DNA of 64,000 bases from positions 82,646,001 to 82,710,000 of the forward strand of contig NC_042997.1 of the NCBI RefSeq assembly GCF_006345805.1, read 5' to 3'. Shown piece by piece: positions 1-64,000 of the stretch. Each line of letters begins with the position of its first letter. Positions within the stretch are counted from its first letter, which is position 1. Under the pieces are notes generated by a model. The model was given only the letters and a program-made list of their open reading frames with translations. It was not told where the DNA came from and did no database searches. The position numbers were made by a program, and so were the translations under genes. Origin of the DNA: Octopus sinensis. Lineage: Eukaryota.

Positions 1-300
1 TCTGTTCTCCATGCTAGCATGGGTTGGATGGTTTGACCGGGGATCTGGGAAGCCAGAAGGCTACACCAGGCTCCAGTCTTATCTGGCAATGTTTCTACAG
101 CTGGATGCCCTTCCTAATGCCAACCACTCCGTGAGTGTAGTGGGTGCTTTTTACGTGCCACCTGCACAGTTGCCAGGCGAGGCTGGCAACGGTCGGATTG
201 GTGCATTTTACATGCCACCAGCACGGAAGCCAGTCGAGGCGGCACTGGCATCGGCCACGATTCGGATGGTGCTTTTTACGTGCCACCGGCATGGAAGCCA
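1..300 (-). mobile_element. SINE/LINE-tail-type repeat (family D here)
   Basis: ctggatgcccttcctaatgccaaccac motif plus three gtgcttttt(a)cgtgccacc subrepeats; related pieces at about 30990-31240, 42130-42260 and 46385-46540. Confidence 0.7.
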
Positions 301-304
301 GTTG

Positions 305-2110
305 AGGTACATAACAAAAAATTGTAAACTGAATGACCAACCCTGCAATTTTTGCAAGATCATCATCCAAAATGTGAAGGACTTCTCTAAGTATTGTACA
401 GCTAAAAGAAATGTCCCATTTATCAAACTGCAGCCAGTTCTTCTGGTCTCTTAACAAAAGAATCTCTAATAATTTTGTGGAATTCTCCTTTCCTTCATTT
501 CTCAATCATAATGTCTCTGTTAGCAGGACTCCAATGGAAAAAAATCCCTCATATTAATTCACTGCTTTGCATCCAATTCCACACTGCACATGCTCCACTT
601 TGATAAATTTAAAACATTATTCCTTTCCATTTTCCAGACTCATCCATGCATGCATAAATGTTATTTTGTAAATTTACATTTGGTCACATCAAAGCAACAA
701 AGCCATCATCTTTGATGATGTACATTCTATTCTGCTTAAACAATGCACCCAGACTAGCTCTCATTTTCACTATACTTTTTAATCTCTCTCCCACACTCTC
801 TTTTCCCAGAAATATGTTTTGATGTTTGGAAACATACTACATTCTGTAAAAAGAGCAACCCCTCTAACCCTGCCAAATATTGTCCTATCACACTTCCAAC
901 ATTTGTAAGGTAATGGCAATAGCTATTTACAACCTTCTTCTCCAATACCTTCAGTTTCTCTATCCACTAAATAACCACAGGTAGAGCCTCCATAAAACTA
1001 CATCAAAAGAGACCCTTTTCTGTTCCATAACAGTGATTCCTTAATCATGAGAAATCTGGTGAAAACGGTGTTGTTGTGCCAAACATCAGCAAGGTATTTG
1101 ACCATGTCTAATGTACAAATCTCTTAGTAAGTAGACCTTTTCTGCCTCTTTGCATATAGTTTGCATCTTTTGGATCTATAACTTTTGTCAAATTACACTG
1201 TTGAGATATGCACTGAAGGAGCTTCCTCTGACTCACACTCTATTGATTCTGATGTGCCAAAAAGTTTGGTGCTCATCTTAAATTTTTTCTCCTGTAGCCC
1301 AATGTCCTACTTGCTGTTGCCTCGAATAATGGCCATTCTTATGTGGATGATACTGCCCTTCCACCCTCTCTAAACATCCTCATACAAATGTGATGCACAT
1401 ACCTCGTTTCAAACCTGCAAATTAGATACTTTGCTTCAAACCTGCACTGATTCCATGAGCAAAAACTTTGAAAACATCCTCCAATAGGATTATGTAAATT
1501 TTATCTCCTTCAATTGCACAATGACATAACAATTACACGTTTAGAAAACAGTATTATATCCTACCCCTAAGCACGAACAGTACTCAAATAGAATCCTCAA
1601 GTTCACTGAAGATCTCTCCTGGCAAACACACATCCTTCATATCACAAAAACTAGCTTTTTTCTTCAGGACCAGAAACTAGACAAAGCTCAGGTGAAGGGC
1701 CCACAGCAGAATACTAATCTTACATCTAGGACAGTACTGCCTCTACTCCCACAGATATCTTAGATTGCATAAAAAAAGAGGTCACCTATCTGACTGGCAA
1801 GAAATTACTTCTCAACACTCTCTAATATCCTTCCCACAGATGCAGTGTCATCTCTCTATTTTTATATCACTACTACAATGGTCTCTAGCACTTGAAACTG
1901 GTTGGTCTAGAACAACAACTGCTCAGACTATCCTGACTCAATCATTTCTCTTTTTCTCATTACCCACGTTTATCCATCCACATTATTCACTACACCTATT
2001 CCTTCTCCTGCAGAACATCTGCCTTCTAGAATTCCCTCCTTGGTTATATTTTCCCCAAAATAGTTAACTTGTGTCTATTCAAGAGAAACATCAACCATAT
2101 TGTTCTCCAT
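305..2110 (+). mobile_element. Decayed CR1/L2/Jockey-group LINE ORF2 (reverse transcriptase) remnant
   Basis: Broken frames give KKSNPSNPAKYCPITL (NYRPISL-like), ISKVFDHV (DISKAFD), DSDVPKSLVL (SGVPQGSVL), YVDDT (YADD) and a C-terminal FSCRTSAF...LFKRNIN. Confidence 0.8.
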
Positions 2111-2323
2111 GACCTTGGAGGGCTTGTGAGTGTCATGGGCTCTTTTTCCACACTAAACAAATCCAATAAAAAGGTGATTTATGGAATAACTGCCATAAGA
2201 AAAATGTATGTGCATAAAACCCTAGGGCATATCAACATGGCTACTTGGTACATATTTCGGTACTGTAACGGTTGGACACTTAACAAGCAGGTACATGTAA
2301 CTATTATTATATAGCAAATAAAC

Positions 2324-2632
2324 ACATACAGGCTCGCTATCATCAGGTAGTGAGTTCAATTCCTGGACCAGGCTGTATGTTGTGCTCTTGAGCAAGACAC
2401 TTTATTTCATGTTGCTCCAGTTCACTCAGCTGTAGAAATGAGTTGCAACATCACTGGTGCCAAGCTGTATCAGCTTTTGCCTTTCCCTTGGATAACATTT
2501 GTGGTGTGGAGGCTGGTATGCATGGGTGACTGTGGGTATTCCATAAAAACAACCTTGCCTGGACTTGTGTCTTGGAAGGTAACTTTGTAGGTGCAATCCC
2601 ATGGTCATTCATGACCAAAGGGGGTCTTTTAC
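2324..2632 (+). mobile_element. tRNA-derived SINE with CORE-like central domain
   Basis: B-box-like gagttcaattcc then cttgagcaagacactttatttcatgttgctccagttcactcagctgtagaaatgag; same core at 13521-13810, 16865-17030 and 30632-30950. Confidence 0.75.
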
Positions 2633-2868
2633 ATAGCAATTTACTAAATGGTGTGTGGTTTATGATTATGAGGTACATGACAACTAAGTGCTTAACAAGA
2701 ATGCATATAACAACAAAGTTTGTGAGAATTTGGAACATCATATATACATACATAGCTATTGTGTGTAGCAACCAGGTACATGAAAAAAAAACTGAGTATG
2801 TGAATAATAAATAAATAGTAGTTAGATACATAATATGCATCGATTAAGAATACAATAATCATGCCTAC

Positions 2869-2968
2869 CCAATGCGACAGTTCCCATGAGGAAAGAATTG
2901 CCAATATTGTGGTAGTCGTCAATAACATTCTCTCGGATTTTGAAGCCAATAATGCAAGTTATTATCAC
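2869..2968 (-). CDS. Permease exon H (100 nt, phase 0-1): VIITCIIGFKIRENVIDDYHNIGNSFLMGTVAL(G)
   Basis: ctcttatttctttttccag|GTGATAATA...GCATTGG|gtaggc. Confidence 0.92.
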
Positions 2969-3814
2969 CTGGAAAAAGAAATAAGAGGGTTTTTTTGTGA
3001 AACTGTTTTGAATTTATTTCTTTATGTTTGCATGTTTGGTATCATTTATTTGGTTGAGCAAAATTACTTTTACTGTTTGATATCTTTCCTACTCAAGCAC
3101 AATCAACCACGAAGTAGGAGTACAACGTATATTATTGCTGTTGGGTAAACTGAGTTACGTACCTTGATCAGGCAGACAACAAGCTCAACGGTTGCTGTAA
3201 AACCTGAATGTGATACAACACTTTAACCTCAGCCATAACCTTATGGAAAAGTAATTGTTTTCCAGCAGAATGTTGCTGGGACTATAATCTATAGAGTAAA
3301 ATAAAAAAAAAAAAACGACAGCTAAAAGATTGCAGTTCTTTCAGCCTCATCATGGTCAGAAACATAAGTGACTTTTTTGATGGGAATAAAATGATCAAAT
3401 AGAGCATATTTGACAATAACTGTATGAGAAAGATTGCACAACTCAATACAGAGCTTATGAATGATGTTATTATTTATAACAATATATATTTAATATAGCT
3501 TTCAAATAATTTTGAGATTATTACAATTAAGAGAGGTACAACATATACAGTTGAAAACTGAAGGTTTATGTTTTCAGTATAAGTAGGTCTTGCTCAGTTT
3601 TGATGTAGTCAGAATCATACATTCTCTCTTAGAGAGTTTTATATTGTGAAACTGCATTAAAGCTGAATGAAAGCCTCAACTAATTCTGAGGGTGATATAA
3701 TCTCAGTTTTAAAGTATTTTAGAGTAATATTCTTATATAAGCTTAAAAGCTGCCCTATTGGATGGCTTTTAAGCTAGTATATAGCTTTTAAGCAACCGAC
3801 CCCGAATGGGAAGA

Positions 3815-3892
3815 TCTGCAAACAGATCTCTGACTTGTGGAGATTTTGTTGCAATTGCTTCCTCCAGAGTCATATCCCAATGATGATCATAT
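3815..3892 (-). mobile_element. Possible Helitron Rep/helicase micro-fragment
   Basis: Translates DHHWDMTLEEAIATKSPQVRDLFA, like the Helitron motif HWDxTLxEA...SPxQxRxLFA; flanks do not continue the match. Confidence 0.45.
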
Positions 3893-4240
3893 TCTTCGCA
3901 AAAAATCATGTTAAAAATATTGCCAAAAATAATTGCAGTAATGAAAACACAGGAATCCAAAATTTCAGGAATGCAGGTCTGGATTTGGCTCAGAATGTTT
4001 TTAATTTACTCACAGAGTAAAGTCGAAAAAGTGTGATACACTGACATTCACATTTATTATATTAGATATGTTTAATTCTGGGGAAACTTAATTTCAATTA
4101 AAGTGTATTTTATGTATATGTGTGTGTGTGCGTGTATATATATATATATATTATATATATATATATATATATGGCGGTGCCCCAGCATGGCCACAGCTCA
4201 TTAGCTGAAACTGGAAAAATCAAAATCAAAATCATATATA

Positions 4241-4830
4241 CTTAATAAATAGGGTTCAGCAAAGATTTGCTTTACCACATACCGAAATTTAGAAATAGCA
4301 ACCAAAAAACGTTAGCTATTTCTTCTATTTTAAAAAGCCAAAATACTTGAAAACAATCACACAGGCAGAGAATTTTCTCCCTGATAACAAACTACAGATT
4401 TTTTTCTGTAGTAGCTTACTTGAAGACACATGAGGTCGGGCAGGGGAGGGTAATTGAGCCTCATTCATGTTTTGAATTCGGTGGTGCTAACATTGAATAT
4501 TATCTGTCGGATACCGTTAGGTAGAGAGATATGTTCAATTATTCCAGCACCTTCGAATCCTGGGTTCCTATGCTGAAGAGGAAAACGGTGGGTAAAGTAT
4601 AATTATATATTCTTTATTCCAAACCTAATTCCGAAACGCGCGTCCATAGGTGACCAGATATTGATTGATTTTCGTAACTTTTCCTCTCTGCCTGTGTGAT
4701 TGTTTTCAAGTACTTTGGTTTTTTTGGGAGTCCCTTTTTAAAGTAGAAGAAATAGGTAACGTTTTTTGGCTGCTATTTCTAAATTTCAGTATGTGGTAAA
4801 GCAAATCTTTGCTGAACCCTATTTATTAAG
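4241..4830. mobile_element. MITE with about 130-bp TIRs and TA target duplication
   Basis: ta|CTTAATAAATAGGGTTCAGCAAAGATTTGCTTTACCACATAC... and ...GTATGTGGTAAAGCAAATCTTTGCTGAACCCTATTTATTAAG|ta. Confidence 0.88.
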
Positions 4831-4931
4831 TATTACTTAAGTTTACCATGAAATGGTCCTTTTTTCATGCAGAATTCTGCTTGGTGAAATTATTAATTAA
4901 TTCTTAATTAATTAATTTTACCCTTTGTTAT

Positions 4932-4985
<54 letters not shown>

Positions 4986-5386
4986 ACGTATGTATTAAAG
5001 AAAGTAAAAAAATGTTCAGTATGTTGGCCACAGGAATTTCTGTCAAAGAGACATGGTTAAACAAAGTTGTATATCATCTCCCTCTTTCTCTCTCTCTTAT
5101 TATTACTCCCACTGCCACCATCAACACTACTACTTTTAACAAAACATCATCAACTCTCTCTCTCTCTTTTTCTTTCTCTCTCTGTCTTCGCCACCACCCT
5201 CACCATCTCTATGCCTACTATTACTCTCGTGCCATCATGAGGAATAGTAGAAGTGTCACTGAATAGTGAGACAGGGGAGTCAAAGTGTAACACACAAACA
5301 CACAGAAATTAGTTTTTGCATTGATTATATGATATTATATTAAGGCGGCAAGCTGGCAGAATCATTAGCTACACACACACACACAC

Positions 5387-5541
5387 AATGGGCTTCTTTC
5401 AGTTTCCATCTACTAAATCCACTTACATGGCTTTAGTTAGCCTGAGGCTATAGTAGAAGACATTTGCCCAAGGTTCCACACAGTGAGATTGAACCTGGAA
5501 CTATGTGGTTGGGAAGAAAGCTTCTTATCAAACAGCCACAT
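5387..5541 (-). mobile_element. SINE family A, 5' head only
   Basis: Reverse complement of ggctgtgtggtaagaagcttgcttcccaaccacatggttc...gaaactgaaagaagccc; preceded by 28 bp of a family B 5' end (5343-5370). Confidence 0.8.
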
Positions 5542-5734
5542 CCTGTTAAGGTGATGCAAAAAAAAAAGAGTTAATCAAAGAGGGAGTGATAGAAGAGCCA
5601 GAGTGAGTGAGTGAAGAGAGAAAGAGTATAATTGTAGAAACAGAGTGGTTGGGGAGAAGGTAGTAGAGGGGAATAATGGAAGATAAATAGAGATACCAAC
5701 TGCCTGATTACTGATGAAAGAGCGAAGGAGCAAA

Positions 5735-5771
<37 letters not shown>

Positions 5772-6734
5772 AGAGAAAGTTAGTATTACTCTCTCTAGCC
5801 TAATTTTTTTCCCCAGTCTTTGCAAGTCTGTCTATTAGTTTTTATGGCTTTATATATTGTACTATTTCACCACCATGTCACATGTGAGGCCTTGTACCAG
5901 CCACATATTTGGTCTGTAGTTCTCATCAAGTTGTTCCACCAGAAATTCCTTGTTTTTTCTCTATTTTATAAGCCCCTGCCCTGTCTCTACCTCATTTCCA
6001 TCTATAATATCAACTAGAACTTTTCTGAATCTAAGAGCAGAGCACTTGACTCTTACTTTCAGAGACATTTCTTTCTCCAAATTGTTGTTTGCCTCCAAGT
6101 ATATCTAGCTCTAACTCTGAAGTCACTAACCACTAACCTATGTTAGATAGGACATTTTACAACCATTTTACAACCATCTGCCCATCACATTTTCTGGTGG
6201 AGATAGAGTCTATTTGGGTTTTGTGTTCATCTAATTGGGTGGTTGGCCAGTTTCCTGAAGTTCATATTGGTTAGCTAATTTGCATTACAGAACTTTAGAA
6301 AATCTGATCTTGTATCATATGCATAGCTTCTACATAAATTGGACAAGTGATCATAGTGTTGCTGAATATGTCGATTGAAATTTCCAGCAGGGACATTCAA
6401 CTTCATTCATTATTGAGATAGTTTACAGGAAGTCCAAATAAGAATGGTCCTTGTGCCAGCCCAGTTTGTGGACCATATTTAGAGATAACCAATGACTGGC
6501 CAAAGCTTAATTAGTCTATTTGCACAAAATGTTTGAAGAAAAAGTAATACGAATACAACTGCATGATGTTGAAGAAATGAACATGAAAGATGGAAACCTA
6601 TATTTGCTGGAAGTAGCAGTGAGATCATTTTGATATTGTTCCTTATGTTGTGAAACAAGAGTGGACACACACGCATGCACATGAATAAAATGAAACAATT
6701 GACAAAATAAATAAAGAAATAAAATTATACTCAC

Positions 6735-6858
6735 AGTTAAAGCAAATGCCAAACCCTTCAAGAGGGTGAGAAATGATACAATTGGTTTAATCAAATGGAG
6801 TGCAAATATTATAAATGATGAGAGAACACAGACATAGACAGGCATAATATAAACTTTC
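6735..6858 (-). CDS. Permease exon G (124 nt, phase 2-0): (E)KVYIMPVYVCVLSSFIIFALHLIKPIVSFLTLLKGLAFALT
   Basis: aaatctatttgtag|GAAAGTTTAT...GCTTTAACT|gtgagt; lies inside ORF-track call 6516..6935 (-). Confidence 0.92.
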
Positions 6859-7157
6859 CTACAAATAGATTTAAAATTAAAATCAAAAGAAGAAACGTAT
6901 GTAATTTGTAATATTCTGAAGTATATTTTTGACATAATTTTGATATCATGGTTTCAATATCCTGGCATTTCTAAATGTACTACAATGGTAAGATGTAATT
7001 TACCATAATTTAAAAACCTTAAATGCTGGTGTAGCTAAGTAATTAACATTGTCTTGCAACTACACAGCTCTGGGTTTGATCTCATTGTGTGATACCTTGG
7101 GTAAATGTTTTATACTCAGCATGAGCAATGCTTTGTGGATGGAATTGGATCAAAGAA

Positions 7158-7351
7158 TATTCTTTTATTCTTTTACATGTTTCAGTCATTTGACTATGGC
7201 CATGCAGGAGCACCACCTTTAGTTGAGCAAATCAACCCCAAGACTTATTCTTTGTAAGCCTAGTACTTATTGTATTGGTCTCTTTTGCTGAACTGCTAAG
7301 TTACTGGGATGTAAACACACCAGCATTGGTTGTCAAGTGATGTTAGGGGGA

Positions 7352-7402
<51 letters not shown>

Positions 7403-7562
7403 ACACACACACACACACACATACACCAGGCTACTTTCAGTTTCTGTCTACCAAATCCACTCACAAGGCTTTGGTCGATCCGAGACTATAGTAGAAGACA
7501 CTTGCCCAAGGTGCCATGCAGTGGGACTGAACCTGCAACCATGTGGCTGGTTAGTGAGCTAC
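7158..7562 (-). mobile_element. SINE family A, near full length (head + internal CA/TG microsatellite + tail)
   Basis: Tail 7158-7355, (CA)n 7356-7422, head 7423-7562; CpGs mostly converted to TG/CA. Confidence 0.88.
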
Positions 7563-8032
7563 TCCTGCATCTGAGCAAAAGGCCATTGTATGTATGTATT
7601 TATGGATGTGTGTGTGTATGTGCATGTGTATATATATATATATATACATATATACTCATACATACACACATATAGATATGTATACATAAACGTATACACA
7701 GTAAAATTGGACCAATGTAAGTTGGACCTTTTTTATATGTATCCATTTTACTTCTAAACATATACACACGCATATATACATGCACGTTTTTCACAGTAGA
7801 GCACTCTGTAAGCATCAGCATAATCTCAGGAAAGCAAAACTTTTCTGATTGTAAATCAATATGTTCACTTTGTTCCTCTTGTACATCTCATCAGTTAGAT
7901 GTATCAGTTTGTATATCTACCCTATTATGATAGACTGCTATTTAAAGCAATGCTTCATAGAAATTTAGCCCTTTTATACAAAATGAAGAAGTGAGTAGCT
8001 ACTGATATTTCTAAATATCCTGTAAGGATATA

Positions 8033-8190
8033 CCATGTGACTATGTGGTAAAAAGCTTGCTTTCTAACCACATGGTTCTGGGTTCAGTCCCACTGCATGG
8101 CACTATGAGCAAGTTTCTTCTACTATAGCCCCAGACTGATCAAAGCCTTATGAGTGAATCTGGTAGATGGAAACTGAAAGAAGCTCATTG
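8033..8190 (+). mobile_element. SINE family A head
   Basis: gactatgtggtaaaaagcttgctttctaaccacatggttctgggttcagtccc...ggaaactgaaagaagctc. Confidence 0.8.
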
Positions 8191-8402
8191 TATATATATA
8201 TATATATATATAAAATATATAATTATTTAAATATAACTATAGTAAGAGCACTAATGAGTAGCACCACATGCTAGAAATAGACACCAAATAGCTCTAAGAA
8301 CTACATTATTTACCACACTGGCACGGGCTGAAAATGAGGAAAATGAACAAAAAGGATTTTTCATAAATGGTTTAACCATAGATCAATGACTGAAACAAGT
8401 AA

Positions 8403-10886
8403 AAGAGATACTCTTAGATAAAGATAGTTATAGCCAGTTTATAGGGTTAGCCAGGGTCCATAAAGTGCTTAGCTTTACAACGTCTCATCAGACCCTAATG
8501 ACTGGTGGCCTGTCTCTTCAAAATGGAGGGACAAAAGGCTTTGTAGCTAGTTACTGAATTCACAAAGGAGGAACGGCAAGTGCAATGGATTGTCCCCCTT
8601 AGACTGCTATCCAGAATCCACCCAGTCAGCTTGCGATTTCAGTAGGAATAACCTGAAGTGTAAGCAGGGTCTGAAGACTTCCATCCTCGAATTTGAAATG
8701 TTCCCCAGGTTGAGGGAGTTATTTAATTTCCTTGCCTGTTCCACTATGCACATAAAAAAATTCTGACAGGTCCCTAATCTTCTCAGATAAGACAAAAAGA
8801 AAACTATATAAGATAGACACCCACACTTATAGGCTATTAGAAGACCACATTACAGAGAACTACAGGAGTGCTCCCCTCCACATATACAACAACATCAACA
8901 GTAAAACCAAACAGTTAGCCAACAACTTAGATGTAGCACATATAAGGAGAGCCACCAATCTCTCCCTAGGGTGTAGCACTAACAAAGTGATTACCTGATT
9001 TAATACCAACAAGGAGAGGGGAAGTGCAAAGTTGACCCAATTCGACACCTGTCAAAAGGATTACTGGTCAAGGTACTGTCCTTCACTAGAGGCTTCACTG
9101 ATATTAGCAACAGAGACATAGATGTCATCATGCATGTCAGGTCCTGTTTAATAAAGGTTTGACCTGGGTCAACAAAACTGACCCCGTGGGGTTTTTTGAC
9201 ATAGTAATGCTGGCCTATGACAATGCTGACGTATGAGACCTCATTGGATACCCTAAAGAAGAAATTCCACTCTGTCCTCTTTGGTATCTACTGAGATGAT
9301 GCCCTGGCTATCTCTAGAAGGACTAATGGGCACACCCTAGATAAGCTTAGAAAAGATCTGATTAGCACCCTTAGATCATGGGACTGATAACTACAATTGG
9401 GACCAACCTCACCATTATGAACTTCTTAGACTTGGGCTCTGGTACATACAGGCCGTACTGCAAACCATATGAAAGGCTGGCATATATCGACACAGCTTCC
9501 TGTGTTCAGAAACCTGGTGAAGGGTGTCAGTAAAAGGATCTTAAACCTGTCCTCTAGCCAAAAACTTTTGAACACAGTAGACCCCTACTATAACAAGACC
9601 CTAACTGCTAGCAGGTTTAGGGACTGCATCTCCTACATGCTAGGCCCTAACATCCACAGAAGGAAGCACCAGCGAAATATTATTTGGTTTCCCCCCTCCC
9701 TTCTTCCTCAATGTAAAATCATATGTAGGTAGGATATTCCTTAGGCTAGTAGATAAGCACTTTACACAATCACATAGGTATGGATGCTTATTCAACAGAC
9801 ACAACCTAACAGTCTCTTTTATTTGCACACCCAGTATTAAGAGTATTTTAGTTAACACCCCTAGGCTACAAGTGTAGGCAAAAATACTCATGCAGGAACT
9901 ATAGCAGATGCTCAGTGGGAGGCCAATGCAAAACCATGGGGGTCGTTTATGAGACTGAAGTGGTATCTGACCCTAATGGCAGCAGCAGATTTTCTACCAT
10001 CTACAGCAATAGCAGTGATAATAGCAAGAGCAGCAACTTTAGCAGAAATAGCAGCAGCACCTTTGCTAACGATAAAGCTGATAATGATAATAATATCAAC
10101 AATAACAACCACCACTATAGCAGCATCAATAGAGACATCAAAAATGACAACAACAACAATGCCAACACCAACTCTGCCACTGATGACGTCCCTTATGTTA
10201 GCATTAACAACAACACTAGCACAAACAATAGCAGAAGTAGCAGCATCAACATCAAAAGAAGCAACAACTCCAACAGCAGCAGCAGTAAGACCAACAGCAG
10301 CAGCAGTAAGACCAACAGCAGCATTCAAAATTACATTGGATGTTCTGGAAACACCTTCAAGCAGTGCCTCTACAGCCACGATCATGTAGAGATATTATGC
10401 CACATCCTTGGCCAGCCATGTGTGGTGCCTGAAGGACAAATGGACTGTACATGTAATCATGTGGAAAATCTTAGAAAAATCAGGTTCCTACATCAACAGG
10501 AGCAAGTGTTGCAAGCAATGCATGGTGGAACGGATGAGAATATTAAAGAACTCCCTTGACCCAGAGAACATCTCAAATTCCAGGATGGTAGTCTTCAGAC
10601 CCTGCTTACATTTGAGGCAATGCCTACTGAAATCCTGGGACCTGCAAGCTGAGTAAATCCCAGATAGCAGTCTAAGGGAGACAATCCCTTGCACTTGACC
10701 TTTCTCCTTTGTCTGTGTGCTCAATAACTAGCAATGAGACTTTTTCTCCATTAATTTTGAAGAGAGGTTATAGGCCACCAATCACTAGGGTCTGATGAAA
10801 TATTGTAAAGCTAAGCACTTTATGGGTGTAAAACCCAGGGTAACCCTATGAACTGGCTGTGACTATCTTTCTCTAAATACTCTTCA
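8403..10886 (+). mobile_element. Penelope-like element (RT + GIY-YIG) with inverted 5' copy of its 3' end (pLTR)
   Basis: Broken frames encode QFD, FDIVM..YD..DV, GIY*DDALAIS (GLYRDDG), NFLD, RNIIWF.PP, VVY...YIGCSGNTFKQ and WKILEK...C..C; 8403-8790 is the diverged reverse complement of about 10500-10886. Confidence 0.9.
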
Positions 10887-10934
10887 GTTCTATAACTTAG
10901 AATGTGCTTCTGTTTCAGATTTATGATTTACTGA

Positions 10935-10982
<48 letters not shown>

Positions 10983-10987
<5 letters not shown>

Positions 10988-11185
10988 ACTTTTTGCTTGT
11001 TTTAGTCATTAGACTACAGCCATGCTGGGGTACCACATTGAAGAATTTGCAGTCAAATGTATTGACCCTAGTACTTTTTTTAAAGCCTGGTACGTATTCT
11101 ATTGATCTCCTTTACTGAACTGCTAAGTTGCAGAGGCATAATCACACCAACACCAGTTGTCAATAGGTGGAGGGGAAAGACAAAC

Positions 11186-11235
<50 letters not shown>

Positions 11236-11596
11236 TGGAAAATGTGCGAAATCCTAGGGACAGTTAGGTATATTTGAAAAAAAAGAAAACAATGACTTCA
11301 CTGGTAGTTTTAATCAATTTAATGTTTTAATAATATAATTTTACAGTTTGGTTTGTAGATCTAGTCAGAAATCACATTGCATCTGTGCGGCTTGGCTGGC
11401 TAAGTCATTCTTTCCTTTTTCAAATATATAAATATATATATGACGGGCATTTTTCAGTTTCTGTCTACCAAATCCACTCATAAGGCTTTGGTTTGCCTGA
11501 GGCTATAGTAGAAGACACTTGCTCAAGTGCCACGCAGTAGGACTGAACCCGGAACCATGTGGTTGGGAAGGAAACTTCTTACCACACAGCCACATC
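10983..11596 (-). mobile_element. SINE family A interrupted by a MITE
   Basis: Tail 10983-11230 and head 11440-11596, with a foreign insert between them. Confidence 0.8.
11269..11428. mobile_element. Small MITE with about 28-bp TIRs nested in a SINE
   Basis: tatatttgaaaaaaaagaaaacaatgactt versus aagtcattctttcctttttcaaatata. Confidence 0.6.
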
Positions 11597-11599
11597 TAC

Positions 11600-11637
<38 letters not shown>

Positions 11638-12056
11638 ATGTGTGTGTGTGTCTTTGTGTCTGCATATGTTGTCCACACCACTGCTTGACAACCAGTGTTG
11701 GTGTGTAGACTTACAGAGATACCCGGCCTTCCTTGGGATTAAAATGGCATAGTTTTTCATTGTTTTACTTGTTTGGTTAATATAACCCGATTTCATTCAG
11801 GTCTACTTGGGCCACATTTTAAAAGATGAGGAATTTTGTCCTAGAGGTCACGCCTTTCATTTGAGGAAAAAAATAGTTGCCATGCAAACTCACCAGCACT
11901 TTTATCATAGATGTGCATATTTTCAGCTCAATCCGACCACATAATGCATGCATTATAAATACATATATACACATTAAATATATATATATAAATATGTACA
12001 TAAATACACATTATATATATATATATATATATATATAAATATGTAGATAAATACAC

Positions 12057-12110
<54 letters not shown>

Positions 12111-12114
<4 letters not shown>

Positions 12115-12387
12115 AATACAGATATGTACACTTTGTATATATATATATATACATCATATATACATATTTATATATAGATACCGGGAAGCTTTATGAAAAT
12201 AAACAAAAGATGAAGGCAGGTGGAATAGAAATAAACAATTGTATTAGTATGGCGCTCAGGAATATAAATAAAACAAGTCTTTTACGTTTCCAGCCTACGC
12301 TCTTCCACAGAAAGATACACAAAAAAGAAACACGGAGAGAAACAAGGAGAGAAAAAAAATGCGTGCACACACACACACACACACACA

Positions 12388-12435
<48 letters not shown>

Positions 12436-12720
12436 TATATATATAAATACAGATATGTACACTTTGTATATATATATATATACATCATATATACATATTT
12501 ATATATAGATACCGGGAAGCTTTATGAAAATAAACAAAAGATGAAGGCAGGTGGAATAGAAATAAACAATTGTATTAGTATGGCGCTCAGGAATATAAAT
12601 AAAACAAGTCTTTTACGTTTCCAGCCTACGCTCTTCCACAGAAAGATACACAAGAAAGAAACACGGAGAGAAACAAGGAGAGAAAAAAAATGCGTGCACA
12701 CACACACACACACACACATA
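12111..12720 (-). repeat. Tandem duplication, 331-bp period, carrying a Penelope-type terminal segment with a hammerhead-like motif
   Basis: Units start at 12111 and 12442 and are nearly identical apart from microsatellite length; motif at 12277-12315 and 12608-12646. Confidence 0.9.
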
Positions 12721-13520
12721 TAAATTAACCCAATAAATATCTAATTCATAATATTTGTTCTCATGATTGTGTAGTGGTTGTGGGCGATAATAATTTACCA
12801 TTGTAAAAGACCTGTGGCAGGAATATTCAAACTTTTGTGGCTGTTAATGCTTTCTCTCTATGAATGCAGGCAGATGTACAGAGAGAGAGAGAGAGAGAGA
12901 GAGGCAGTGGGAGAAAGAGTGACAGAGCCAGCAAAGGTGATGGGGAAAAGAGAGTGGAAGCAGTCGAACATTGTTATAGAGAGAAATTGGAGGGAAGGGA
13001 GGAAAGAGAGATCGAGGAAGAGAGGGTGATATGCAAAAGAGAGAAATGACAAACACTTGTCAAAGTGTGGGTTTTGTTGCCCTAGTAACCACAACTTTTG
13101 AGATAGGGATTTCTAACCTAGTCCACTCACTTCCTTGTCTCTTTTTACATGTCCCTGTAAATTTTGGAACCAATCCGACCCCATCTAGTGCCCCTTTCCA
13201 ATCCCCAAATCAAACTTTTTGCATTTCAGCTTTATAGATATTGATGTATGTGTGTGTATGCATGTATGTATGTGTATGTGTGTATATGTGTGTTCATGCC
13301 TGTGTATATGCTTGCATTAGTCCGTTTTTTAGGTTGTGCCTCTTTACTTTCACTTACTGGCTCAACAAATAGACATCCATAAAATAGACACCAGACTGAA
13401 ATAAGTACTGGATGCAAGGCAGTGCTGTAGCATGACTTCAAACCAGTGGTTGAACCCAACAAAAGATTAAAAGATTAGCAGTTTTAAAATTTTCAGATTT
13501 TACTTTGTAGTCTAATACCA

Positions 13521-13810
13521 GACACTCCGTCATTTATGATAATGAGTGTTCCAGCTGATCTTATCAATGGAACAGCCTGCTCATGAAATTAATGCATAAG
13601 TGGCCGAGCATTCCACAAACAAACATATATTTAATGTGATTCTCAGAGAGATTCAGTGTGACACAGAATATAATAAAATATAGGTAAAATTCATTTTACC
13701 CAGCAAAATGGATTGGAGTAATATTGCTCAAGGATACATGTTGCTGGGAATTGAACTAACAACCTTACGATTGTGAACTGAATACCCCTAACCACCAAGC
13801 TACACACCTT
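13521..13810 (-). mobile_element. CORE-type SINE (family E here), internally deleted
   Basis: gacactccgtc...gatcttatcaatggaacagcctgctcatgaaattaat...; homologous to the plus-strand copy at 30632-30950. Confidence 0.75.
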
Positions 13811-13854
13811 CACATTTAGAGGCCTATAAAAAGCTCAAAGAAAAATATACTCAC

Positions 13855-13920
13855 TCTATATGTAGTATTTCAGAGTATGATTCACTACCAGCCAGACAAT
13901 AACCAATCAATACTGAAGAC
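13855..13920 (-). CDS. Permease exon F (66 nt, phase 2-2): (L)SSVLIGYCLAGSESYSEILHI(E)
   Basis: tattgtttgtttgcag|GTCTTCAGT...CATATAGA|gtgagt. Confidence 0.92.
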
Positions 13921-13963
13921 CTGCAAACAAACAATATCTTTAAGTTTTACACTGTAGACCACA

Positions 13964-14340
13964 TCTTTTATCTTTAATTTGTTTCAGTCTTTAGACTGTG
14001 GCCATGCTGGGACACCACCTTGAAGAATTTTTAATTGAATGAGATGATTCCAATAATTTTTCTGTTTTCTTTAAGCCTGGTACTTATTCTATTGGTCTCT
14101 TTTTGTTGAACTGCTAGTTTACAGAGATGTAAGCACAGCAGCATCAGTTGTCAAGCAGTGATGGAGGACACAGACTCAAAGACACACATACATGAATATT
14201 TATATATGACAGTCTTTTTTCAGTTACTTTCTACCAAATCCATTCACAAGGCTTTGGTTATCCTGAGGCTTCCCAAGGTGCCACACAGTGGAATTGAACC
14301 TGGAACCATGTGGTTGGGAAGCAAGCTTCTTATTTCCTTA
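13964..14340 (-). mobile_element. SINE family A
   Basis: Tail and head motifs; ends about 45 bp upstream of the exon F acceptor. Confidence 0.82.
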
Positions 14341-14570
14341 TTACTCACAAGGGGCTAAACATAGAAGGGACAAACAAGGAGAGACAAAGGAATCAAGTCG
14401 ATTACATGATTTCATCAAACCCAGTACGTAACTGGTACTTAATTTATCAACCCTGAAAGGATGAAAGGCATAGCTGACCTCGGCGGAATTTGAACTCAGA
14501 ACGTAATGGCAGATGAATACCGCTAAGCATTTCACTCTGCATGCCAACATTTCAGCCAGCTCGCAAGCTT
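14341..14570 (-). mobile_element. SINE family B (tRNA-derived)
   Basis: Reverse complement of gcgagctggc...gagttcaaattccgccgaggtc...ctttcatcctttcagggttgataaattaagtaccag. Confidence 0.85.
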
Positions 14571-14876
14571 CTTACAATACAGCTATACCTCTGCCTATAT
14601 GTAAACATTAATATTTCATTTATAGTTATTTTCTTAACAATGACACAGAAACCAGACAGATTATAGATTTTTATTTCTGTTTTTATTTTTCATAAGTGTA
14701 GGCATGCCTGTGTTTAACCCTTTAGCATTCAGATTATTCTGTCAAATGCAATGCTTATTTATTAACATTATTTTATACTAGCTGGACTCGTAAAATTTCA
14801 CGGAAAATATAAAAAATGTAAGCATCTGTAAATTGTGTGCTGGTGCCATGAGAAATGTTTCTATAGCGTGATGGTT

Positions 14877-15098
14877 AAAGGTGGTGAGCTAGCAGAAGCG
14901 TCAGCACATTGGGCGAAATGCTTAGTGGTATTTTATCTGTCTTTACATTTTGAGTTCAAATTCTACCAAAGTCGACTTTGCCTTTCATCTTTTTGGGGTC
15001 AATAAATTAAGCTCTAGTTGCGTACTGGAGTCAATCTAATTGACTGGCCTTCTCCCACCAAAAATTTCAGGACTTGTGCCTATAGTAGAAAAGTATAT
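14877..15098 (+). mobile_element. SINE family B
   Basis: aaggtggtgagctagcagaa...gagttcaaattctaccaaagtcgactttgcctttcatc...gtgcctatagtagaaaag. Confidence 0.85.
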
Positions 15099-15259
15099 TG
15101 TGACAGTTACAGAATATAGAAAGAAGGGTAAAACCGATAACTATATTCATCCAATCAAAATATCTCAGTTATGCAAACATAAACAGTATTACTATTTAGC
15201 CTTAAAATACATCGTATATATTCAGAGAACCCTCTTGGTTTAGTGATATGGAACGTTTT

Positions 15260-15490
15260 ATTCTTTTATTCTGTTACGTGTTTCAGTTATTTAACGATGG
15301 CCATGCTGGAGCACCACCCTTTAGTCAAAGAAATTGACTCCTGGACTTATTTCTTGTAAGCCTGGTGCTTATTCTATCAGTCTCTTCAGAAGAACAGCTA
15401 AGTTACAGGGATGCAAACATACCAACATCGGTTGTCAAGCAATAGTGGTGGGGGTACAAACAAAAATATATTCATATGTATGTCTGTGTG
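15260..15490 (-). mobile_element. SINE family A tail
   Basis: ggccatgctggagcaccaccctttagtc...ggttgtcaagc. Confidence 0.75.
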
Positions 15491-15931
15491 TGTGTCTTTT
15501 AGTTTTTGTTTACTTATACACATCAACAAATGAGCCAATTGAACAACTCTGTGTGGTTGTTCAATTTGCTAGAAATAACAGCCAAATCTCTCTCATACTA
15601 TGCTCTTGTTAGTATTAAAGGAAGAGAAAAAATAGAATTAATATTTTTGATTTTGTTCGGCTCTATGAATTTAATTTTTTTAATGTTTTCATCCATTACT
15701 TGATACAAAAAAAAAAAAAGAAATTGGAAAAATCCTGACCAAAACAGAGAAATTGTAACTTAACAAAAATATAGAAAGAGAAAGCCAAAAGATGTTCTTT
15801 AGCTGAGGAGTAATTTTATAATTAAAACAAATTCAAAATTTAAATTTTGGAACATAAGACTTAACATGTTATCTGGTGTATGGCCAAATTCAAATGGGTA
15901 GAAGACTTAAAACAAATGTGTGCGTGCGCGT

Positions 15932-15967
<36 letters not shown>

Positions 15968-16344
15968 TTGGGCCTTTAACAGCCAGGGGTCAATTTCAGT
16001 TCAATCGTAGAAAGGAATTCAAAGGAATTCAGCCATTCCCTCTCACTATCTCTCTTTTTCTTTCTCACTTCCTTTCTCCCTTAAGTAACTTAATCTTCCT
16101 ATTAAGATCGTTGCTGCTTCAGTGGAAAAGTAAGCATGGGTGTTGAGAAGTAGTAATACAACACATAGGTGGTGCTTTCAAATCTCTTCCAGAAATTACA
16201 AGAGATCTAGTTAAAATTTTTTATTTAAGCAACAAAATTTCTTTCAACAATTTCTTTCTGTTAAGTGTGACACACACTTCAGGTATGTACAAAAAACAAA
16301 TTGGTGTATTCATATTATTGATTAATTGTGCATTATCTTGGTTA

Positions 16345-17030
16345 TTTATTTTAAAAATAACATTATAAGATAAGTGTAGGAGGCCAGATCTGGCTTGTTT
16401 GAACATAGAACAGGTGGAATATTTGGGCTAGATATGGCTGATTTAAATGCTAAAGGGTTAAAGCTTGCTTTGCAACCATGTGGTTTCAGGTTCAGTCCCA
16501 CTATGCAGCACCTTAGGCAAGTGTTTTCTCCCGTAAACTCCAGACCTGTCAATGTCATGTGAGTAAATTTGGTAGAGAGAAACTGTGTGGAAGCCTGCTG
16601 TATGTATATATATATATATATATAGTAAATCAAAATGATCAGAGGTCCTTCCTGAGCCATAGGCTCATAATGCTGGTTTCCTGGACTCTGTGACATATAT
16701 ATTCTACCTCCATTCCGCCGAGGTTGACTTTGCCTTTCATCCTTTCAAGGTCGATAAATTGAGTACCAGTTACGCACTGGGGTCAATGTAATCGGCTCAA
16801 TCCCTTTGTCTATCCTTGTTTGTCTCCTCTGTATTTAGCCCCTTGTGGGTAGTAAAGAAATATATATTCTACCCCCACTGGATAGGACACCAGTCCATTG
16901 CAAGATTACTCCCTTTTGCCAGCTGAGTGGAATGGAGCAATGTGAAATGAAGTGTTTTGCTCAAGAACACAACATATTGCCTGGCCCAGGAATCAAAACC
17001 ATAATCTTACTTTCATGGGTTACTCAAAAT
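16345..17030. mobile_element. Nested cluster: piggyBac-type MITE end (16345-16460), family A head (16458-16600), family B fragment (16711-16862) inserted in a CORE-type SINE (16640-17030)
   Basis: aatgctaaagggttaa terminus, family A and B motifs, and the CORE domain ccagctgagtggaatggagcaatgtgaaatgaagtgttttgctcaag. Confidence 0.7.
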
Positions 17031-17129
17031 TTAACTTACCTATAATCTAGCTTTCAAAAATGAAGGCATGAATGACAAAGAGCCTTTCTGAAGAGTGATT
17101 TTTATTATAAACTTCTTTTTTTTTTATCT

Positions 17130-17320
17130 TATTGTAGAAAGGTACAGTGCCAGACATAATTCTTTCCAACAAAGCATTGCTTCTTTTAGATAATGCACTA
17201 TGTCACCCAGTGAACTTAAATCAGTTTTCTGATAATGTGAGAGTAGATGTATCCCCAAAATAAAACTTCTTAATTCTAGCCAATGGATCAAGGTGTGATT
17301 GCTAACTCCAAATCACAGCT
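17130..17320 (+). mobile_element. pogo/Tigger transposase (DDE_1) remnant
   Basis: NKALLLLDNALCHPVNL...NVRV...PMDQGVIANSK matches LLLDNAPxHP...QPMDQGVI. Confidence 0.85.
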
Positions 17321-17369
17321 TAAAGAGGCTCTCTGTTGCTCCAACATATTTCCATGCATGTGTCCTTAT

Positions 17370-17480
17370 GTTAGTGGTGTTGCTGCTGCTACCACTGCTG
17401 TCGCTGTTGTTACTAGTAGAGACATTACTGGTGCTGTTGTTGTTGCTGCTGCTATCACTGCCATTGCTGCTGTTACTGGT
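17370..17480. repeat. Degenerate (GCT/GTT)n trinucleotide tract
   Basis: gttgctgctgctaccactgctgtcgctgttgtt...; source of ORF calls 17283 and 17299. Confidence 0.8.
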
Positions 17481-17966
17481 GGATACCACCTCTACCTCAT
17501 ATAGAATGGCCTCAGAGTTTCATAGACTATCTACTGAGCATTTACTCTTAGAATAAGTATCAGGTTTAAAAAAAACGAATTATTGGGGTCGATTCATTTG
17601 ACTAAAATTCATCAAGGCAGTGATCGAAACAAGTAAATAAGTTACTTTTATTTTACACACATCTGGGGAGTAGAATTACTTAAGTGAACAAAAATTGTTC
17701 TAGGATGGAACATTAAACTTGTTGCCATTATTTAATCCCATGTAAACTCTGACAGAGAAGACCTATGATTAAAGGCTTTCAACTAGTGACTATCCTATTT
17801 TTTGGTATATCTATCACTACATTGCCTGTATGTCCTTCCCTTACTTAAGTTAGTATAGGGAGGTTGAGATTTGGCTGCTATTTTTGTAAGATCAAAAGAT
17901 GGTGTAGAATTTTCCTTATTGATATTGAAGTAATGTAGAGAAAAGAAAAACGTTTTAGAAACTTAC

Positions 17967-18093
17967 AGCTGCAACACAGCCAGGAAATCAAAAATGTGTC
18001 GTACTCCATTGCAGAGAAACATCTCACTTAACATGTGAAGATTAGGTGGAGTGATGAAGTGGTTGTGCAGGTTATCCTCATCTTCACTAGATT
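17967..18093 (-). CDS. Permease exon E (127 nt, phase 1-2): (E)SSEDEDNLHNHFITPPNLHMLSEMFLCNGVRHIFDFLAVLQ(L)
   Basis: ctcttctcatttcttttctag|AATCTAGTG...TTGCAGCT|gtaagt; open frame. Confidence 0.92.
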
Positions 18094-18244
18094 CTAGAAA
18101 AGAAATGAGAAGAGCTGCATATAGGCATGCATGTATTCAATGTATGTATATATAATTTTTGTCCTGAGGTAGTGTAATATTGTAATGTTATAAGTTATGT
18201 TATATCAAATTGCATAAATTTGTATTTTTATTTATCGTTGTGCT

Positions 18245-20174
18245 CAGAGCTGGGCATAAGTCCGTTAATCGTTAATGATTTCACTTTTAAGTTAACTTTG
18301 AAAATTATTATTGGACTAATTAACTTCCATTACATTTAGCTTCTGTTAACTCAAGTCCATTAACCCAAATAAGTGACTTCTTGTAGCTTTGAGATAATGT
18401 AAGGGCTTTTCTTCCAGAAAGCACAGAGATAGGAATAAAGCAAAATTAACTGAGGTGGATGTCAACAGAGAAAATATTGACTTCCATAAAGTGGGAAAAA
18501 TAAATGGAAGGAAAATAGTTGGTAAATATTTTGATGTGAACACAAACAGCTGTTACATGGTAGCAGGGCATGCTAGAAATAGTAACTAAGTACTTTCTCT
18601 TCTGGAAAAAGGGGCCGTTTACGCATGATTTTCGATGTCACATTTATTGAAAGCATGCAAAATAATCAGGAAAGAAAAAAAGACCCATGAAACAAAACTC
18701 CTTTGGTGGGAAACTTCAAAGTCTCAACCACCTCTCCTACCTTTCTTTTCCAGAAAAAAGTGGCTTGTAGTGGTTTTGGAGGTCAGATATGCTGAATGCA
18801 TTAAAAAAAACTGTGGAAAAAAATTATTCTACACTGAGATACGAAATATTTACTGAAAGAATAAAATCTTGTACCAATTATACCTGTATTTTAATTTATT
18901 CAAATCAATGTACCTTGTCTTGAAAAGTGGCAACATTTTTGTCGGTTGCCATCTGGGATAATTTTAGTAACAAATCAAACAAGTAAGAATCATTAATAAT
19001 TTCAATTTTAGTGTTTATCCATAATGTTATTGCTTTTACACCTGTTAATCAAATTTACCTGCCCATAAAAGTCAAATTCACTCAGCAAGATCAGCTAAAA
19101 TTACATAACTATAAACTAGTGGTATATAAAGCACCCACTGACAAAATTTCAAATATGTATGTAAAAAATTTACAAAGTTACAAGCAAATATTGTGGACAC
19201 CCCTCTTGAACATGAATAATTCAAAATAACATGAACAAAAAAAGCATTACATTTGATAGATTAATATGAACACTAAAGATGCTTTTAGGTGTCTTTTTCT
19301 TACACACACATAACACAGCCTTGCTCAATTGGGACTACATGTGTGTTACTTCGACATCATCATTCCAGAAAAATTTGTTTATGGGTAGAAAATTATCAAT
19401 AGATATGTGAGTGAGAAAGAAATGAGGTGGGAGGTTTTGGGATGTGCTAGAAACAACAGCCAGATCTCCCTTAAATCACACATTTTCCTCTGAAATTATT
19501 AACAATTTTTTAAAAACCAAAAATGTTTCTCTCATGGGTTTTAAGTGTGTAGTGAAAAAAAAATGGCCAAAATTGTTTTGAACTGGGGAAGTGATGGGGT
19601 GGCGAGAGTGAAAAAAAAATTTTCAAAATTCTTTTCCTTTTTTTATGAAAAGATGCCTCCCATTATTCTGAAGACTGGTGAAAAACATTGGGGAAAATCC
19701 CTATCAAAATGGAGAAATTTCAGCTTATGTGGGCCGTCTGATCTGAAACTCCATTTTCTAGAAACTCCTTCCCCCACCCCCTTCCAAAAAATTTGCCTAC
19801 AAATTTCTTTGTAATCATAATCTACACCATTTGAAATGTATTTGTATAAAATTTCATTAAAAAATGCCTATTTTCCAGAAAGTTATGAGGGGGAAATGTC
19901 GGGTTGTATGAATTTTCCAGAACTCCTCAGAAAATTGTTTTCCAACAAATCTTTACATACACTCAATCTACAGGATATAAGTGATTATTTGGTGACAGTT
20001 TCGTTAAAAATTATGCATTTTTCTGGAAGTTATGAGGCAACAAATCGGTGGAGTATTAAACTGTAGTTACACATTTTTTCAATAACAGTTAACGCTAACT
20101 TCTATTACATTTCAAAGAATTAACGGATTAATGATTAATAAAGTTGATTTTTCGATTAACGGTGCCTACCTCTG
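18245..20174. mobile_element. Non-autonomous hAT-like element (about 1.9 kb)
   Basis: TIRs CAGAGCTGGGCA and TGCCTACCTCTG; subterminal CGTTAA/TTAACG repeats at both ends; flanks gttgtgct and gttgtatc (5/8, decayed TSD). Confidence 0.65.
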
Positions 20175-20179
20175 GTTGT

Positions 20180-21060
20180 ATCTATTGTCAATGTGGTTGG
20201 GTTGAAGTGGTGTTATTAACATCTGGGTTGTGGTAGTCGTTGGGTTGCAGTTATTTCATTTTTACTTTCTGTTGAGGGAGTGGGTGAGTTAGGATTCTGT
20301 CTCTAGTATGTGTAATGCTTACCTAACTTGTCTAAATGTTGGATCATGCAAATGTATAGCAAATAATTTTGTCTTAATGTTATCTATCAAACCACCATAC
20401 TTATCTTCAGCATGTTGGTAAAGTATTGATGCTGGCTTCTTGTCACTGCAGTCATACCAGTGTTCCTTTATTTTTCACTTATACTATTAGCCATTTCACA
20501 TATAATTTGAGGTACTCATAAATATCTTATACAGCAATAATTCTCAAATTTTTTTGACTATCTTTTTTTAACTAACACTTTTTTGATGTCTCTTTACTAC
20601 AACTGAACAAAATTAAACAGACAACAAAAAATTTCTAGTGACAAGTTGATCACCTTTAAAAGACTATACATAAACAATTTTTCTTCAACATAATATGAAA
20701 TGTCAAAACGACACCTTGGCTACTAATGTTACCAATAATTCACATACAGAATAAAAATTGAAAATATATTTGAGAATTAGGACAATTAAAAATTTTATAG
20801 AAATTTTTTATGGTTGAACTGTCTTGTAGGTGAAATTTCCTTACAAATTTAATGACATAACTGTTTTCACCTTCACTAATCTTCACCCTTTCATCCATCT
20901 CTTCATTTATATCAATCAGCTTGTCTCTCAAATCACTCATACTTCTCCATCTCTCATTTCCTCATTACCTATAAAGCTTGCAAACTATGAATGGCCAGCC
21001 CCTACTTCTTCTATCCTTCACTAGGGCTGTGTACAAGAGACTGAATTGGTTCATCTTTAT
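20180..21060 (-). mobile_element. Decayed Penelope-like element, GIY-YIG end
   Basis: Minus strand gives LRDKLIDINEEMDERVKISEG and SILYQHAEDKYGG...KLFAIHLHDPTFRQVR*ALHI...LNRK. Confidence 0.6.
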
Positions 21061-21268
21061 CATTCTATTTGTGTCTATTTCAATCATTTCAAACATCACC
21101 CTACCATTCATATCTCTCCTCTCATCCATGTACTGCCATTCATCATTTGCTTTCCACTACCTATTCTCTCACTGCCTCCCCATAACTTCTCCACCACTTC
21201 AACACTGCCTTTCCCTGTTTCTGGTCTACTTTTACCATACCCACATCTATATATATATACATACATAC

Positions 21269-21383
21269 ACAGGGGTTGAACAAAATGGAAACACCTAGCA
21301 TCATAATTTTGAAATATCTATAAAACTGTCAAAAGCTTGTTTATTTTTGTTTTTTTATTTATTATTAGTGTTGCTTAATATGT
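21269..21383 (+). mobile_element. Tc1-like terminal fragment
   Basis: ta-caggggttgaacaaaat-ggaaacacc terminus typical of Tc1-type TIRs. Confidence 0.55.
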
Positions 21384-21385
21384 AA

Positions 21386-21760
21386 GATGGCTTACAAGAA
21401 TATAAAACGTACACAGGAGCTTCAGAAAATTCATTCAAGACTCAATTCTATTCCTGCCGAAATTATTTCCGATACCCTGAGAATAAGACAATAACAAGTC
21501 TTACAAAACATATCTGGGAATTGAAAGAGACTAACACCTGTCCTTTCAATGTAACCTGGGAAGTTCTACAAAAAGCATCATCACACAGACATGCGCTTAT
21601 AAAAGACCTATGAAATGTAATCTTTGCCTCTCAGAAAAGTTCTTCATCCTGTTCCAGGCCAAACATGCTTTGAACCAGAGACGTGAGCTCTTAAATTCTT
21701 GTAGACTATGAGGTTTAAAATGTCAACCGATAAAATACCATATGGGTAAAATGTTTTGAC
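21386..21760 (+). mobile_element. Penelope-like GIY-YIG C-terminal fragment
   Basis: YTGASENSFKTQFY...TSLTKHIWELKE...VTWEVLQKA...CNLCLSEKFFIL; degenerate hammerhead-like ctatgaGGTT...AACCgataa follows. Confidence 0.82.
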
Positions 21761-23104
21761 TTTCAGAAAATTTTGATTGTTGCATTTGAATTTGACTTTA
21801 CATCTTATAGTTATTTGGTATTGCAATGTTAGTGCATATTTCGACTTCACTTTTAAGAAAACCTTTGACGGTTTTACAAATTTAAGCTTAAGCTTCGCTG
21901 AGGTTTATTTTTATTGTTAACTCATGCATTTAATTATGTTATATCAATTTATTTTCCAGTTTCCTTATTTTAACATTTTAATATTATATATACCAGATAG
22001 TTTTTTGAAAATTGTTTGCGTATATACAATATGATGTATATATTTATCTTGATGTGAAGATATGTCTCTATATATTTATGTGCATGTATTGTAGGTATGT
22101 GTATGTATATATATATATACATATATATACATATTTATATATATATATGTATATATACATTTATATATGTGGGCATGTATTTGCATACATATTTTTTGTA
22201 TATTTGTATGCATGTCTATATGTGTGTGTATTTGTATATATGTTTGTATTTATGTAGAGATACATGTAATTTTATGTGTGCATTTTTATGTGTTCATTTC
22301 GCAAGCTGAACGAAGTATCTAACGTTTGCTAGATACTTTTCAAATGCCATTATTCCACTCTCTCTAATTTTGCTTCTCTTTCTTTTATTTCATTTTCTTC
22401 ATTTCCCCTTTTTTCTTTCTCCCCCACCACTTGTTATTCTCTGATTTTGCCCTTTTCTTTCTTTAGCCTGTAACAACTAACTTATATAAGCATACACCAG
22501 CAAATTTTGTGCACGTGCATATGTGTGCGTGCATACATATATATGCATTTGTATATATTTATGTCTTGCCTATATATGTCTGTATATGTATGTAGCCATG
22601 TACCTGCATCTGTATTTTTAGTGTATATACGTATATTATAGATTGTTTGGTATGTGTATATATTGCTAAATGTATATGTGATCTAGTATAAAAATTTTTT
22701 TAAACGGATATATCTTTTAATTTATTAATATTTTACAGCTAATTATTTACTCTGGGTATTTAGGCCTTTTCCTTCTTTATATGCTATTTTTGATTTAAAG
22801 CTTCCTTTGATTTTTATAATAATATGATTTTAAACTGCAATTTGTTATTTCATGCAACCGGTTATTGGAAAGGCTGTTAGCTGAAAGGACCGATTTCAAA
22901 TGTGTATCTTTCAAAGTAATTATATTTCTGCATATAATTTTATCTTGCTCCATTCTAAACAAAACTGTCCAACGAATGGGAACATGAAACTCTGAGTAAC
23001 AGTTTTTGTGATATTTTTGCTCCTTTTTAATAAAGCATATTACTCTACCTCTGGTATTCAAGTACTATTTTTTCCACCTTGTTTTGCATTTATGTGCTTA
23101 CTCT

Positions 23105-23142
<38 letters not shown>

Positions 23143-23504
23143 CTTTTGGTGTGAATGCTTTTGTTATACGGCACCGTATTTTACAATTCTGTAAATAATA
23201 ATAATGGTATTTTTTAGATAAACTTAAAGCTTATGCCGATCACTGTGCAATGACTAAGGAAAATAGTCTAATAATGGGGCATATAAGCCCTTGACAGAAA
23301 AAAGAAGGCTTTCCTATCTGCACGAGACATAAGCTTTAAGCTTATATAAAGATACAATATATATATATATATATATATATATAGATATACACACACACAC
23401 ATACACATACATATATGCATGTATTTACATTTGTGTCTGAGTGTATCTGTAATATGCATTTGTTCATACAAATTGAGTAAATAGATTGTATAGTGAAAAT
23501 TTAC

Positions 23505-23559
23505 CACTTTCTTCCTTTTTATTCTGAAGTGCATCGTGGAGTTCTTTATCAAGACTTTC
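23505..23559 (-). CDS. Permease exon D (55 nt, phase 0-1): ESLDKELHDALQNKKEES(E)
   Basis: ttgctgtttacag|GAAAGTCTT...GAAAGTG|gtaaat; charged loop whose phase bridges exons C and E. Confidence 0.82.
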
Positions 23560-23779
23560 CTGTAAACAGCAATTGTTTAATAAGAAAATGTAAGAGCAGT
23601 AAAATATATTTCAATGTTAATTTCTTATATAAACATGAAAGTTAAGATGTGTAGTAGTAGTGGTGGTGGTGGTGGTGTTGGTAATGATTTATTTTATTTG
23701 TCATGAGGGTGATGAATATGAGATCATTATGAAGACAAATTACAAAAACAATATGTCTTTCCATGAATCAATTGCACAA

Positions 23780-25450
23780 AAACTCCCCAGAAAAAAAAGT
23801 ATAAAATAAAAATGAAACGAAACTTCTCAGTAGGAGATAGCTACCAGACACCAAACAAGGATCCCACACAACCTGGACTACTCTGACTATCAAGAGCAAA
23901 TACCCTCTCCTGGCTGTGCTTTGTAACCTATAGGTACATGCAGTCAATAGACCTGTTCTTTTGGGCTAGATTTTACTATTTTCACTTGCCCTTCAGCTAA
24001 TTTCCTTGAACAAACCATTTCCCTCATCATTTTCACCTCCCTCTTTTGGTGAAATTTTAAAAAGCCCCAAAGTTTATATCTTCTAATCTTTTCAATCTTG
24101 TCTATATTCAATCTTTTTTGTCACAATAACCAGACAGGAAAACTTCCAACTCTTCCTGGCTTAAGAAAAGTGACATGAGGATCCTCATTATGGGTTAACA
24201 GATATCCAGATCTGTCCTTCAGCAAAACTTTGCATGCATCTTGGATGGCTCAGCTGATGATGCTTTTGACATGTAGAATGAAATAATTCTTTTGTGGAAT
24301 GGTGAATATTGAAGAAGATAAAGCTATGAACAATCACATGTTATTACTAGGTTGAAAACCCTTTGGATAGAAAAGCTTATATGATGCCCATGGGACATGA
24401 GACCACATCTTCTGTGGAAGTTACCATAATCTTTGGGCTGGAACTCCTCTGTAATAAGCTGTTTAGTTTATCTTTCTTAAGTCCTGTGTCTTTCCAAAAG
24501 TGTCCTTCTTCTGCCTACTTCTAATCCTCTGTAGACTACAAAGTTTTATGCACCACCAGATGTATTACCCAACTGATAAGGAACTGTGAGTATTGGATAA
24601 TATTTCAGATGTTAGCCACTCAATGTTGATCTTTGCTTGATTCAGAACTGCTGCTCCCACAAAGAGAAAGCTTCAGGGAAATTTACTTCACAAATAGTGA
24701 CTACATCTCACTGGTCAGGAATCTCAGCAGATACCAAATACCTCAACATGTCAACACATCATCGTTCACAAGTTGGTAGCAGAAAGCGGATGAAAAAACA
24801 GGCACCGATAATATTTAATAATAATTATTGACAATAATACTGTTAGATCTTCAAAGTTACTACATGTTTGAACTCACTATCTTTGATGGCTCCACAAACA
24901 CACACACACCTCAAAGTGGCTTCATACATAGACATCTCAAAAGTAAATATACAGATATCTCAAAGCATCATTTTTGAAAGATTTATTTCTAGAAATTAAA
25001 TAATATCATTTGGTGCACTTAATACTTAATCTAGTATTTATTAGGCATGCTTTATGCAGTTTATAATGATTTAATCCCTTTGGGAATCATACTAACAAAT
25101 AGCGTCCATGCAGATAACACAGAATAATGAGAGGTGTCTATTTACTTTTGAGGTCTCTGTTTAGGGAACATTGCCAAAATGACATCACCAAGACTTGGAT
25201 TCCATTTTCGTTCCAAGTAACACTCCAGTCCTAGCCAGTTATCAAACATCTACAAACCTAAAGTGAAACTCACATTGGTGTACTATCTGAGGCAGTGCTG
25301 TTACTACACACATAAGGAAAAGGAAGCAATGCAAATGATTGAGAAAGAGGCATCAACGACTGACCCCTAGGCATGCATTTTCTTCTTATAGTCTCATCTA
25401 TTGTTAGCAGCCTCTACTTTTCTGCATTAGTTTACTATTTTGAACTCTTT
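23780..25450 (-). mobile_element. Highly decayed Penelope-like RT remnant
   Basis: Fragmentary matches to the PLE RT thumb/linker (ITEEFQP..., MSKASSAEPSK...); frames heavily broken. Confidence 0.4.
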
Positions 25451-26192
25451 CCATATCAGCTTACTGGTATTAAAGCTGAACATCAATTGTAACAATCTTA
25501 TTAGTGTCAGAAGGCATGCAAAAGTTATAGGTACTACATTATCTCATGAATATCTAATAAGAAAAATAATAATGAAAAGCAATGTTCCTATTCTATTTTT
25601 TTACCACAAAATATATGTGAAAATTTAATATTATGACATAGTTATTCAATATAAACATTTAGTATTGTATGAGAAATATTTAATATAAAAATTTTATATA
25701 TTTCAAAGCCATGTGGTAAATATTTTGGCATTTATTTATTTATCTATTTTAAACTGCAATTAGTAAACAATAGCAGTACTGCTTACCAAGCCGGTTATTT
25801 CATTGTATTTCATTGTTCATTGCATTTCTATGGTAAAAGTGACAGCGCATCACTAAAACTTAATTCAATACAAATATCACAAGCAACTTATTAAAGAGCA
25901 GCAAGTTTTCAATTTTCTTGCTTATGCTTACATTATTTGCTGATGTATAACATCAAAAGATATTCCTTCACACACACACACACACACTTGCATGATAGGA
26001 TTCTGCACAGTTTGCTTCTCAACTTCCACTCACAAGGCATTGTTGGTAGAAGACAATCACAGGGTCAAAGCTGGGTCAAAGTGGTTGTGAAGTAAACTTC
26101 TTAATCACACTGCATGACACAGTAACCATTAAGTTGCTTTCTTTTAGTAAAGACATTCTTCAGTTGCAGTGAAAATATTTGCAATGTAAATG

Positions 26193-26826
26193 GACAATAT
26201 TCTTTTATTCTTTTACTTGTTTCAGTCATTAGACTGTGGCCATACTGGGGCGCCAGCTTCAAGAATTTTAGTCGAATGACTTGACACCTGGTTTTTCAAA
26301 AAAATTTTTTAAGCCTGGTATTTCTATCAGTCTCTTTTGCTTAACTGCTGAGGGGATGTAAACACACCAGCCCCGGTTGTCAAGCGGTGGTGGGGGCAAA
26401 CACAATACACTCACACATACACACACACATATATATTCTTTAATTTGTTTCAGTCATTTGGCTGTGGCCATGCTGGAGCACCACCTTTAGTTGAACAAAT
26501 CAACCCCAGGATTTATTCCTTGCTAGCCTAGTACTTATTCTATTGGTCTCTTTTGCTGAACCACTAAATCATGGGGATGTAAGCACACCAACATTGGTTT
26601 TCAAGCAATAGTGGGGGAAACAAACACAGACACACAAAACATATACACTCATATATATATATATATGACAGGCTTCTTTCAGTTTCCATCTACCAAATCC
26701 ACTCACAAAGCTTTGGTCGGCCCAAGCCTATAGTAGAAGACACTTGCCCAAGGTGCTCCTCAGTGGGACTGAAACCAGAACCATGTGTTTCATAAGCAAG
26801 TTACTTACCAAACAGCCACTCCTGTG
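26193..26826 (-). mobile_element. Two adjacent SINE family A copies (tail-only 26193-26425; full 26434-26826)
   Basis: Repeated ttgtttcagtcatt...ggccat(a/g)ctgg tail motif, with the head in the second copy. Confidence 0.82.
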
Positions 26827-26849
26827 CATATATATATATAGTGAGAATT

Positions 26850-27025
26850 TACAAAAAAACAAAAGATGAAGATGGGTGTGTAAACAACAAACAGATGTAT
26901 TAGTTTAACACTTGGGAAGTGAGAAAGTCTTTTACGGTTTGAGTCTATGCTCTTTGACAGAAAGGAACACAGAAATAAACAGGGAAAGAAAATATAAAAG
27001 GCTTGGTGGCTAGCGATCTATCATG
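26850..27025 (-). mobile_element. Penelope-type terminal segment with decayed hammerhead-like motif
   Basis: Homologous to the 12111 unit (aaacaaaagatgaag...gtattagt...agtcttttacg); motif at 26927-26965. Confidence 0.75.
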
Positions 27026-27030
27026 GCGAA

Positions 27031-27200
27031 TATACAATGGGCTTCTTTCAGTTTCTGTCTACCAAATTCACTCACAAGGCTTTGGTTGGCCTGAAGCTAT
27101 AGTAGAAGACACTTGTTCAAGGTGCCACCCAGTGAAACTGAACTTAGAACCATGTGGTTGGGAAGCAAGCTTCTTACCACACAGCTATGTCTATGCCTAT
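27031..27200 (-). mobile_element. SINE family A head
   Basis: gggcttctttcagtttctgtctaccaaattcactcacaagg...cttaccacacagc. Confidence 0.8.
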
Positions 27201-27424
27201 TACAACCATACCTGTGCCTATGTTCATATTGTAGAAATAAAGAAACTTTAAGTTTAGTATTTTCTGATGATTTTGTTAACTGAAATTAATCTTACACAAA
27301 GACTGCTAAAAGTAAGAAGAAATAGTAGTGCTTTGAAGATTATAGTGATGAGAGACCAGAATAGTAAAATAAACAAGAAATCAAAAAATAGCAATAAAAT
27401 GAAATGTTATATTGAATATCAAAC

Positions 27425-27493
27425 CTTAAAAGCCAGAAACTGATTAATACAGGCTCTCTGAAGTATTTCCACAGTGATAAAAATTAAAAGAAC
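27425..27493 (-). CDS. Permease exon C (69 nt, phase 0-0): VLLIFITVEILQRACINQFLAFK
   Basis: tatttttctcatcctag|GTTCTTTTA...GCTTTTAAG|gtttga; continues the hydrophobic segment in frame. Confidence 0.88.
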
Positions 27494-29429
27494 CTAGGAT
27501 GAGAAAAATATAGATATAAAGATTTATTATAATATAAAGCAAAATGAAAAAGCATAATTGAAAATTAGTATCTTATAAAAGGTGAAGTTATGCAGATAGA
27601 ACAATAAATATTGATAATAACAATAACAAAGATATATCAAATATTCAATTCATTGTGATATTTTGAGTTAAAACTTTTTTACAAGGGCTTTAAAGAATGC
27701 AAGAAACATAAATTATGTATCTGTTCTGTTGACATAGCAAATCCTTGTGTGTGATATTTGAATTATCATGTATGTAAAGATGTAGAAATTTGGAGCTGTG
27801 GATTGTGTTCCATGGTCTGTCAGGTCAAGGTGACACATGTATGAGATGCAATTGTGTCAAATCAACACTCTTCTTAAAAGAATAATATTTTAAAAAATCA
27901 CAAGCATCCTTAGGGCCCAGATTTAATTTTGGGGTTCTCTAACATTAATGGGAGAGAAATTTGGCTACTTTTTCTGGAAGGATCAGTGTCTATGTACTGG
28001 TCTTTCATTAGCCTACTGAGGGGCAGCTTTTTCTCCATTGGAGGAATTGAATTTAACCCTGGGAACCAATGAAATTCTTTTAGTTTCCACATTGCTTACA
28101 ATGGTATTACCTGCTCCATCTGCTCACATTTCATTATCAGTGACCAGACAAACTTTCAACTTCTTTGCTGGTCAACTGGTTTACTTACTGATTTATCTAG
28201 AATCCTAGAAGATTAAATTCATCCGTCAGTACTTATCTTTATTATATCATCAATGCTCAGACATTAAATTGTAGTTATGTGAAGATCTGCATAATAGAAA
28301 CATAATGAGGTAAAACACAATAGAGATTTTCCAAACCAGCATGTATTCAATTGAAAAACACAATAACTTTTCAAGCTGAAGAATTTTACATTTTGCTATA
28401 TCATATTTATACATATGGGTAGCACTTCTTATTGAGTTTCACTCAACTCTGATGTAAGAGTTGAACTTAATATCTTAGAAAAGTTGAAGAAAGTTAAATT
28501 AATCTGCCATGCCTTAAGGCACATTACAAATTCCACATTTTAACAAAATTTTAATAATCCAACATTTATATATTGCTAGTATTTAATACAATCAAATAAA
28601 AAAACAAATTATGTAAATCAAATAAAACTAATTAATCGGCTACAAACATTGTTAGAGGCAATTTGAAAGTCTCTAATTTGTAAATAGTTACTTTAATGTG
28701 GGGATAAGAGTGAACTTTTAGTGTGAAATTTAATGTTAGCAAGAAATAAAAACAATGAAAAAAATATGTTGAGCGTCATGGGATTTGAGCTCAGAATATA
28801 GAAATGAAAAGAGAAAATAAATACTGTAAGACACATAGTAAGATGCCTACTACATCTACCAGTTTGTTGCCATTTCAATTATAAGAATTTCTTACACAGG
28901 TATATATATGGCTATGTAGAAAAGATCAGTTGAACCAAAATCAGTATTTTACATATTTGTTGGCCGTGGGATATAAAAAGCAAAATCAACATGAACAGAA
29001 TTTGAACATAGAAAACATGAAACCAAATTCTACTGCAAAGCATTTCATATAAAACTTTACAATTCCTACCAATATGCTACTTTTATATAGGAATAAGCTC
29101 ATTTGTTGAAATAGAATTTGTCAAATTACTGTCAGTAAATTGCTTGTGGTTACAATATTGAGTTGTGAAGAAATAAAATATAGAGTCAACCTTAGTCAAA
29201 TGATACAGAGGAAAGTAAATTCTGTTATAATGTAATTTAGTGCAGTGATTTACTGTTTCAAGGATTCTCTCACCCTTTCTTCTAGGAGTACAAAATGTTT
29301 GGCATGAGTTGGATTTGAACTTATGTAGCCAATAGTTCAGTATTTTAACTTCATAACTATCATAATTAATTTGGATCAATATAATTAACTGTGTGGGGAC
29401 AGCATGTTAAAAAATAGATACAAAGTTTC

Positions 29430-30600
29430 CTCAACAAACGTAAAAATGTACCCACATCAACTGAACCCCAGCATGCAACTTCCAAAACCACACCATGTGC
29501 CCTCTAGAAGGATCTTGTCTCTCAAGGGTCATAGTATATAGAGCCACCCTTACATCAGCTGATGGCATTACTAGGCACTATACAGGTATGACAGCTAATG
29601 ACTTCAAGAGAAGATACTCCCAGCATATGCACTCATTCAGATCCAGGGACAGAGAGAACTCTACTTCCCTGTCTTGTTTTCTCTGGATACACTGTGATCT
29701 CCGAGATGAAATACCCAGCATCAAGTAGATTATTATCAACAGAGCACCACCATGTTCACCTGGCACCCCTAACTGCCAGCTCTGCCTCCATGGAAAGCTG
29801 CATATCCTCCAAAAACCCACAGTAACCATCAACAAGAAATATGATCTATTGTATTGCTGTCACCAGAGATATGCCCTTCTGGCAAATTACAGGCTTCTGA
29901 CTGCCACTAATCCGGATATACTACCTTAGCACCACTGCTACTCTGCACTGCCTGCACCAAGGTCACCACTGCAAACCAACCCTATGAGCAGGAGCACCAT
30001 TTACCAATCCCCAATGTTTACCAACCCCCAACACACACCAATACTTGTTCTGTGCATGTATACATGTGTACGCATGTGTGCGAGTGCACATGCACACTGG
30101 TATGTATGTATACATGTATGTGGATATACACATGTACATATGAATGAATATGCATGAGTATACATGTGTGCATATGCGTGTGTGCATGCTCATACAAGCA
30201 TGCGTGTGGTGCAGACATGCATGTGCACACCCATGCACACACTCGCATCAATATACACATGCTATATACTATGAGTGCATCTGCACACCCACATATAGAA
30301 CTATATACTTGCACATGATACCCTTCCTACTTCCCCTCCAACAGCCTGACTGATTTCTAATCACCCCCATGTACTATTTCCCGTCCTCCATGTGGTGAAT
30401 TTCCTGTTTACTATGCGGTATTTTCCAACTAACTGTTACCCATATACTCCAACATCAAGCCACAACATTGCGTGACCTTCCTCAACCAATCACAGCCCAC
30501 CTTACGGTAATAACAATCAACTTCTGTCATTCAAATTCAAAATGGCTGACTAGCATCACACTTGAAACTCAAGAGTACTAACAAATTTGAATCAAACTGT
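29430..30600 (+). mobile_element. Penelope-like element 3' part (GIY-YIG + terminal region)
   Basis: ORF 29495: CPLEGSCLSRVIVYRATLTSADGITRHYTGMTANDFKRRYSQH...; then NCQLCLHGKLHIL; possible ctgactag...gaaac vestige near 30546. Confidence 0.88.
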
Positions 30601-30631
30601 TTTGATCCATATATATATATATGTATATGTG

Positions 30632-30950
30632 AAGCCACATGGCTTAGTGATTAGGATATTCAATTCACAATCATAGGGTGGTGAGTTTGATTCCTGGCGT
30701 CATGTTATGTCCTTCAGCAGCACACTTTATTTCACATTGCTCCAGTTCACTCAGCTGGCAAAAATGAGTTGTACTTGTTTTTCAAAGAGCCAGCCTTGTC
30801 ACACTCTGTGTCATGCTGAATCTCACTGAGAACTACGTAAAGGGTACATGTGTCTGTGGAGTGCTCAACCATATGCATGTTAATTTCATGAGCACATGTT
30901 CTGTTGATAGGATCAACTGGAACCCTTTTCATCGTAACCAATGGAGTGCC
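30632..30950 (+). mobile_element. CORE-type SINE (family E), near full length
   Basis: tRNA-like head ggcttagtgattagg...gagtttgattcc, CORE domain, and tail gataggatcaactggaacc. Confidence 0.82.
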
Positions 30951-31444
30951 AGTTTATAGATCGCTATTTCTATTTATTTATTCATTTCATTGCCATCATC
31001 CTTTAAGTCCATTGTCCATGATGGTATATGTTGTACAGTTTAATCAGAGCTGGAAAGCTGCAGCAGGTTCCAATCTAATTTAGCTTTCTGCAGCTGGATG
31101 CCCTGCCTAACACCAACTGCTTTAAAAGGTGTGCTGAGTGCTTCAAATGTGGCACTGGCACAAGTGTTATCATGTGACACCAACAAGAGTGCTTTTTACG
31201 TGGCACTGATACAGGAATCTTGCAGGTCAATCTTCTTCACTGGGGGAAGCAGCCATAACACTTCTGCTGTGAAGGTTTATTTTAATTATGTATATGTAAA
31301 TTAGTATATTCAAATAAGCAAAGATATTGATCACAGATCCATTTGTTTCTAAAAGCTGTGTTCTCATGACAAGGTTATATGGTCGGATTTGCATAAAACT
31401 GATTGAGTAGATAATATAAAGGAGTATCAAAAGTAATTGTATTA

Positions 31445-31929
31445 CAGTAATTCCTCGCCATATCGTGGTTCACCTATTGCACCCTCAGTACATCATGGAT
31501 TTTTCTGAATATATGTAAATTTATATCACGAACTCCTCAGTATATTGCAGCTTTCTGCAGTTGATAGGCATTTATATTTTTTTAGATTAAAATTATTTCT
31601 GTGATAAAATAAGCATTTTCATGCCAAAAAATTAATAAACTAATAAATAGAAATACATAACACATTAATTAAAATATATTAAAAGAAAATACGTAGTTTA
31701 CTGTAGATGAGTAAACTAAGAATTGCACATACTGTATGGAAAGCAAAACTCGGAAGGCAGGTGTGTGGTGCTGTTTCGCATTTATAATAGAATAAATAGA
31801 TACAAATTATAAAAATAATAAAAAAAATATATACAGTACAGTACTGTTTCTACTTCACAGATTTTCACCTATTGTGTGTGTGGGGGGAGGGGTTGGAACA
31901 TAACACTTGTGATAGTTGAGAGATTACTG
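31445..31929. mobile_element. Tigger/pogo-type MITE
   Basis: ta|CAGTAATTCCTCGCCATATC ... GATAGTTGAGAGATTACTG|ta. Confidence 0.75.
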
Positions 31930-32061
31930 TAATTGTGCACAAATTAACATCTGTGGTTGTACATCAATTAATATAGTATTCATGGAATCTTCTTTGTGCT
32001 TGATTGATATACACACGCGTGTGTGCTTGTATTTGTGTGTGTCAGTGTGAATGCATGTTTT

Positions 32062-32105
<44 letters not shown>

Positions 32106-32914
32106 TGACTCCTTTCAAAGTTGTGTAATTGTTACTGAAAATCATTGGCTGTGCTAAAAAAATATATAGTTGGATTTATATATATAGCTGTATGCAGTTA
32201 TAGGTATTAGCAAGTGCTTAATAAGTTTGCTTTGCAATCATGAAACCTTAAGTTTGGTTGCTTGTAGTGTCTTTTACCATAGCCTGAAATTGACCTAAGC
32301 CTTTAGAGTGAAATTGGATAGATGGAAACTCTGAAAGCCTGTTGGATATATTAGCCATGTTGTGCTTTGTGTTATGCTGATTTTACATGAGGGTGTGCTA
32401 AGAGTATACGGCAGTTGACTTCAACTCCATTTTCTGATCACATGTAAACCATGAGTTTATCATGCATGCAGACCTTAATTTCAACCAATCAGAGCTTGTT
32501 GTTCACTTGATAAGTTCCAAAATTTTCTTTCTGTGATGGCCTTACAAAACAGACACTTTTAGCACAAAAATTCAAAGGAAATTGGGATCACGTTCATTAT
32601 GATCTGCTGTGAATTCTTTTCTCATATCTGCTTTCACAGCTTCATACTAAAACCAGCATGATTTTGCTATTCACAGCTCTATCCCAACTCGGAGATGGAT
32701 GAAGAATCAATAGTCATACATTTTTGAAGCGATGTGAAAGATCAGCTTAATCGTCAGTTATCTGTTGAAGACCTTCAGCACCTGTAAAATATGATGCTCA
32801 TGTAAGATTGACTCTGTATTTTCATGAAACCTTGTTGTATATGAACTGACACCAAGTCTTTGTTATAACTAATGCTACAAGTACATGTGTTTGTGAAATA
32901 CTCATCTATTAAAT

Positions 32915-33059
32915 CAGATATGGGCAATATTTTTTATGAAGCTGGTTATGTGAGATATGGCTATCATCAGATAGGCTGCACTAATAAAATGATTCAAGGT
33001 AATTTTTTGTTAGGTATGCCATTCAAAACGTTCTGCAGGCCATAGTTTGCCCATGACTG
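32915..33059. mobile_element. hAT (Charlie-like) MITE
   Basis: TIRs CAGATATGGGCAA and TTGCCCATGACTG; 8-bp TSD tattaaat/tactaaat. Confidence 0.8.
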
Positions 33060-33545
33060 TACTAAATCATGCTAATTCATTAAGTAGGTATCTCTGTCAG
33101 TCAAACAAATGAAGTGCTCACTATAGAAACCAATGGAGGATGCCATTCACTACATAGGTGCGTCTTTTACTGCAAATAGTTGTATGCAATACCAAGCAGG
33201 GTGCTGTTTGCTTACATATGGTTGTATGCAAATATCTGTGAATTGTAATACTTTCAGTAGTAATGTGAGAACCAAGTTTAACATCTGTTATTAAAAAAAT
33301 ATTAAGATAACATTTGTGGCAGTGTACAGAATTAGTTGCAAACTGCTTACTCAGTGTAATGCTAATTATATTGATTATTTTATATTGATTATTTTTCTCT
33401 TTTCTTTTTTTTTTTTTGACGGCAAATAAATTAGCTTTTATTGTTGTTCTACTTCAGGCCAATCCTGATTTTAAAAAAAATCAACAAAAACAAATACTCT
33501 TTGATCAAAGATATTCCAATGGTAACTAACTGATCTTTTTGTATA

Positions 33546-33773
33546 TTAACCTTTTCGTTACAGTATTTATTTTGAGATGCTCTGTGTTTCTTTCAATTAC
33601 TTTAAATATAACAAAGAGTTTAGTAAAATAACTTAGTTATCACTCAGCTAGTGTTAGGAACATAAATTGTGGCTAAGGTTTGGTGGAAGATTTTAATTCG
33701 AAACTTATGAAAACAAGACATTTGTACTCAGAGCCAGAGCTAGTTTCAGCAGGGTTGGTATCAAAAGGGTTAA
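33546..33773. mobile_element. piggyBac-type MITE
   Basis: TTAA-CCTTTTCGTTAC ... GGTATCAAAAGGG-TTAA. Confidence 0.72.
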
Positions 33774-34017
33774 GGACTACATCTAATACATCCATTGAAA
33801 AAAAAAAAAAATTTAGGATGTGATTTGAAGAAAATCTTGCAGCTGTTTTTAGCAGATTAAAAGGTTGAGTCATATTACCGCCCTCAAAAGACCAAGTTAA
33901 AAAAGGCTTGTCATCATCTAAAATATTTTTATAAAGGCACAAGCCCATAAAAGAAAATTAAATCAGCCTTTAAAGCAAACAAATCATACAGTTAGTGAAT
34001 AATTGATAGTTACATAA

Positions 34018-36348
34018 CACTGGTCAACAAAATTGAATGCATTATACTCTTTATGAATGCAAACCAACTTTTTAGACTAACTTTTCATGCTGATTTAAAA
34101 ATTTCACTCCATTATTATGCAGCACATATCAGTTTTTCAGTAGATACATGCATATATTTACATATTTGTATATATGAAATCATTAACGTAATAAATAAGG
34201 ACATATTATTTTTAGAAAGTAAATGGGTTTATTGAGTTAGAAATCATCACTATCATTCTACAAAAGAGTGAATACACAAAAAACAAAGTTAGAACAACAG
34301 AGTTAGAAACATTATCATTTGGATTTCCTGTGGTGTTCCTGATCTGGTTGATCAGAGCAAAGTGTACAACTGTAGTCAGTGAGCATACTGTCATTCCAGA
34401 AGCCTTGGTACTGTTTCTCCATAGTACTAATGTCCTGGTGAAATCTTTCACTATGTTCATCACACACTGCTCCAAGGTTATCTGCGAAGAAATCCAGATG
34501 GGAGTCCAAGAAGTGAACTTTCAGTGACATGTGACAACTCATTGCTGAGTAACATTTCAGAAGATTCTTGATGCCATCCGTCTACTCCATTGCCTTCTTG
34601 TTGCCCAAGAAATTCTCACAGATCGAATTGAAAGAATTCTAGGCAGGCAGTTCCAGTTCATCCAGTGTTGTCCTGAAGTTGACATCTTTGAGTACTTCTC
34701 TAATTTGGATTCTGACAAAGATACCCTCTTTCAACTTCGCCTGTGTGATTTTGGAAAACTTTTCTACAACATACTCATACACTCTGGCATTTCCCTTCCC
34801 AAGTGTTTTTACAAACTATTTCATCAGTCCAAGCTTTATGTGCAAAGGAGGCAATAGGACATTACATGGATCTACAAGAGATATATTCTTGACGCTAGAT
34901 AGTCCTGGCTAGTATGATGTTCTTATCCGCCAGTTTAATTCCGAATAATATCTGTTAGTTGCCCGACTATCTCATAGACTCAAGGAAAAACAGTATTTTG
35001 TGAAACTTGACTGCATTTCCATTAACATTCCAATGACTTTTAAATCTCCACATATTTTCCATGAGTATCTTTCATAGGTAATGGCATGAAGTAAAAGTTT
35101 CATATTCTCATATGATTCATGAAAATGAATGGAGTGTGCAATAGGAATGGAGGGCTTCAAATTGCCATTATGGAGAAGTACAGCTTTTAAACTTTGTTTT
35201 GAAGAGTCCATAAACAAACACCACTCTGTAGGATCATGATTTTGTGATAAACATCTGAAAAATCCATCAATGTTACTGTAAAAGCAAAGCAGACCTTCAA
35301 AAGAAAAACACATTTGTAGAATTACATTTCTCTGCCGAAAATAAGTTATACAAACACCATGCTCTAGCAGATACTTCTCCTTCAGTTTTGATGCTAACCA
35401 TTCTGCTTTATCTTTTGAGAGGGATAGGTCTCTGACAAAGTCATTCAGTTCAGCTTGGGAAAATTTCTGAGGTTCAAAGCTATTGTCATCAGACATGTAA
35501 TCTTCCTCAGCATCATCATCTGACGTTTCAATACCATCATCTGGTGGAACTGGAATTGGTGAACTTCCATTGTGAGGCACAGGTCTCATTGCAGAATCCA
35601 AATTGGGATACACACTTTTGTGTTTATTCCTCAAAGAAAATCCTATGACATTTATTTTGCAAAAATAACAGTCTTTCGGCTTCCTCCATATCATTGGAAT
35701 GGCAAAGGCATTGACTTCTTCTTACTGAACCAGTCACATAAACCATTTGAGCAAGCTGAGTAGATAAAATGTGGTGCCTATAACTTGTTCTGATCTCCTA
35801 ATGGACAGTCAAAGTATAGCTTATAAATCTTGATCTCTGGTATTATTGTACGTTTTTGAGCTTTCACAATAAATTGTCCCCAGACATAACGAAACACATC
35901 AGGGCGATTTCTACACTGTCTTGACATTGTTAGCACTGTAAAACAAGTAAGGAAATAGATACAAATTGTTATACTTATATTGAATTTGAGATGATGAAAA
36001 ATTTCATCAGACCAATTATGACTGGACAATTTGAGATGTTGAAATACCTATTTCATCAGACAAAACTTGATTGGTTAATTTAAGATGATGACATATTCCA
36101 TCTGACCTATGCAGCAATGAATAATGTAGTTTACTTTAAAGGTATGTTTCCCTGATGTAAATGAAATACATGTATACATATCATTAATTGGAATTTCTAT
36201 ATAATGCATGAGCTAAAACCAAAAACCTTTCTCATCTTGAAAACTGTATGTGATGTCAAAAAACTAATTGTATATTTGAAACCAGCTTTAAAAACTACAC
36301 TAAGTACACCTTGACATATGCTTGATGAAAAATACTTGTTGACCAGTG
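34018..36348 (-). mobile_element. Full-length Chapaev3 (CMC superfamily) DNA transposon, transposase pseudogenised
   Basis: taa|CACTGGTCAACAA ... TTGTTGACCAGTG|taa (3-bp TWA TSD); minus frames give MIWRKPKDCYFC, YPNLDSAMRPVPH, CGDLKVIGML, DEHSERFHQDI and YQGFWN..MLTDY. Confidence 0.88.
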
Positions 36349-36482
36349 TAATGCTTCATTGACACATGGTTCTTATTTATAGGTAAATAGCCTGAAACAA
36401 TGAGAATTAAGTCTATTAGTTAATGAACACTGAATAATTACTGTACTTCCTCATTTACAATTTGTGGGCTTAGGGAGAGAGA

Positions 36483-36700
36483 TTAGCCCTTTAGCATTTA
36501 AACTAGCCATACCCTGTTTAAATATTCTACCTGTTTTACATTCAAACCAACCAGATCTGGCTTCTCACACCTACCTTACAATGTCATTTTGAAAATAAAC
36601 AACCATAACATCAAAATCTTGAAACTACAAGATTATGCAGGTTTAATCCAAAAATGATGTAAATAAATAAAGCATTACATTTGATAGACTAAAGGGTTAA
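36483..36700. mobile_element. piggyBac-type MITE (second family)
   Basis: ttagCCCTTTAGCATT ... ctAAAGGGttaa; fragments of the same family at 14713-14765 and 16345-16460. Confidence 0.75.
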
Positions 36701-37029
36701 AATTTCTTGACTATGCACAGAGTACAAGTGTTGGGACAGTGGATTCAACAACTAATAAGGCTAATATTCTATTGTCTTTCATATTTGTGACTGCATTTAA
36801 AAACAGAACACAAGTTAATGAGTTTATAGTTAGTTTATACTTTATAATTAAAGAGCTTATAATTTTAGACTCAAATTTTACTAAGTTCAATTTAGTGTTT
36901 TGTCAAAGACATTTCGAGATACATAAATTCATTTTCAGATGCTCTCTGATGTGTTATGTTTCTTGTACGACTTGAACTATCAAACAACAGTGGTAATAAA
37001 GGCATAATCACTGACTGCCCAGTATCTGT

Positions 37030-37410
37030 TATCTTTTATATTTTACTTCACTCATTGGACTGCAGCCATTCTGGGGCACCACTTTGACGGGTTTAGTCAA
37101 ACAAACTGACCCCAGTACTTGTTTTTTTAAAGCTTAGTGCTTATTGTATGGGTTACTTTTATCTGATCCTCAAGTTATGGAGACATAAACAAACACTGGT
37201 TATCAAATAATGGTGGGGTCAATCATGCACACATGCACACACACACACATATACTGGGTTTCCACAATTTTTGTTAATCAAATTTACTCACAAAGCATTG
37301 GTTGACCCAGCAGGAATAGTAGAAGGCACTTGCCAAAAGTGCCATGGAGTGAGACTGGACTGTAAATCACATGCCAGCACAGCAAAATTCTTAACCATAC
37401 AGCCATATCT
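37030..37410 (-). mobile_element. SINE family A, diverged
   Basis: Tail and head motifs with heavy CpG decay. Confidence 0.7.
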
Positions 37411-37660
37411 ATGACAGTAAAATCTCTTTAAGATAACCTCCCAACAACTGCCATTAAAAACAGAATATATACTCTAGACAATATACAGTCAATAATGATT
37501 AAATGACTTCAAATTAAATGCTGACTAAACAGAAAAATTCCATACAATAAACCTGCTCAAACAGAAACAATACTAACAAATATAATTGAAAATGAGTTAA
37601 ATCATACGAAATTAAACAAGTTTACTTTAAGACAAGTACCATTTTATTTTGTTGTTTTGT

Positions 37661-38030
37661 ATTATTACCTCCACCTTAGTGAAGGTGGAAGTACTGTTTC
37701 AGTAGTGTTTGTTTGTTTGTCTGTGGACAAGATATCTCAAGAACTACTGGGTGGATTTGGATGTAACTTTAAGGAATGTTTGGCTTCATGACTGGCACAA
37801 ATTGATTAGATTTTGGGATTGATCTGGTACAGGAAAAGGATTCTGGATTGTTTTTCCGTTTTTTTAAATTTAATTTTTGAGAGTGGTCAGGTTCATTTTT
37901 TAATATTCTTGTTTGTGAGAGCTGTCGAGTTTATTTAAGATATTTTCATTTTAAAAATCATCTCCAGCTAATCATTGAGAGAACATTGGTGTTGCCTTGG
38001 TGTTGCCTTGCGCTTTCTGCCTGCTCTTGT
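37661..38030 (+). mobile_element. Helentron/DINE-1-like non-autonomous element
   Basis: 5' hairpin tacctccacctt-agtg-aaggtggaagta, (GTTT/GTCT) microsatellite, and 3' ...ctgctcttgtt end; no TIR or TSD. Confidence 0.6.
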
Positions 38031-39640
38031 TATAATTATTTTCTTTACATAAATTTAATAAATTACATTGACTCTTAAGAGGAAAATATTGTCACATCTC
38101 ACATTTGTTTCTGTTACAGCTGCTTTTAGCAGGTGCCATCTTAGATCAATACTAATAAAATATGATATTGAAGGATTGAGTGTCAGTAAAGTTAAAACAG
38201 TTGTTATTTAGTCCCAGTTCATCATTGATTGAACATAACTATGATATAAGCTTTCCTACCTTATTATATCTAGGACAACATTACTCAAAGTGTCTTTCTT
38301 ATTTTAACAAGTGCTTTGAAAGAAACTGACAACTATTTCTAGGAAGGAAAGTGACCATGTATAAGGTTCCCGATAGGTACATCTATATTAATGCTGGCCT
38401 TTAAGTCTTCAATCACCACTCATTGAGCAGATCTATGATCAAAGACATTCCAACAATGACCGTCCTATTTCTATTCAGATATAGTGTATCTAGAACTAAA
38501 ATGTATTTCTCCTTTTTTAAGAAAAGCATATTATATGAGGGATATTTGGCTCTTTCTACTTGACTGGAAGAATGAACATAATATAGGGGCTCCACTTTTG
38601 GTTCAATTCCAGACATTATAACTGTAATGCAAGAGGTGTACTTCATTAAAAATGAAATGCATGTGAATGCTAAGAAAAATTATAGATTAATAAAATTCAT
38701 AAATAAAAATTCAATCAAATATAAGTTTATATAAGTTTAAGAGGTTTGCTTAGTAAACATATAGTCAAAGACCCAACCCTACTCCTTGACATTTTGATTA
38801 ATCCTTAAACAGCAGGACAGAGTTGCATGAATGCGTGTGCCAAACAAGCAAGAAACAAAAAATACCTCTTTTTCTTAAGAATAATTTTTATACACATTTA
38901 CACTTCAAATAAAATTTTCAATTTCATTACACTGTGTAAGGACAAAAAAAAAACATGATTTTTGTCCTTGAGTAGCAACTGTTATTTCCTATTTGCTAAC
39001 CTGTAGAAAGTATGAAAAATAGTTAATATTTCCTTCAAACTACTTTTGTTAAACTTATTTAAACCTCAAGTAATCCCTCTCAACACATAGCTATGATGTT
39101 CCCCCACTAGTCCTGCTCATCATCACTAAGGGACATGCTCAAATGGTTAAGGTCAAGCAACTAAAAAGCAAACTTGTGATATTGAACAGAATATTTGCTC
39201 AACTCAGCACTGAATATGTTTGAAATGTAATGGAAAATAGGTCAGTTTCAAAACATTGATTTCCAGGTCACAAAAGCAAAGCTTGAAGGGAATAGTAGTC
39301 ATTATGTTTCATTTCTAGATTGAAGCAAATAGGAAATAATACTTACTGACCAAACACCAAAAAGAAAAAAAGAAATAAAGAAATAAAAATTGTTACACAG
39401 TGTTATTTAAAAGTGCTATAAAATATTCACTTTTTGTTGCATCCAAGTGAGCATAAATTTACTTGTTGTCAAATGAATTTACAAACTGAGAAAAATCAGT
39501 GGACTTTCTCCATCCAGAGCTGGTTGAAGCATCACTTTCTCCTGTGCTATCTAGAACATCATCATCAACAACCTCATATGATGATAAAGGAAAGTTAGAA
39601 AAAAGACAAAAAACTTCTTTATTGCAATATAAATCTTTTA

Positions 39641-40898
39641 TTGGGTAATCCCATAAATATTGCCATTTTTTCAATTGCATGAACTAAAAGTCAGAGGGGG
39701 ATGGGATAAACCACCTGCAGATAGTAATTTTACCTTGTCATTATTCATTATTCTAAGTGCAAGTTTTGAAGAATGCAGTTTGAATTTAACAGATATTTTT
39801 TCAAAGCTATAATGGAAGTGATAAAGGGGCATATTCAGCATATTTTGCTTTATGAGTTCAATAAAGGCAACACTGCAATGGAAAGTGCAAGGAATGTTAA
39901 TGTAGTATATGGGGATCAGACAATATGTGTAAGCCAGTGTTAACAGTGGTCCCAGAAATTCCAAGCTGGAAACTACAGCCTAGAAGATGAGGCTCATCCT
40001 GGAAGATCTGTAGATCTTGACAAGGATGTCCTGCAAGCCCTGGAGGAACAAAATACCATTGTAACTGTTGAGGAACTAGCAGAGAAGCTTGGATTTGGTC
40101 ATTCAACCATTCATCAACACCTGCATGTCATCAGTAAATTGGGTCAATGGGTTCTTCACAAACATTCCCAGTCTAATTGTACGCAAAGAGTGAATGTGTG
40201 CTCTTCTTTACTGTCACATCTCATGAATGAACCTTTTTTGGACTACATATTGACTGGCGACGAGAAATGGGTTCTCTATAAAAATGTCAAGAGCGGAGAC
40301 AGTGAGTAGGGAAAGGAGAAACACTGGCACTCTAGGCTAAAAGGTCTTCACCTACGTAAGGTGTTGTTAGCTGTTTGGTGGGATATGAAAGGTTTAGTCC
40401 ACTTTGAACTTTTAAACCCAAAACAAACAATAACAAAGGAGATATACTGTGAGCAGCTTGAGTTGCTTAAGTCAGCGCTAGAAGAAAAACAACTATCTTT
40501 GGTTTTAAAATGAAAGGTGTTCTTCCATCAAGATAATGCTTGGCCACATACAGTGAGGATGACATTTCAAAGGCTGGAGCAGTTTGAATGGGAAACAATG
40601 TCCCATCCACCATATTCGCTGGATATTGCCCCATCTGATTATCATTTATTCCACAGCCTTCAAAATCATTTCGATGAAAAAAATATAAATTCTGTAGACA
40701 AGGTCAGAACAGGAGGATTATTTTTCGCCACGGACAAGTGAATTTTGGAAGAAGGAGCCTTGCAAGTCTACTAGATAGATGGAAGAGCATTGTAGAAAAT
40801 AACGGAGAGTATATTTTAGATTAAAAAAAGAACTCTGTTTATCTTAATTTTGAAAACAAAAGAAGTATAAAAACTGCATTATTTATGGGATGACCCAA
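39641..40898 (+). mobile_element. Full-length mariner (DD34D) element with disrupted transposase
   Basis: ta|TTGGGTAATCCCATAAATATTGC ... GCATTATTTATGGGATGACCCAA|ta; ATG at 39812; motifs WVLH (WVPH), TGDEKW, FHQDNAWPH and HPPYSLDIAPSDYHLF; internal stops. Confidence 0.95.
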
Positions 40899-41189
40899 TA
40901 TATGTGACTTAATTTCTGTCGTTGATAAGGTCCACTTGTGCTTAGGTGCATTTGGCAAAATAGATGCTTGGACATCAGTTGATGATGGTTATATCCAATG
41001 CAAAAATTTTGGAACATCAATTGGTGATGTCTGTTGTTATCTGAGTTAAGTAAGTGTCTTGTACCAAAGCCTCAAGTCAACCAAAATTTCCTGAGTGAAA
41101 TTTGATAGTAGGAAACTGAACAGTAGTCTTTTAGGTACATCTCAGTGTATCAGTCAGAGATATCAGAATCTCAGTGGAAATACATGTAT

Positions 41190-41443
41190 TTGTTATCTTT
41201 TATTTGTTTCAGTCATTGGACTGCGGACATGCTGGGGAACCACCTTCTAGGGTTTAGTCAAACAAATTGATCTTAGCATTTACTTTTAAGTCTGGTAATT
41301 ATTATATTGATCACTCTTGCTGAACTGCTAAGTTATGAGGAAGTAAACAAACCAGTACCAATTGTCAAGACAGTGTTTAGGGACAAATACAAAGACACAC
41401 ATAAATGTATATATATACATACATATATGTGTGTATGTGTGTG

Positions 41444-41479
<36 letters not shown>

Positions 41480-41503
41480 AATATATATGTGCATGTGTGT
41501 ATG

Positions 41504-41554
<51 letters not shown>

Positions 41555-41718
41555 ATGCACACACACACATACGATAACCTTCCACACAATTTCCATCTGC
41601 CAACGCACTTGTTGGCCCAGGGATATAGTAGCAGCTGCTTGCCAAAGGTGCCATGCAGTGGGATTGAACCTGAAACCATGTGGTTGTAAAGCAAACTTCT
41701 TACCACACAGCCATGCCT
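41190..41718 (-). mobile_element. SINE family A with long internal microsatellite
   Basis: Tail 41190-41400, (CA)/(TG)/(TA) tracts, head to about 41718. Confidence 0.8.
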
Positions 41719-41885
41719 GTGGAATTTCATTATCTTTCTTTTTGCAAAATAGATTAATGAAATAATTACCAAACAAAGTTCAGAGATCAATAGGATCAAT
41801 TAAAACCTTTAAAATGAAAATGGCTGCCAGTCTGACCATCATTAATGTCTTAAATAAAAAAGGATAAATAAAATAAATATCTTAC

Positions 41886-41959
41886 TTGAAAGAAAAACGT
41901 CGTCAGAAACGATATCAAGAAAGGGTAAAATCCTGATTTGTACAAAGTCACAGGCAATC
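41886..41959 (-). CDS. Permease exon B (74 nt, phase 1-0): (G)LPVTLYKSGFYPFLISFLTTFFFQ
   Basis: atctttgaattag|GATTGCCTGTG...TTCTTTCAA|gtaaga; completes the ILG-LP motif. Confidence 0.92.
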
Positions 41960-42399
41960 CTAATTCAAAGATAATATACCAATAAGTGATTAGCAATTTA
42001 AAAGATTAATGATAAAGAATCAGGATATTTACATCAAGAATAATGATTTTAATTGCAGTAGTTTCTAAATCAATAGACACACATACATATTCTCTCTCTC
42101 TCTCTCTTTCTCACATATATTTCATTGTAATCATCATCATTTTAATGTCTACTTTTTCATGCTTGCATGAGTCAGATGAGATTTTGTTGAGGTAGAATTT
42201 CTTTGGACAGATGTTCTGCTTGTTGCCAATCTTTGTCTGTTACCAAGCAAAGTAGGGATTTTTCCCCCATAATCTATCAAATAATGAAATATCCAAACAT
42301 GCTTTCATAGAGATTGCAATCAAATAACACTGTTTGTACGAAGACTGACTCTTTGATTACAACCTACATGCTCATATCAAGACAAGAAGAATAAGCACA

Positions 42400-42410
42400 C
42401 ACGCACACAC

Positions 42411-42451
<41 letters not shown>

Positions 42452-42610
42452 AGACTTCTTACAGTTCCCATCAACCAAATTTCACTTAAAAGGAATTGGT
42501 CAACTTGCAGCTATAGGAGAGGACACCAGCAGCAGAATCCATGCAATGGGACTGAACTCAAAACCATGGAGCTCTGAAATGAACTTCTTTACTACACAGC
42601 CATACCAGCA
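42400..42610 (-). mobile_element. SINE family A head with (CA)n
   Basis: ...gggactgaactcaaaaccatgg...ctttactacacagccat. Confidence 0.65.
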
Positions 42611-42879
42611 CCTACAAATGACAGTGAACTTATTTTCATGCCTGGTGATTTTTAACACATGTTGGGCTGCAACACAGAAGGTTCCAAGGTGTATATTGAG
42701 GTTATGGCTTTGATCCTATGAATGAGGAGGTTTTGTGATGCAAATGACCTGGTCTACAACTTTAACTTCAAGAAATCAGTCAGTCTCCTGATCACCAATC
42801 AATCTGCTGGGCACACAAGAAAGACTGACTACACTCTCTCCAGAAAATGGGGCAGACATGTGCTCATGAATGCTAAGTC

Positions 42880-44400
42880 TTTTCCAGGTGGGGAAAATGG
42901 TTAATGGTTAGTAACTTCAAATTCAGAGATGCCTTGATATTGGTTCATCTGGGATCTTGGAAACTAAGAGGTCAAGTTGTTTCTTGAAAACATCTACTCT
43001 CACTCAATGGAAATCCCTCATATGTTTTAGCAAGGAGTTAAATAGCTGTGGGTCCTTGAATCCTAAGCTATTGCAGTACATGGTCCTCACCCTAGATGAG
43101 ACAGCTGGGACTTTTGGAACAATGCAGTGACGTCCATCTCAAGGTTTGGTATAACTTTCTATTCTAAAATTTGGTGCCGACCCCTCCTGTATCATCCATA
43201 CATATATCACTGCATACCTCTCCTGTATTCACTCCAGAGAGTAGAGTTGTAGCTCTTTCAGTCTCTCCCAGTTGCTCAGCTGTTCCATTGATGCAATCTT
43301 CCTCAAGTTCTGCTATTAATCCTACAGTGTAGGGTGACCATAGTTGAGAGCAGTAGTCCAGACGTCTGAGGACAAATGTCCTCCCTAGGACCAGCATAGT
43401 TTCCTGGTCCCTTGATCTGAAGGTTTTCAGAATCCATCTGGCCACTTGCCTGTACACTGCCACCATCTTGGTGATATGCATGTGAAACAAGTCTTTGTTG
43501 CTCATATTAAACCCCAAATCATGCACTGTATGTGATTCTTGGATTTCTGCTCCTTTTGGTCCAAAGTATCGTGGTTGTGACTTTTGAGCACCAACTAGCT
43601 GGTAGCAGAGGGCTTGGAATCTGCCTGCATTAAATTGCATGTTGTCCTCAACCCATTTATCTATGGCATCTAGGTCTTTCTGTAGAAGATTAGTATCAGA
43701 ATGTTCCTTGATTGTTTGTACTACTTTTGTGTTGTCGACATAGCTAGTAAGAATGGCTATCTGTGTAACTGATGGTATGTCCGAAAGCTCCATCATGAAC
43801 AGTAGTGACCCAATACAGTTCCCTGAGGCACTCCACTTTCTATTAATGTTTCCATGGAGAGAGCTCCATTGGCTGCTACAGCTTGGCTTCTGTCGTTTAA
43901 GAAGTCATGCAACCACTCTCCAATTTTCCCACTTATGCCAAGTCCCCATAATTTGTGACATATCATCCCATGATCAACCTTATCAAAGGCCTTTGCAAAG
44001 TCAAGATATATCACATCTACATTTGAGCAATTCATTAATTGTTTCAACACCCAGTCATAGTATTGCAAAAGCTGTGTAAGGCAGCTTCTGCCTGAGTGAA
44101 AGCTATGGTGGGTATCAAGGAACACAGTTGGTATCTTCCTGACAATGCACTCCATGACCTTGCTGACATGGGAAGTTAGAGAGACAAGTCTATAATTCTT
44201 AGTGTCTGCTCTGTTACCTCCCTTATGGATGGGGCATATAATGCCTTCCTTTAACTTTTTGGGAAGTCTCTCTGTTGTGAGGAAACTCTGAAAGAGAACC
44301 TGAAGTGGTTTAACTAGAGCCCCTTTGCATTTCTTTAGGAGGCTATACAGGTACCAGGGGAGTGCAACAGGTTCCCTCTAGATTAGCATCTACAGTTACA
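42880..44400 (-). mobile_element. CR1-type LINE RT remnant
   Basis: ORFs 43793..44155 (DVIYLDFAKAFDKVDH, SGVPQGTVLG) and 43164..43796 (YVDNTK, LQKDLD, LDYCSQLWSP); NYRLVSLTS upstream. Confidence 0.93.
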
Positions 44401-45020
44401 TTCTTTATAAGAAAGACTCCATAAGATATGTATAGAAAAATTACATTTGTTTTCATGAAAAGCATATGGTAGAATTACAATTCCACATCACAGAAAATAT
44501 GCAAAAATACTTATTTCTTCTCTCTTTCTCTTGCTCTTTCTTATTGTATGTGCATGTGTATGCTTATTTTGTGTGTGAACATAAAGTGATACACTCACAG
44601 AAAATACATTAATTCTGAGTTTCCTGCCTAATTAAGTAATTGAGCAATCATTGACAAATAACATTGGCTGATAATGCTGAAATGTTTGAATGAACAAAAC
44701 TTCCAATGGTAGGTGCATGTTTAATATTTCATAAGGTGGTAGTGGTGGTGGTGGGCACATCTGTCACACTTAAATATGAATTGAATACATTTTATGTTTG
44801 GACAAATTAAAAAATGTATGGATAATAAAATACAAAGTTAAAGTATCTTTGAGGAAGGGTGTATCAGTTGTCACATCAAATTGTAATGAAAATATAATTA
44901 ATGACCATATTAACAATAACAACAACAGCAACAACAACAATAATAATAGTAAATAAAAAAATGAGAAAATTTTCAGAATTTGAAGAAGTTCAAAAACGTT
45001 AAAAAAATGTTTTTACTTAC

Positions 45021-45062
45021 CAAGAATTCCTGTTCCAAGAATACATGCTATTGTTACGAAAT
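45021..45062 (-). CDS. Permease exon A (42 nt, phase 1-1): xFVTIACILGTGIL(G)
   Basis: Minus strand ttattatttttcattcacttcgacag|ATTTCGTAACAATAGCATGTATTCTTGGAACAGGAATTCTTG|gtaagt. Confidence 0.9.
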
Positions 45063-45296
45063 CTGTCGAAGTGAATGAAAAATAATAAAGTTTAATGAAA
45101 TTTAATCTAGTATAATAATACTCGTGTTTTTCTCTGTCACAACATATGAATGAGAAAGGAAGGGGTGATAGATTAATAAGGAAGAAAGGGATGATAGCAA
45201 ACTTAATAGTGGGATGATGGAAATTCTACAGTGAAAGAAAGAAAAAAATCAGTGTTTCAGCTCTGTGTAAGTGTATGTAAAAGGGAAGTATGTGAA

Positions 45297-45298
<2 letters not shown>

Positions 45299-45386
<88 letters not shown>

Positions 45387-45420
45387 CGTGTGCGTGTGTG
45401 TGTGTGTATGTGTATGTGTG
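45299..45420. repeat. Long (TG)n microsatellite
   Basis: About 120 bp of mostly pure TG; source of five spurious ORF calls. Confidence 0.95.
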
Positions 45421-46649
45421 CAATGGAAGTGGGATGGTGAACATTCAATGCTGAAAAGAAAAATCAAACAGCGTTTCAACTCTGTATGAGTATATGTATG
45501 TATGTGTGTGAATGTACAAGGGAAGTATGTGAATGTTTGTATGTGTGAATCAGCATTCTTTCAGTAACAAACGATGATCAATGCCACATCTCAAAAGAAA
45601 ACCACTAGATGACATTGAGAAGTGTGTTAATTTAATTATCATCCATATTCTATCTGTTGTTTTACAAATAATTATTACAATTACACATATCTACACAAAC
45701 ATATACAAACTGATTAGAGAAAATAATTATTGCTTGAGTGTATCAAGAATATAAGATGACTGCAGTTGAAAAGTATATTATAAATACACATTTAACAGTT
45801 CATACATGTGCCTAATTTATTTATATTAAGAAATTTATGCAATAAATTTTGAGTAGGGAGATTTTAGAACATCAACTATAAGTCATGGACTGCTTTTTGT
45901 GGCTTTAGGTCACATGAGCTTAGGTTGGTTCAATAATGGAGAGTGCAATTGAAAGGAAATGTCACTTCAAAACAAATTTACTTGCCAACTCTCGTATTTA
46001 GTCATGGCCAACTTTATGTGGCCTTAAGTCGTACAAGAAGGAAGGAAAACTTTAAAATTCTTTTAAAGGAAACAAGCAGTTAAGGGATATTAGTTGCAGA
46101 TAGATTTTTCACAAAAAATTTGGTAATAAAAGAATTATTAAACTAAAAACTTGTTTTTGTACCTTATTTATATATAAAACACTACAATTAGCCATCATTT
46201 TTGAAGGCATGGGGCCAGCTAGTTAAATATAAAGAACAATTACATGTTTCTTTCAACCAGACAAAATATCTATCTTCATAGATGAAAAATATAGTAAGTT
46301 GAAATGATTTCATTTCAGTGTAGTGATGTAGAAAAGTTCGAAATGTAAAGGCACCCTATGCAGTACCAGCACTTTAATACTAATATGTAAGGTGGTTGGT
46401 GTTAGGAAGGGAATCCAGCCATAAAAACATTCCAAAACAGACAGTGGAGCCAGATATAATCTTCTGGCTTGCCAGCTCCTGTCAAACTACCCAACCCATG
46501 TCAGCATGGAAAATGGACATTAAATTATGATGATGATGATTACTCTTATGTTCCAGACATCGCCTTTAATACATAATATAAGGTACAGCAACTGTGAGAT
46601 TTATTCCTCCTTTGCTACTAATTCAGAGAACTTTGTTGTTCAATACTTG

Positions 46650-46836
46650 CAGGGCAAAATGGTTAGTGGTGTTTTGTCCATCTTTATGCTCTGAATTCAA
46701 ATTTTACTGAGATTGATTTTGCCTTTCATCCCTTAGGGAACCGATGAATTAAATGCCAGTCGAGTATTGGAGTTGATGTAATCAACCTACCAAACCCCCT
46801 CAGAAATTGCTTGCCTTGTGCCAAAATTTGAAACCA
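46650..46836 (+). mobile_element. SINE family B
   Basis: ctgaattcaaattttactgagattgattttgcctttcatcc...ccttgtgccaaaatttgaaacc. Confidence 0.75.
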
Positions 46837-47099
46837 ATACTTGCTCTCTATATGCCATATATAGGTTGTTTGGAAAATAGTGTTTGATTTTTTAAAAACA
46901 TTTTTTCAAATTTGATTTAAGATGTTATCGTTGTAGAGTTTTAGATGAAATTTTATATGCTTAATAATTGATGTGTACTCTTCATAAATTTTTAATGCTT
47001 TCTCTCAGAATATAATTTTGAAGCATAGAAATCCTTAATTTCAAACATGATAAAAAGAAAAAAAATGCATTTACTTCATTTTGTATGAATTCAAGCTTG

Positions 47100-47690
47100 G
47101 ATATAATGCTTCCCATAACAGCCACCACTGGTAAAACAGTGGTTTGAATGATTCTGTAGTGAGGATGAGAGCCTTGAAGATCAAGAAGTTAGAAGACATC
47201 CATCTGCCCTTGATGATCAGCATTTAAAAACAATAGAGCTTTCAGGAACCTAACCAGAGCATTACATTGGATGTTTACTGTAAGTAACTGAAAGAAATGC
47301 ATGTTCACTTAAGCAAAATGAGACCTACACTTGTTAATTGATGTGGTCCAATTCTGCTCCACAACAATGCTTGACCGCATGTTTCCAGGATGGCACTGCA
47401 GAAGTTCATGAACTTGGGATACGAGATTTTACCACATCTTCCATATTCTCCTGATCTTTCATCCACTGACTACCACTTTTTCAAGCATCTAGATACTTTT
47501 TAAGACAAAAAAAAAAGCTTTCTGTTCCAAAACCAAGGTTGAAACTGAATTCAAGGATTTCTTGGGATCAAAACCTTTGGATTTTTATTGAAGATGCATA
47601 AATGACCTTGTTAATCAATGGGAGAAATGCATAGCTGTTCAGAGATCATGTATTGATCAAAACAGTTTGATTCAAATTCCTTGGCACTTT
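47100..47690 (+). mobile_element. Internally deleted mariner remnant
   Basis: ESLEDQE, ILLHNNA*PH and PHLPYSPDLSSTDYHFF. Confidence 0.82.
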
Positions 47691-48439
47691 AAGTTCTGAA
47701 TTGGAAATTTAAATCTCATAAGTTTCTGAAATATATAAAACTTGAATATTTTGAACAGTTACTGTAGCTCTCTCCAGTCTTCAACATTAAATGGTTATAA
47801 ACTTTATAGAGTCAACAGATGAGATACAGAGATGCTTAATATGGAAAATACTTTGTAATGGTCAAATGATTTGAACTTACACTCCAAAAACTTTACTGAG
47901 GACTAAGTCCAATTCATATTGTAAATACTATATACTGACAGTTGGGATTTAGCTAAACTATCCAGCAATGGAGTAGTCATCACTGATGAGCTTTTAATTC
48001 AAAATGAAACTAGACTAGTATGATGATCTCACTCACTGTGGGGTGACTTTTTAGCTCTTATTCCTAACAATGTAGGTGCTACCCTGCACTGTAAGTCGCA
48101 ATTAGTGACAACAATTCAATTTTTCCTTTTTGGATTTATATTGATTATAGCCACCTTCATTATGCCTGCCTGCCTGCCTACCTACCTATCTATCTATCTA
48201 GCTACCTATATAAGCTAATGTTTTGAGGACAATGTTAGAATACAAAGTACATTTGAAATTATATCTAACAATACTACCTTACACCCATCAGGGATATTTA
48301 TGCAGTTCCTGAAATATAGGAAGAAAACACTGACACACTATGGAAACTCATTTTTTAAAATAAACCTAAATATAACAACAACAATATCTAACAAGAAGAG
48401 TTCATAGCTACAAAAGAAACAGGAAAAAATAAAACATAA

Positions 48440-49450
48440 AAAACTCATCTCTTCCAGTATTGAGGTTAGCATCAAAAACTGGAAATGTTCTGATATTGAT
48501 AATATCTGAAATTTATAAAGGTAGTCATTTGATGTGCAGCACAGTCATCTTCAACACCTTCTTAAAGAGCCCAGACTAAGTGCTTCAATAGCTCCTTACA
48601 AGTATGACGAAAATGATCCCCAAGAAAAGACCAGCAGATGATTTATGTAACAATTGCATCAGCATTTGTCAGCTGGTAATTTATACAGCACTCTCTAAAA
48701 TACTATTCAATAGAATAACTTATCATATATTAAAAAATGTCATTCCTATAAAGCATAAGGGATGTATGCAATAGTTGTTTGGAGCAATTAACCAGGTTCT
48801 TGTTCTCAAGGTAGTACTGGATGATGTCAAGGCATGAAAAAGAACCTGTCATGCTCCTAAATCAGCTACAAGAAAAGCTTAGGATTCAGTCCTGAATGAT
48901 TGTATTATCAAAATGTTTAAGTACATCAATGTGAGGACAATATGGTGAATGTCATTAAAATAACAAGGAAAGCATGGCAGACAGTTCTTACTATCATTAA
49001 CAAAACTGTCGTTGTAAGCTGAGCCTCTCTGAAATATCTAGTTGGATATTTCAAGAGAATAGTATTTGCATTGTACTTTTCTTCTTCATTTGATTTTATG
49101 CTTGTTAAATTAAAGTCCACTAATTAAAAAAAAAGTCAACTTATGATACTATATGGAAAGGGAGGTTCAGACACCCTTTCATTCTCATGGATGGCCTAAA
49201 ACTGTGTGCTGCAGTTGTATAAATAGTTTAGCAAAGACATTAAGATGTCCTTTGGCTGAAGAAGTGCCAGAAACTAATAATAAAATGAAGCAGTGAAACA
49301 GATGATTTGGAATTTCACTACAAATTTTGGGGAAGAGATGAAAGTAAAACTGTGCATGAAAAATGTCCAAACAAGAACGAAAAATGAATACCTCGATAGG
49401 CTCAAATACTAAAAATTCATCACACTACCAGGAACACTATCTGCACCATC
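48440..49450 (+). mobile_element. R4/Dong-like (REL-endonuclease LINE) RT remnant
   Basis: NWKCSDIDNI (NWKAPG.D.I), IYTALSKILFNRI...KGC...NQVLV, YKKA*DSV, and ..MDGLKL (MDDLKL). Confidence 0.7.
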
Positions 49451-50304
49451 CACACATTTGCAGTGCCAGCTATAACATATGGTTTTGTGCTGGAACATGA
49501 CAACTAAATTCTATAGAAGGTAATATAAAAAAATCTATTAAAAAAGTACCACATATATATACTCTTTTACTTGTTTCAGTCATTTGACTGCAGCCATGCT
49601 GATAGAGAGAGAGAGACAGACATAGAGAGACAGAGAGAGAGAGACAGAGAGGTGGGGGATAACTTCTGAGTGTCAGGGAGTAATGAGTAATCAGTGGTTA
49701 ATGTTACCTTCTGTTTCCAACACTACTTATACCTGGTCACCAAATTTCAGCTAACTAAATATATAAAGTTCTATGAACCTCCAACCATCTTTGAAAATAG
49801 ATTGTGCACCATATATAGGACATCATTCTTAATGATAAAAAGCGAAAATGGTGTACTAATTATCTACATAGTAGTACTAGACGTTAAGTATATATATATA
49901 ATGTCAAGCATAATAGCATACTAATTATCAACATAGCAACACAAAATACTCTGTATTTAAAATGTTATATAGAAGTGAACTATGTCTGGGACATGGCGTT
50001 TCCTTTTAGCATCCCAATGAGTTTTCCCTTTCATTTGCTATAATTCAGAATCGTATTCCTCTTTGCATTTGTTCACCACGATAGCAAGTACTTGCTTTTC
50101 TTCTATAGAATAATTTCGATGCGGTGCACCACAAAATACTCTTTTGTCTGTCATGATGTTATGAAAAAAAGTTTAAAGAGAAATGACTAGTCGTATTGAT
50201 GTTAAATCCTTATTCCATAAAAAGCTTGTCATGTAAGGATAAACAGTTCGCCATTGAAGTTCTTATTTTGTGTGGGATTTATGTTGGTGATTGTAAGCGA
50301 AATT

Positions 50305-50914
50305 GGATCTTTTCCTTTTGAACGGCACATGTCAACACAATTTCTAGTTAACTAAACACTTTAAAACTTCGTATACTGGTAGAATGTGTCAAAATAAGAT
50401 TTTTTTCTCTTGGCTTTCTTGATAAAATTGTAATTCGTTTGTTTAACGTAGTTTAATTTTTACAATTTTAACCAATGAATCGCCTCTAATTGAGCTAAAA
50501 TCATTTGCTGCATCTAAAACTGAGACAACATCCTGTCACTAACCCTAAACCTCACCCTAACCCTAACCCTAATTTTTTATTCTTAATTGTTACGCGTGTA
50601 AAAAAAACGTTTTTTTTACACGCGTAACAATTAAATTAATTTAACAATTAAGAAAAAAAAAATTAGGGTTAGGGTTAGTGACAGGATGTTGTCTCAGTTT
50701 TAGACGCAGCAAATGATTTTAGCTCAATTAGAGGCGATTCATTGGTTAAAATTCTAAAAATTAAACTACGATAAATAAACGAATTACAATTTTATCAAGA
50801 AAGCCAAGAGAAAAAAATGTCTTATTTTGACACATTCTACCAGTATACGAAGTTTTAAAGTGTTTAGCTAACTAGAAATTGTGCTGACATGTGCCGTTCA
50901 AAAGGAAAAGATCC
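50305..50914. mobile_element. Foldback MITE (about 610 bp, nearly all TIR) with TTAGGG-type repeats
   Basis: GGATCTTTTCCTTTTGAACGGCA ... TGCCGTTCAAAAGGAAAAGATCC; arms about 270 bp; flanks gcgaaatt/gcgaaatc (7/8 TSD). Confidence 0.92.
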
Positions 50915-51394
50915 GCGAAATCGTAGAGAAACTGAAAATGAAGTTTTGTTGACTACAGTGTGGAGTAGCAGTAAACTCACGCGGGGCAGTTGTCCAGCCT
51001 CAAGATTTTATAAATTCTGGCTGGTTGTAAAGCATATTTTCTGACAGTAATTTCCTTGTTTTCTATGTGTCCTGAAGCAGGTGTACTGTGTATCGAAATG
51101 ATTGATCTTCTTAAGGTTGAAGGTTATCAATGCCCTAAAATGTTGAAGTCTCACCACATGAACTTTGGTTACATATACTGTGGATAAATATTTTTCTTCC
51201 ATGCATTACGAAAACAAAGAGAACACTCTAAGTTTTCTTCTCATTCCTGTCCTCTGCTTCTTTTTTTCCATGCTGATGCACAATTTGGGTCAGTCAAAAT
51301 AATAATGGATTCCCCAGAGTTTGTTGTTTTGTACTAGTAACAGGAGTTAGTTTAATCGACTTCTCCTTCCTTTAAATTGCTGGCCTTGTGCCTA

Positions 51395-51585
51395 AGCCTC
51401 GGGCAACGTGTCTTGCAGCGTAGAGTTATGGCCCATTACGCTCTGAGTTCAATCCCGCTGAGGTTAACTTTACCTTTCATCCCTACGGGGTCGATAAAAT
51501 AAAGTACCAGAATGTACTTCGGTTGCTTTAATCCACTTGTCCCCCCACACAGATTGTTGGTCTTGTGCCTAAATGAGAATTCATA
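51395..51585 (+). mobile_element. SINE family B, diverged
   Basis: ctctgagttcaatcccgctgaggttaactttacctttcatccctacggggtcgataaaataaagtacc. Confidence 0.72.
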
Positions 51586-51670
51586 TTAAAATTTTCTAGG
51601 ATGTCAGCCTTGATTTTTTTCTAAAACAAGAATTAATTATTTAGTTAATACATCCAATTTATTTTATAAC

Positions 51671-52552
51671 ATACTAGCAGTATCGCCTGGCATTGCTCGG
51701 GTTTGTAAGGGAAATAACTATATAAGCATTTTTAGAGATGTAAAGTATAATAGCTATCTCAATATGGTTAACCACAAAGGTTACTGTAGCTTTTTACGTT
51801 CTGAGATTTAATAATAAACTTTTAGAGAGTTACTTCCCTTATATATGCCAAAAATGCATTAAAAATGGGAAAAATTGATGGTAAATTTTTTTTTAAATCG
51901 TAGACTCATCGTAGACGCGCGCTAATACCCAGAAGGGCTCGATATGAATCACGACTATAAGATACCCGGTTTTGGTTAAACTGCACCGCAAAATGTGGGA
52001 GTAGTTAGGAATCTAAATCGTAGGAGACAGACAGCACACAACCTTACTTTTATATATAAAGACTAGCAGTATCGCCCGGCGTTGCTTGGGTTTGTAAGGG
52101 AAATAACTATATAAGCATTTTTAGAGAGTTACTTCCTTATAGATGCCAATATCGGGCTTTCTTAGCCATTTCTGTTTTGGTGTCTAAAAGAACGCTGGTC
52201 TCCTTGACAACGCTTTACGACGTTGATTTCCTTACACTCCCTTCCCCACAGCTTCACGAGGGAGGGAAGAAGGGGGAGAAGCAAACAGGTGCAGGTGTGA
52301 CCATGGACGCCAACTCCGCCGCCATCGACACACGAAAAATTATGCATTAAAATGGAATAAAAAATGATGTTAAATTATTTTTAAAATCGTAGACTCATCG
52401 TAGACGCGCGCTAATAGCCAGACGGGCTCGATATGAATCACGACTATAAGATACCCGAATTTGGTTAAACTGCACCGCAAAATGTGGGAGTAGTTAGGAA
52501 TCTAAATCGAAGGGGACAGACACTCACACAACTACAGTTTTATATATATAGA
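51671..52552 (+). mobile_element. Two head-to-tail non-autonomous Helitron/Helentron-like copies (51671-52061; 52062-52552)
   Basis: Both start ACTAGCAGTATCGCC(T/C)GGC(A/G)TTGCT(C/T)GGG and end ...cacaac...ttttatatata(a/t)aga; shared core aatcgtagactcatcgtagacgcgcgctaat. Confidence 0.8.
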
Positions 52553-52645
52553 TGTCATTACGTGTAATGTTCTTTTTTTTTTCATATATATAGAATGTTT
52601 TTAACATAAAATAAAATAATTATTAGATTCTCCAGCTGTTGCACC

Positions 52646-52776
52646 CACTAGCGTAGCTAGAGTGTGTGCCGCCAGGGGCGACCCTTCTGTTTGCCGGCTC
52701 CCGACCCCACAAAAAAAAAACATATATTGCCTATAGCAGATCCAAAAGTACCGCCCCACCCCTAGCTACACTAGTG
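52646..52776. mobile_element. hAT-like MITE (131 bp)
   Basis: CACTAGCGTAGCTAG ... CTAGCTACACTAGTG; 8-bp flanks gttgcacc/gttgtatc (6/8). Confidence 0.72.
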
Positions 52777-52999
52777 GTTGTATCAATATAAGTAGCTTAC
52801 AATAAGATTTCGCGGGAGATAGATTATCAAAATTTAATGAGGGGGAGAAAGTTGGAATAAAAGCGGGGGCAGAATCTTAATGATTAATAAGCTGCGGAAG
52901 AAGATAAAAGCCAGGGGTGGTGGTGGAAAAATCCGAAAAATTAATAAGCAGGGGTGGAAAAAATCTGAACAATTAATAAGCGGAGTGAGGAGGGAATAA

Positions 53000-53037
<38 letters not shown>

Positions 53038-53284
53038 AAAAATCTGAAAAATTAATAAGCGGGTGTTGGAGGCGGACGATTATTCAAGACCCCATAGTAG
53101 GTGAAAAAGGGTAGATAGGTGGTGAAAGTATTGGCCGTCTGAGCGAGTGCAGTACGCTAACTAAAAAAAAGTATAAACGCAAGCATGTCTGCTGGTAAAA
53201 CTGTGCATTGCGACGTTAGCTAAGTTTGTGGATTTTAAATGACAGAAAAGTGGTATGCTCAAAGGCCAGAAGCTGTAATGGTGA

Positions 53285-53620
53285 ATGATAATTACAAGAT
53301 TTTATGGGATTTCTCCTGAAAAACTGATCGTATTATTAAAGCAAGGAAATGTCTTGGAGGATAGAAATAACAAACTCATATGATAGCAGAATGGATAATA
53401 CAAACTGAGAAATTTGTAAAATATTAAGACATAGCCATAGTGATGAAGAGATTGTGGAACACAAGCGTGAAAATTGTTCCTCTGGTAACATGTGCACTTT
53501 TCACAACGCCCAAACTGCTACCTAAGAGGCCGGAATATAATGAAATTTAAGCACGTATTATCGACATGCAGAAAAATGTCATTGTGTACTCCACAAGAGC
53601 ACTAGGAAAGATTTGAAGAG
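53285..53620 (+). mobile_element. R4/Dong-like LINE 3' fragment (restriction-like endonuclease domain)
   Basis: LWDF...DRIIKAR, EKFVKY*DIAIVMKRLWN...IVPLVTCAL and MQKNVIVYSTRALGK. Confidence 0.78.
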
Positions 53621-53639
53621 ACATAGTGTCTCTAGATCT

Positions 53640-54120
53640 CAGGACAACATCTCTCTTAATGTTTCTAGTTCAAATCCTGCCATGGTCAATTTTACCTTTC
53701 ATCGATAAAATAAGTACTGAGGACGATGGTTTCTACTGACTTCCTCCTTACAAAATTATAGGCTTTGTGTTTAAAATAGAAACAAAATGCTTAGTATTTC
53801 ATCAGACTACTGATGAAATATTTGAGCTCAAATTCTTCCTGTAATCGACAAGCAGTCTCCCCATAAATTCCAAGTCTTGTGCTTATAATATAAACATTTA
53901 TAGTTATTCTTAAGGGTGGTGAATAGAAAGAATCATTCAAGTATTATACACAATAACTTGCAGTATTTCTTCCGGATCTTTACATTCAGAATTCAAGTCT
54001 GGCTGAGGTCGGCTTTGCCTTTCATCCTTCCAAGTCGATAAAATAAAAGTACCAACCAAATTTTGTGGTAAATTTATCTAATCTTCCCCCAACACTTCAC
54101 GCATTTAACCCATAATAGGA
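53640..54120 (+). mobile_element. Two or three diverged SINE family B copies
   Basis: ttacctttcatcgataaaataagtac and gctttgcctttcatccttccaagtcgataaaataaaagtacc motifs. Confidence 0.6.
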
Positions 54121-54589
54121 ACAATTATTATCATTATCTGACTGTTCAATTATCCGGTCTATTTCCACCATATTGGTCTCTTAATTGAGCGTGTTTTTTC
54201 TTTAACTTTCGAATTAAGGAAAACAGGATTTTGTATGTACGTATGTATGTATGTAGTATGTATGTATGTATGTATGTATGTATGTATGTATGTGTCCATG
54301 CATACATATGTATGTGTGTTTGTATGCATGCATGCGTATATGTGTATGTATGTGTGTATGTGCGTATATATGTATACGTGTGTGTGTGTGTGTGTGAGTG
54401 CGCGCGGGCCTACGTACGTATATATATTATGTTTAGTAATGGAAGGCAAGTTTTATGATATCGAAGGAATATCATCTCCTTCCATCATTCTTCTTGTTCT
54501 TTATGTAATTCAGGCTTTCGGCTGGCGAAGAGAAAAGACTTTAAGTACAACTGCTATTTACAACTGGTTTATTTGAAGGAAAGGTGAAG

Positions 54590-54890
54590 TGTGCTGCTTT
54601 CAGCTACCATCTTAAGCTCCGAATAGTGCGGGCGCATTGCCTCTGAAGATAGAAAGGCAGAAAGCTTTGCCAGTGTTGGTGTTCAGCCAATGCTGCGGGG
54701 TAATGGCGCCAAAAGAGGCTGGTCTGAATCGGTTTCCCGTTTATATAGTTTTCTCCATCGCGAGCCTTGTTGTGATCTCGCGCATGGTAAATGGATGCAG
54801 GTGAGGTCTGGCTCCAATCTTAGAGATGGTAATGGCTGCCGTGAGATCTCATCCAATATGGCGCTGGCTGTTTGTGCCGCTACATATGTA
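54590..54890. promoter_or_regulatory. Candidate promoter/enhancer (CpG-rich, not recognised as a repeat)
   Basis: CCAAT at 54687, 54814 and 54853; TATATAAA on the minus strand at 54740-54747; ATGGCG (YY1-like) at 54703 and 54858. Confidence 0.4.
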
Positions 54891-55360
54891 TACATGTATA
54901 CATTTATGTACGTATTTACATGTATGTTTGTGTACACTTGAGTATGAATGTGTGTGTATTTGTGTGTACGTGTGAAGGCATAGACGTCGCCGCGAAGTTA
55001 CAAAGTTTGCTACGCTATCATTGAATCCTTGGTTTAATTCTACTGTTTAGCATCATGAGCAAGTTTCTCTTGATATAATCCAAGTTTCACTAACCTAAAC
55101 TTTGCGAATGAAATTCGGTTGACGGAACACTTGGAATTCTGTCGAATGTATTGAGCCGGTGATTTAAAGATCCAACCTTGTCATCTATTTTGTCGGATTA
55201 AATTGTGCTCAGAATTACATTGACGCTACACATGTCTGTGGAATACACAACCACTTACACGTTAATTGAACGAGTAGTACTTTCAGGTGGTCGAACAACT
55301 GAATTCTATTCGTCAAAACAAACGAATGATACCGCATCTCGCTCTCTCTCTCAGCTAACT

Positions 55361-55543
55361 CTGATGAGCATAAAGTTATATAATCGGATTTTTACCTGAC
55401 ACTCCATTGTATAATTTACGCGAAACCGATTGGTTAGACCAACCGTGATGGAAATTTAATACTATACATTTCGGATAATATACCCACTCTACTGACAGAT
55501 ATATGAGTCCATCTTTTCCCTGACTTATGGTCTCTTAGACGAC
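55361..55543 (+). mobile_element. Penelope-type terminal segment with hammerhead-like core (copy 1)
   Basis: CTGATGA at 55361, GAAAC at 55422; homologous to 62301-62482. Confidence 0.6.
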
Positions 55544-55807
55544 CCATGTGTTGCACGCACACGCTGCCACAAAATGAAGGGTGCATTACAATAGGCTCTC
55601 CGCGGCTGGTGCGTATGTATATATATATATATGTACATATCTGTGTGTGTGTGTGTGTGTGTGCATACATGCATACATACAAACATACATACATACATGA
55701 TGCAATGGCTAAATTGTCACCATTTATATTTTTAATTTCGTGCATGCGCATTGTTTGTTTTTGATTTTGTCGACTACACAGGGCACCATCTGTGAGAAAA
55801 ACAGCCC

Positions 55808-55855
<48 letters not shown>

Positions 55856-56110
55856 CAAAATAATTGAGATTTAGATGAATTAGGTACTTAGGTTGAGGCA
55901 CAAAAAATTAGTTCGATATTATCTGTACAATATCAAAAATAAGGTGAATAAAATCAAAATAAGCAACAGGATATCCTGAGGTGATGCAGTGCAACCGTTT
56001 CAAGCGACTCCATTTAATTGAACAATGCAATCATTATATCAATTTAAATGCAGAGCTATCCGCAGCTGCATAGATAAGTAAATAGTGTTAATTTAATCAT
56101 CAGTCAGACA

Positions 56111-56518
56111 CATTTTACTCTTTTACTTATTTCAGTCATTTGACTGCGGCCATGTTGGAGCACCGCCTTTAGTCGAGCAAATTGCCCCCAGGACTTATTC
56201 CTTGTAAGCCTAGTACTTATTCTATCGGTCTCTTTTGCCGAACCGCTAGTTACGGAGACGTAAACACACCAGCATCGGTTGTCAAGCGATGTTGAGGTGG
56301 GGTTGGGAGGGACAAACAGACACACAAACATATACACACACATATATATATATACATGTATACGACGGGCTTCTTTCAGTTTCCGTCTGCCAAATCCACC
56401 CAGAAGGCTTTGGTCGGCCCGAGGCTATAGTAGAAGATACTTGCCCAAGGTGCCACGCAGTGGGACTGAACCTGGAACCATGTGGTTAGTAAGCAAGCTA
56501 CTTACCACACAGCCATTC
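56111..56518 (-). mobile_element. SINE family A, full length, CpGs intact
   Basis: Complete tail, microsatellite and head; retains ccgaaccgctagttacggagacg. Confidence 0.92.
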
Positions 56519-57269
56519 CTGCGCCTATGTATAATGTTACTTAAATCTTCTAAGTGGGTAAGAAGACAAAGTCCATGCTGTTTCCACTTCAGCTTAGAAG
56601 CTACTAAGACATCACGAATAAAAAGAAACTTGTTAGGGTTCTAGCTTGTCACTGATTTTAGGGGTCGGTTTTGATTTATAGTCCTAGTTTATCAAATCTT
56701 TGTATATCAAAATCTAAGACAATAGAGCAGTGTCTGATAGGAAAGGACACAAGGGAGATGTCAGAATCATAGTGGGTATAGTCATAAAACTTGTCAAGAT
56801 TATTTTGAAGCAGTATAAAGTAACTGGTTATAATGAGGTTTAGTAAAGGAAGATCTTAAATCAAGATGTTAATTACCAATTAAAGGGGCAAGACTCTAAT
56901 AAAACCAATGATTATAATACAGGGGAACAGAAAATATTATAAGCAAAATGATAAATTTTTTAATAATATTGAGTATATACCAAATTTGCAACAATAGAGA
57001 GAGAAAAAAATTACGTAGAATTAGTTTAATATTTATTCATATACTTAAATATTTACTTATTAGGTGGTAATAATGAAGATTATCCACTTGTATTTACTGG
57101 CAATTTAATAAAGGAATACTGGGGCGATAGAACATGCTAATAATAAAATAATAATCTAAAAGGTATATTATAAGTTGTGGAGTTTCCGGTGTTGTTATAT
57201 ATAAGCTAATATTATTTATTATTTATTTATGCAGCTGAGGATAACTCTGCATTTAAATTAATGTAATGA

Positions 57270-59008
57270 TTGCATTGTTCAAGTTGCTTCAAACGGCCAT
57301 ACTGCATCAACTCTGGATATCCTGTTGCATATTTGGCCGAAATTGTCCTCTCACTCAACTGCTTCTCCTTCACGGGCGATTTCTACCAGCAGATCTCGGG
57401 AGTGGCCATGAGAACGAGAATGGGCCCCAACTATGGGAACCTGTTCGTTGGTTATGTTGAGGCCCAAATATTCTCAAGTTTCACTGGTCCCACTCCCGAA
57501 CTATATAGCCGTTATATTGACGACTGTATCGGTGCAACCTTACTCTCCTGCGAACATCTAGACTCCTTCCTCTCTTTTGTCTAATCTTTCCATCCTGCCC
57601 TCCACTTCTCCTGCACTATCTCTGACACCTCTGTCTCCTTTCTTGAAATTTTTGGTCAGTATTCATCACTCCACTCTTACCACCTCCATCCACTACAAAC
57701 ACACAGACTCACACTCATACTTCAACTTCTCCTCCTCCCACCCTAAACACACCAAGTTTTCAATGCCCTATTCTCAATTCCTCCGTCTACGCAGTCTCTG
57801 TAGTGACGACCATGACTTTGAGACTCAGTCTCAACTTGCCACTTCAATCCTACGTGGATATCCCCTCACCACTATCCACACCGCCCTTACCAGAGCACGT
57901 TCCGTGGACCGTGCATCTTCTCTCTCCCCCCGAACCTGCTCGTCGTCTCCCGCCTCCCGTTTTCCCTCACCTACCACCCCACCGCCCTACCTCTCCAACG
58001 CACCATTCTCCGAGCTTTGTGGCATCTCCAGTCCGACCCCTTCACTTCACACATCTTCCCTACCCGACCTCTCCCCTCCTTCAAACGAGCCCACAACCTA
58101 CGAGACATCTTGGTCCACAGATTCTTCCCCAACCCAGCCTCACAATCTGGCTCGTTCCCTTGCTCCCGCCCACGCTGTCGCACTTGCCCTTACCTCTCCA
58201 ACACCACCCTCCTCACCAGTACCCATCATCGACCCTATCACATCACCGACTCCTTCACCTGCACTTCTACCAATATCATCTATTGCATCTCCTGCTCTCT
58301 CTGCCACTCTCTGTATATCAGACAAACGGGACGCCGCTTGGCTGACCGGTTCGCGGAACACCTCCAAGGCATCCGCCTCGGCAATTACACCACGGTCTCA
58401 CGCCGTTTTCACTCTACCGGTCACTCTTTGCAACACCTGTCCGTGTTCGAATTGTCCTTGCAGAGGCCATCCGGACTCCCGTTTGTGCCGTGATTAGGAA
58501 TTAATCTTCTCTCTTCGCTCCTTTGCACCATATGGGTTCAACTCTCCTCCCCTTGCCTCTCTCCACTCACTCCTACTTCCTCCCTTGCTCCAACTCCTAC
58601 TTCTCTTCACCCCTACTCTCTTCTCTCATACCATCTTCCCCTTCCCCCTTCATCGTCACCCTCTCCCACATTCCCCACCCTCTGCCTTCCCACATACTCC
58701 ACCTCTACCCCAACCTTCAGCCTAACCCACACCCCACCCGTGCTTTCCCCACTCTCACCTCCCAACATCATCACACCACACCAAACTACACCGTACCACA
58801 TAACACATCACAACACACCAGCACTGACCAATTCCCATCCCCGCATTTTCACACCTACACATACACACACGCACACGTCAAGATCACCAGCCCTCTTTCA
58901 CACGCACATACATACTCTCTTACACACACGCGCACCTTCGTTTTGGGATCACTACTACTTTGTTATCTCCCCTACTTCTTAGCTCTCCTGTGTGACCTTT
59001 CTGTCACA
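57270..59008 (+). mobile_element. 5'-truncated Neptune-type Penelope-like element (RT + Zn-finger linker + GIY-YIG)
   Basis: GVAMRTRMGPNY, RYIDD, YSQFLRLRSLCSD, RGYP, PCSRPRCRTC and NIIYCISCSLC..LYIRQTGRRLADRFAEH; C-rich 3' region. Confidence 0.93.
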
Positions 59009-59693
59009 TTTTCGTAGCATTTTGAAAGGCAGGAAAAAGCAGACTTCTCTTGATAGGTTTCTAATGAAATGACCTGCAAGTGTAAAAAGTGAAGTAAGTG
59101 TGTCCAAAAAGCCTAAATTAAGCGAAGTGAGAGAGAAAACGCTAGAAATTGTCTGTCCTGAAGGCTTGATGGCAGGAGAATCTCCTTCCAAACATTGTCT
59201 TCCTGGTGCACAAATCGTCCCAACTTTAAGCTAATTCAGTTAATAAAACTAGTTTACAAGGCAGCGAGCTGGGCGAAATGCTTTGCGGTATTTCTTCTGT
59301 CTTTACGTTCTGAGTTTAAATTCCGCCGAGTTCGACTTTGCCCTTCATCCTTTCAGGGTCGATAAATTAAGTACCAGTTGCGGAATGATGTCGATCTAAG
59401 CAACTGGCGCTCTCCTCCCAAATTTTGGGCCTTGTGCTTAGAGTAGAAAAGAATAAAACCAGTTTACATATTTCTTTTGCATTCACTTTTTTTTATAATT
59501 GTCATTTTACTTGTAATTACATCTTTTTTGTTTTAAAACCCATAAAAAATATTTTTTAGTGGTTTTGGGGTGTTGGAACGGATTAATTATATTTTAGTTA
59601 GTTTCAATTGGGAAAACGGATGTGTAAAACGAGTAAATCGTAAAACGAGCTTGGTCATGGAACGAATGAAACTCGTACTACGAGATATCACTG
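59009..59693 (+). mobile_element. Tigger/pogo 3' remnant, interrupted by a SINE
   Basis: FRSILKGRKKQTSLDRFL C-terminus and right TIR actcgtactacgagatatcactg|ta. Confidence 0.72.
59256..59455 (+). mobile_element. SINE family B, CpGs intact
   Basis: aaggcagcgagctgggcgaaatg...ttccgccgagttcgactttg...agagtagaaaagaat. Confidence 0.88.
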
Positions 59694-59699
59694 TATCTT

Positions 59700-60472
59700 G
59701 AAATACTAAAGAGTAAATTTATTCAATAAAATCGCCACTGGCTTCAACTACAGCCGCCAGACGACTTTGGAATTTCTTGCAACCCTTCTGGACAGTCACT
59801 TTGTTTAAATTGGTGAATGCTGCCATAATCCTTGCCTTCAGTTCATCTTTGGTGTTACAAGGGGCTTTGTTGGTCTCTCACTCAACTGCACCCCACATAT
59901 GATAATCAAGGGCGGGGTAGGTGCAGTCTGGTGCAGATGTTAGGGTATGATGTGGTCGCAGAAATTGTTTGACAGCCACGACTGGGTTCTCCTGCTTGTG
60001 TGACATGGTGCAGAGTCCTTTTGCAAGAAATAGGGTCTCCCAGCAGGCACCGCCTTGACCCAGAGCAGCACTACCTCCTCCAGGCACTTGATGTAGGCAT
60101 CCGTGTTAAGTTACAGGCCGTGAGGGAAGATGAATATAGGCATAACGTCGCCATCGCTAGTGGTCACTCTACCATGATATTGACTAGATGTTTGATTTTT
60201 ATCACCTTCGGTACATGTTTTGGGGACACAGGAAGCCAACGGTTATTCTGTGTTTTCAGCAACTGTTTGTATTGGCGCTTGCGGCGCAAATGCCAAGATG
60301 TATAGCATGTTGTTTTCAATTTTTTGGCAGAGTGAATTGCATCATGGAGTTTTTCTCACAGACGGTGCCCAACTGACCCTACTATACTGTGTAGTCGACA
60401 AAATCAAGAACAAACAATGAGCATGTGCAAGATTAAAAATATAAAATGGCAATAATTCACCCATCGCACCCT
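59700..60472 (-). mobile_element. Tc1/mariner (maT/DD37D-like) remnant with internal deletion
   Basis: NNRWL, VTSDGDVMP, LQKDSAPCHTSRRTQSWL, LDYHMWGAVE and CNTKDELKARI; terminal sequence at 60446-60472. Confidence 0.82.
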
Positions 60473-60821
60473 ATATATATATATATAGTGCAGTATATTT
60501 GCCACCTGAATGTGGCTAACCCTTAAGAGCTACTGTAGCTTGTAGCCCCAAGAAGACATCTCCTCCAGCTGTCTATTGACACACTGCCTGTGCCCTATCG
60601 GTATTTGCAAAGGGACGTCATCGTTCCCATCTCCAGCTTGACGTGATACAAACGTACATGAGTTTCTGGGTATTGACCCGTTATCAGCTCGTGACAACCA
60701 CCGGTTGGCGATGGAAAATGATTCTCAATAAAAATATATATATACTTTTTCCAGTGACGAAAAGTCACTGATCTCCAAAAAAGTGGAAGCAATCAATAAT
60801 AAATCTCTGAGCGAGGTATAA

Positions 60822-60875
60822 ACGGCTGTGTGGTAAGTAGCCGGAAACTGAAAGAAGCCCGATGTATATATACAA

Positions 60876-60925
<50 letters not shown>

Positions 60926-61140
60926 GTATATGTTTATGTGTCTGTCTTTGTCCTCCCACCATCGCTTGACAACCGATGTTGGTGTGTTTACGTCCCCGTA
61001 ACTTAGCGGTTTGGCAAAGAGGTCGATAGAATAAGTACTAGGCTTACAAAGAATAAGTCCTGGGGGCGATTTACTCGACTAAAGATGGTGCTCCACCATG
61101 GCCGCAGTCAAATGACTGAAACAAGTAAAAGAATAAAAGA
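60822..61140 (+). mobile_element. SINE family A with deleted head
   Basis: cggctgtgtggtaagtag joined to ccggaaactgaaagaagcccg; intact tail. Confidence 0.85.
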
Positions 61141-61740
61141 ATATATATATAATGACGGTGCCCCAGCATGACCACAGCTCGTGAGCTGAAACTAGATAAA
61201 ATGATAAAATGAAAATTATATATATATACATAATACAAAATAAGTTGATTATTGATTAAGTTGTATTCTTCCATTTTCATATTTTGTATTATGAATTTGA
61301 GGTAAAACATTTTACCTTCGCCCATATAATACAATAAATGAATTAATTGTATCGCAATTCTTAGCATTTATGTATTAACTTTATTAGGTGCTTTACTGGC
61401 AGTATATTGGATAATAAATTATTATTCCAGATTTACAGGTAAAATTCAGTATAATAATATTAGGCCGAATTTCGTAATATATAATATATGTATATAACTC
61501 ATTTAGAGACGAACCACCACTCCACAACTCAGTCAATGAAGAACCCGTCCAAAACCATGTTGTAAGACATATACTATACAAAATACTAATCTGAAATTTT
61601 AATAATATAATATTGAACAGTAAGGTTATTACAATCATATAATATATAAGAGCAACTACTCAGTGAATACCATACAAAGAAACATTCATCATAAAAATAT
61701 TAATCTAAAATCAAATAAAGTATAAATTGAACAAAATATA

Positions 61741-61794
<54 letters not shown>

Positions 61795-61799
<5 letters not shown>

Positions 61800-61940
61800 T
61801 GCAGCGTGGAAGGTGTTTATAAACCATTTAAGAAACACACAAAAGCCGTTCGATTCACTTCAACATTTAAGTATAATTAAATCGAACGGCTTTTGTGTGT
61901 TTCTTAAATGGCTTATAAACACCTTCCACGCTGCAATTGT
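61795..61940. repeat. Inverted repeat, 61-bp arms with one mismatch, 24-nt spacer
   Basis: acaattgcagcgtggaaggtgtttataaaccatttaagaaacacacaaaagccgttcgatt and its reverse complement at 61880-61940. Confidence 0.93.
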
Positions 61941-62240
61941 TTTCGTTTCAGCACACGATCTCAGATCAAATTACTTGCTATGCGAGTACATCTCCGTAAT
62001 ATATATATATATATATATATAATTAGTGAATGGAAGAAATGGAGTTGAACGAAGATTGTACAGAATTCCTTTTATTACATTCTACACATGTTTCAAAGGC
62101 CACAATTTTCCAAATTCTGATTAAATAAGGATACCATATTGCAGCTTTCTCTTCAGGAAAAACCAGGAATTACGTTGTCAGAACAATATATATATATATT
62201 ATATATATATATATATTATATATATATATATTATCAGCTT

Positions 62241-62482
62241 CGTGCCAGGGATCAACAATTATGTTAGGTAACAATCCAATTATGCAACCCTGCGTTGCCT
62301 CTGATGACCGCAGAGTTATATAATTGGATTGTTACCTAACACTCCGTTGAATCCCTGGCGCGAAACCGATTGAGAAGAACGGCCGTAATGGATATAAAAT
62401 ATTGTACACTTCGGATAATATATCCACTCTATTGACAGATATACGAGTGCATTTTTTCCTGACTTATGGACTCTTAGACGAC
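62241..62482 (+). mobile_element. Penelope-type terminal segment with 5' inverted duplication and hammerhead-like core (copy 2)
   Basis: 62241-62294 is the reverse complement of 62309-62362; CTGATGA at 62301, GAAAC at 62362. Confidence 0.65.
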
Positions 62483-62486
62483 TTAG

Positions 62487-62531
<45 letters not shown>

Positions 62532-63728
62532 TGGGGGGTGGAAGAGAGGGGGAGAGAGAGAGTGGTGGGAAATTGCAATAAACACAAGTCTGTATCCTTT
62601 GCTCCTACATACGTCCCCCATTGAAGTTGTTTGGTAACCCTGCAATGGATGTCCCAAGAGCAATTGGATGCTTAACCAGAACGGATCATCAGGGGAACAA
62701 CACTCTATTGTATTATCTTACAGAGAACTTACAACATCTAATGCAGAATTCCAAACATCTACAAGGGTGCAACGTATAGGCAAACCTCTATATTGGAAGC
62801 GCATTGGATGTTGATAGTCTACGTGAAGCTTTTAACAGTAGCAGCTGTACATTTAATTGTACACATAAGATATACTACTCACACACACATATAGATACAC
62901 ATATATACAGACATATGTATGTGCCTATATTCACACATACATACACATAGGTATACACAGGCAAATGTATGTACCGACACACACACATGATGTAATTATA
63001 CAGAACGGGAGAAACATATGGAGAATTTTACTCAGGCAACAAAAAAAATAAAATAAAAAGTAAACTAAAAGTTAAAGAAAAATGTTTTTAAGTTTCTTCG
63101 ACTTAATTACACACACACACACATATGCGTATGTGTTCATATATGTATACCCATTTACATATAAATGTAAAGAGAAACGGGAGAAAAAAACATACAAAAA
63201 GAGAAACTGCGAGGATATGATTTCTTTACTTACAGATTTGTAGGTAAATTATCGACATGTCATCGGTGGCTTTGGTTTTAAAAAAATATTTAGTTTGAAA
63301 ACTTCTGCCTGCTTATTGTGCGTGTTTAAGTTATGTATGTATGCATATGTATGTACGTACATATAAAGCCCTCTTTCAGAATAAGCTAGTTTCCGTAAGT
63401 ACGTGATGTCTCGTCAGCTGTAAACACTCCTTTGTACGTGTGTGCGTGCTTGTTCTTTTTGACGTGTCGAAGTGGGAGAGGAAGCTAATGTGAATGTGTA
63501 TGTATCTGTGTTAGAGAAAGAGAGAGAGAGAGTGTGCGAGCGTGTTCTGTATTTATGTGAGTAGAGGAAGCTACTGAGTATACGTGTGTGTGTGTGTGGT
63601 GTGTGTGTGCGTGCGAGCGTGTTTTATGTAATGTGTGTGAATTGTTCTTACTTGCTTCATTTCTTTATGTAAAATCCGTAAATTTCCAAGAAAACGAGAT
63701 CAACGTCGAAAAAGCCGTATTAACCACG

Positions 63729-63783
63729 AAAGAGCCGAAATATTGCAACATGCATCAAAGAGCCGAAATATTGCAACATGCAT
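63729..63783. repeat. Exact tandem duplication (28-bp period)
   Basis: aaagagccgaaatattgcaacatgcat occurs twice. Confidence 0.9.
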
Positions 63784-64000
63784 GGAGAAAAGGAAGAAAT
63801 GTTAATTAACACTTACTGTTGATGATGGAAATGCGAAAGAAAGAAATATAAATGACATTAATAGAAATATTGATATTTCTAAATCTCTCTAAAGGAGACT
63901 ACGGCAGCGGTACTGGACATTAATAGTTATCGCCAAGCTAACATGGCAGTCCAGGAAAATAGGACGAATGCTGCCGTTGATTAGATCCAAGAGGCCATCA

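What the first reader, a model, noticed from the sequence alone, without database searches (positions are those of the whole stretch)
2869..45062. Hidden 42-kb, 8-exon gene for an uncharacterised amino-acid permease
Only exon G is visible in frame in the ORF track as part of a minus-strand call. Walking the splice sites by hand gave eight exons (42, 74, 69, 55, 127, 66, 124 and 100 nt; introns 3.1, 14.4, 3.9, 5.4, 4.0, 7.0 and 3.8 kb). All seven junction phases match and the spliced frame has no stops (seen). The TM1 motif ILGTGILGLP places it in the LeuT-fold AAAP/HAAAP permeases (established). An acidic loop of about 50 residues follows TM2. It does not look like a named SLC36/38/32 member that I recognise, so it may belong to a poorly characterised animal subfamily (inference).
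Basis: partly seen in the sequence, partly recalled or inferred. Interest (0 to 1): 0.8.

Follow-up and report, generated by a model that had tools for sequence, protein, structure and literature searches.

The report
Octopus HAAAP-like permease gene, N-terminal part
The eight hand-spliced exons are real, but they are the front part of a 106-kb octopus gene that public annotation already predicts: an uncharacterised 11-helix transporter distantly related to bacterial tyrosine/tryptophan permeases, so the finding is correct and largely ordinary.

Summary
All eight minus-strand exons exist at the stated sizes, with AG/GT boundaries and an open spliced frame.

They are not a whole gene. A ninth exon carrying the start codon lies at 63258-63234. 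With it, the spliced product is letter-for-letter residues 1-227 of Octopus sinensis XP_036358325.1 (LOC115215027, "uncharacterized protein", 503 aa). That gene's coding span is 106 kb. The last 276 residues are encoded beyond the left edge of the window.

The gene is therefore hidden only from a bacterial-style ORF list, not from RefSeq.

The protein belongs to a conserved but unstudied eukaryotic family, found from sponges to fishes and in some protists. No tetrapod, insect or nematode appeared among the listed hits.

A confident AlphaFold model shows an 11-helix LeuT/APC fold. Sequence links to Pfam Trp_Tyr_perm (HAAAP) are weak for the octopus protein itself (17 bits against a cut-off of 22). 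The link becomes near full-length through protist members (hhalign 94.6% against E. coli TyrP/Mtr/TnaB/SdaC/TdcC). It is not an SLC32/36/38 member.

The octopus copy evolves fast: dN/dS is about 1.2 against O. bimaculoides, yet frame and splice sites are kept.

Amino-acid transport is inferred, not shown.

The parts
63234..63258 (-). Donor GT at 63233-63232. The 5' end of the exon (UTR) is not determined.
   Evidence: tblastn finds MSIIYLQI exactly. Sequence read. 25/25 nt identical in O. bimaculoides. The product starts XP_036358325.1.
45021..45062 (-). TM1 with the ILGTGILG motif.
   Evidence: 42/42 nt identical in O. bimaculoides.
41886..41959 (-). End of TM1, first outer loop, start of TM2.
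   Evidence: (E 3e-10).
27425..27493 (-). Rest of TM2.
   Evidence: (E 6e-6).
23505..23559 (-). Helical extension of TM2 and start of the acidic stretch.
   Evidence: (E 5e-5). A competing candidate at 23906-23852 has no homology support.
17967..18093 (-). Acidic low-confidence stretch, the conserved PNLH motif, first half of TM3.
   Evidence: (E 2e-20).
13855..13920 (-). Second half of TM3 with the Y.LAGSE motif.
   Evidence: (E 6e-7). Two other same-length candidates lack homology support.
6735..6858 (-). TM4 and start of TM5. Lies within the 139-aa ORF 6516-6935.
   Evidence: (E 1e-17).
2869..2968 (-). End of TM5 and TM6a, stopping exactly at the TM6 break (GTVAL|GG). The gene continues beyond window position 1.
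   Evidence: (E 5e-14).

Best explanation
Window 63258-2869 (minus strand) holds the first nine coding exons, codons 1-227 of 503, of Octopus sinensis LOC115215027. This is an annotated but unstudied gene. Its product is an 11-helix membrane transporter of the LeuT/APC fold.

The window part encodes:
- TM1, with the glycine-rich ILGTGILGLP segment;
- TM2;
- a 47-residue acidic stretch between TM2 and TM3, cytoplasmic if the topology is the usual LeuT-fold one (inferred);
- TM3 to TM5;
- TM6a, up to the Gly-Gly break.

TM1, TM3 and TM6 are three of the four helices that form the substrate site in this fold; TM8 lies outside the window (established knowledge of LeuT-fold carriers).

The family is a eukaryotic branch distantly related to the bacterial hydroxy/aromatic amino-acid permeases (HAAAP: TyrP, Mtr, TnaB, SdaC, TdcC, all annotated H+ symporters). 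By inference, the protein most likely works as an alternating-access carrier of an amino acid or similar small solute, probably ion-coupled.

The gene, its splicing pattern, its family and its predicted fold are shown. Substrate, coupling ion and membrane location are inferred or unknown.

The octopus copy is unusually divergent and has evolved with little constraint on amino-acid replacement since the two Octopus species split, while keeping frame and splice sites.
For: Gene and exons:
- Exact exon and intron sizes, AG/GT at all junctions, open frame.
- Each exon recovered by tblastn with the O. bimaculoides protein.
- Same exon lengths and AG/GT flanks in O. bimaculoides.
- Spliced peptide equals residues 1-227 of XP_036358325.1. 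All four RefSeq isoforms share this part.
- Coding span 106,044 nt, with RPL27 and DHX29 downstream.

Family:
- 573 clusters at E<=1e-3 and 185 at E<=1e-30. Full-length members are 500-630 aa.
- Members occur in molluscs, nemerteans, annelids, amphioxus, a hemichordate, echinoderms, a sea anemone, sharks, rays, teleosts and Polypterus; in coelacanth; and in a sponge, a diplonemid and a red alga.

Fold:
- AlphaFold2 model has pLDDT 86.6 and pTM 0.87, with 11 long helices and TM6 broken at G228-G229.
- Foldseek best matches are LAT1, GkApcT, AdiC, LysP and BasC at E 2e-7 to 1e-6, probability 1.0, TM-score 0.56-0.68.

Link to HAAAP:
- Trp_Tyr_perm matches 22 of 50 family members.
- It matches near full length and above cut-off in protist members.
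- hhalign of protist members against five E. coli HAAAP proteins gives 94.6%, E 7e-8, 347 columns.
- hhalign of the animal set against the protist set gives 100%, E 2.5e-98.
Against: - No RNA evidence could be examined here for the octopus junctions. RefSeq XP_ models are themselves predictions.
- The octopus protein fails Pfam's own threshold for Trp_Tyr_perm (17.1 against 22 bits) and has no Aa_trans hit.
- Direct hhalign against E. coli HAAAP aligns only 33 columns, at 13% probability.
- No PDB chain is related by sequence.
- The best structural matches are 12-helix APC/SLC7 carriers, and Nramp and NKCC1 also match. The fold therefore does not fix the substrate class.
- dN/dS is about 1.2 (95% CI 0.5-3.2), and 26 of 141 family-conserved columns are altered in octopus, including TM6b N232Y and TM8 H363D. 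Transport function may be relaxed or changed in this lineage.
Confidence: 0.85

Rival explanations
1. The octopus copy is a gene under relaxed constraint, drifting toward loss of function. It is still transcribed and open, but no longer selected as a transporter.
For: - Against O. bimaculoides there are 29 replacement and 7 silent changes in 227 codons. dN/dS is 1.17, and omega<=0.3 is rejected at P=3e-4.
- The exon substitution rate (5.3%) is not significantly below the intron rate (6.2%, P=0.18).
- Octopus deviates at 26 of 141 conserved family columns, against a family median of 3.
- The O. bimaculoides models include forms that read through a donor site or skip an exon with a frameshift.
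Against: - There are no indels in 682 coding nt, where 4.6 gap openings are expected from the intron rate (P=0.01).
- All AG/GT dinucleotides flanking the nine exons are kept in both species.
- There is no stop in 503 codons in O. sinensis.
- The 27 replacements, read off the two peptides printed, look mostly conservative by eye (for example V/I, L/F, A/V, E/D).
- Only 36 substitutions were counted, so the confidence interval is wide.
- Decapod cephalopods are also divergent (18-19 deviations), which suggests long-term fast evolution rather than recent decay.
Confidence: 0.2
2. The family is a LeuT-fold carrier for something other than amino acids (an ion, metal, amine or other metabolite), or acts as a sensor (transceptor) rather than a transporter.
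For: - Sequence similarity to amino-acid permease profiles is confined to TM1-TM2 in animals.
- Structural matches include Nramp metal transporters and NKCC1/NCC cation-chloride carriers at similar scores.
- No member has been assayed. No paper mentions the zebrafish or octopus gene names.
Against: - The only sequence families that match at all are amino-acid permeases: Trp_Tyr_perm, Aa_trans and TIGR00837 araaP.
- Protist members align near full length with characterised E. coli amino-acid:H+ symporters.
- The top structural matches are all amino-acid carriers.
Confidence: 0.25
3. The exon chain is a chance product of hand-picking open AG..GT segments in AT-rich DNA.
For: Open, splice-compatible segments of the right length are common. 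Alternative candidates existed at five of the seven steps.
Against: Each exon is found independently by homology. The chain reproduces a RefSeq protein exactly. Relatives exist across animal phyla at E down to 1e-147 and below.
Confidence: 0.01

Closest known systems
Octopus sinensis LOC115215027 (XP_036358325.1 isoform X2; X1 is XP_029640020.1), RefSeq 'uncharacterized protein'
   Same: Residues 1-227 are identical to the product spliced from the window. It is the same gene.
   Different: Nothing differs in the shared part. The RefSeq model adds 276 C-terminal residues encoded outside the window, and alternative 3' ends.
Octopus bimaculoides LOC106871076 (XP_014772835.1; UniProt A0A0L8HF03, 'Amino acid transporter transmembrane domain-containing protein')
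   Same: It is the orthologue: 88% amino-acid identity, with the same nine exons, lengths and splice sites.
   Different: The public model stops at 231-269 aa by reading through a donor site. The C-terminal exons sit in the next annotated 'gene' 4 kb downstream.
Unnamed metazoan family typified by zebrafish-type 'si:ch211-51h4.2' and many LOC entries
   Same: Full-length homology at 37-49% identity, with shared motifs YLQ.YF.TIA.ILGTGILGLPVT, PNLH, Y.LAGSE, FLMGTVALGG..N.MP and CWAVL.IVPQ.
   Different: The octopus protein has a very short N-terminus and departs from 26 of 141 conserved columns.
Bacterial HAAAP family (TC 2.A.42, Pfam Trp_Tyr_perm PF03222): E. coli TyrP, Mtr, TnaB, SdaC, TdcC
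   Same: A glycine-rich TM1 motif followed by LP, and an 11-helix architecture. Protist relatives of the octopus family align near full length.
   Different: The octopus and other animal proteins match only over TM1-TM2 and below threshold. TM6 reads GTVALGG instead of SFGFHG. They carry a long acidic TM2-TM3 insert and a long TM7-TM8 loop.
Plant AAT_Rhg1 (soybean Glyma.18g022400), a eukaryotic Trp_Tyr_perm protein with eleven TM domains, predicted to be tonoplast-localised (PMC12378334)
   Same: It is a eukaryotic, 11-TM relative of the Trp/Tyr permease family whose transport activity is also unresolved.
   Different: No direct comparison was made here, so the relationship to the animal family is untested.
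AAAP family (TC 2.A.18, Pfam Aa_trans PF01490: SLC32, SLC36, SLC38, TMEM104)
   Same: The same superfamily fold and a similar TM1 motif. Six of 50 family members give weak Aa_trans hits.
   Different: The octopus protein has no Aa_trans hit. No SLC32/36/38 protein appears among the hits.

Membership tests
LeuT-fold / APC superfamily transporters | Core of ten helices in two inverted five-helix repeats, structurally superposable on solved members | tested here: met
   The AF2 model has pLDDT 86.6 and pTM 0.87. Foldseek against the PDB gives 128 matches at E<=1e-3. The best are LAT1, GkApcT, AdiC, LysP and BasC, at probability 1.0 and TM-score 0.56-0.68.
LeuT-fold / APC superfamily transporters | Unwound segments in the middle of TM1 and TM6 | tested here: inconclusive
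   TM6 is broken at G228-G229 in the model (H213-228 / H230-238). TM1 (H3-27) is drawn as one helix by DSSP despite its G18-T-G20 motif.
HAAAP (TC 2.A.42; Pfam Trp_Tyr_perm PF03222) | Score at or above Pfam's gathering cut-off (22 bits) | tested here: not met
   The full octopus protein scores 17.1 bits over residues 10-61 only. The 218-aa window peptide scores 22.0, exactly at the cut-off. Of 50 family members, 22 match at E<=0.01.
HAAAP (TC 2.A.42; Pfam Trp_Tyr_perm PF03222) | Full-length homology to characterised members (TyrP, Mtr, TnaB, SdaC, TdcC) | tested here: inconclusive
   The animal profile against the E. coli profile aligns 33 columns at 13% probability. The protist members against E. 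coli give 94.6%, E 7e-8, 347 columns. The protist and animal profiles match at 100%, E 2.5e-98. Homology is therefore supported only through intermediates.
HAAAP (TC 2.A.42; Pfam Trp_Tyr_perm PF03222) | Eleven transmembrane helices | tested here: met
   The model has eleven long helices: 3-27, 34-84, 117-150, 154-171, 173-205, 213-238, 245-276, 333-378, 385-412, 416-444 and 460-490.
HAAAP (TC 2.A.42; Pfam Trp_Tyr_perm PF03222) | Proton-coupled uptake of aromatic or hydroxy amino acids | not testable with these tools
   This needs transport assays. No paper on any family member was found.
AAAP (TC 2.A.18; Pfam Aa_trans PF01490; SLC32/36/38) | Score at or above Pfam's gathering cut-off (25.6 bits) | tested here: not met
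   The octopus protein has no Aa_trans hit. The Aa_trans scores listed for single family members were 16.7 and 22.3 bits, both below the cut-off. Six of 50 members match at E<=0.01, best E 4.9e-6; their bit scores were not listed.
AAAP (TC 2.A.18; Pfam Aa_trans PF01490; SLC32/36/38) | Orthology or close similarity to a named SLC32, SLC36 or SLC38 protein | tested here: not met
   None of the 24 hits or the 120 listed hits carries an SLC name. No solved SLC38A9 or other chain is found by sequence.
Unnamed metazoan 'si:ch211-51h4.2-like' family | Full-length similarity and shared motifs with family members | tested here: met
   E ranges from 1e-96 to 1e-147 and below across phyla, with 90-100% coverage. 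There are 45 invariant columns over 50 sequences.

The most novel reading that the evidence does not exclude
The gene represents an ancient eukaryotic transporter family, a sister group of the bacterial HAAAP permeases. It is kept from sponges to fishes and in several protist lineages. It was not seen in tetrapods, insects or nematodes, and no member has ever been assayed. Pfam does not capture it. In octopuses it has shifted to near-neutral or adaptive protein evolution, with changes at substrate-site helices (TM6b N232Y, TM8 H363D), which would point to a changed or lost function in that lineage.
Probability: 0.35. Interest if true: 0.45.

Novelty: already known. Interest (0 to 1): 0.22.

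Why it matters
It also shows that such a gene is usually already in RefSeq.

The wider biological interest is modest. A well-conserved 11-helix carrier family of aquatic animals and protists has no name of its own, no adequate Pfam model and no experimental data. It appears to have been lost in land vertebrates. A first transport assay on a consensus-like member, for example zebrafish si:ch211-51h4.2, would characterise an orphan transporter family.

The fast evolution of the octopus copy and the split gene model in O. bimaculoides are small, checkable annotation and evolution points.

Tried and rejected
- Looked for the next exon (GGT..VMPFLYKD...) and for the O. bimaculoides alternative tails in window 1-2868. 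Nothing was found. The X2 tail turned out to be the second exon after H (IRKYLL...) read in another frame, plus read-through of its donor.
- PDB sequence searches with the N-terminal profile and the full-length profile gave no relatives.
- NCBIfam gave only a 20-bit TM1 hit to araaP, whose cut-off is 350.
- Direct hhalign of the animal family against E. coli HAAAP aligned TM1 only. The link had to be made through protist members.
It was rerun without that row.
- The exact-product look-up failed for the shorter isoforms. It worked for the longest ones, but the O. sinensis locus was too long for its DNA to be returned.
- Literature searches for ch211-51h4.2, LOC115215027 and LOC106871076 found no paper.
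- Rfam and tRNA scans of the window were empty.
- Pfam on the large intronic ORFs gave only one RVT_1 hit.
- My first homology search did not list the identical O. sinensis protein. It surfaced only.

Full report
**What is in the sequence**

The window is AT-rich (36% G+C) animal DNA, full of microsatellites and dispersed repeats. The ILGTG motif occurs once, on the minus strand at 45042-45028.

|---|---|---|
| A | 45062-45021 | 42 |
| B | 41959-41886 | 74 |
| C | 27493-27425 | 69 |
| D | 23559-23505 | 55 |
| E | 18093-17967 | 127 |
| F | 13920-13855 | 66 |
| G | 6858-6735 | 124 |
| H | 2968-2869 | 100 |

- The introns are 3061, 14392, 3865, 5411, 4046, 6996 and 3766 nt.
- Each exon follows a pyrimidine-rich tract and AG, and precedes GT.
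- The 657-nt splice is open in one frame.
- Exon G lies inside the 139-aa ORF 6516-6935.

The description is therefore accurate.

**Is it more than chance?**

Frame-compatible AG..GT segments are common here. At five of the seven steps, 2-3 candidates of exactly the right length kept the frame open. Homology decides it:
- The O. bimaculoides protein LOC106871076 is 88% identical over the whole peptide.
- tblastn finds every exon separately, with E from 2e-20 to 1e-3.
- All exons have the same length and AG/GT flanks in the O. bimaculoides locus L001.

**Extent of the gene**

- tblastn also found MSIIYLQI at 63258. The sequence there reads ATG TCG ATA ATT TAC CTA CAA ATC T|gtaagt. This gives a first coding exon at 63258-63234 and an 18,171-nt first intron.
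- With this exon the product is 227 aa, identical to residues 1-227 of XP_036358325.1, 'uncharacterized protein LOC115215027 isoform X2 [Octopus sinensis]', 503 aa. Isoforms X1, X3 and X4 share this part.
- The coding span in assembly GCA_006345805.1 is 106,044 nt, followed by RPL27 and DHX29. The window therefore holds about 60 kb of the gene and 45% of the codons.
- The next exon is not in 1-2868. In O. bimaculoides it lies 8.1 kb beyond the exon H equivalent.

The gene is hidden only from a prokaryote-style ORF list.

**The family**

A profile search of 1.84 billion representative proteins found 573 clusters at E<=1e-3 and 185 at E<=1e-30. Full-length members are 500-630 aa.

Named hits are all 'uncharacterized', 'hypothetical', 'si:ch211-51h4.2' or the automatic UniProt name 'Amino acid transporter transmembrane domain-containing protein'. 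They come from:
- cephalopods, bivalves, gastropods, a chiton, nemerteans and annelids;
- amphioxus, a hemichordate, echinoderms and a sea anemone;
- sharks, rays, teleosts and Polypterus, and coelacanth;
- a sponge, a diplonemid, another protist and the red alga Galdieria, among the more distant members.

No tetrapod, insect or nematode appears among the 24 and 120 listed hits. This is suggestive of loss, but it is not an exhaustive test. No paper mentions the gene names.

**Classification**

Pfam:
- It sees only TM1-TM2.
- Against Trp_Tyr_perm, the window peptide scores 22.0 bits, exactly the cut-off.
- The full octopus protein scores 17.1 bits, below the cut-off.
- Of 50 family members, 22 match Trp_Tyr_perm and 6 match Aa_trans at E<=0.01.

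Other sequence evidence:
- No PDB chain matches by sequence.
- Distant protist members match Trp_Tyr_perm over profile positions 62-375 at 29-30 bits.

I fetched the five characterised E. coli K-12 HAAAP symporters, aligned them and ran hhalign:

| Comparison | Result |
|---|---|
| Animal set against E. coli set | 33 columns, 13% probability |
| Protist set against E. coli set | 347 columns, 94.6%, E 7e-8 |
| Animal set against protist set | 472 columns, 100%, E 2.5e-98 |

The family is therefore a remote relative of HAAAP, demonstrable only through intermediates. It is not an SLC32/36/38 member.

**Fold**

AlphaFold2 with a 50-sequence alignment gave pLDDT 86.6 and pTM 0.87.
- The model has eleven long helices.
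- TM6 is broken at G228-G229, exactly at the end of exon H.
- The acidic stretch (about residues 85-106) and the TM7-TM8 loop (about 280-310) have low confidence.
- Residues 60-84 are modelled as a helical continuation of TM2. It has 11 acidic and 5 basic residues in 47.

Foldseek against the PDB returned APC-superfamily carriers:
- LAT1, GkApcT, AdiC, LysP and BasC were the best matches (E 2e-7 to 1e-6, TM-score 0.56-0.68).
- Nramp and NKCC1/NCC followed.

The LeuT fold is supported, but the fold alone does not identify the substrate.

**Likely mechanism**

By analogy with LeuT-fold carriers (established knowledge), TM1, TM3, TM6 and TM8 form the substrate site and the protein works by alternating access. 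The only sequence relatives with known function are amino-acid:H+ symporters. I therefore infer an amino-acid or similar small-solute carrier, probably ion-coupled. This step is inference.

**An unexpected point**

Between O. sinensis and O. bimaculoides, the 227 codons differ at 36 nucleotides.
- 29 are replacement changes and 7 are silent (Nei-Gojobori dN 0.057, dS 0.048, ratio 1.17).
- The 95% interval is 0.5-3.2, and a ratio of 0.3 or less is rejected at P=3e-4.
- Exon divergence (5.3%) is close to intron divergence (6.2%).

Other signals point to retained constraint.
- The exons carry no indel, where 4.6 gap openings would be expected at the intron rate (P=0.01).
- All splice dinucleotides are kept.
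- The replacements look mostly conservative by eye when the two peptides printed are compared.

The octopus protein departs from 26 of 141 highly conserved family columns. The family median is 3, and decapod cephalopods have 18-19. The changes include N232Y next to the TM6 break and H363D in TM8.

My reading is a fast-evolving orthologue whose frame is maintained. Relaxed constraint or a functional shift cannot be separated with 36 substitutions.

**Side result on annotation**

The O. bimaculoides models (231-269 aa) end by reading through the donor TTG|gtaagataa at L001 84796. One of them reads the same exon in another frame after skipping an exon.

Exons homologous to the C-terminal half (L001 88964-89008 and 90807-90947) lie inside the next annotated 188-aa 'gene' on the same strand. 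That annotation probably splits one gene in two.

**Verdict**

It is wrong on extent (nine coding exons here, of a 106-kb gene that runs off the window) and on being unannotated.

Novelty for the gene is nil. The family remains an orphan, which gives it modest interest.

Noticed in passing
L001 (O. bimaculoides CM046601.1) 84728-84804, 88964-89008, 90807-90947: The public O. bimaculoides model LOC106871076 ends by reading through a donor site (TTG|gtaagataa). Exons matching the C-terminal half of the transporter lie in the next annotated 188-aa gene 4 kb downstream on the same strand. One gene is probably annotated as two.
   Followed up: partly
window exons 63258-2869 (minus) against L001: dN/dS is about 1.17 (95% CI 0.5-3.2) between the two Octopus species. 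Exon divergence is 5.3% against 6.2% in introns, yet there are no indels and all splice sites are kept. The octopus protein alters 26 of 141 family-conserved columns, including N232Y and H363D.
   Followed up: partly
window 43164-44155 (minus), in the intron between exons at 45021 and 41959: Two adjacent ORFs (120 and 210 aa) are a reverse-transcriptase fragment (Pfam RVT_1, E 1.7e-8). The region aligns with O. bimaculoides, so the insertion predates the species split.
   Followed up: partly
window 55605-58999, in the first intron: About 3.4 kb here has no counterpart in the O. bimaculoides alignment, where the gap is about 1 kb. It carries plus-strand ORFs 57270-58497 with a YIDD-type motif but no Pfam hit. 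The adjacent 58-60 kb bin is the most G+C-rich in the window (0.47). It is probably a lineage-specific retroelement insertion.
   Followed up: partly
window 5385-5541, 7158-7563, 8037-8211, 11424-11596, 13964-14332, 26198-26825, 27031-27193, 41186-41429, 56113-56521, 60888-61150: A dispersed SINE-like repeat is present in about ten copies on both strands. Its translation gives the recurring ...LPKVPCSGTEP.TMWLVS... seen in several listed ORFs. One copy ends 44 nt upstream of the acceptor of the exon at 13920.
   Followed up: partly
window 34972-35694 (minus): This is the longest intronic ORF (240 aa, starting MIWRKPKDCYFC...). It has no Pfam hit. It lies in a block that aligns at 91.7% with O. 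bimaculoides, which is no better than the surrounding intron. It is possibly a transposon remnant.
   Followed up: no
window 9912-10559, both strands: Overlapping low-complexity ORFs (N/S/T-rich on plus, A/V/I-rich on minus) of 146-214 aa have no Pfam hit. They look like simple-sequence artefacts, not genes.
   Followed up: partly
family alignment (A1, A3): boundaries GTVAL|GG and NILW|CW: Several truncated fish, shark and coelacanth gene models end exactly where octopus exons end (after GTVAL and after NILW). This suggests intron positions shared between molluscs and vertebrates.
   Followed up: no
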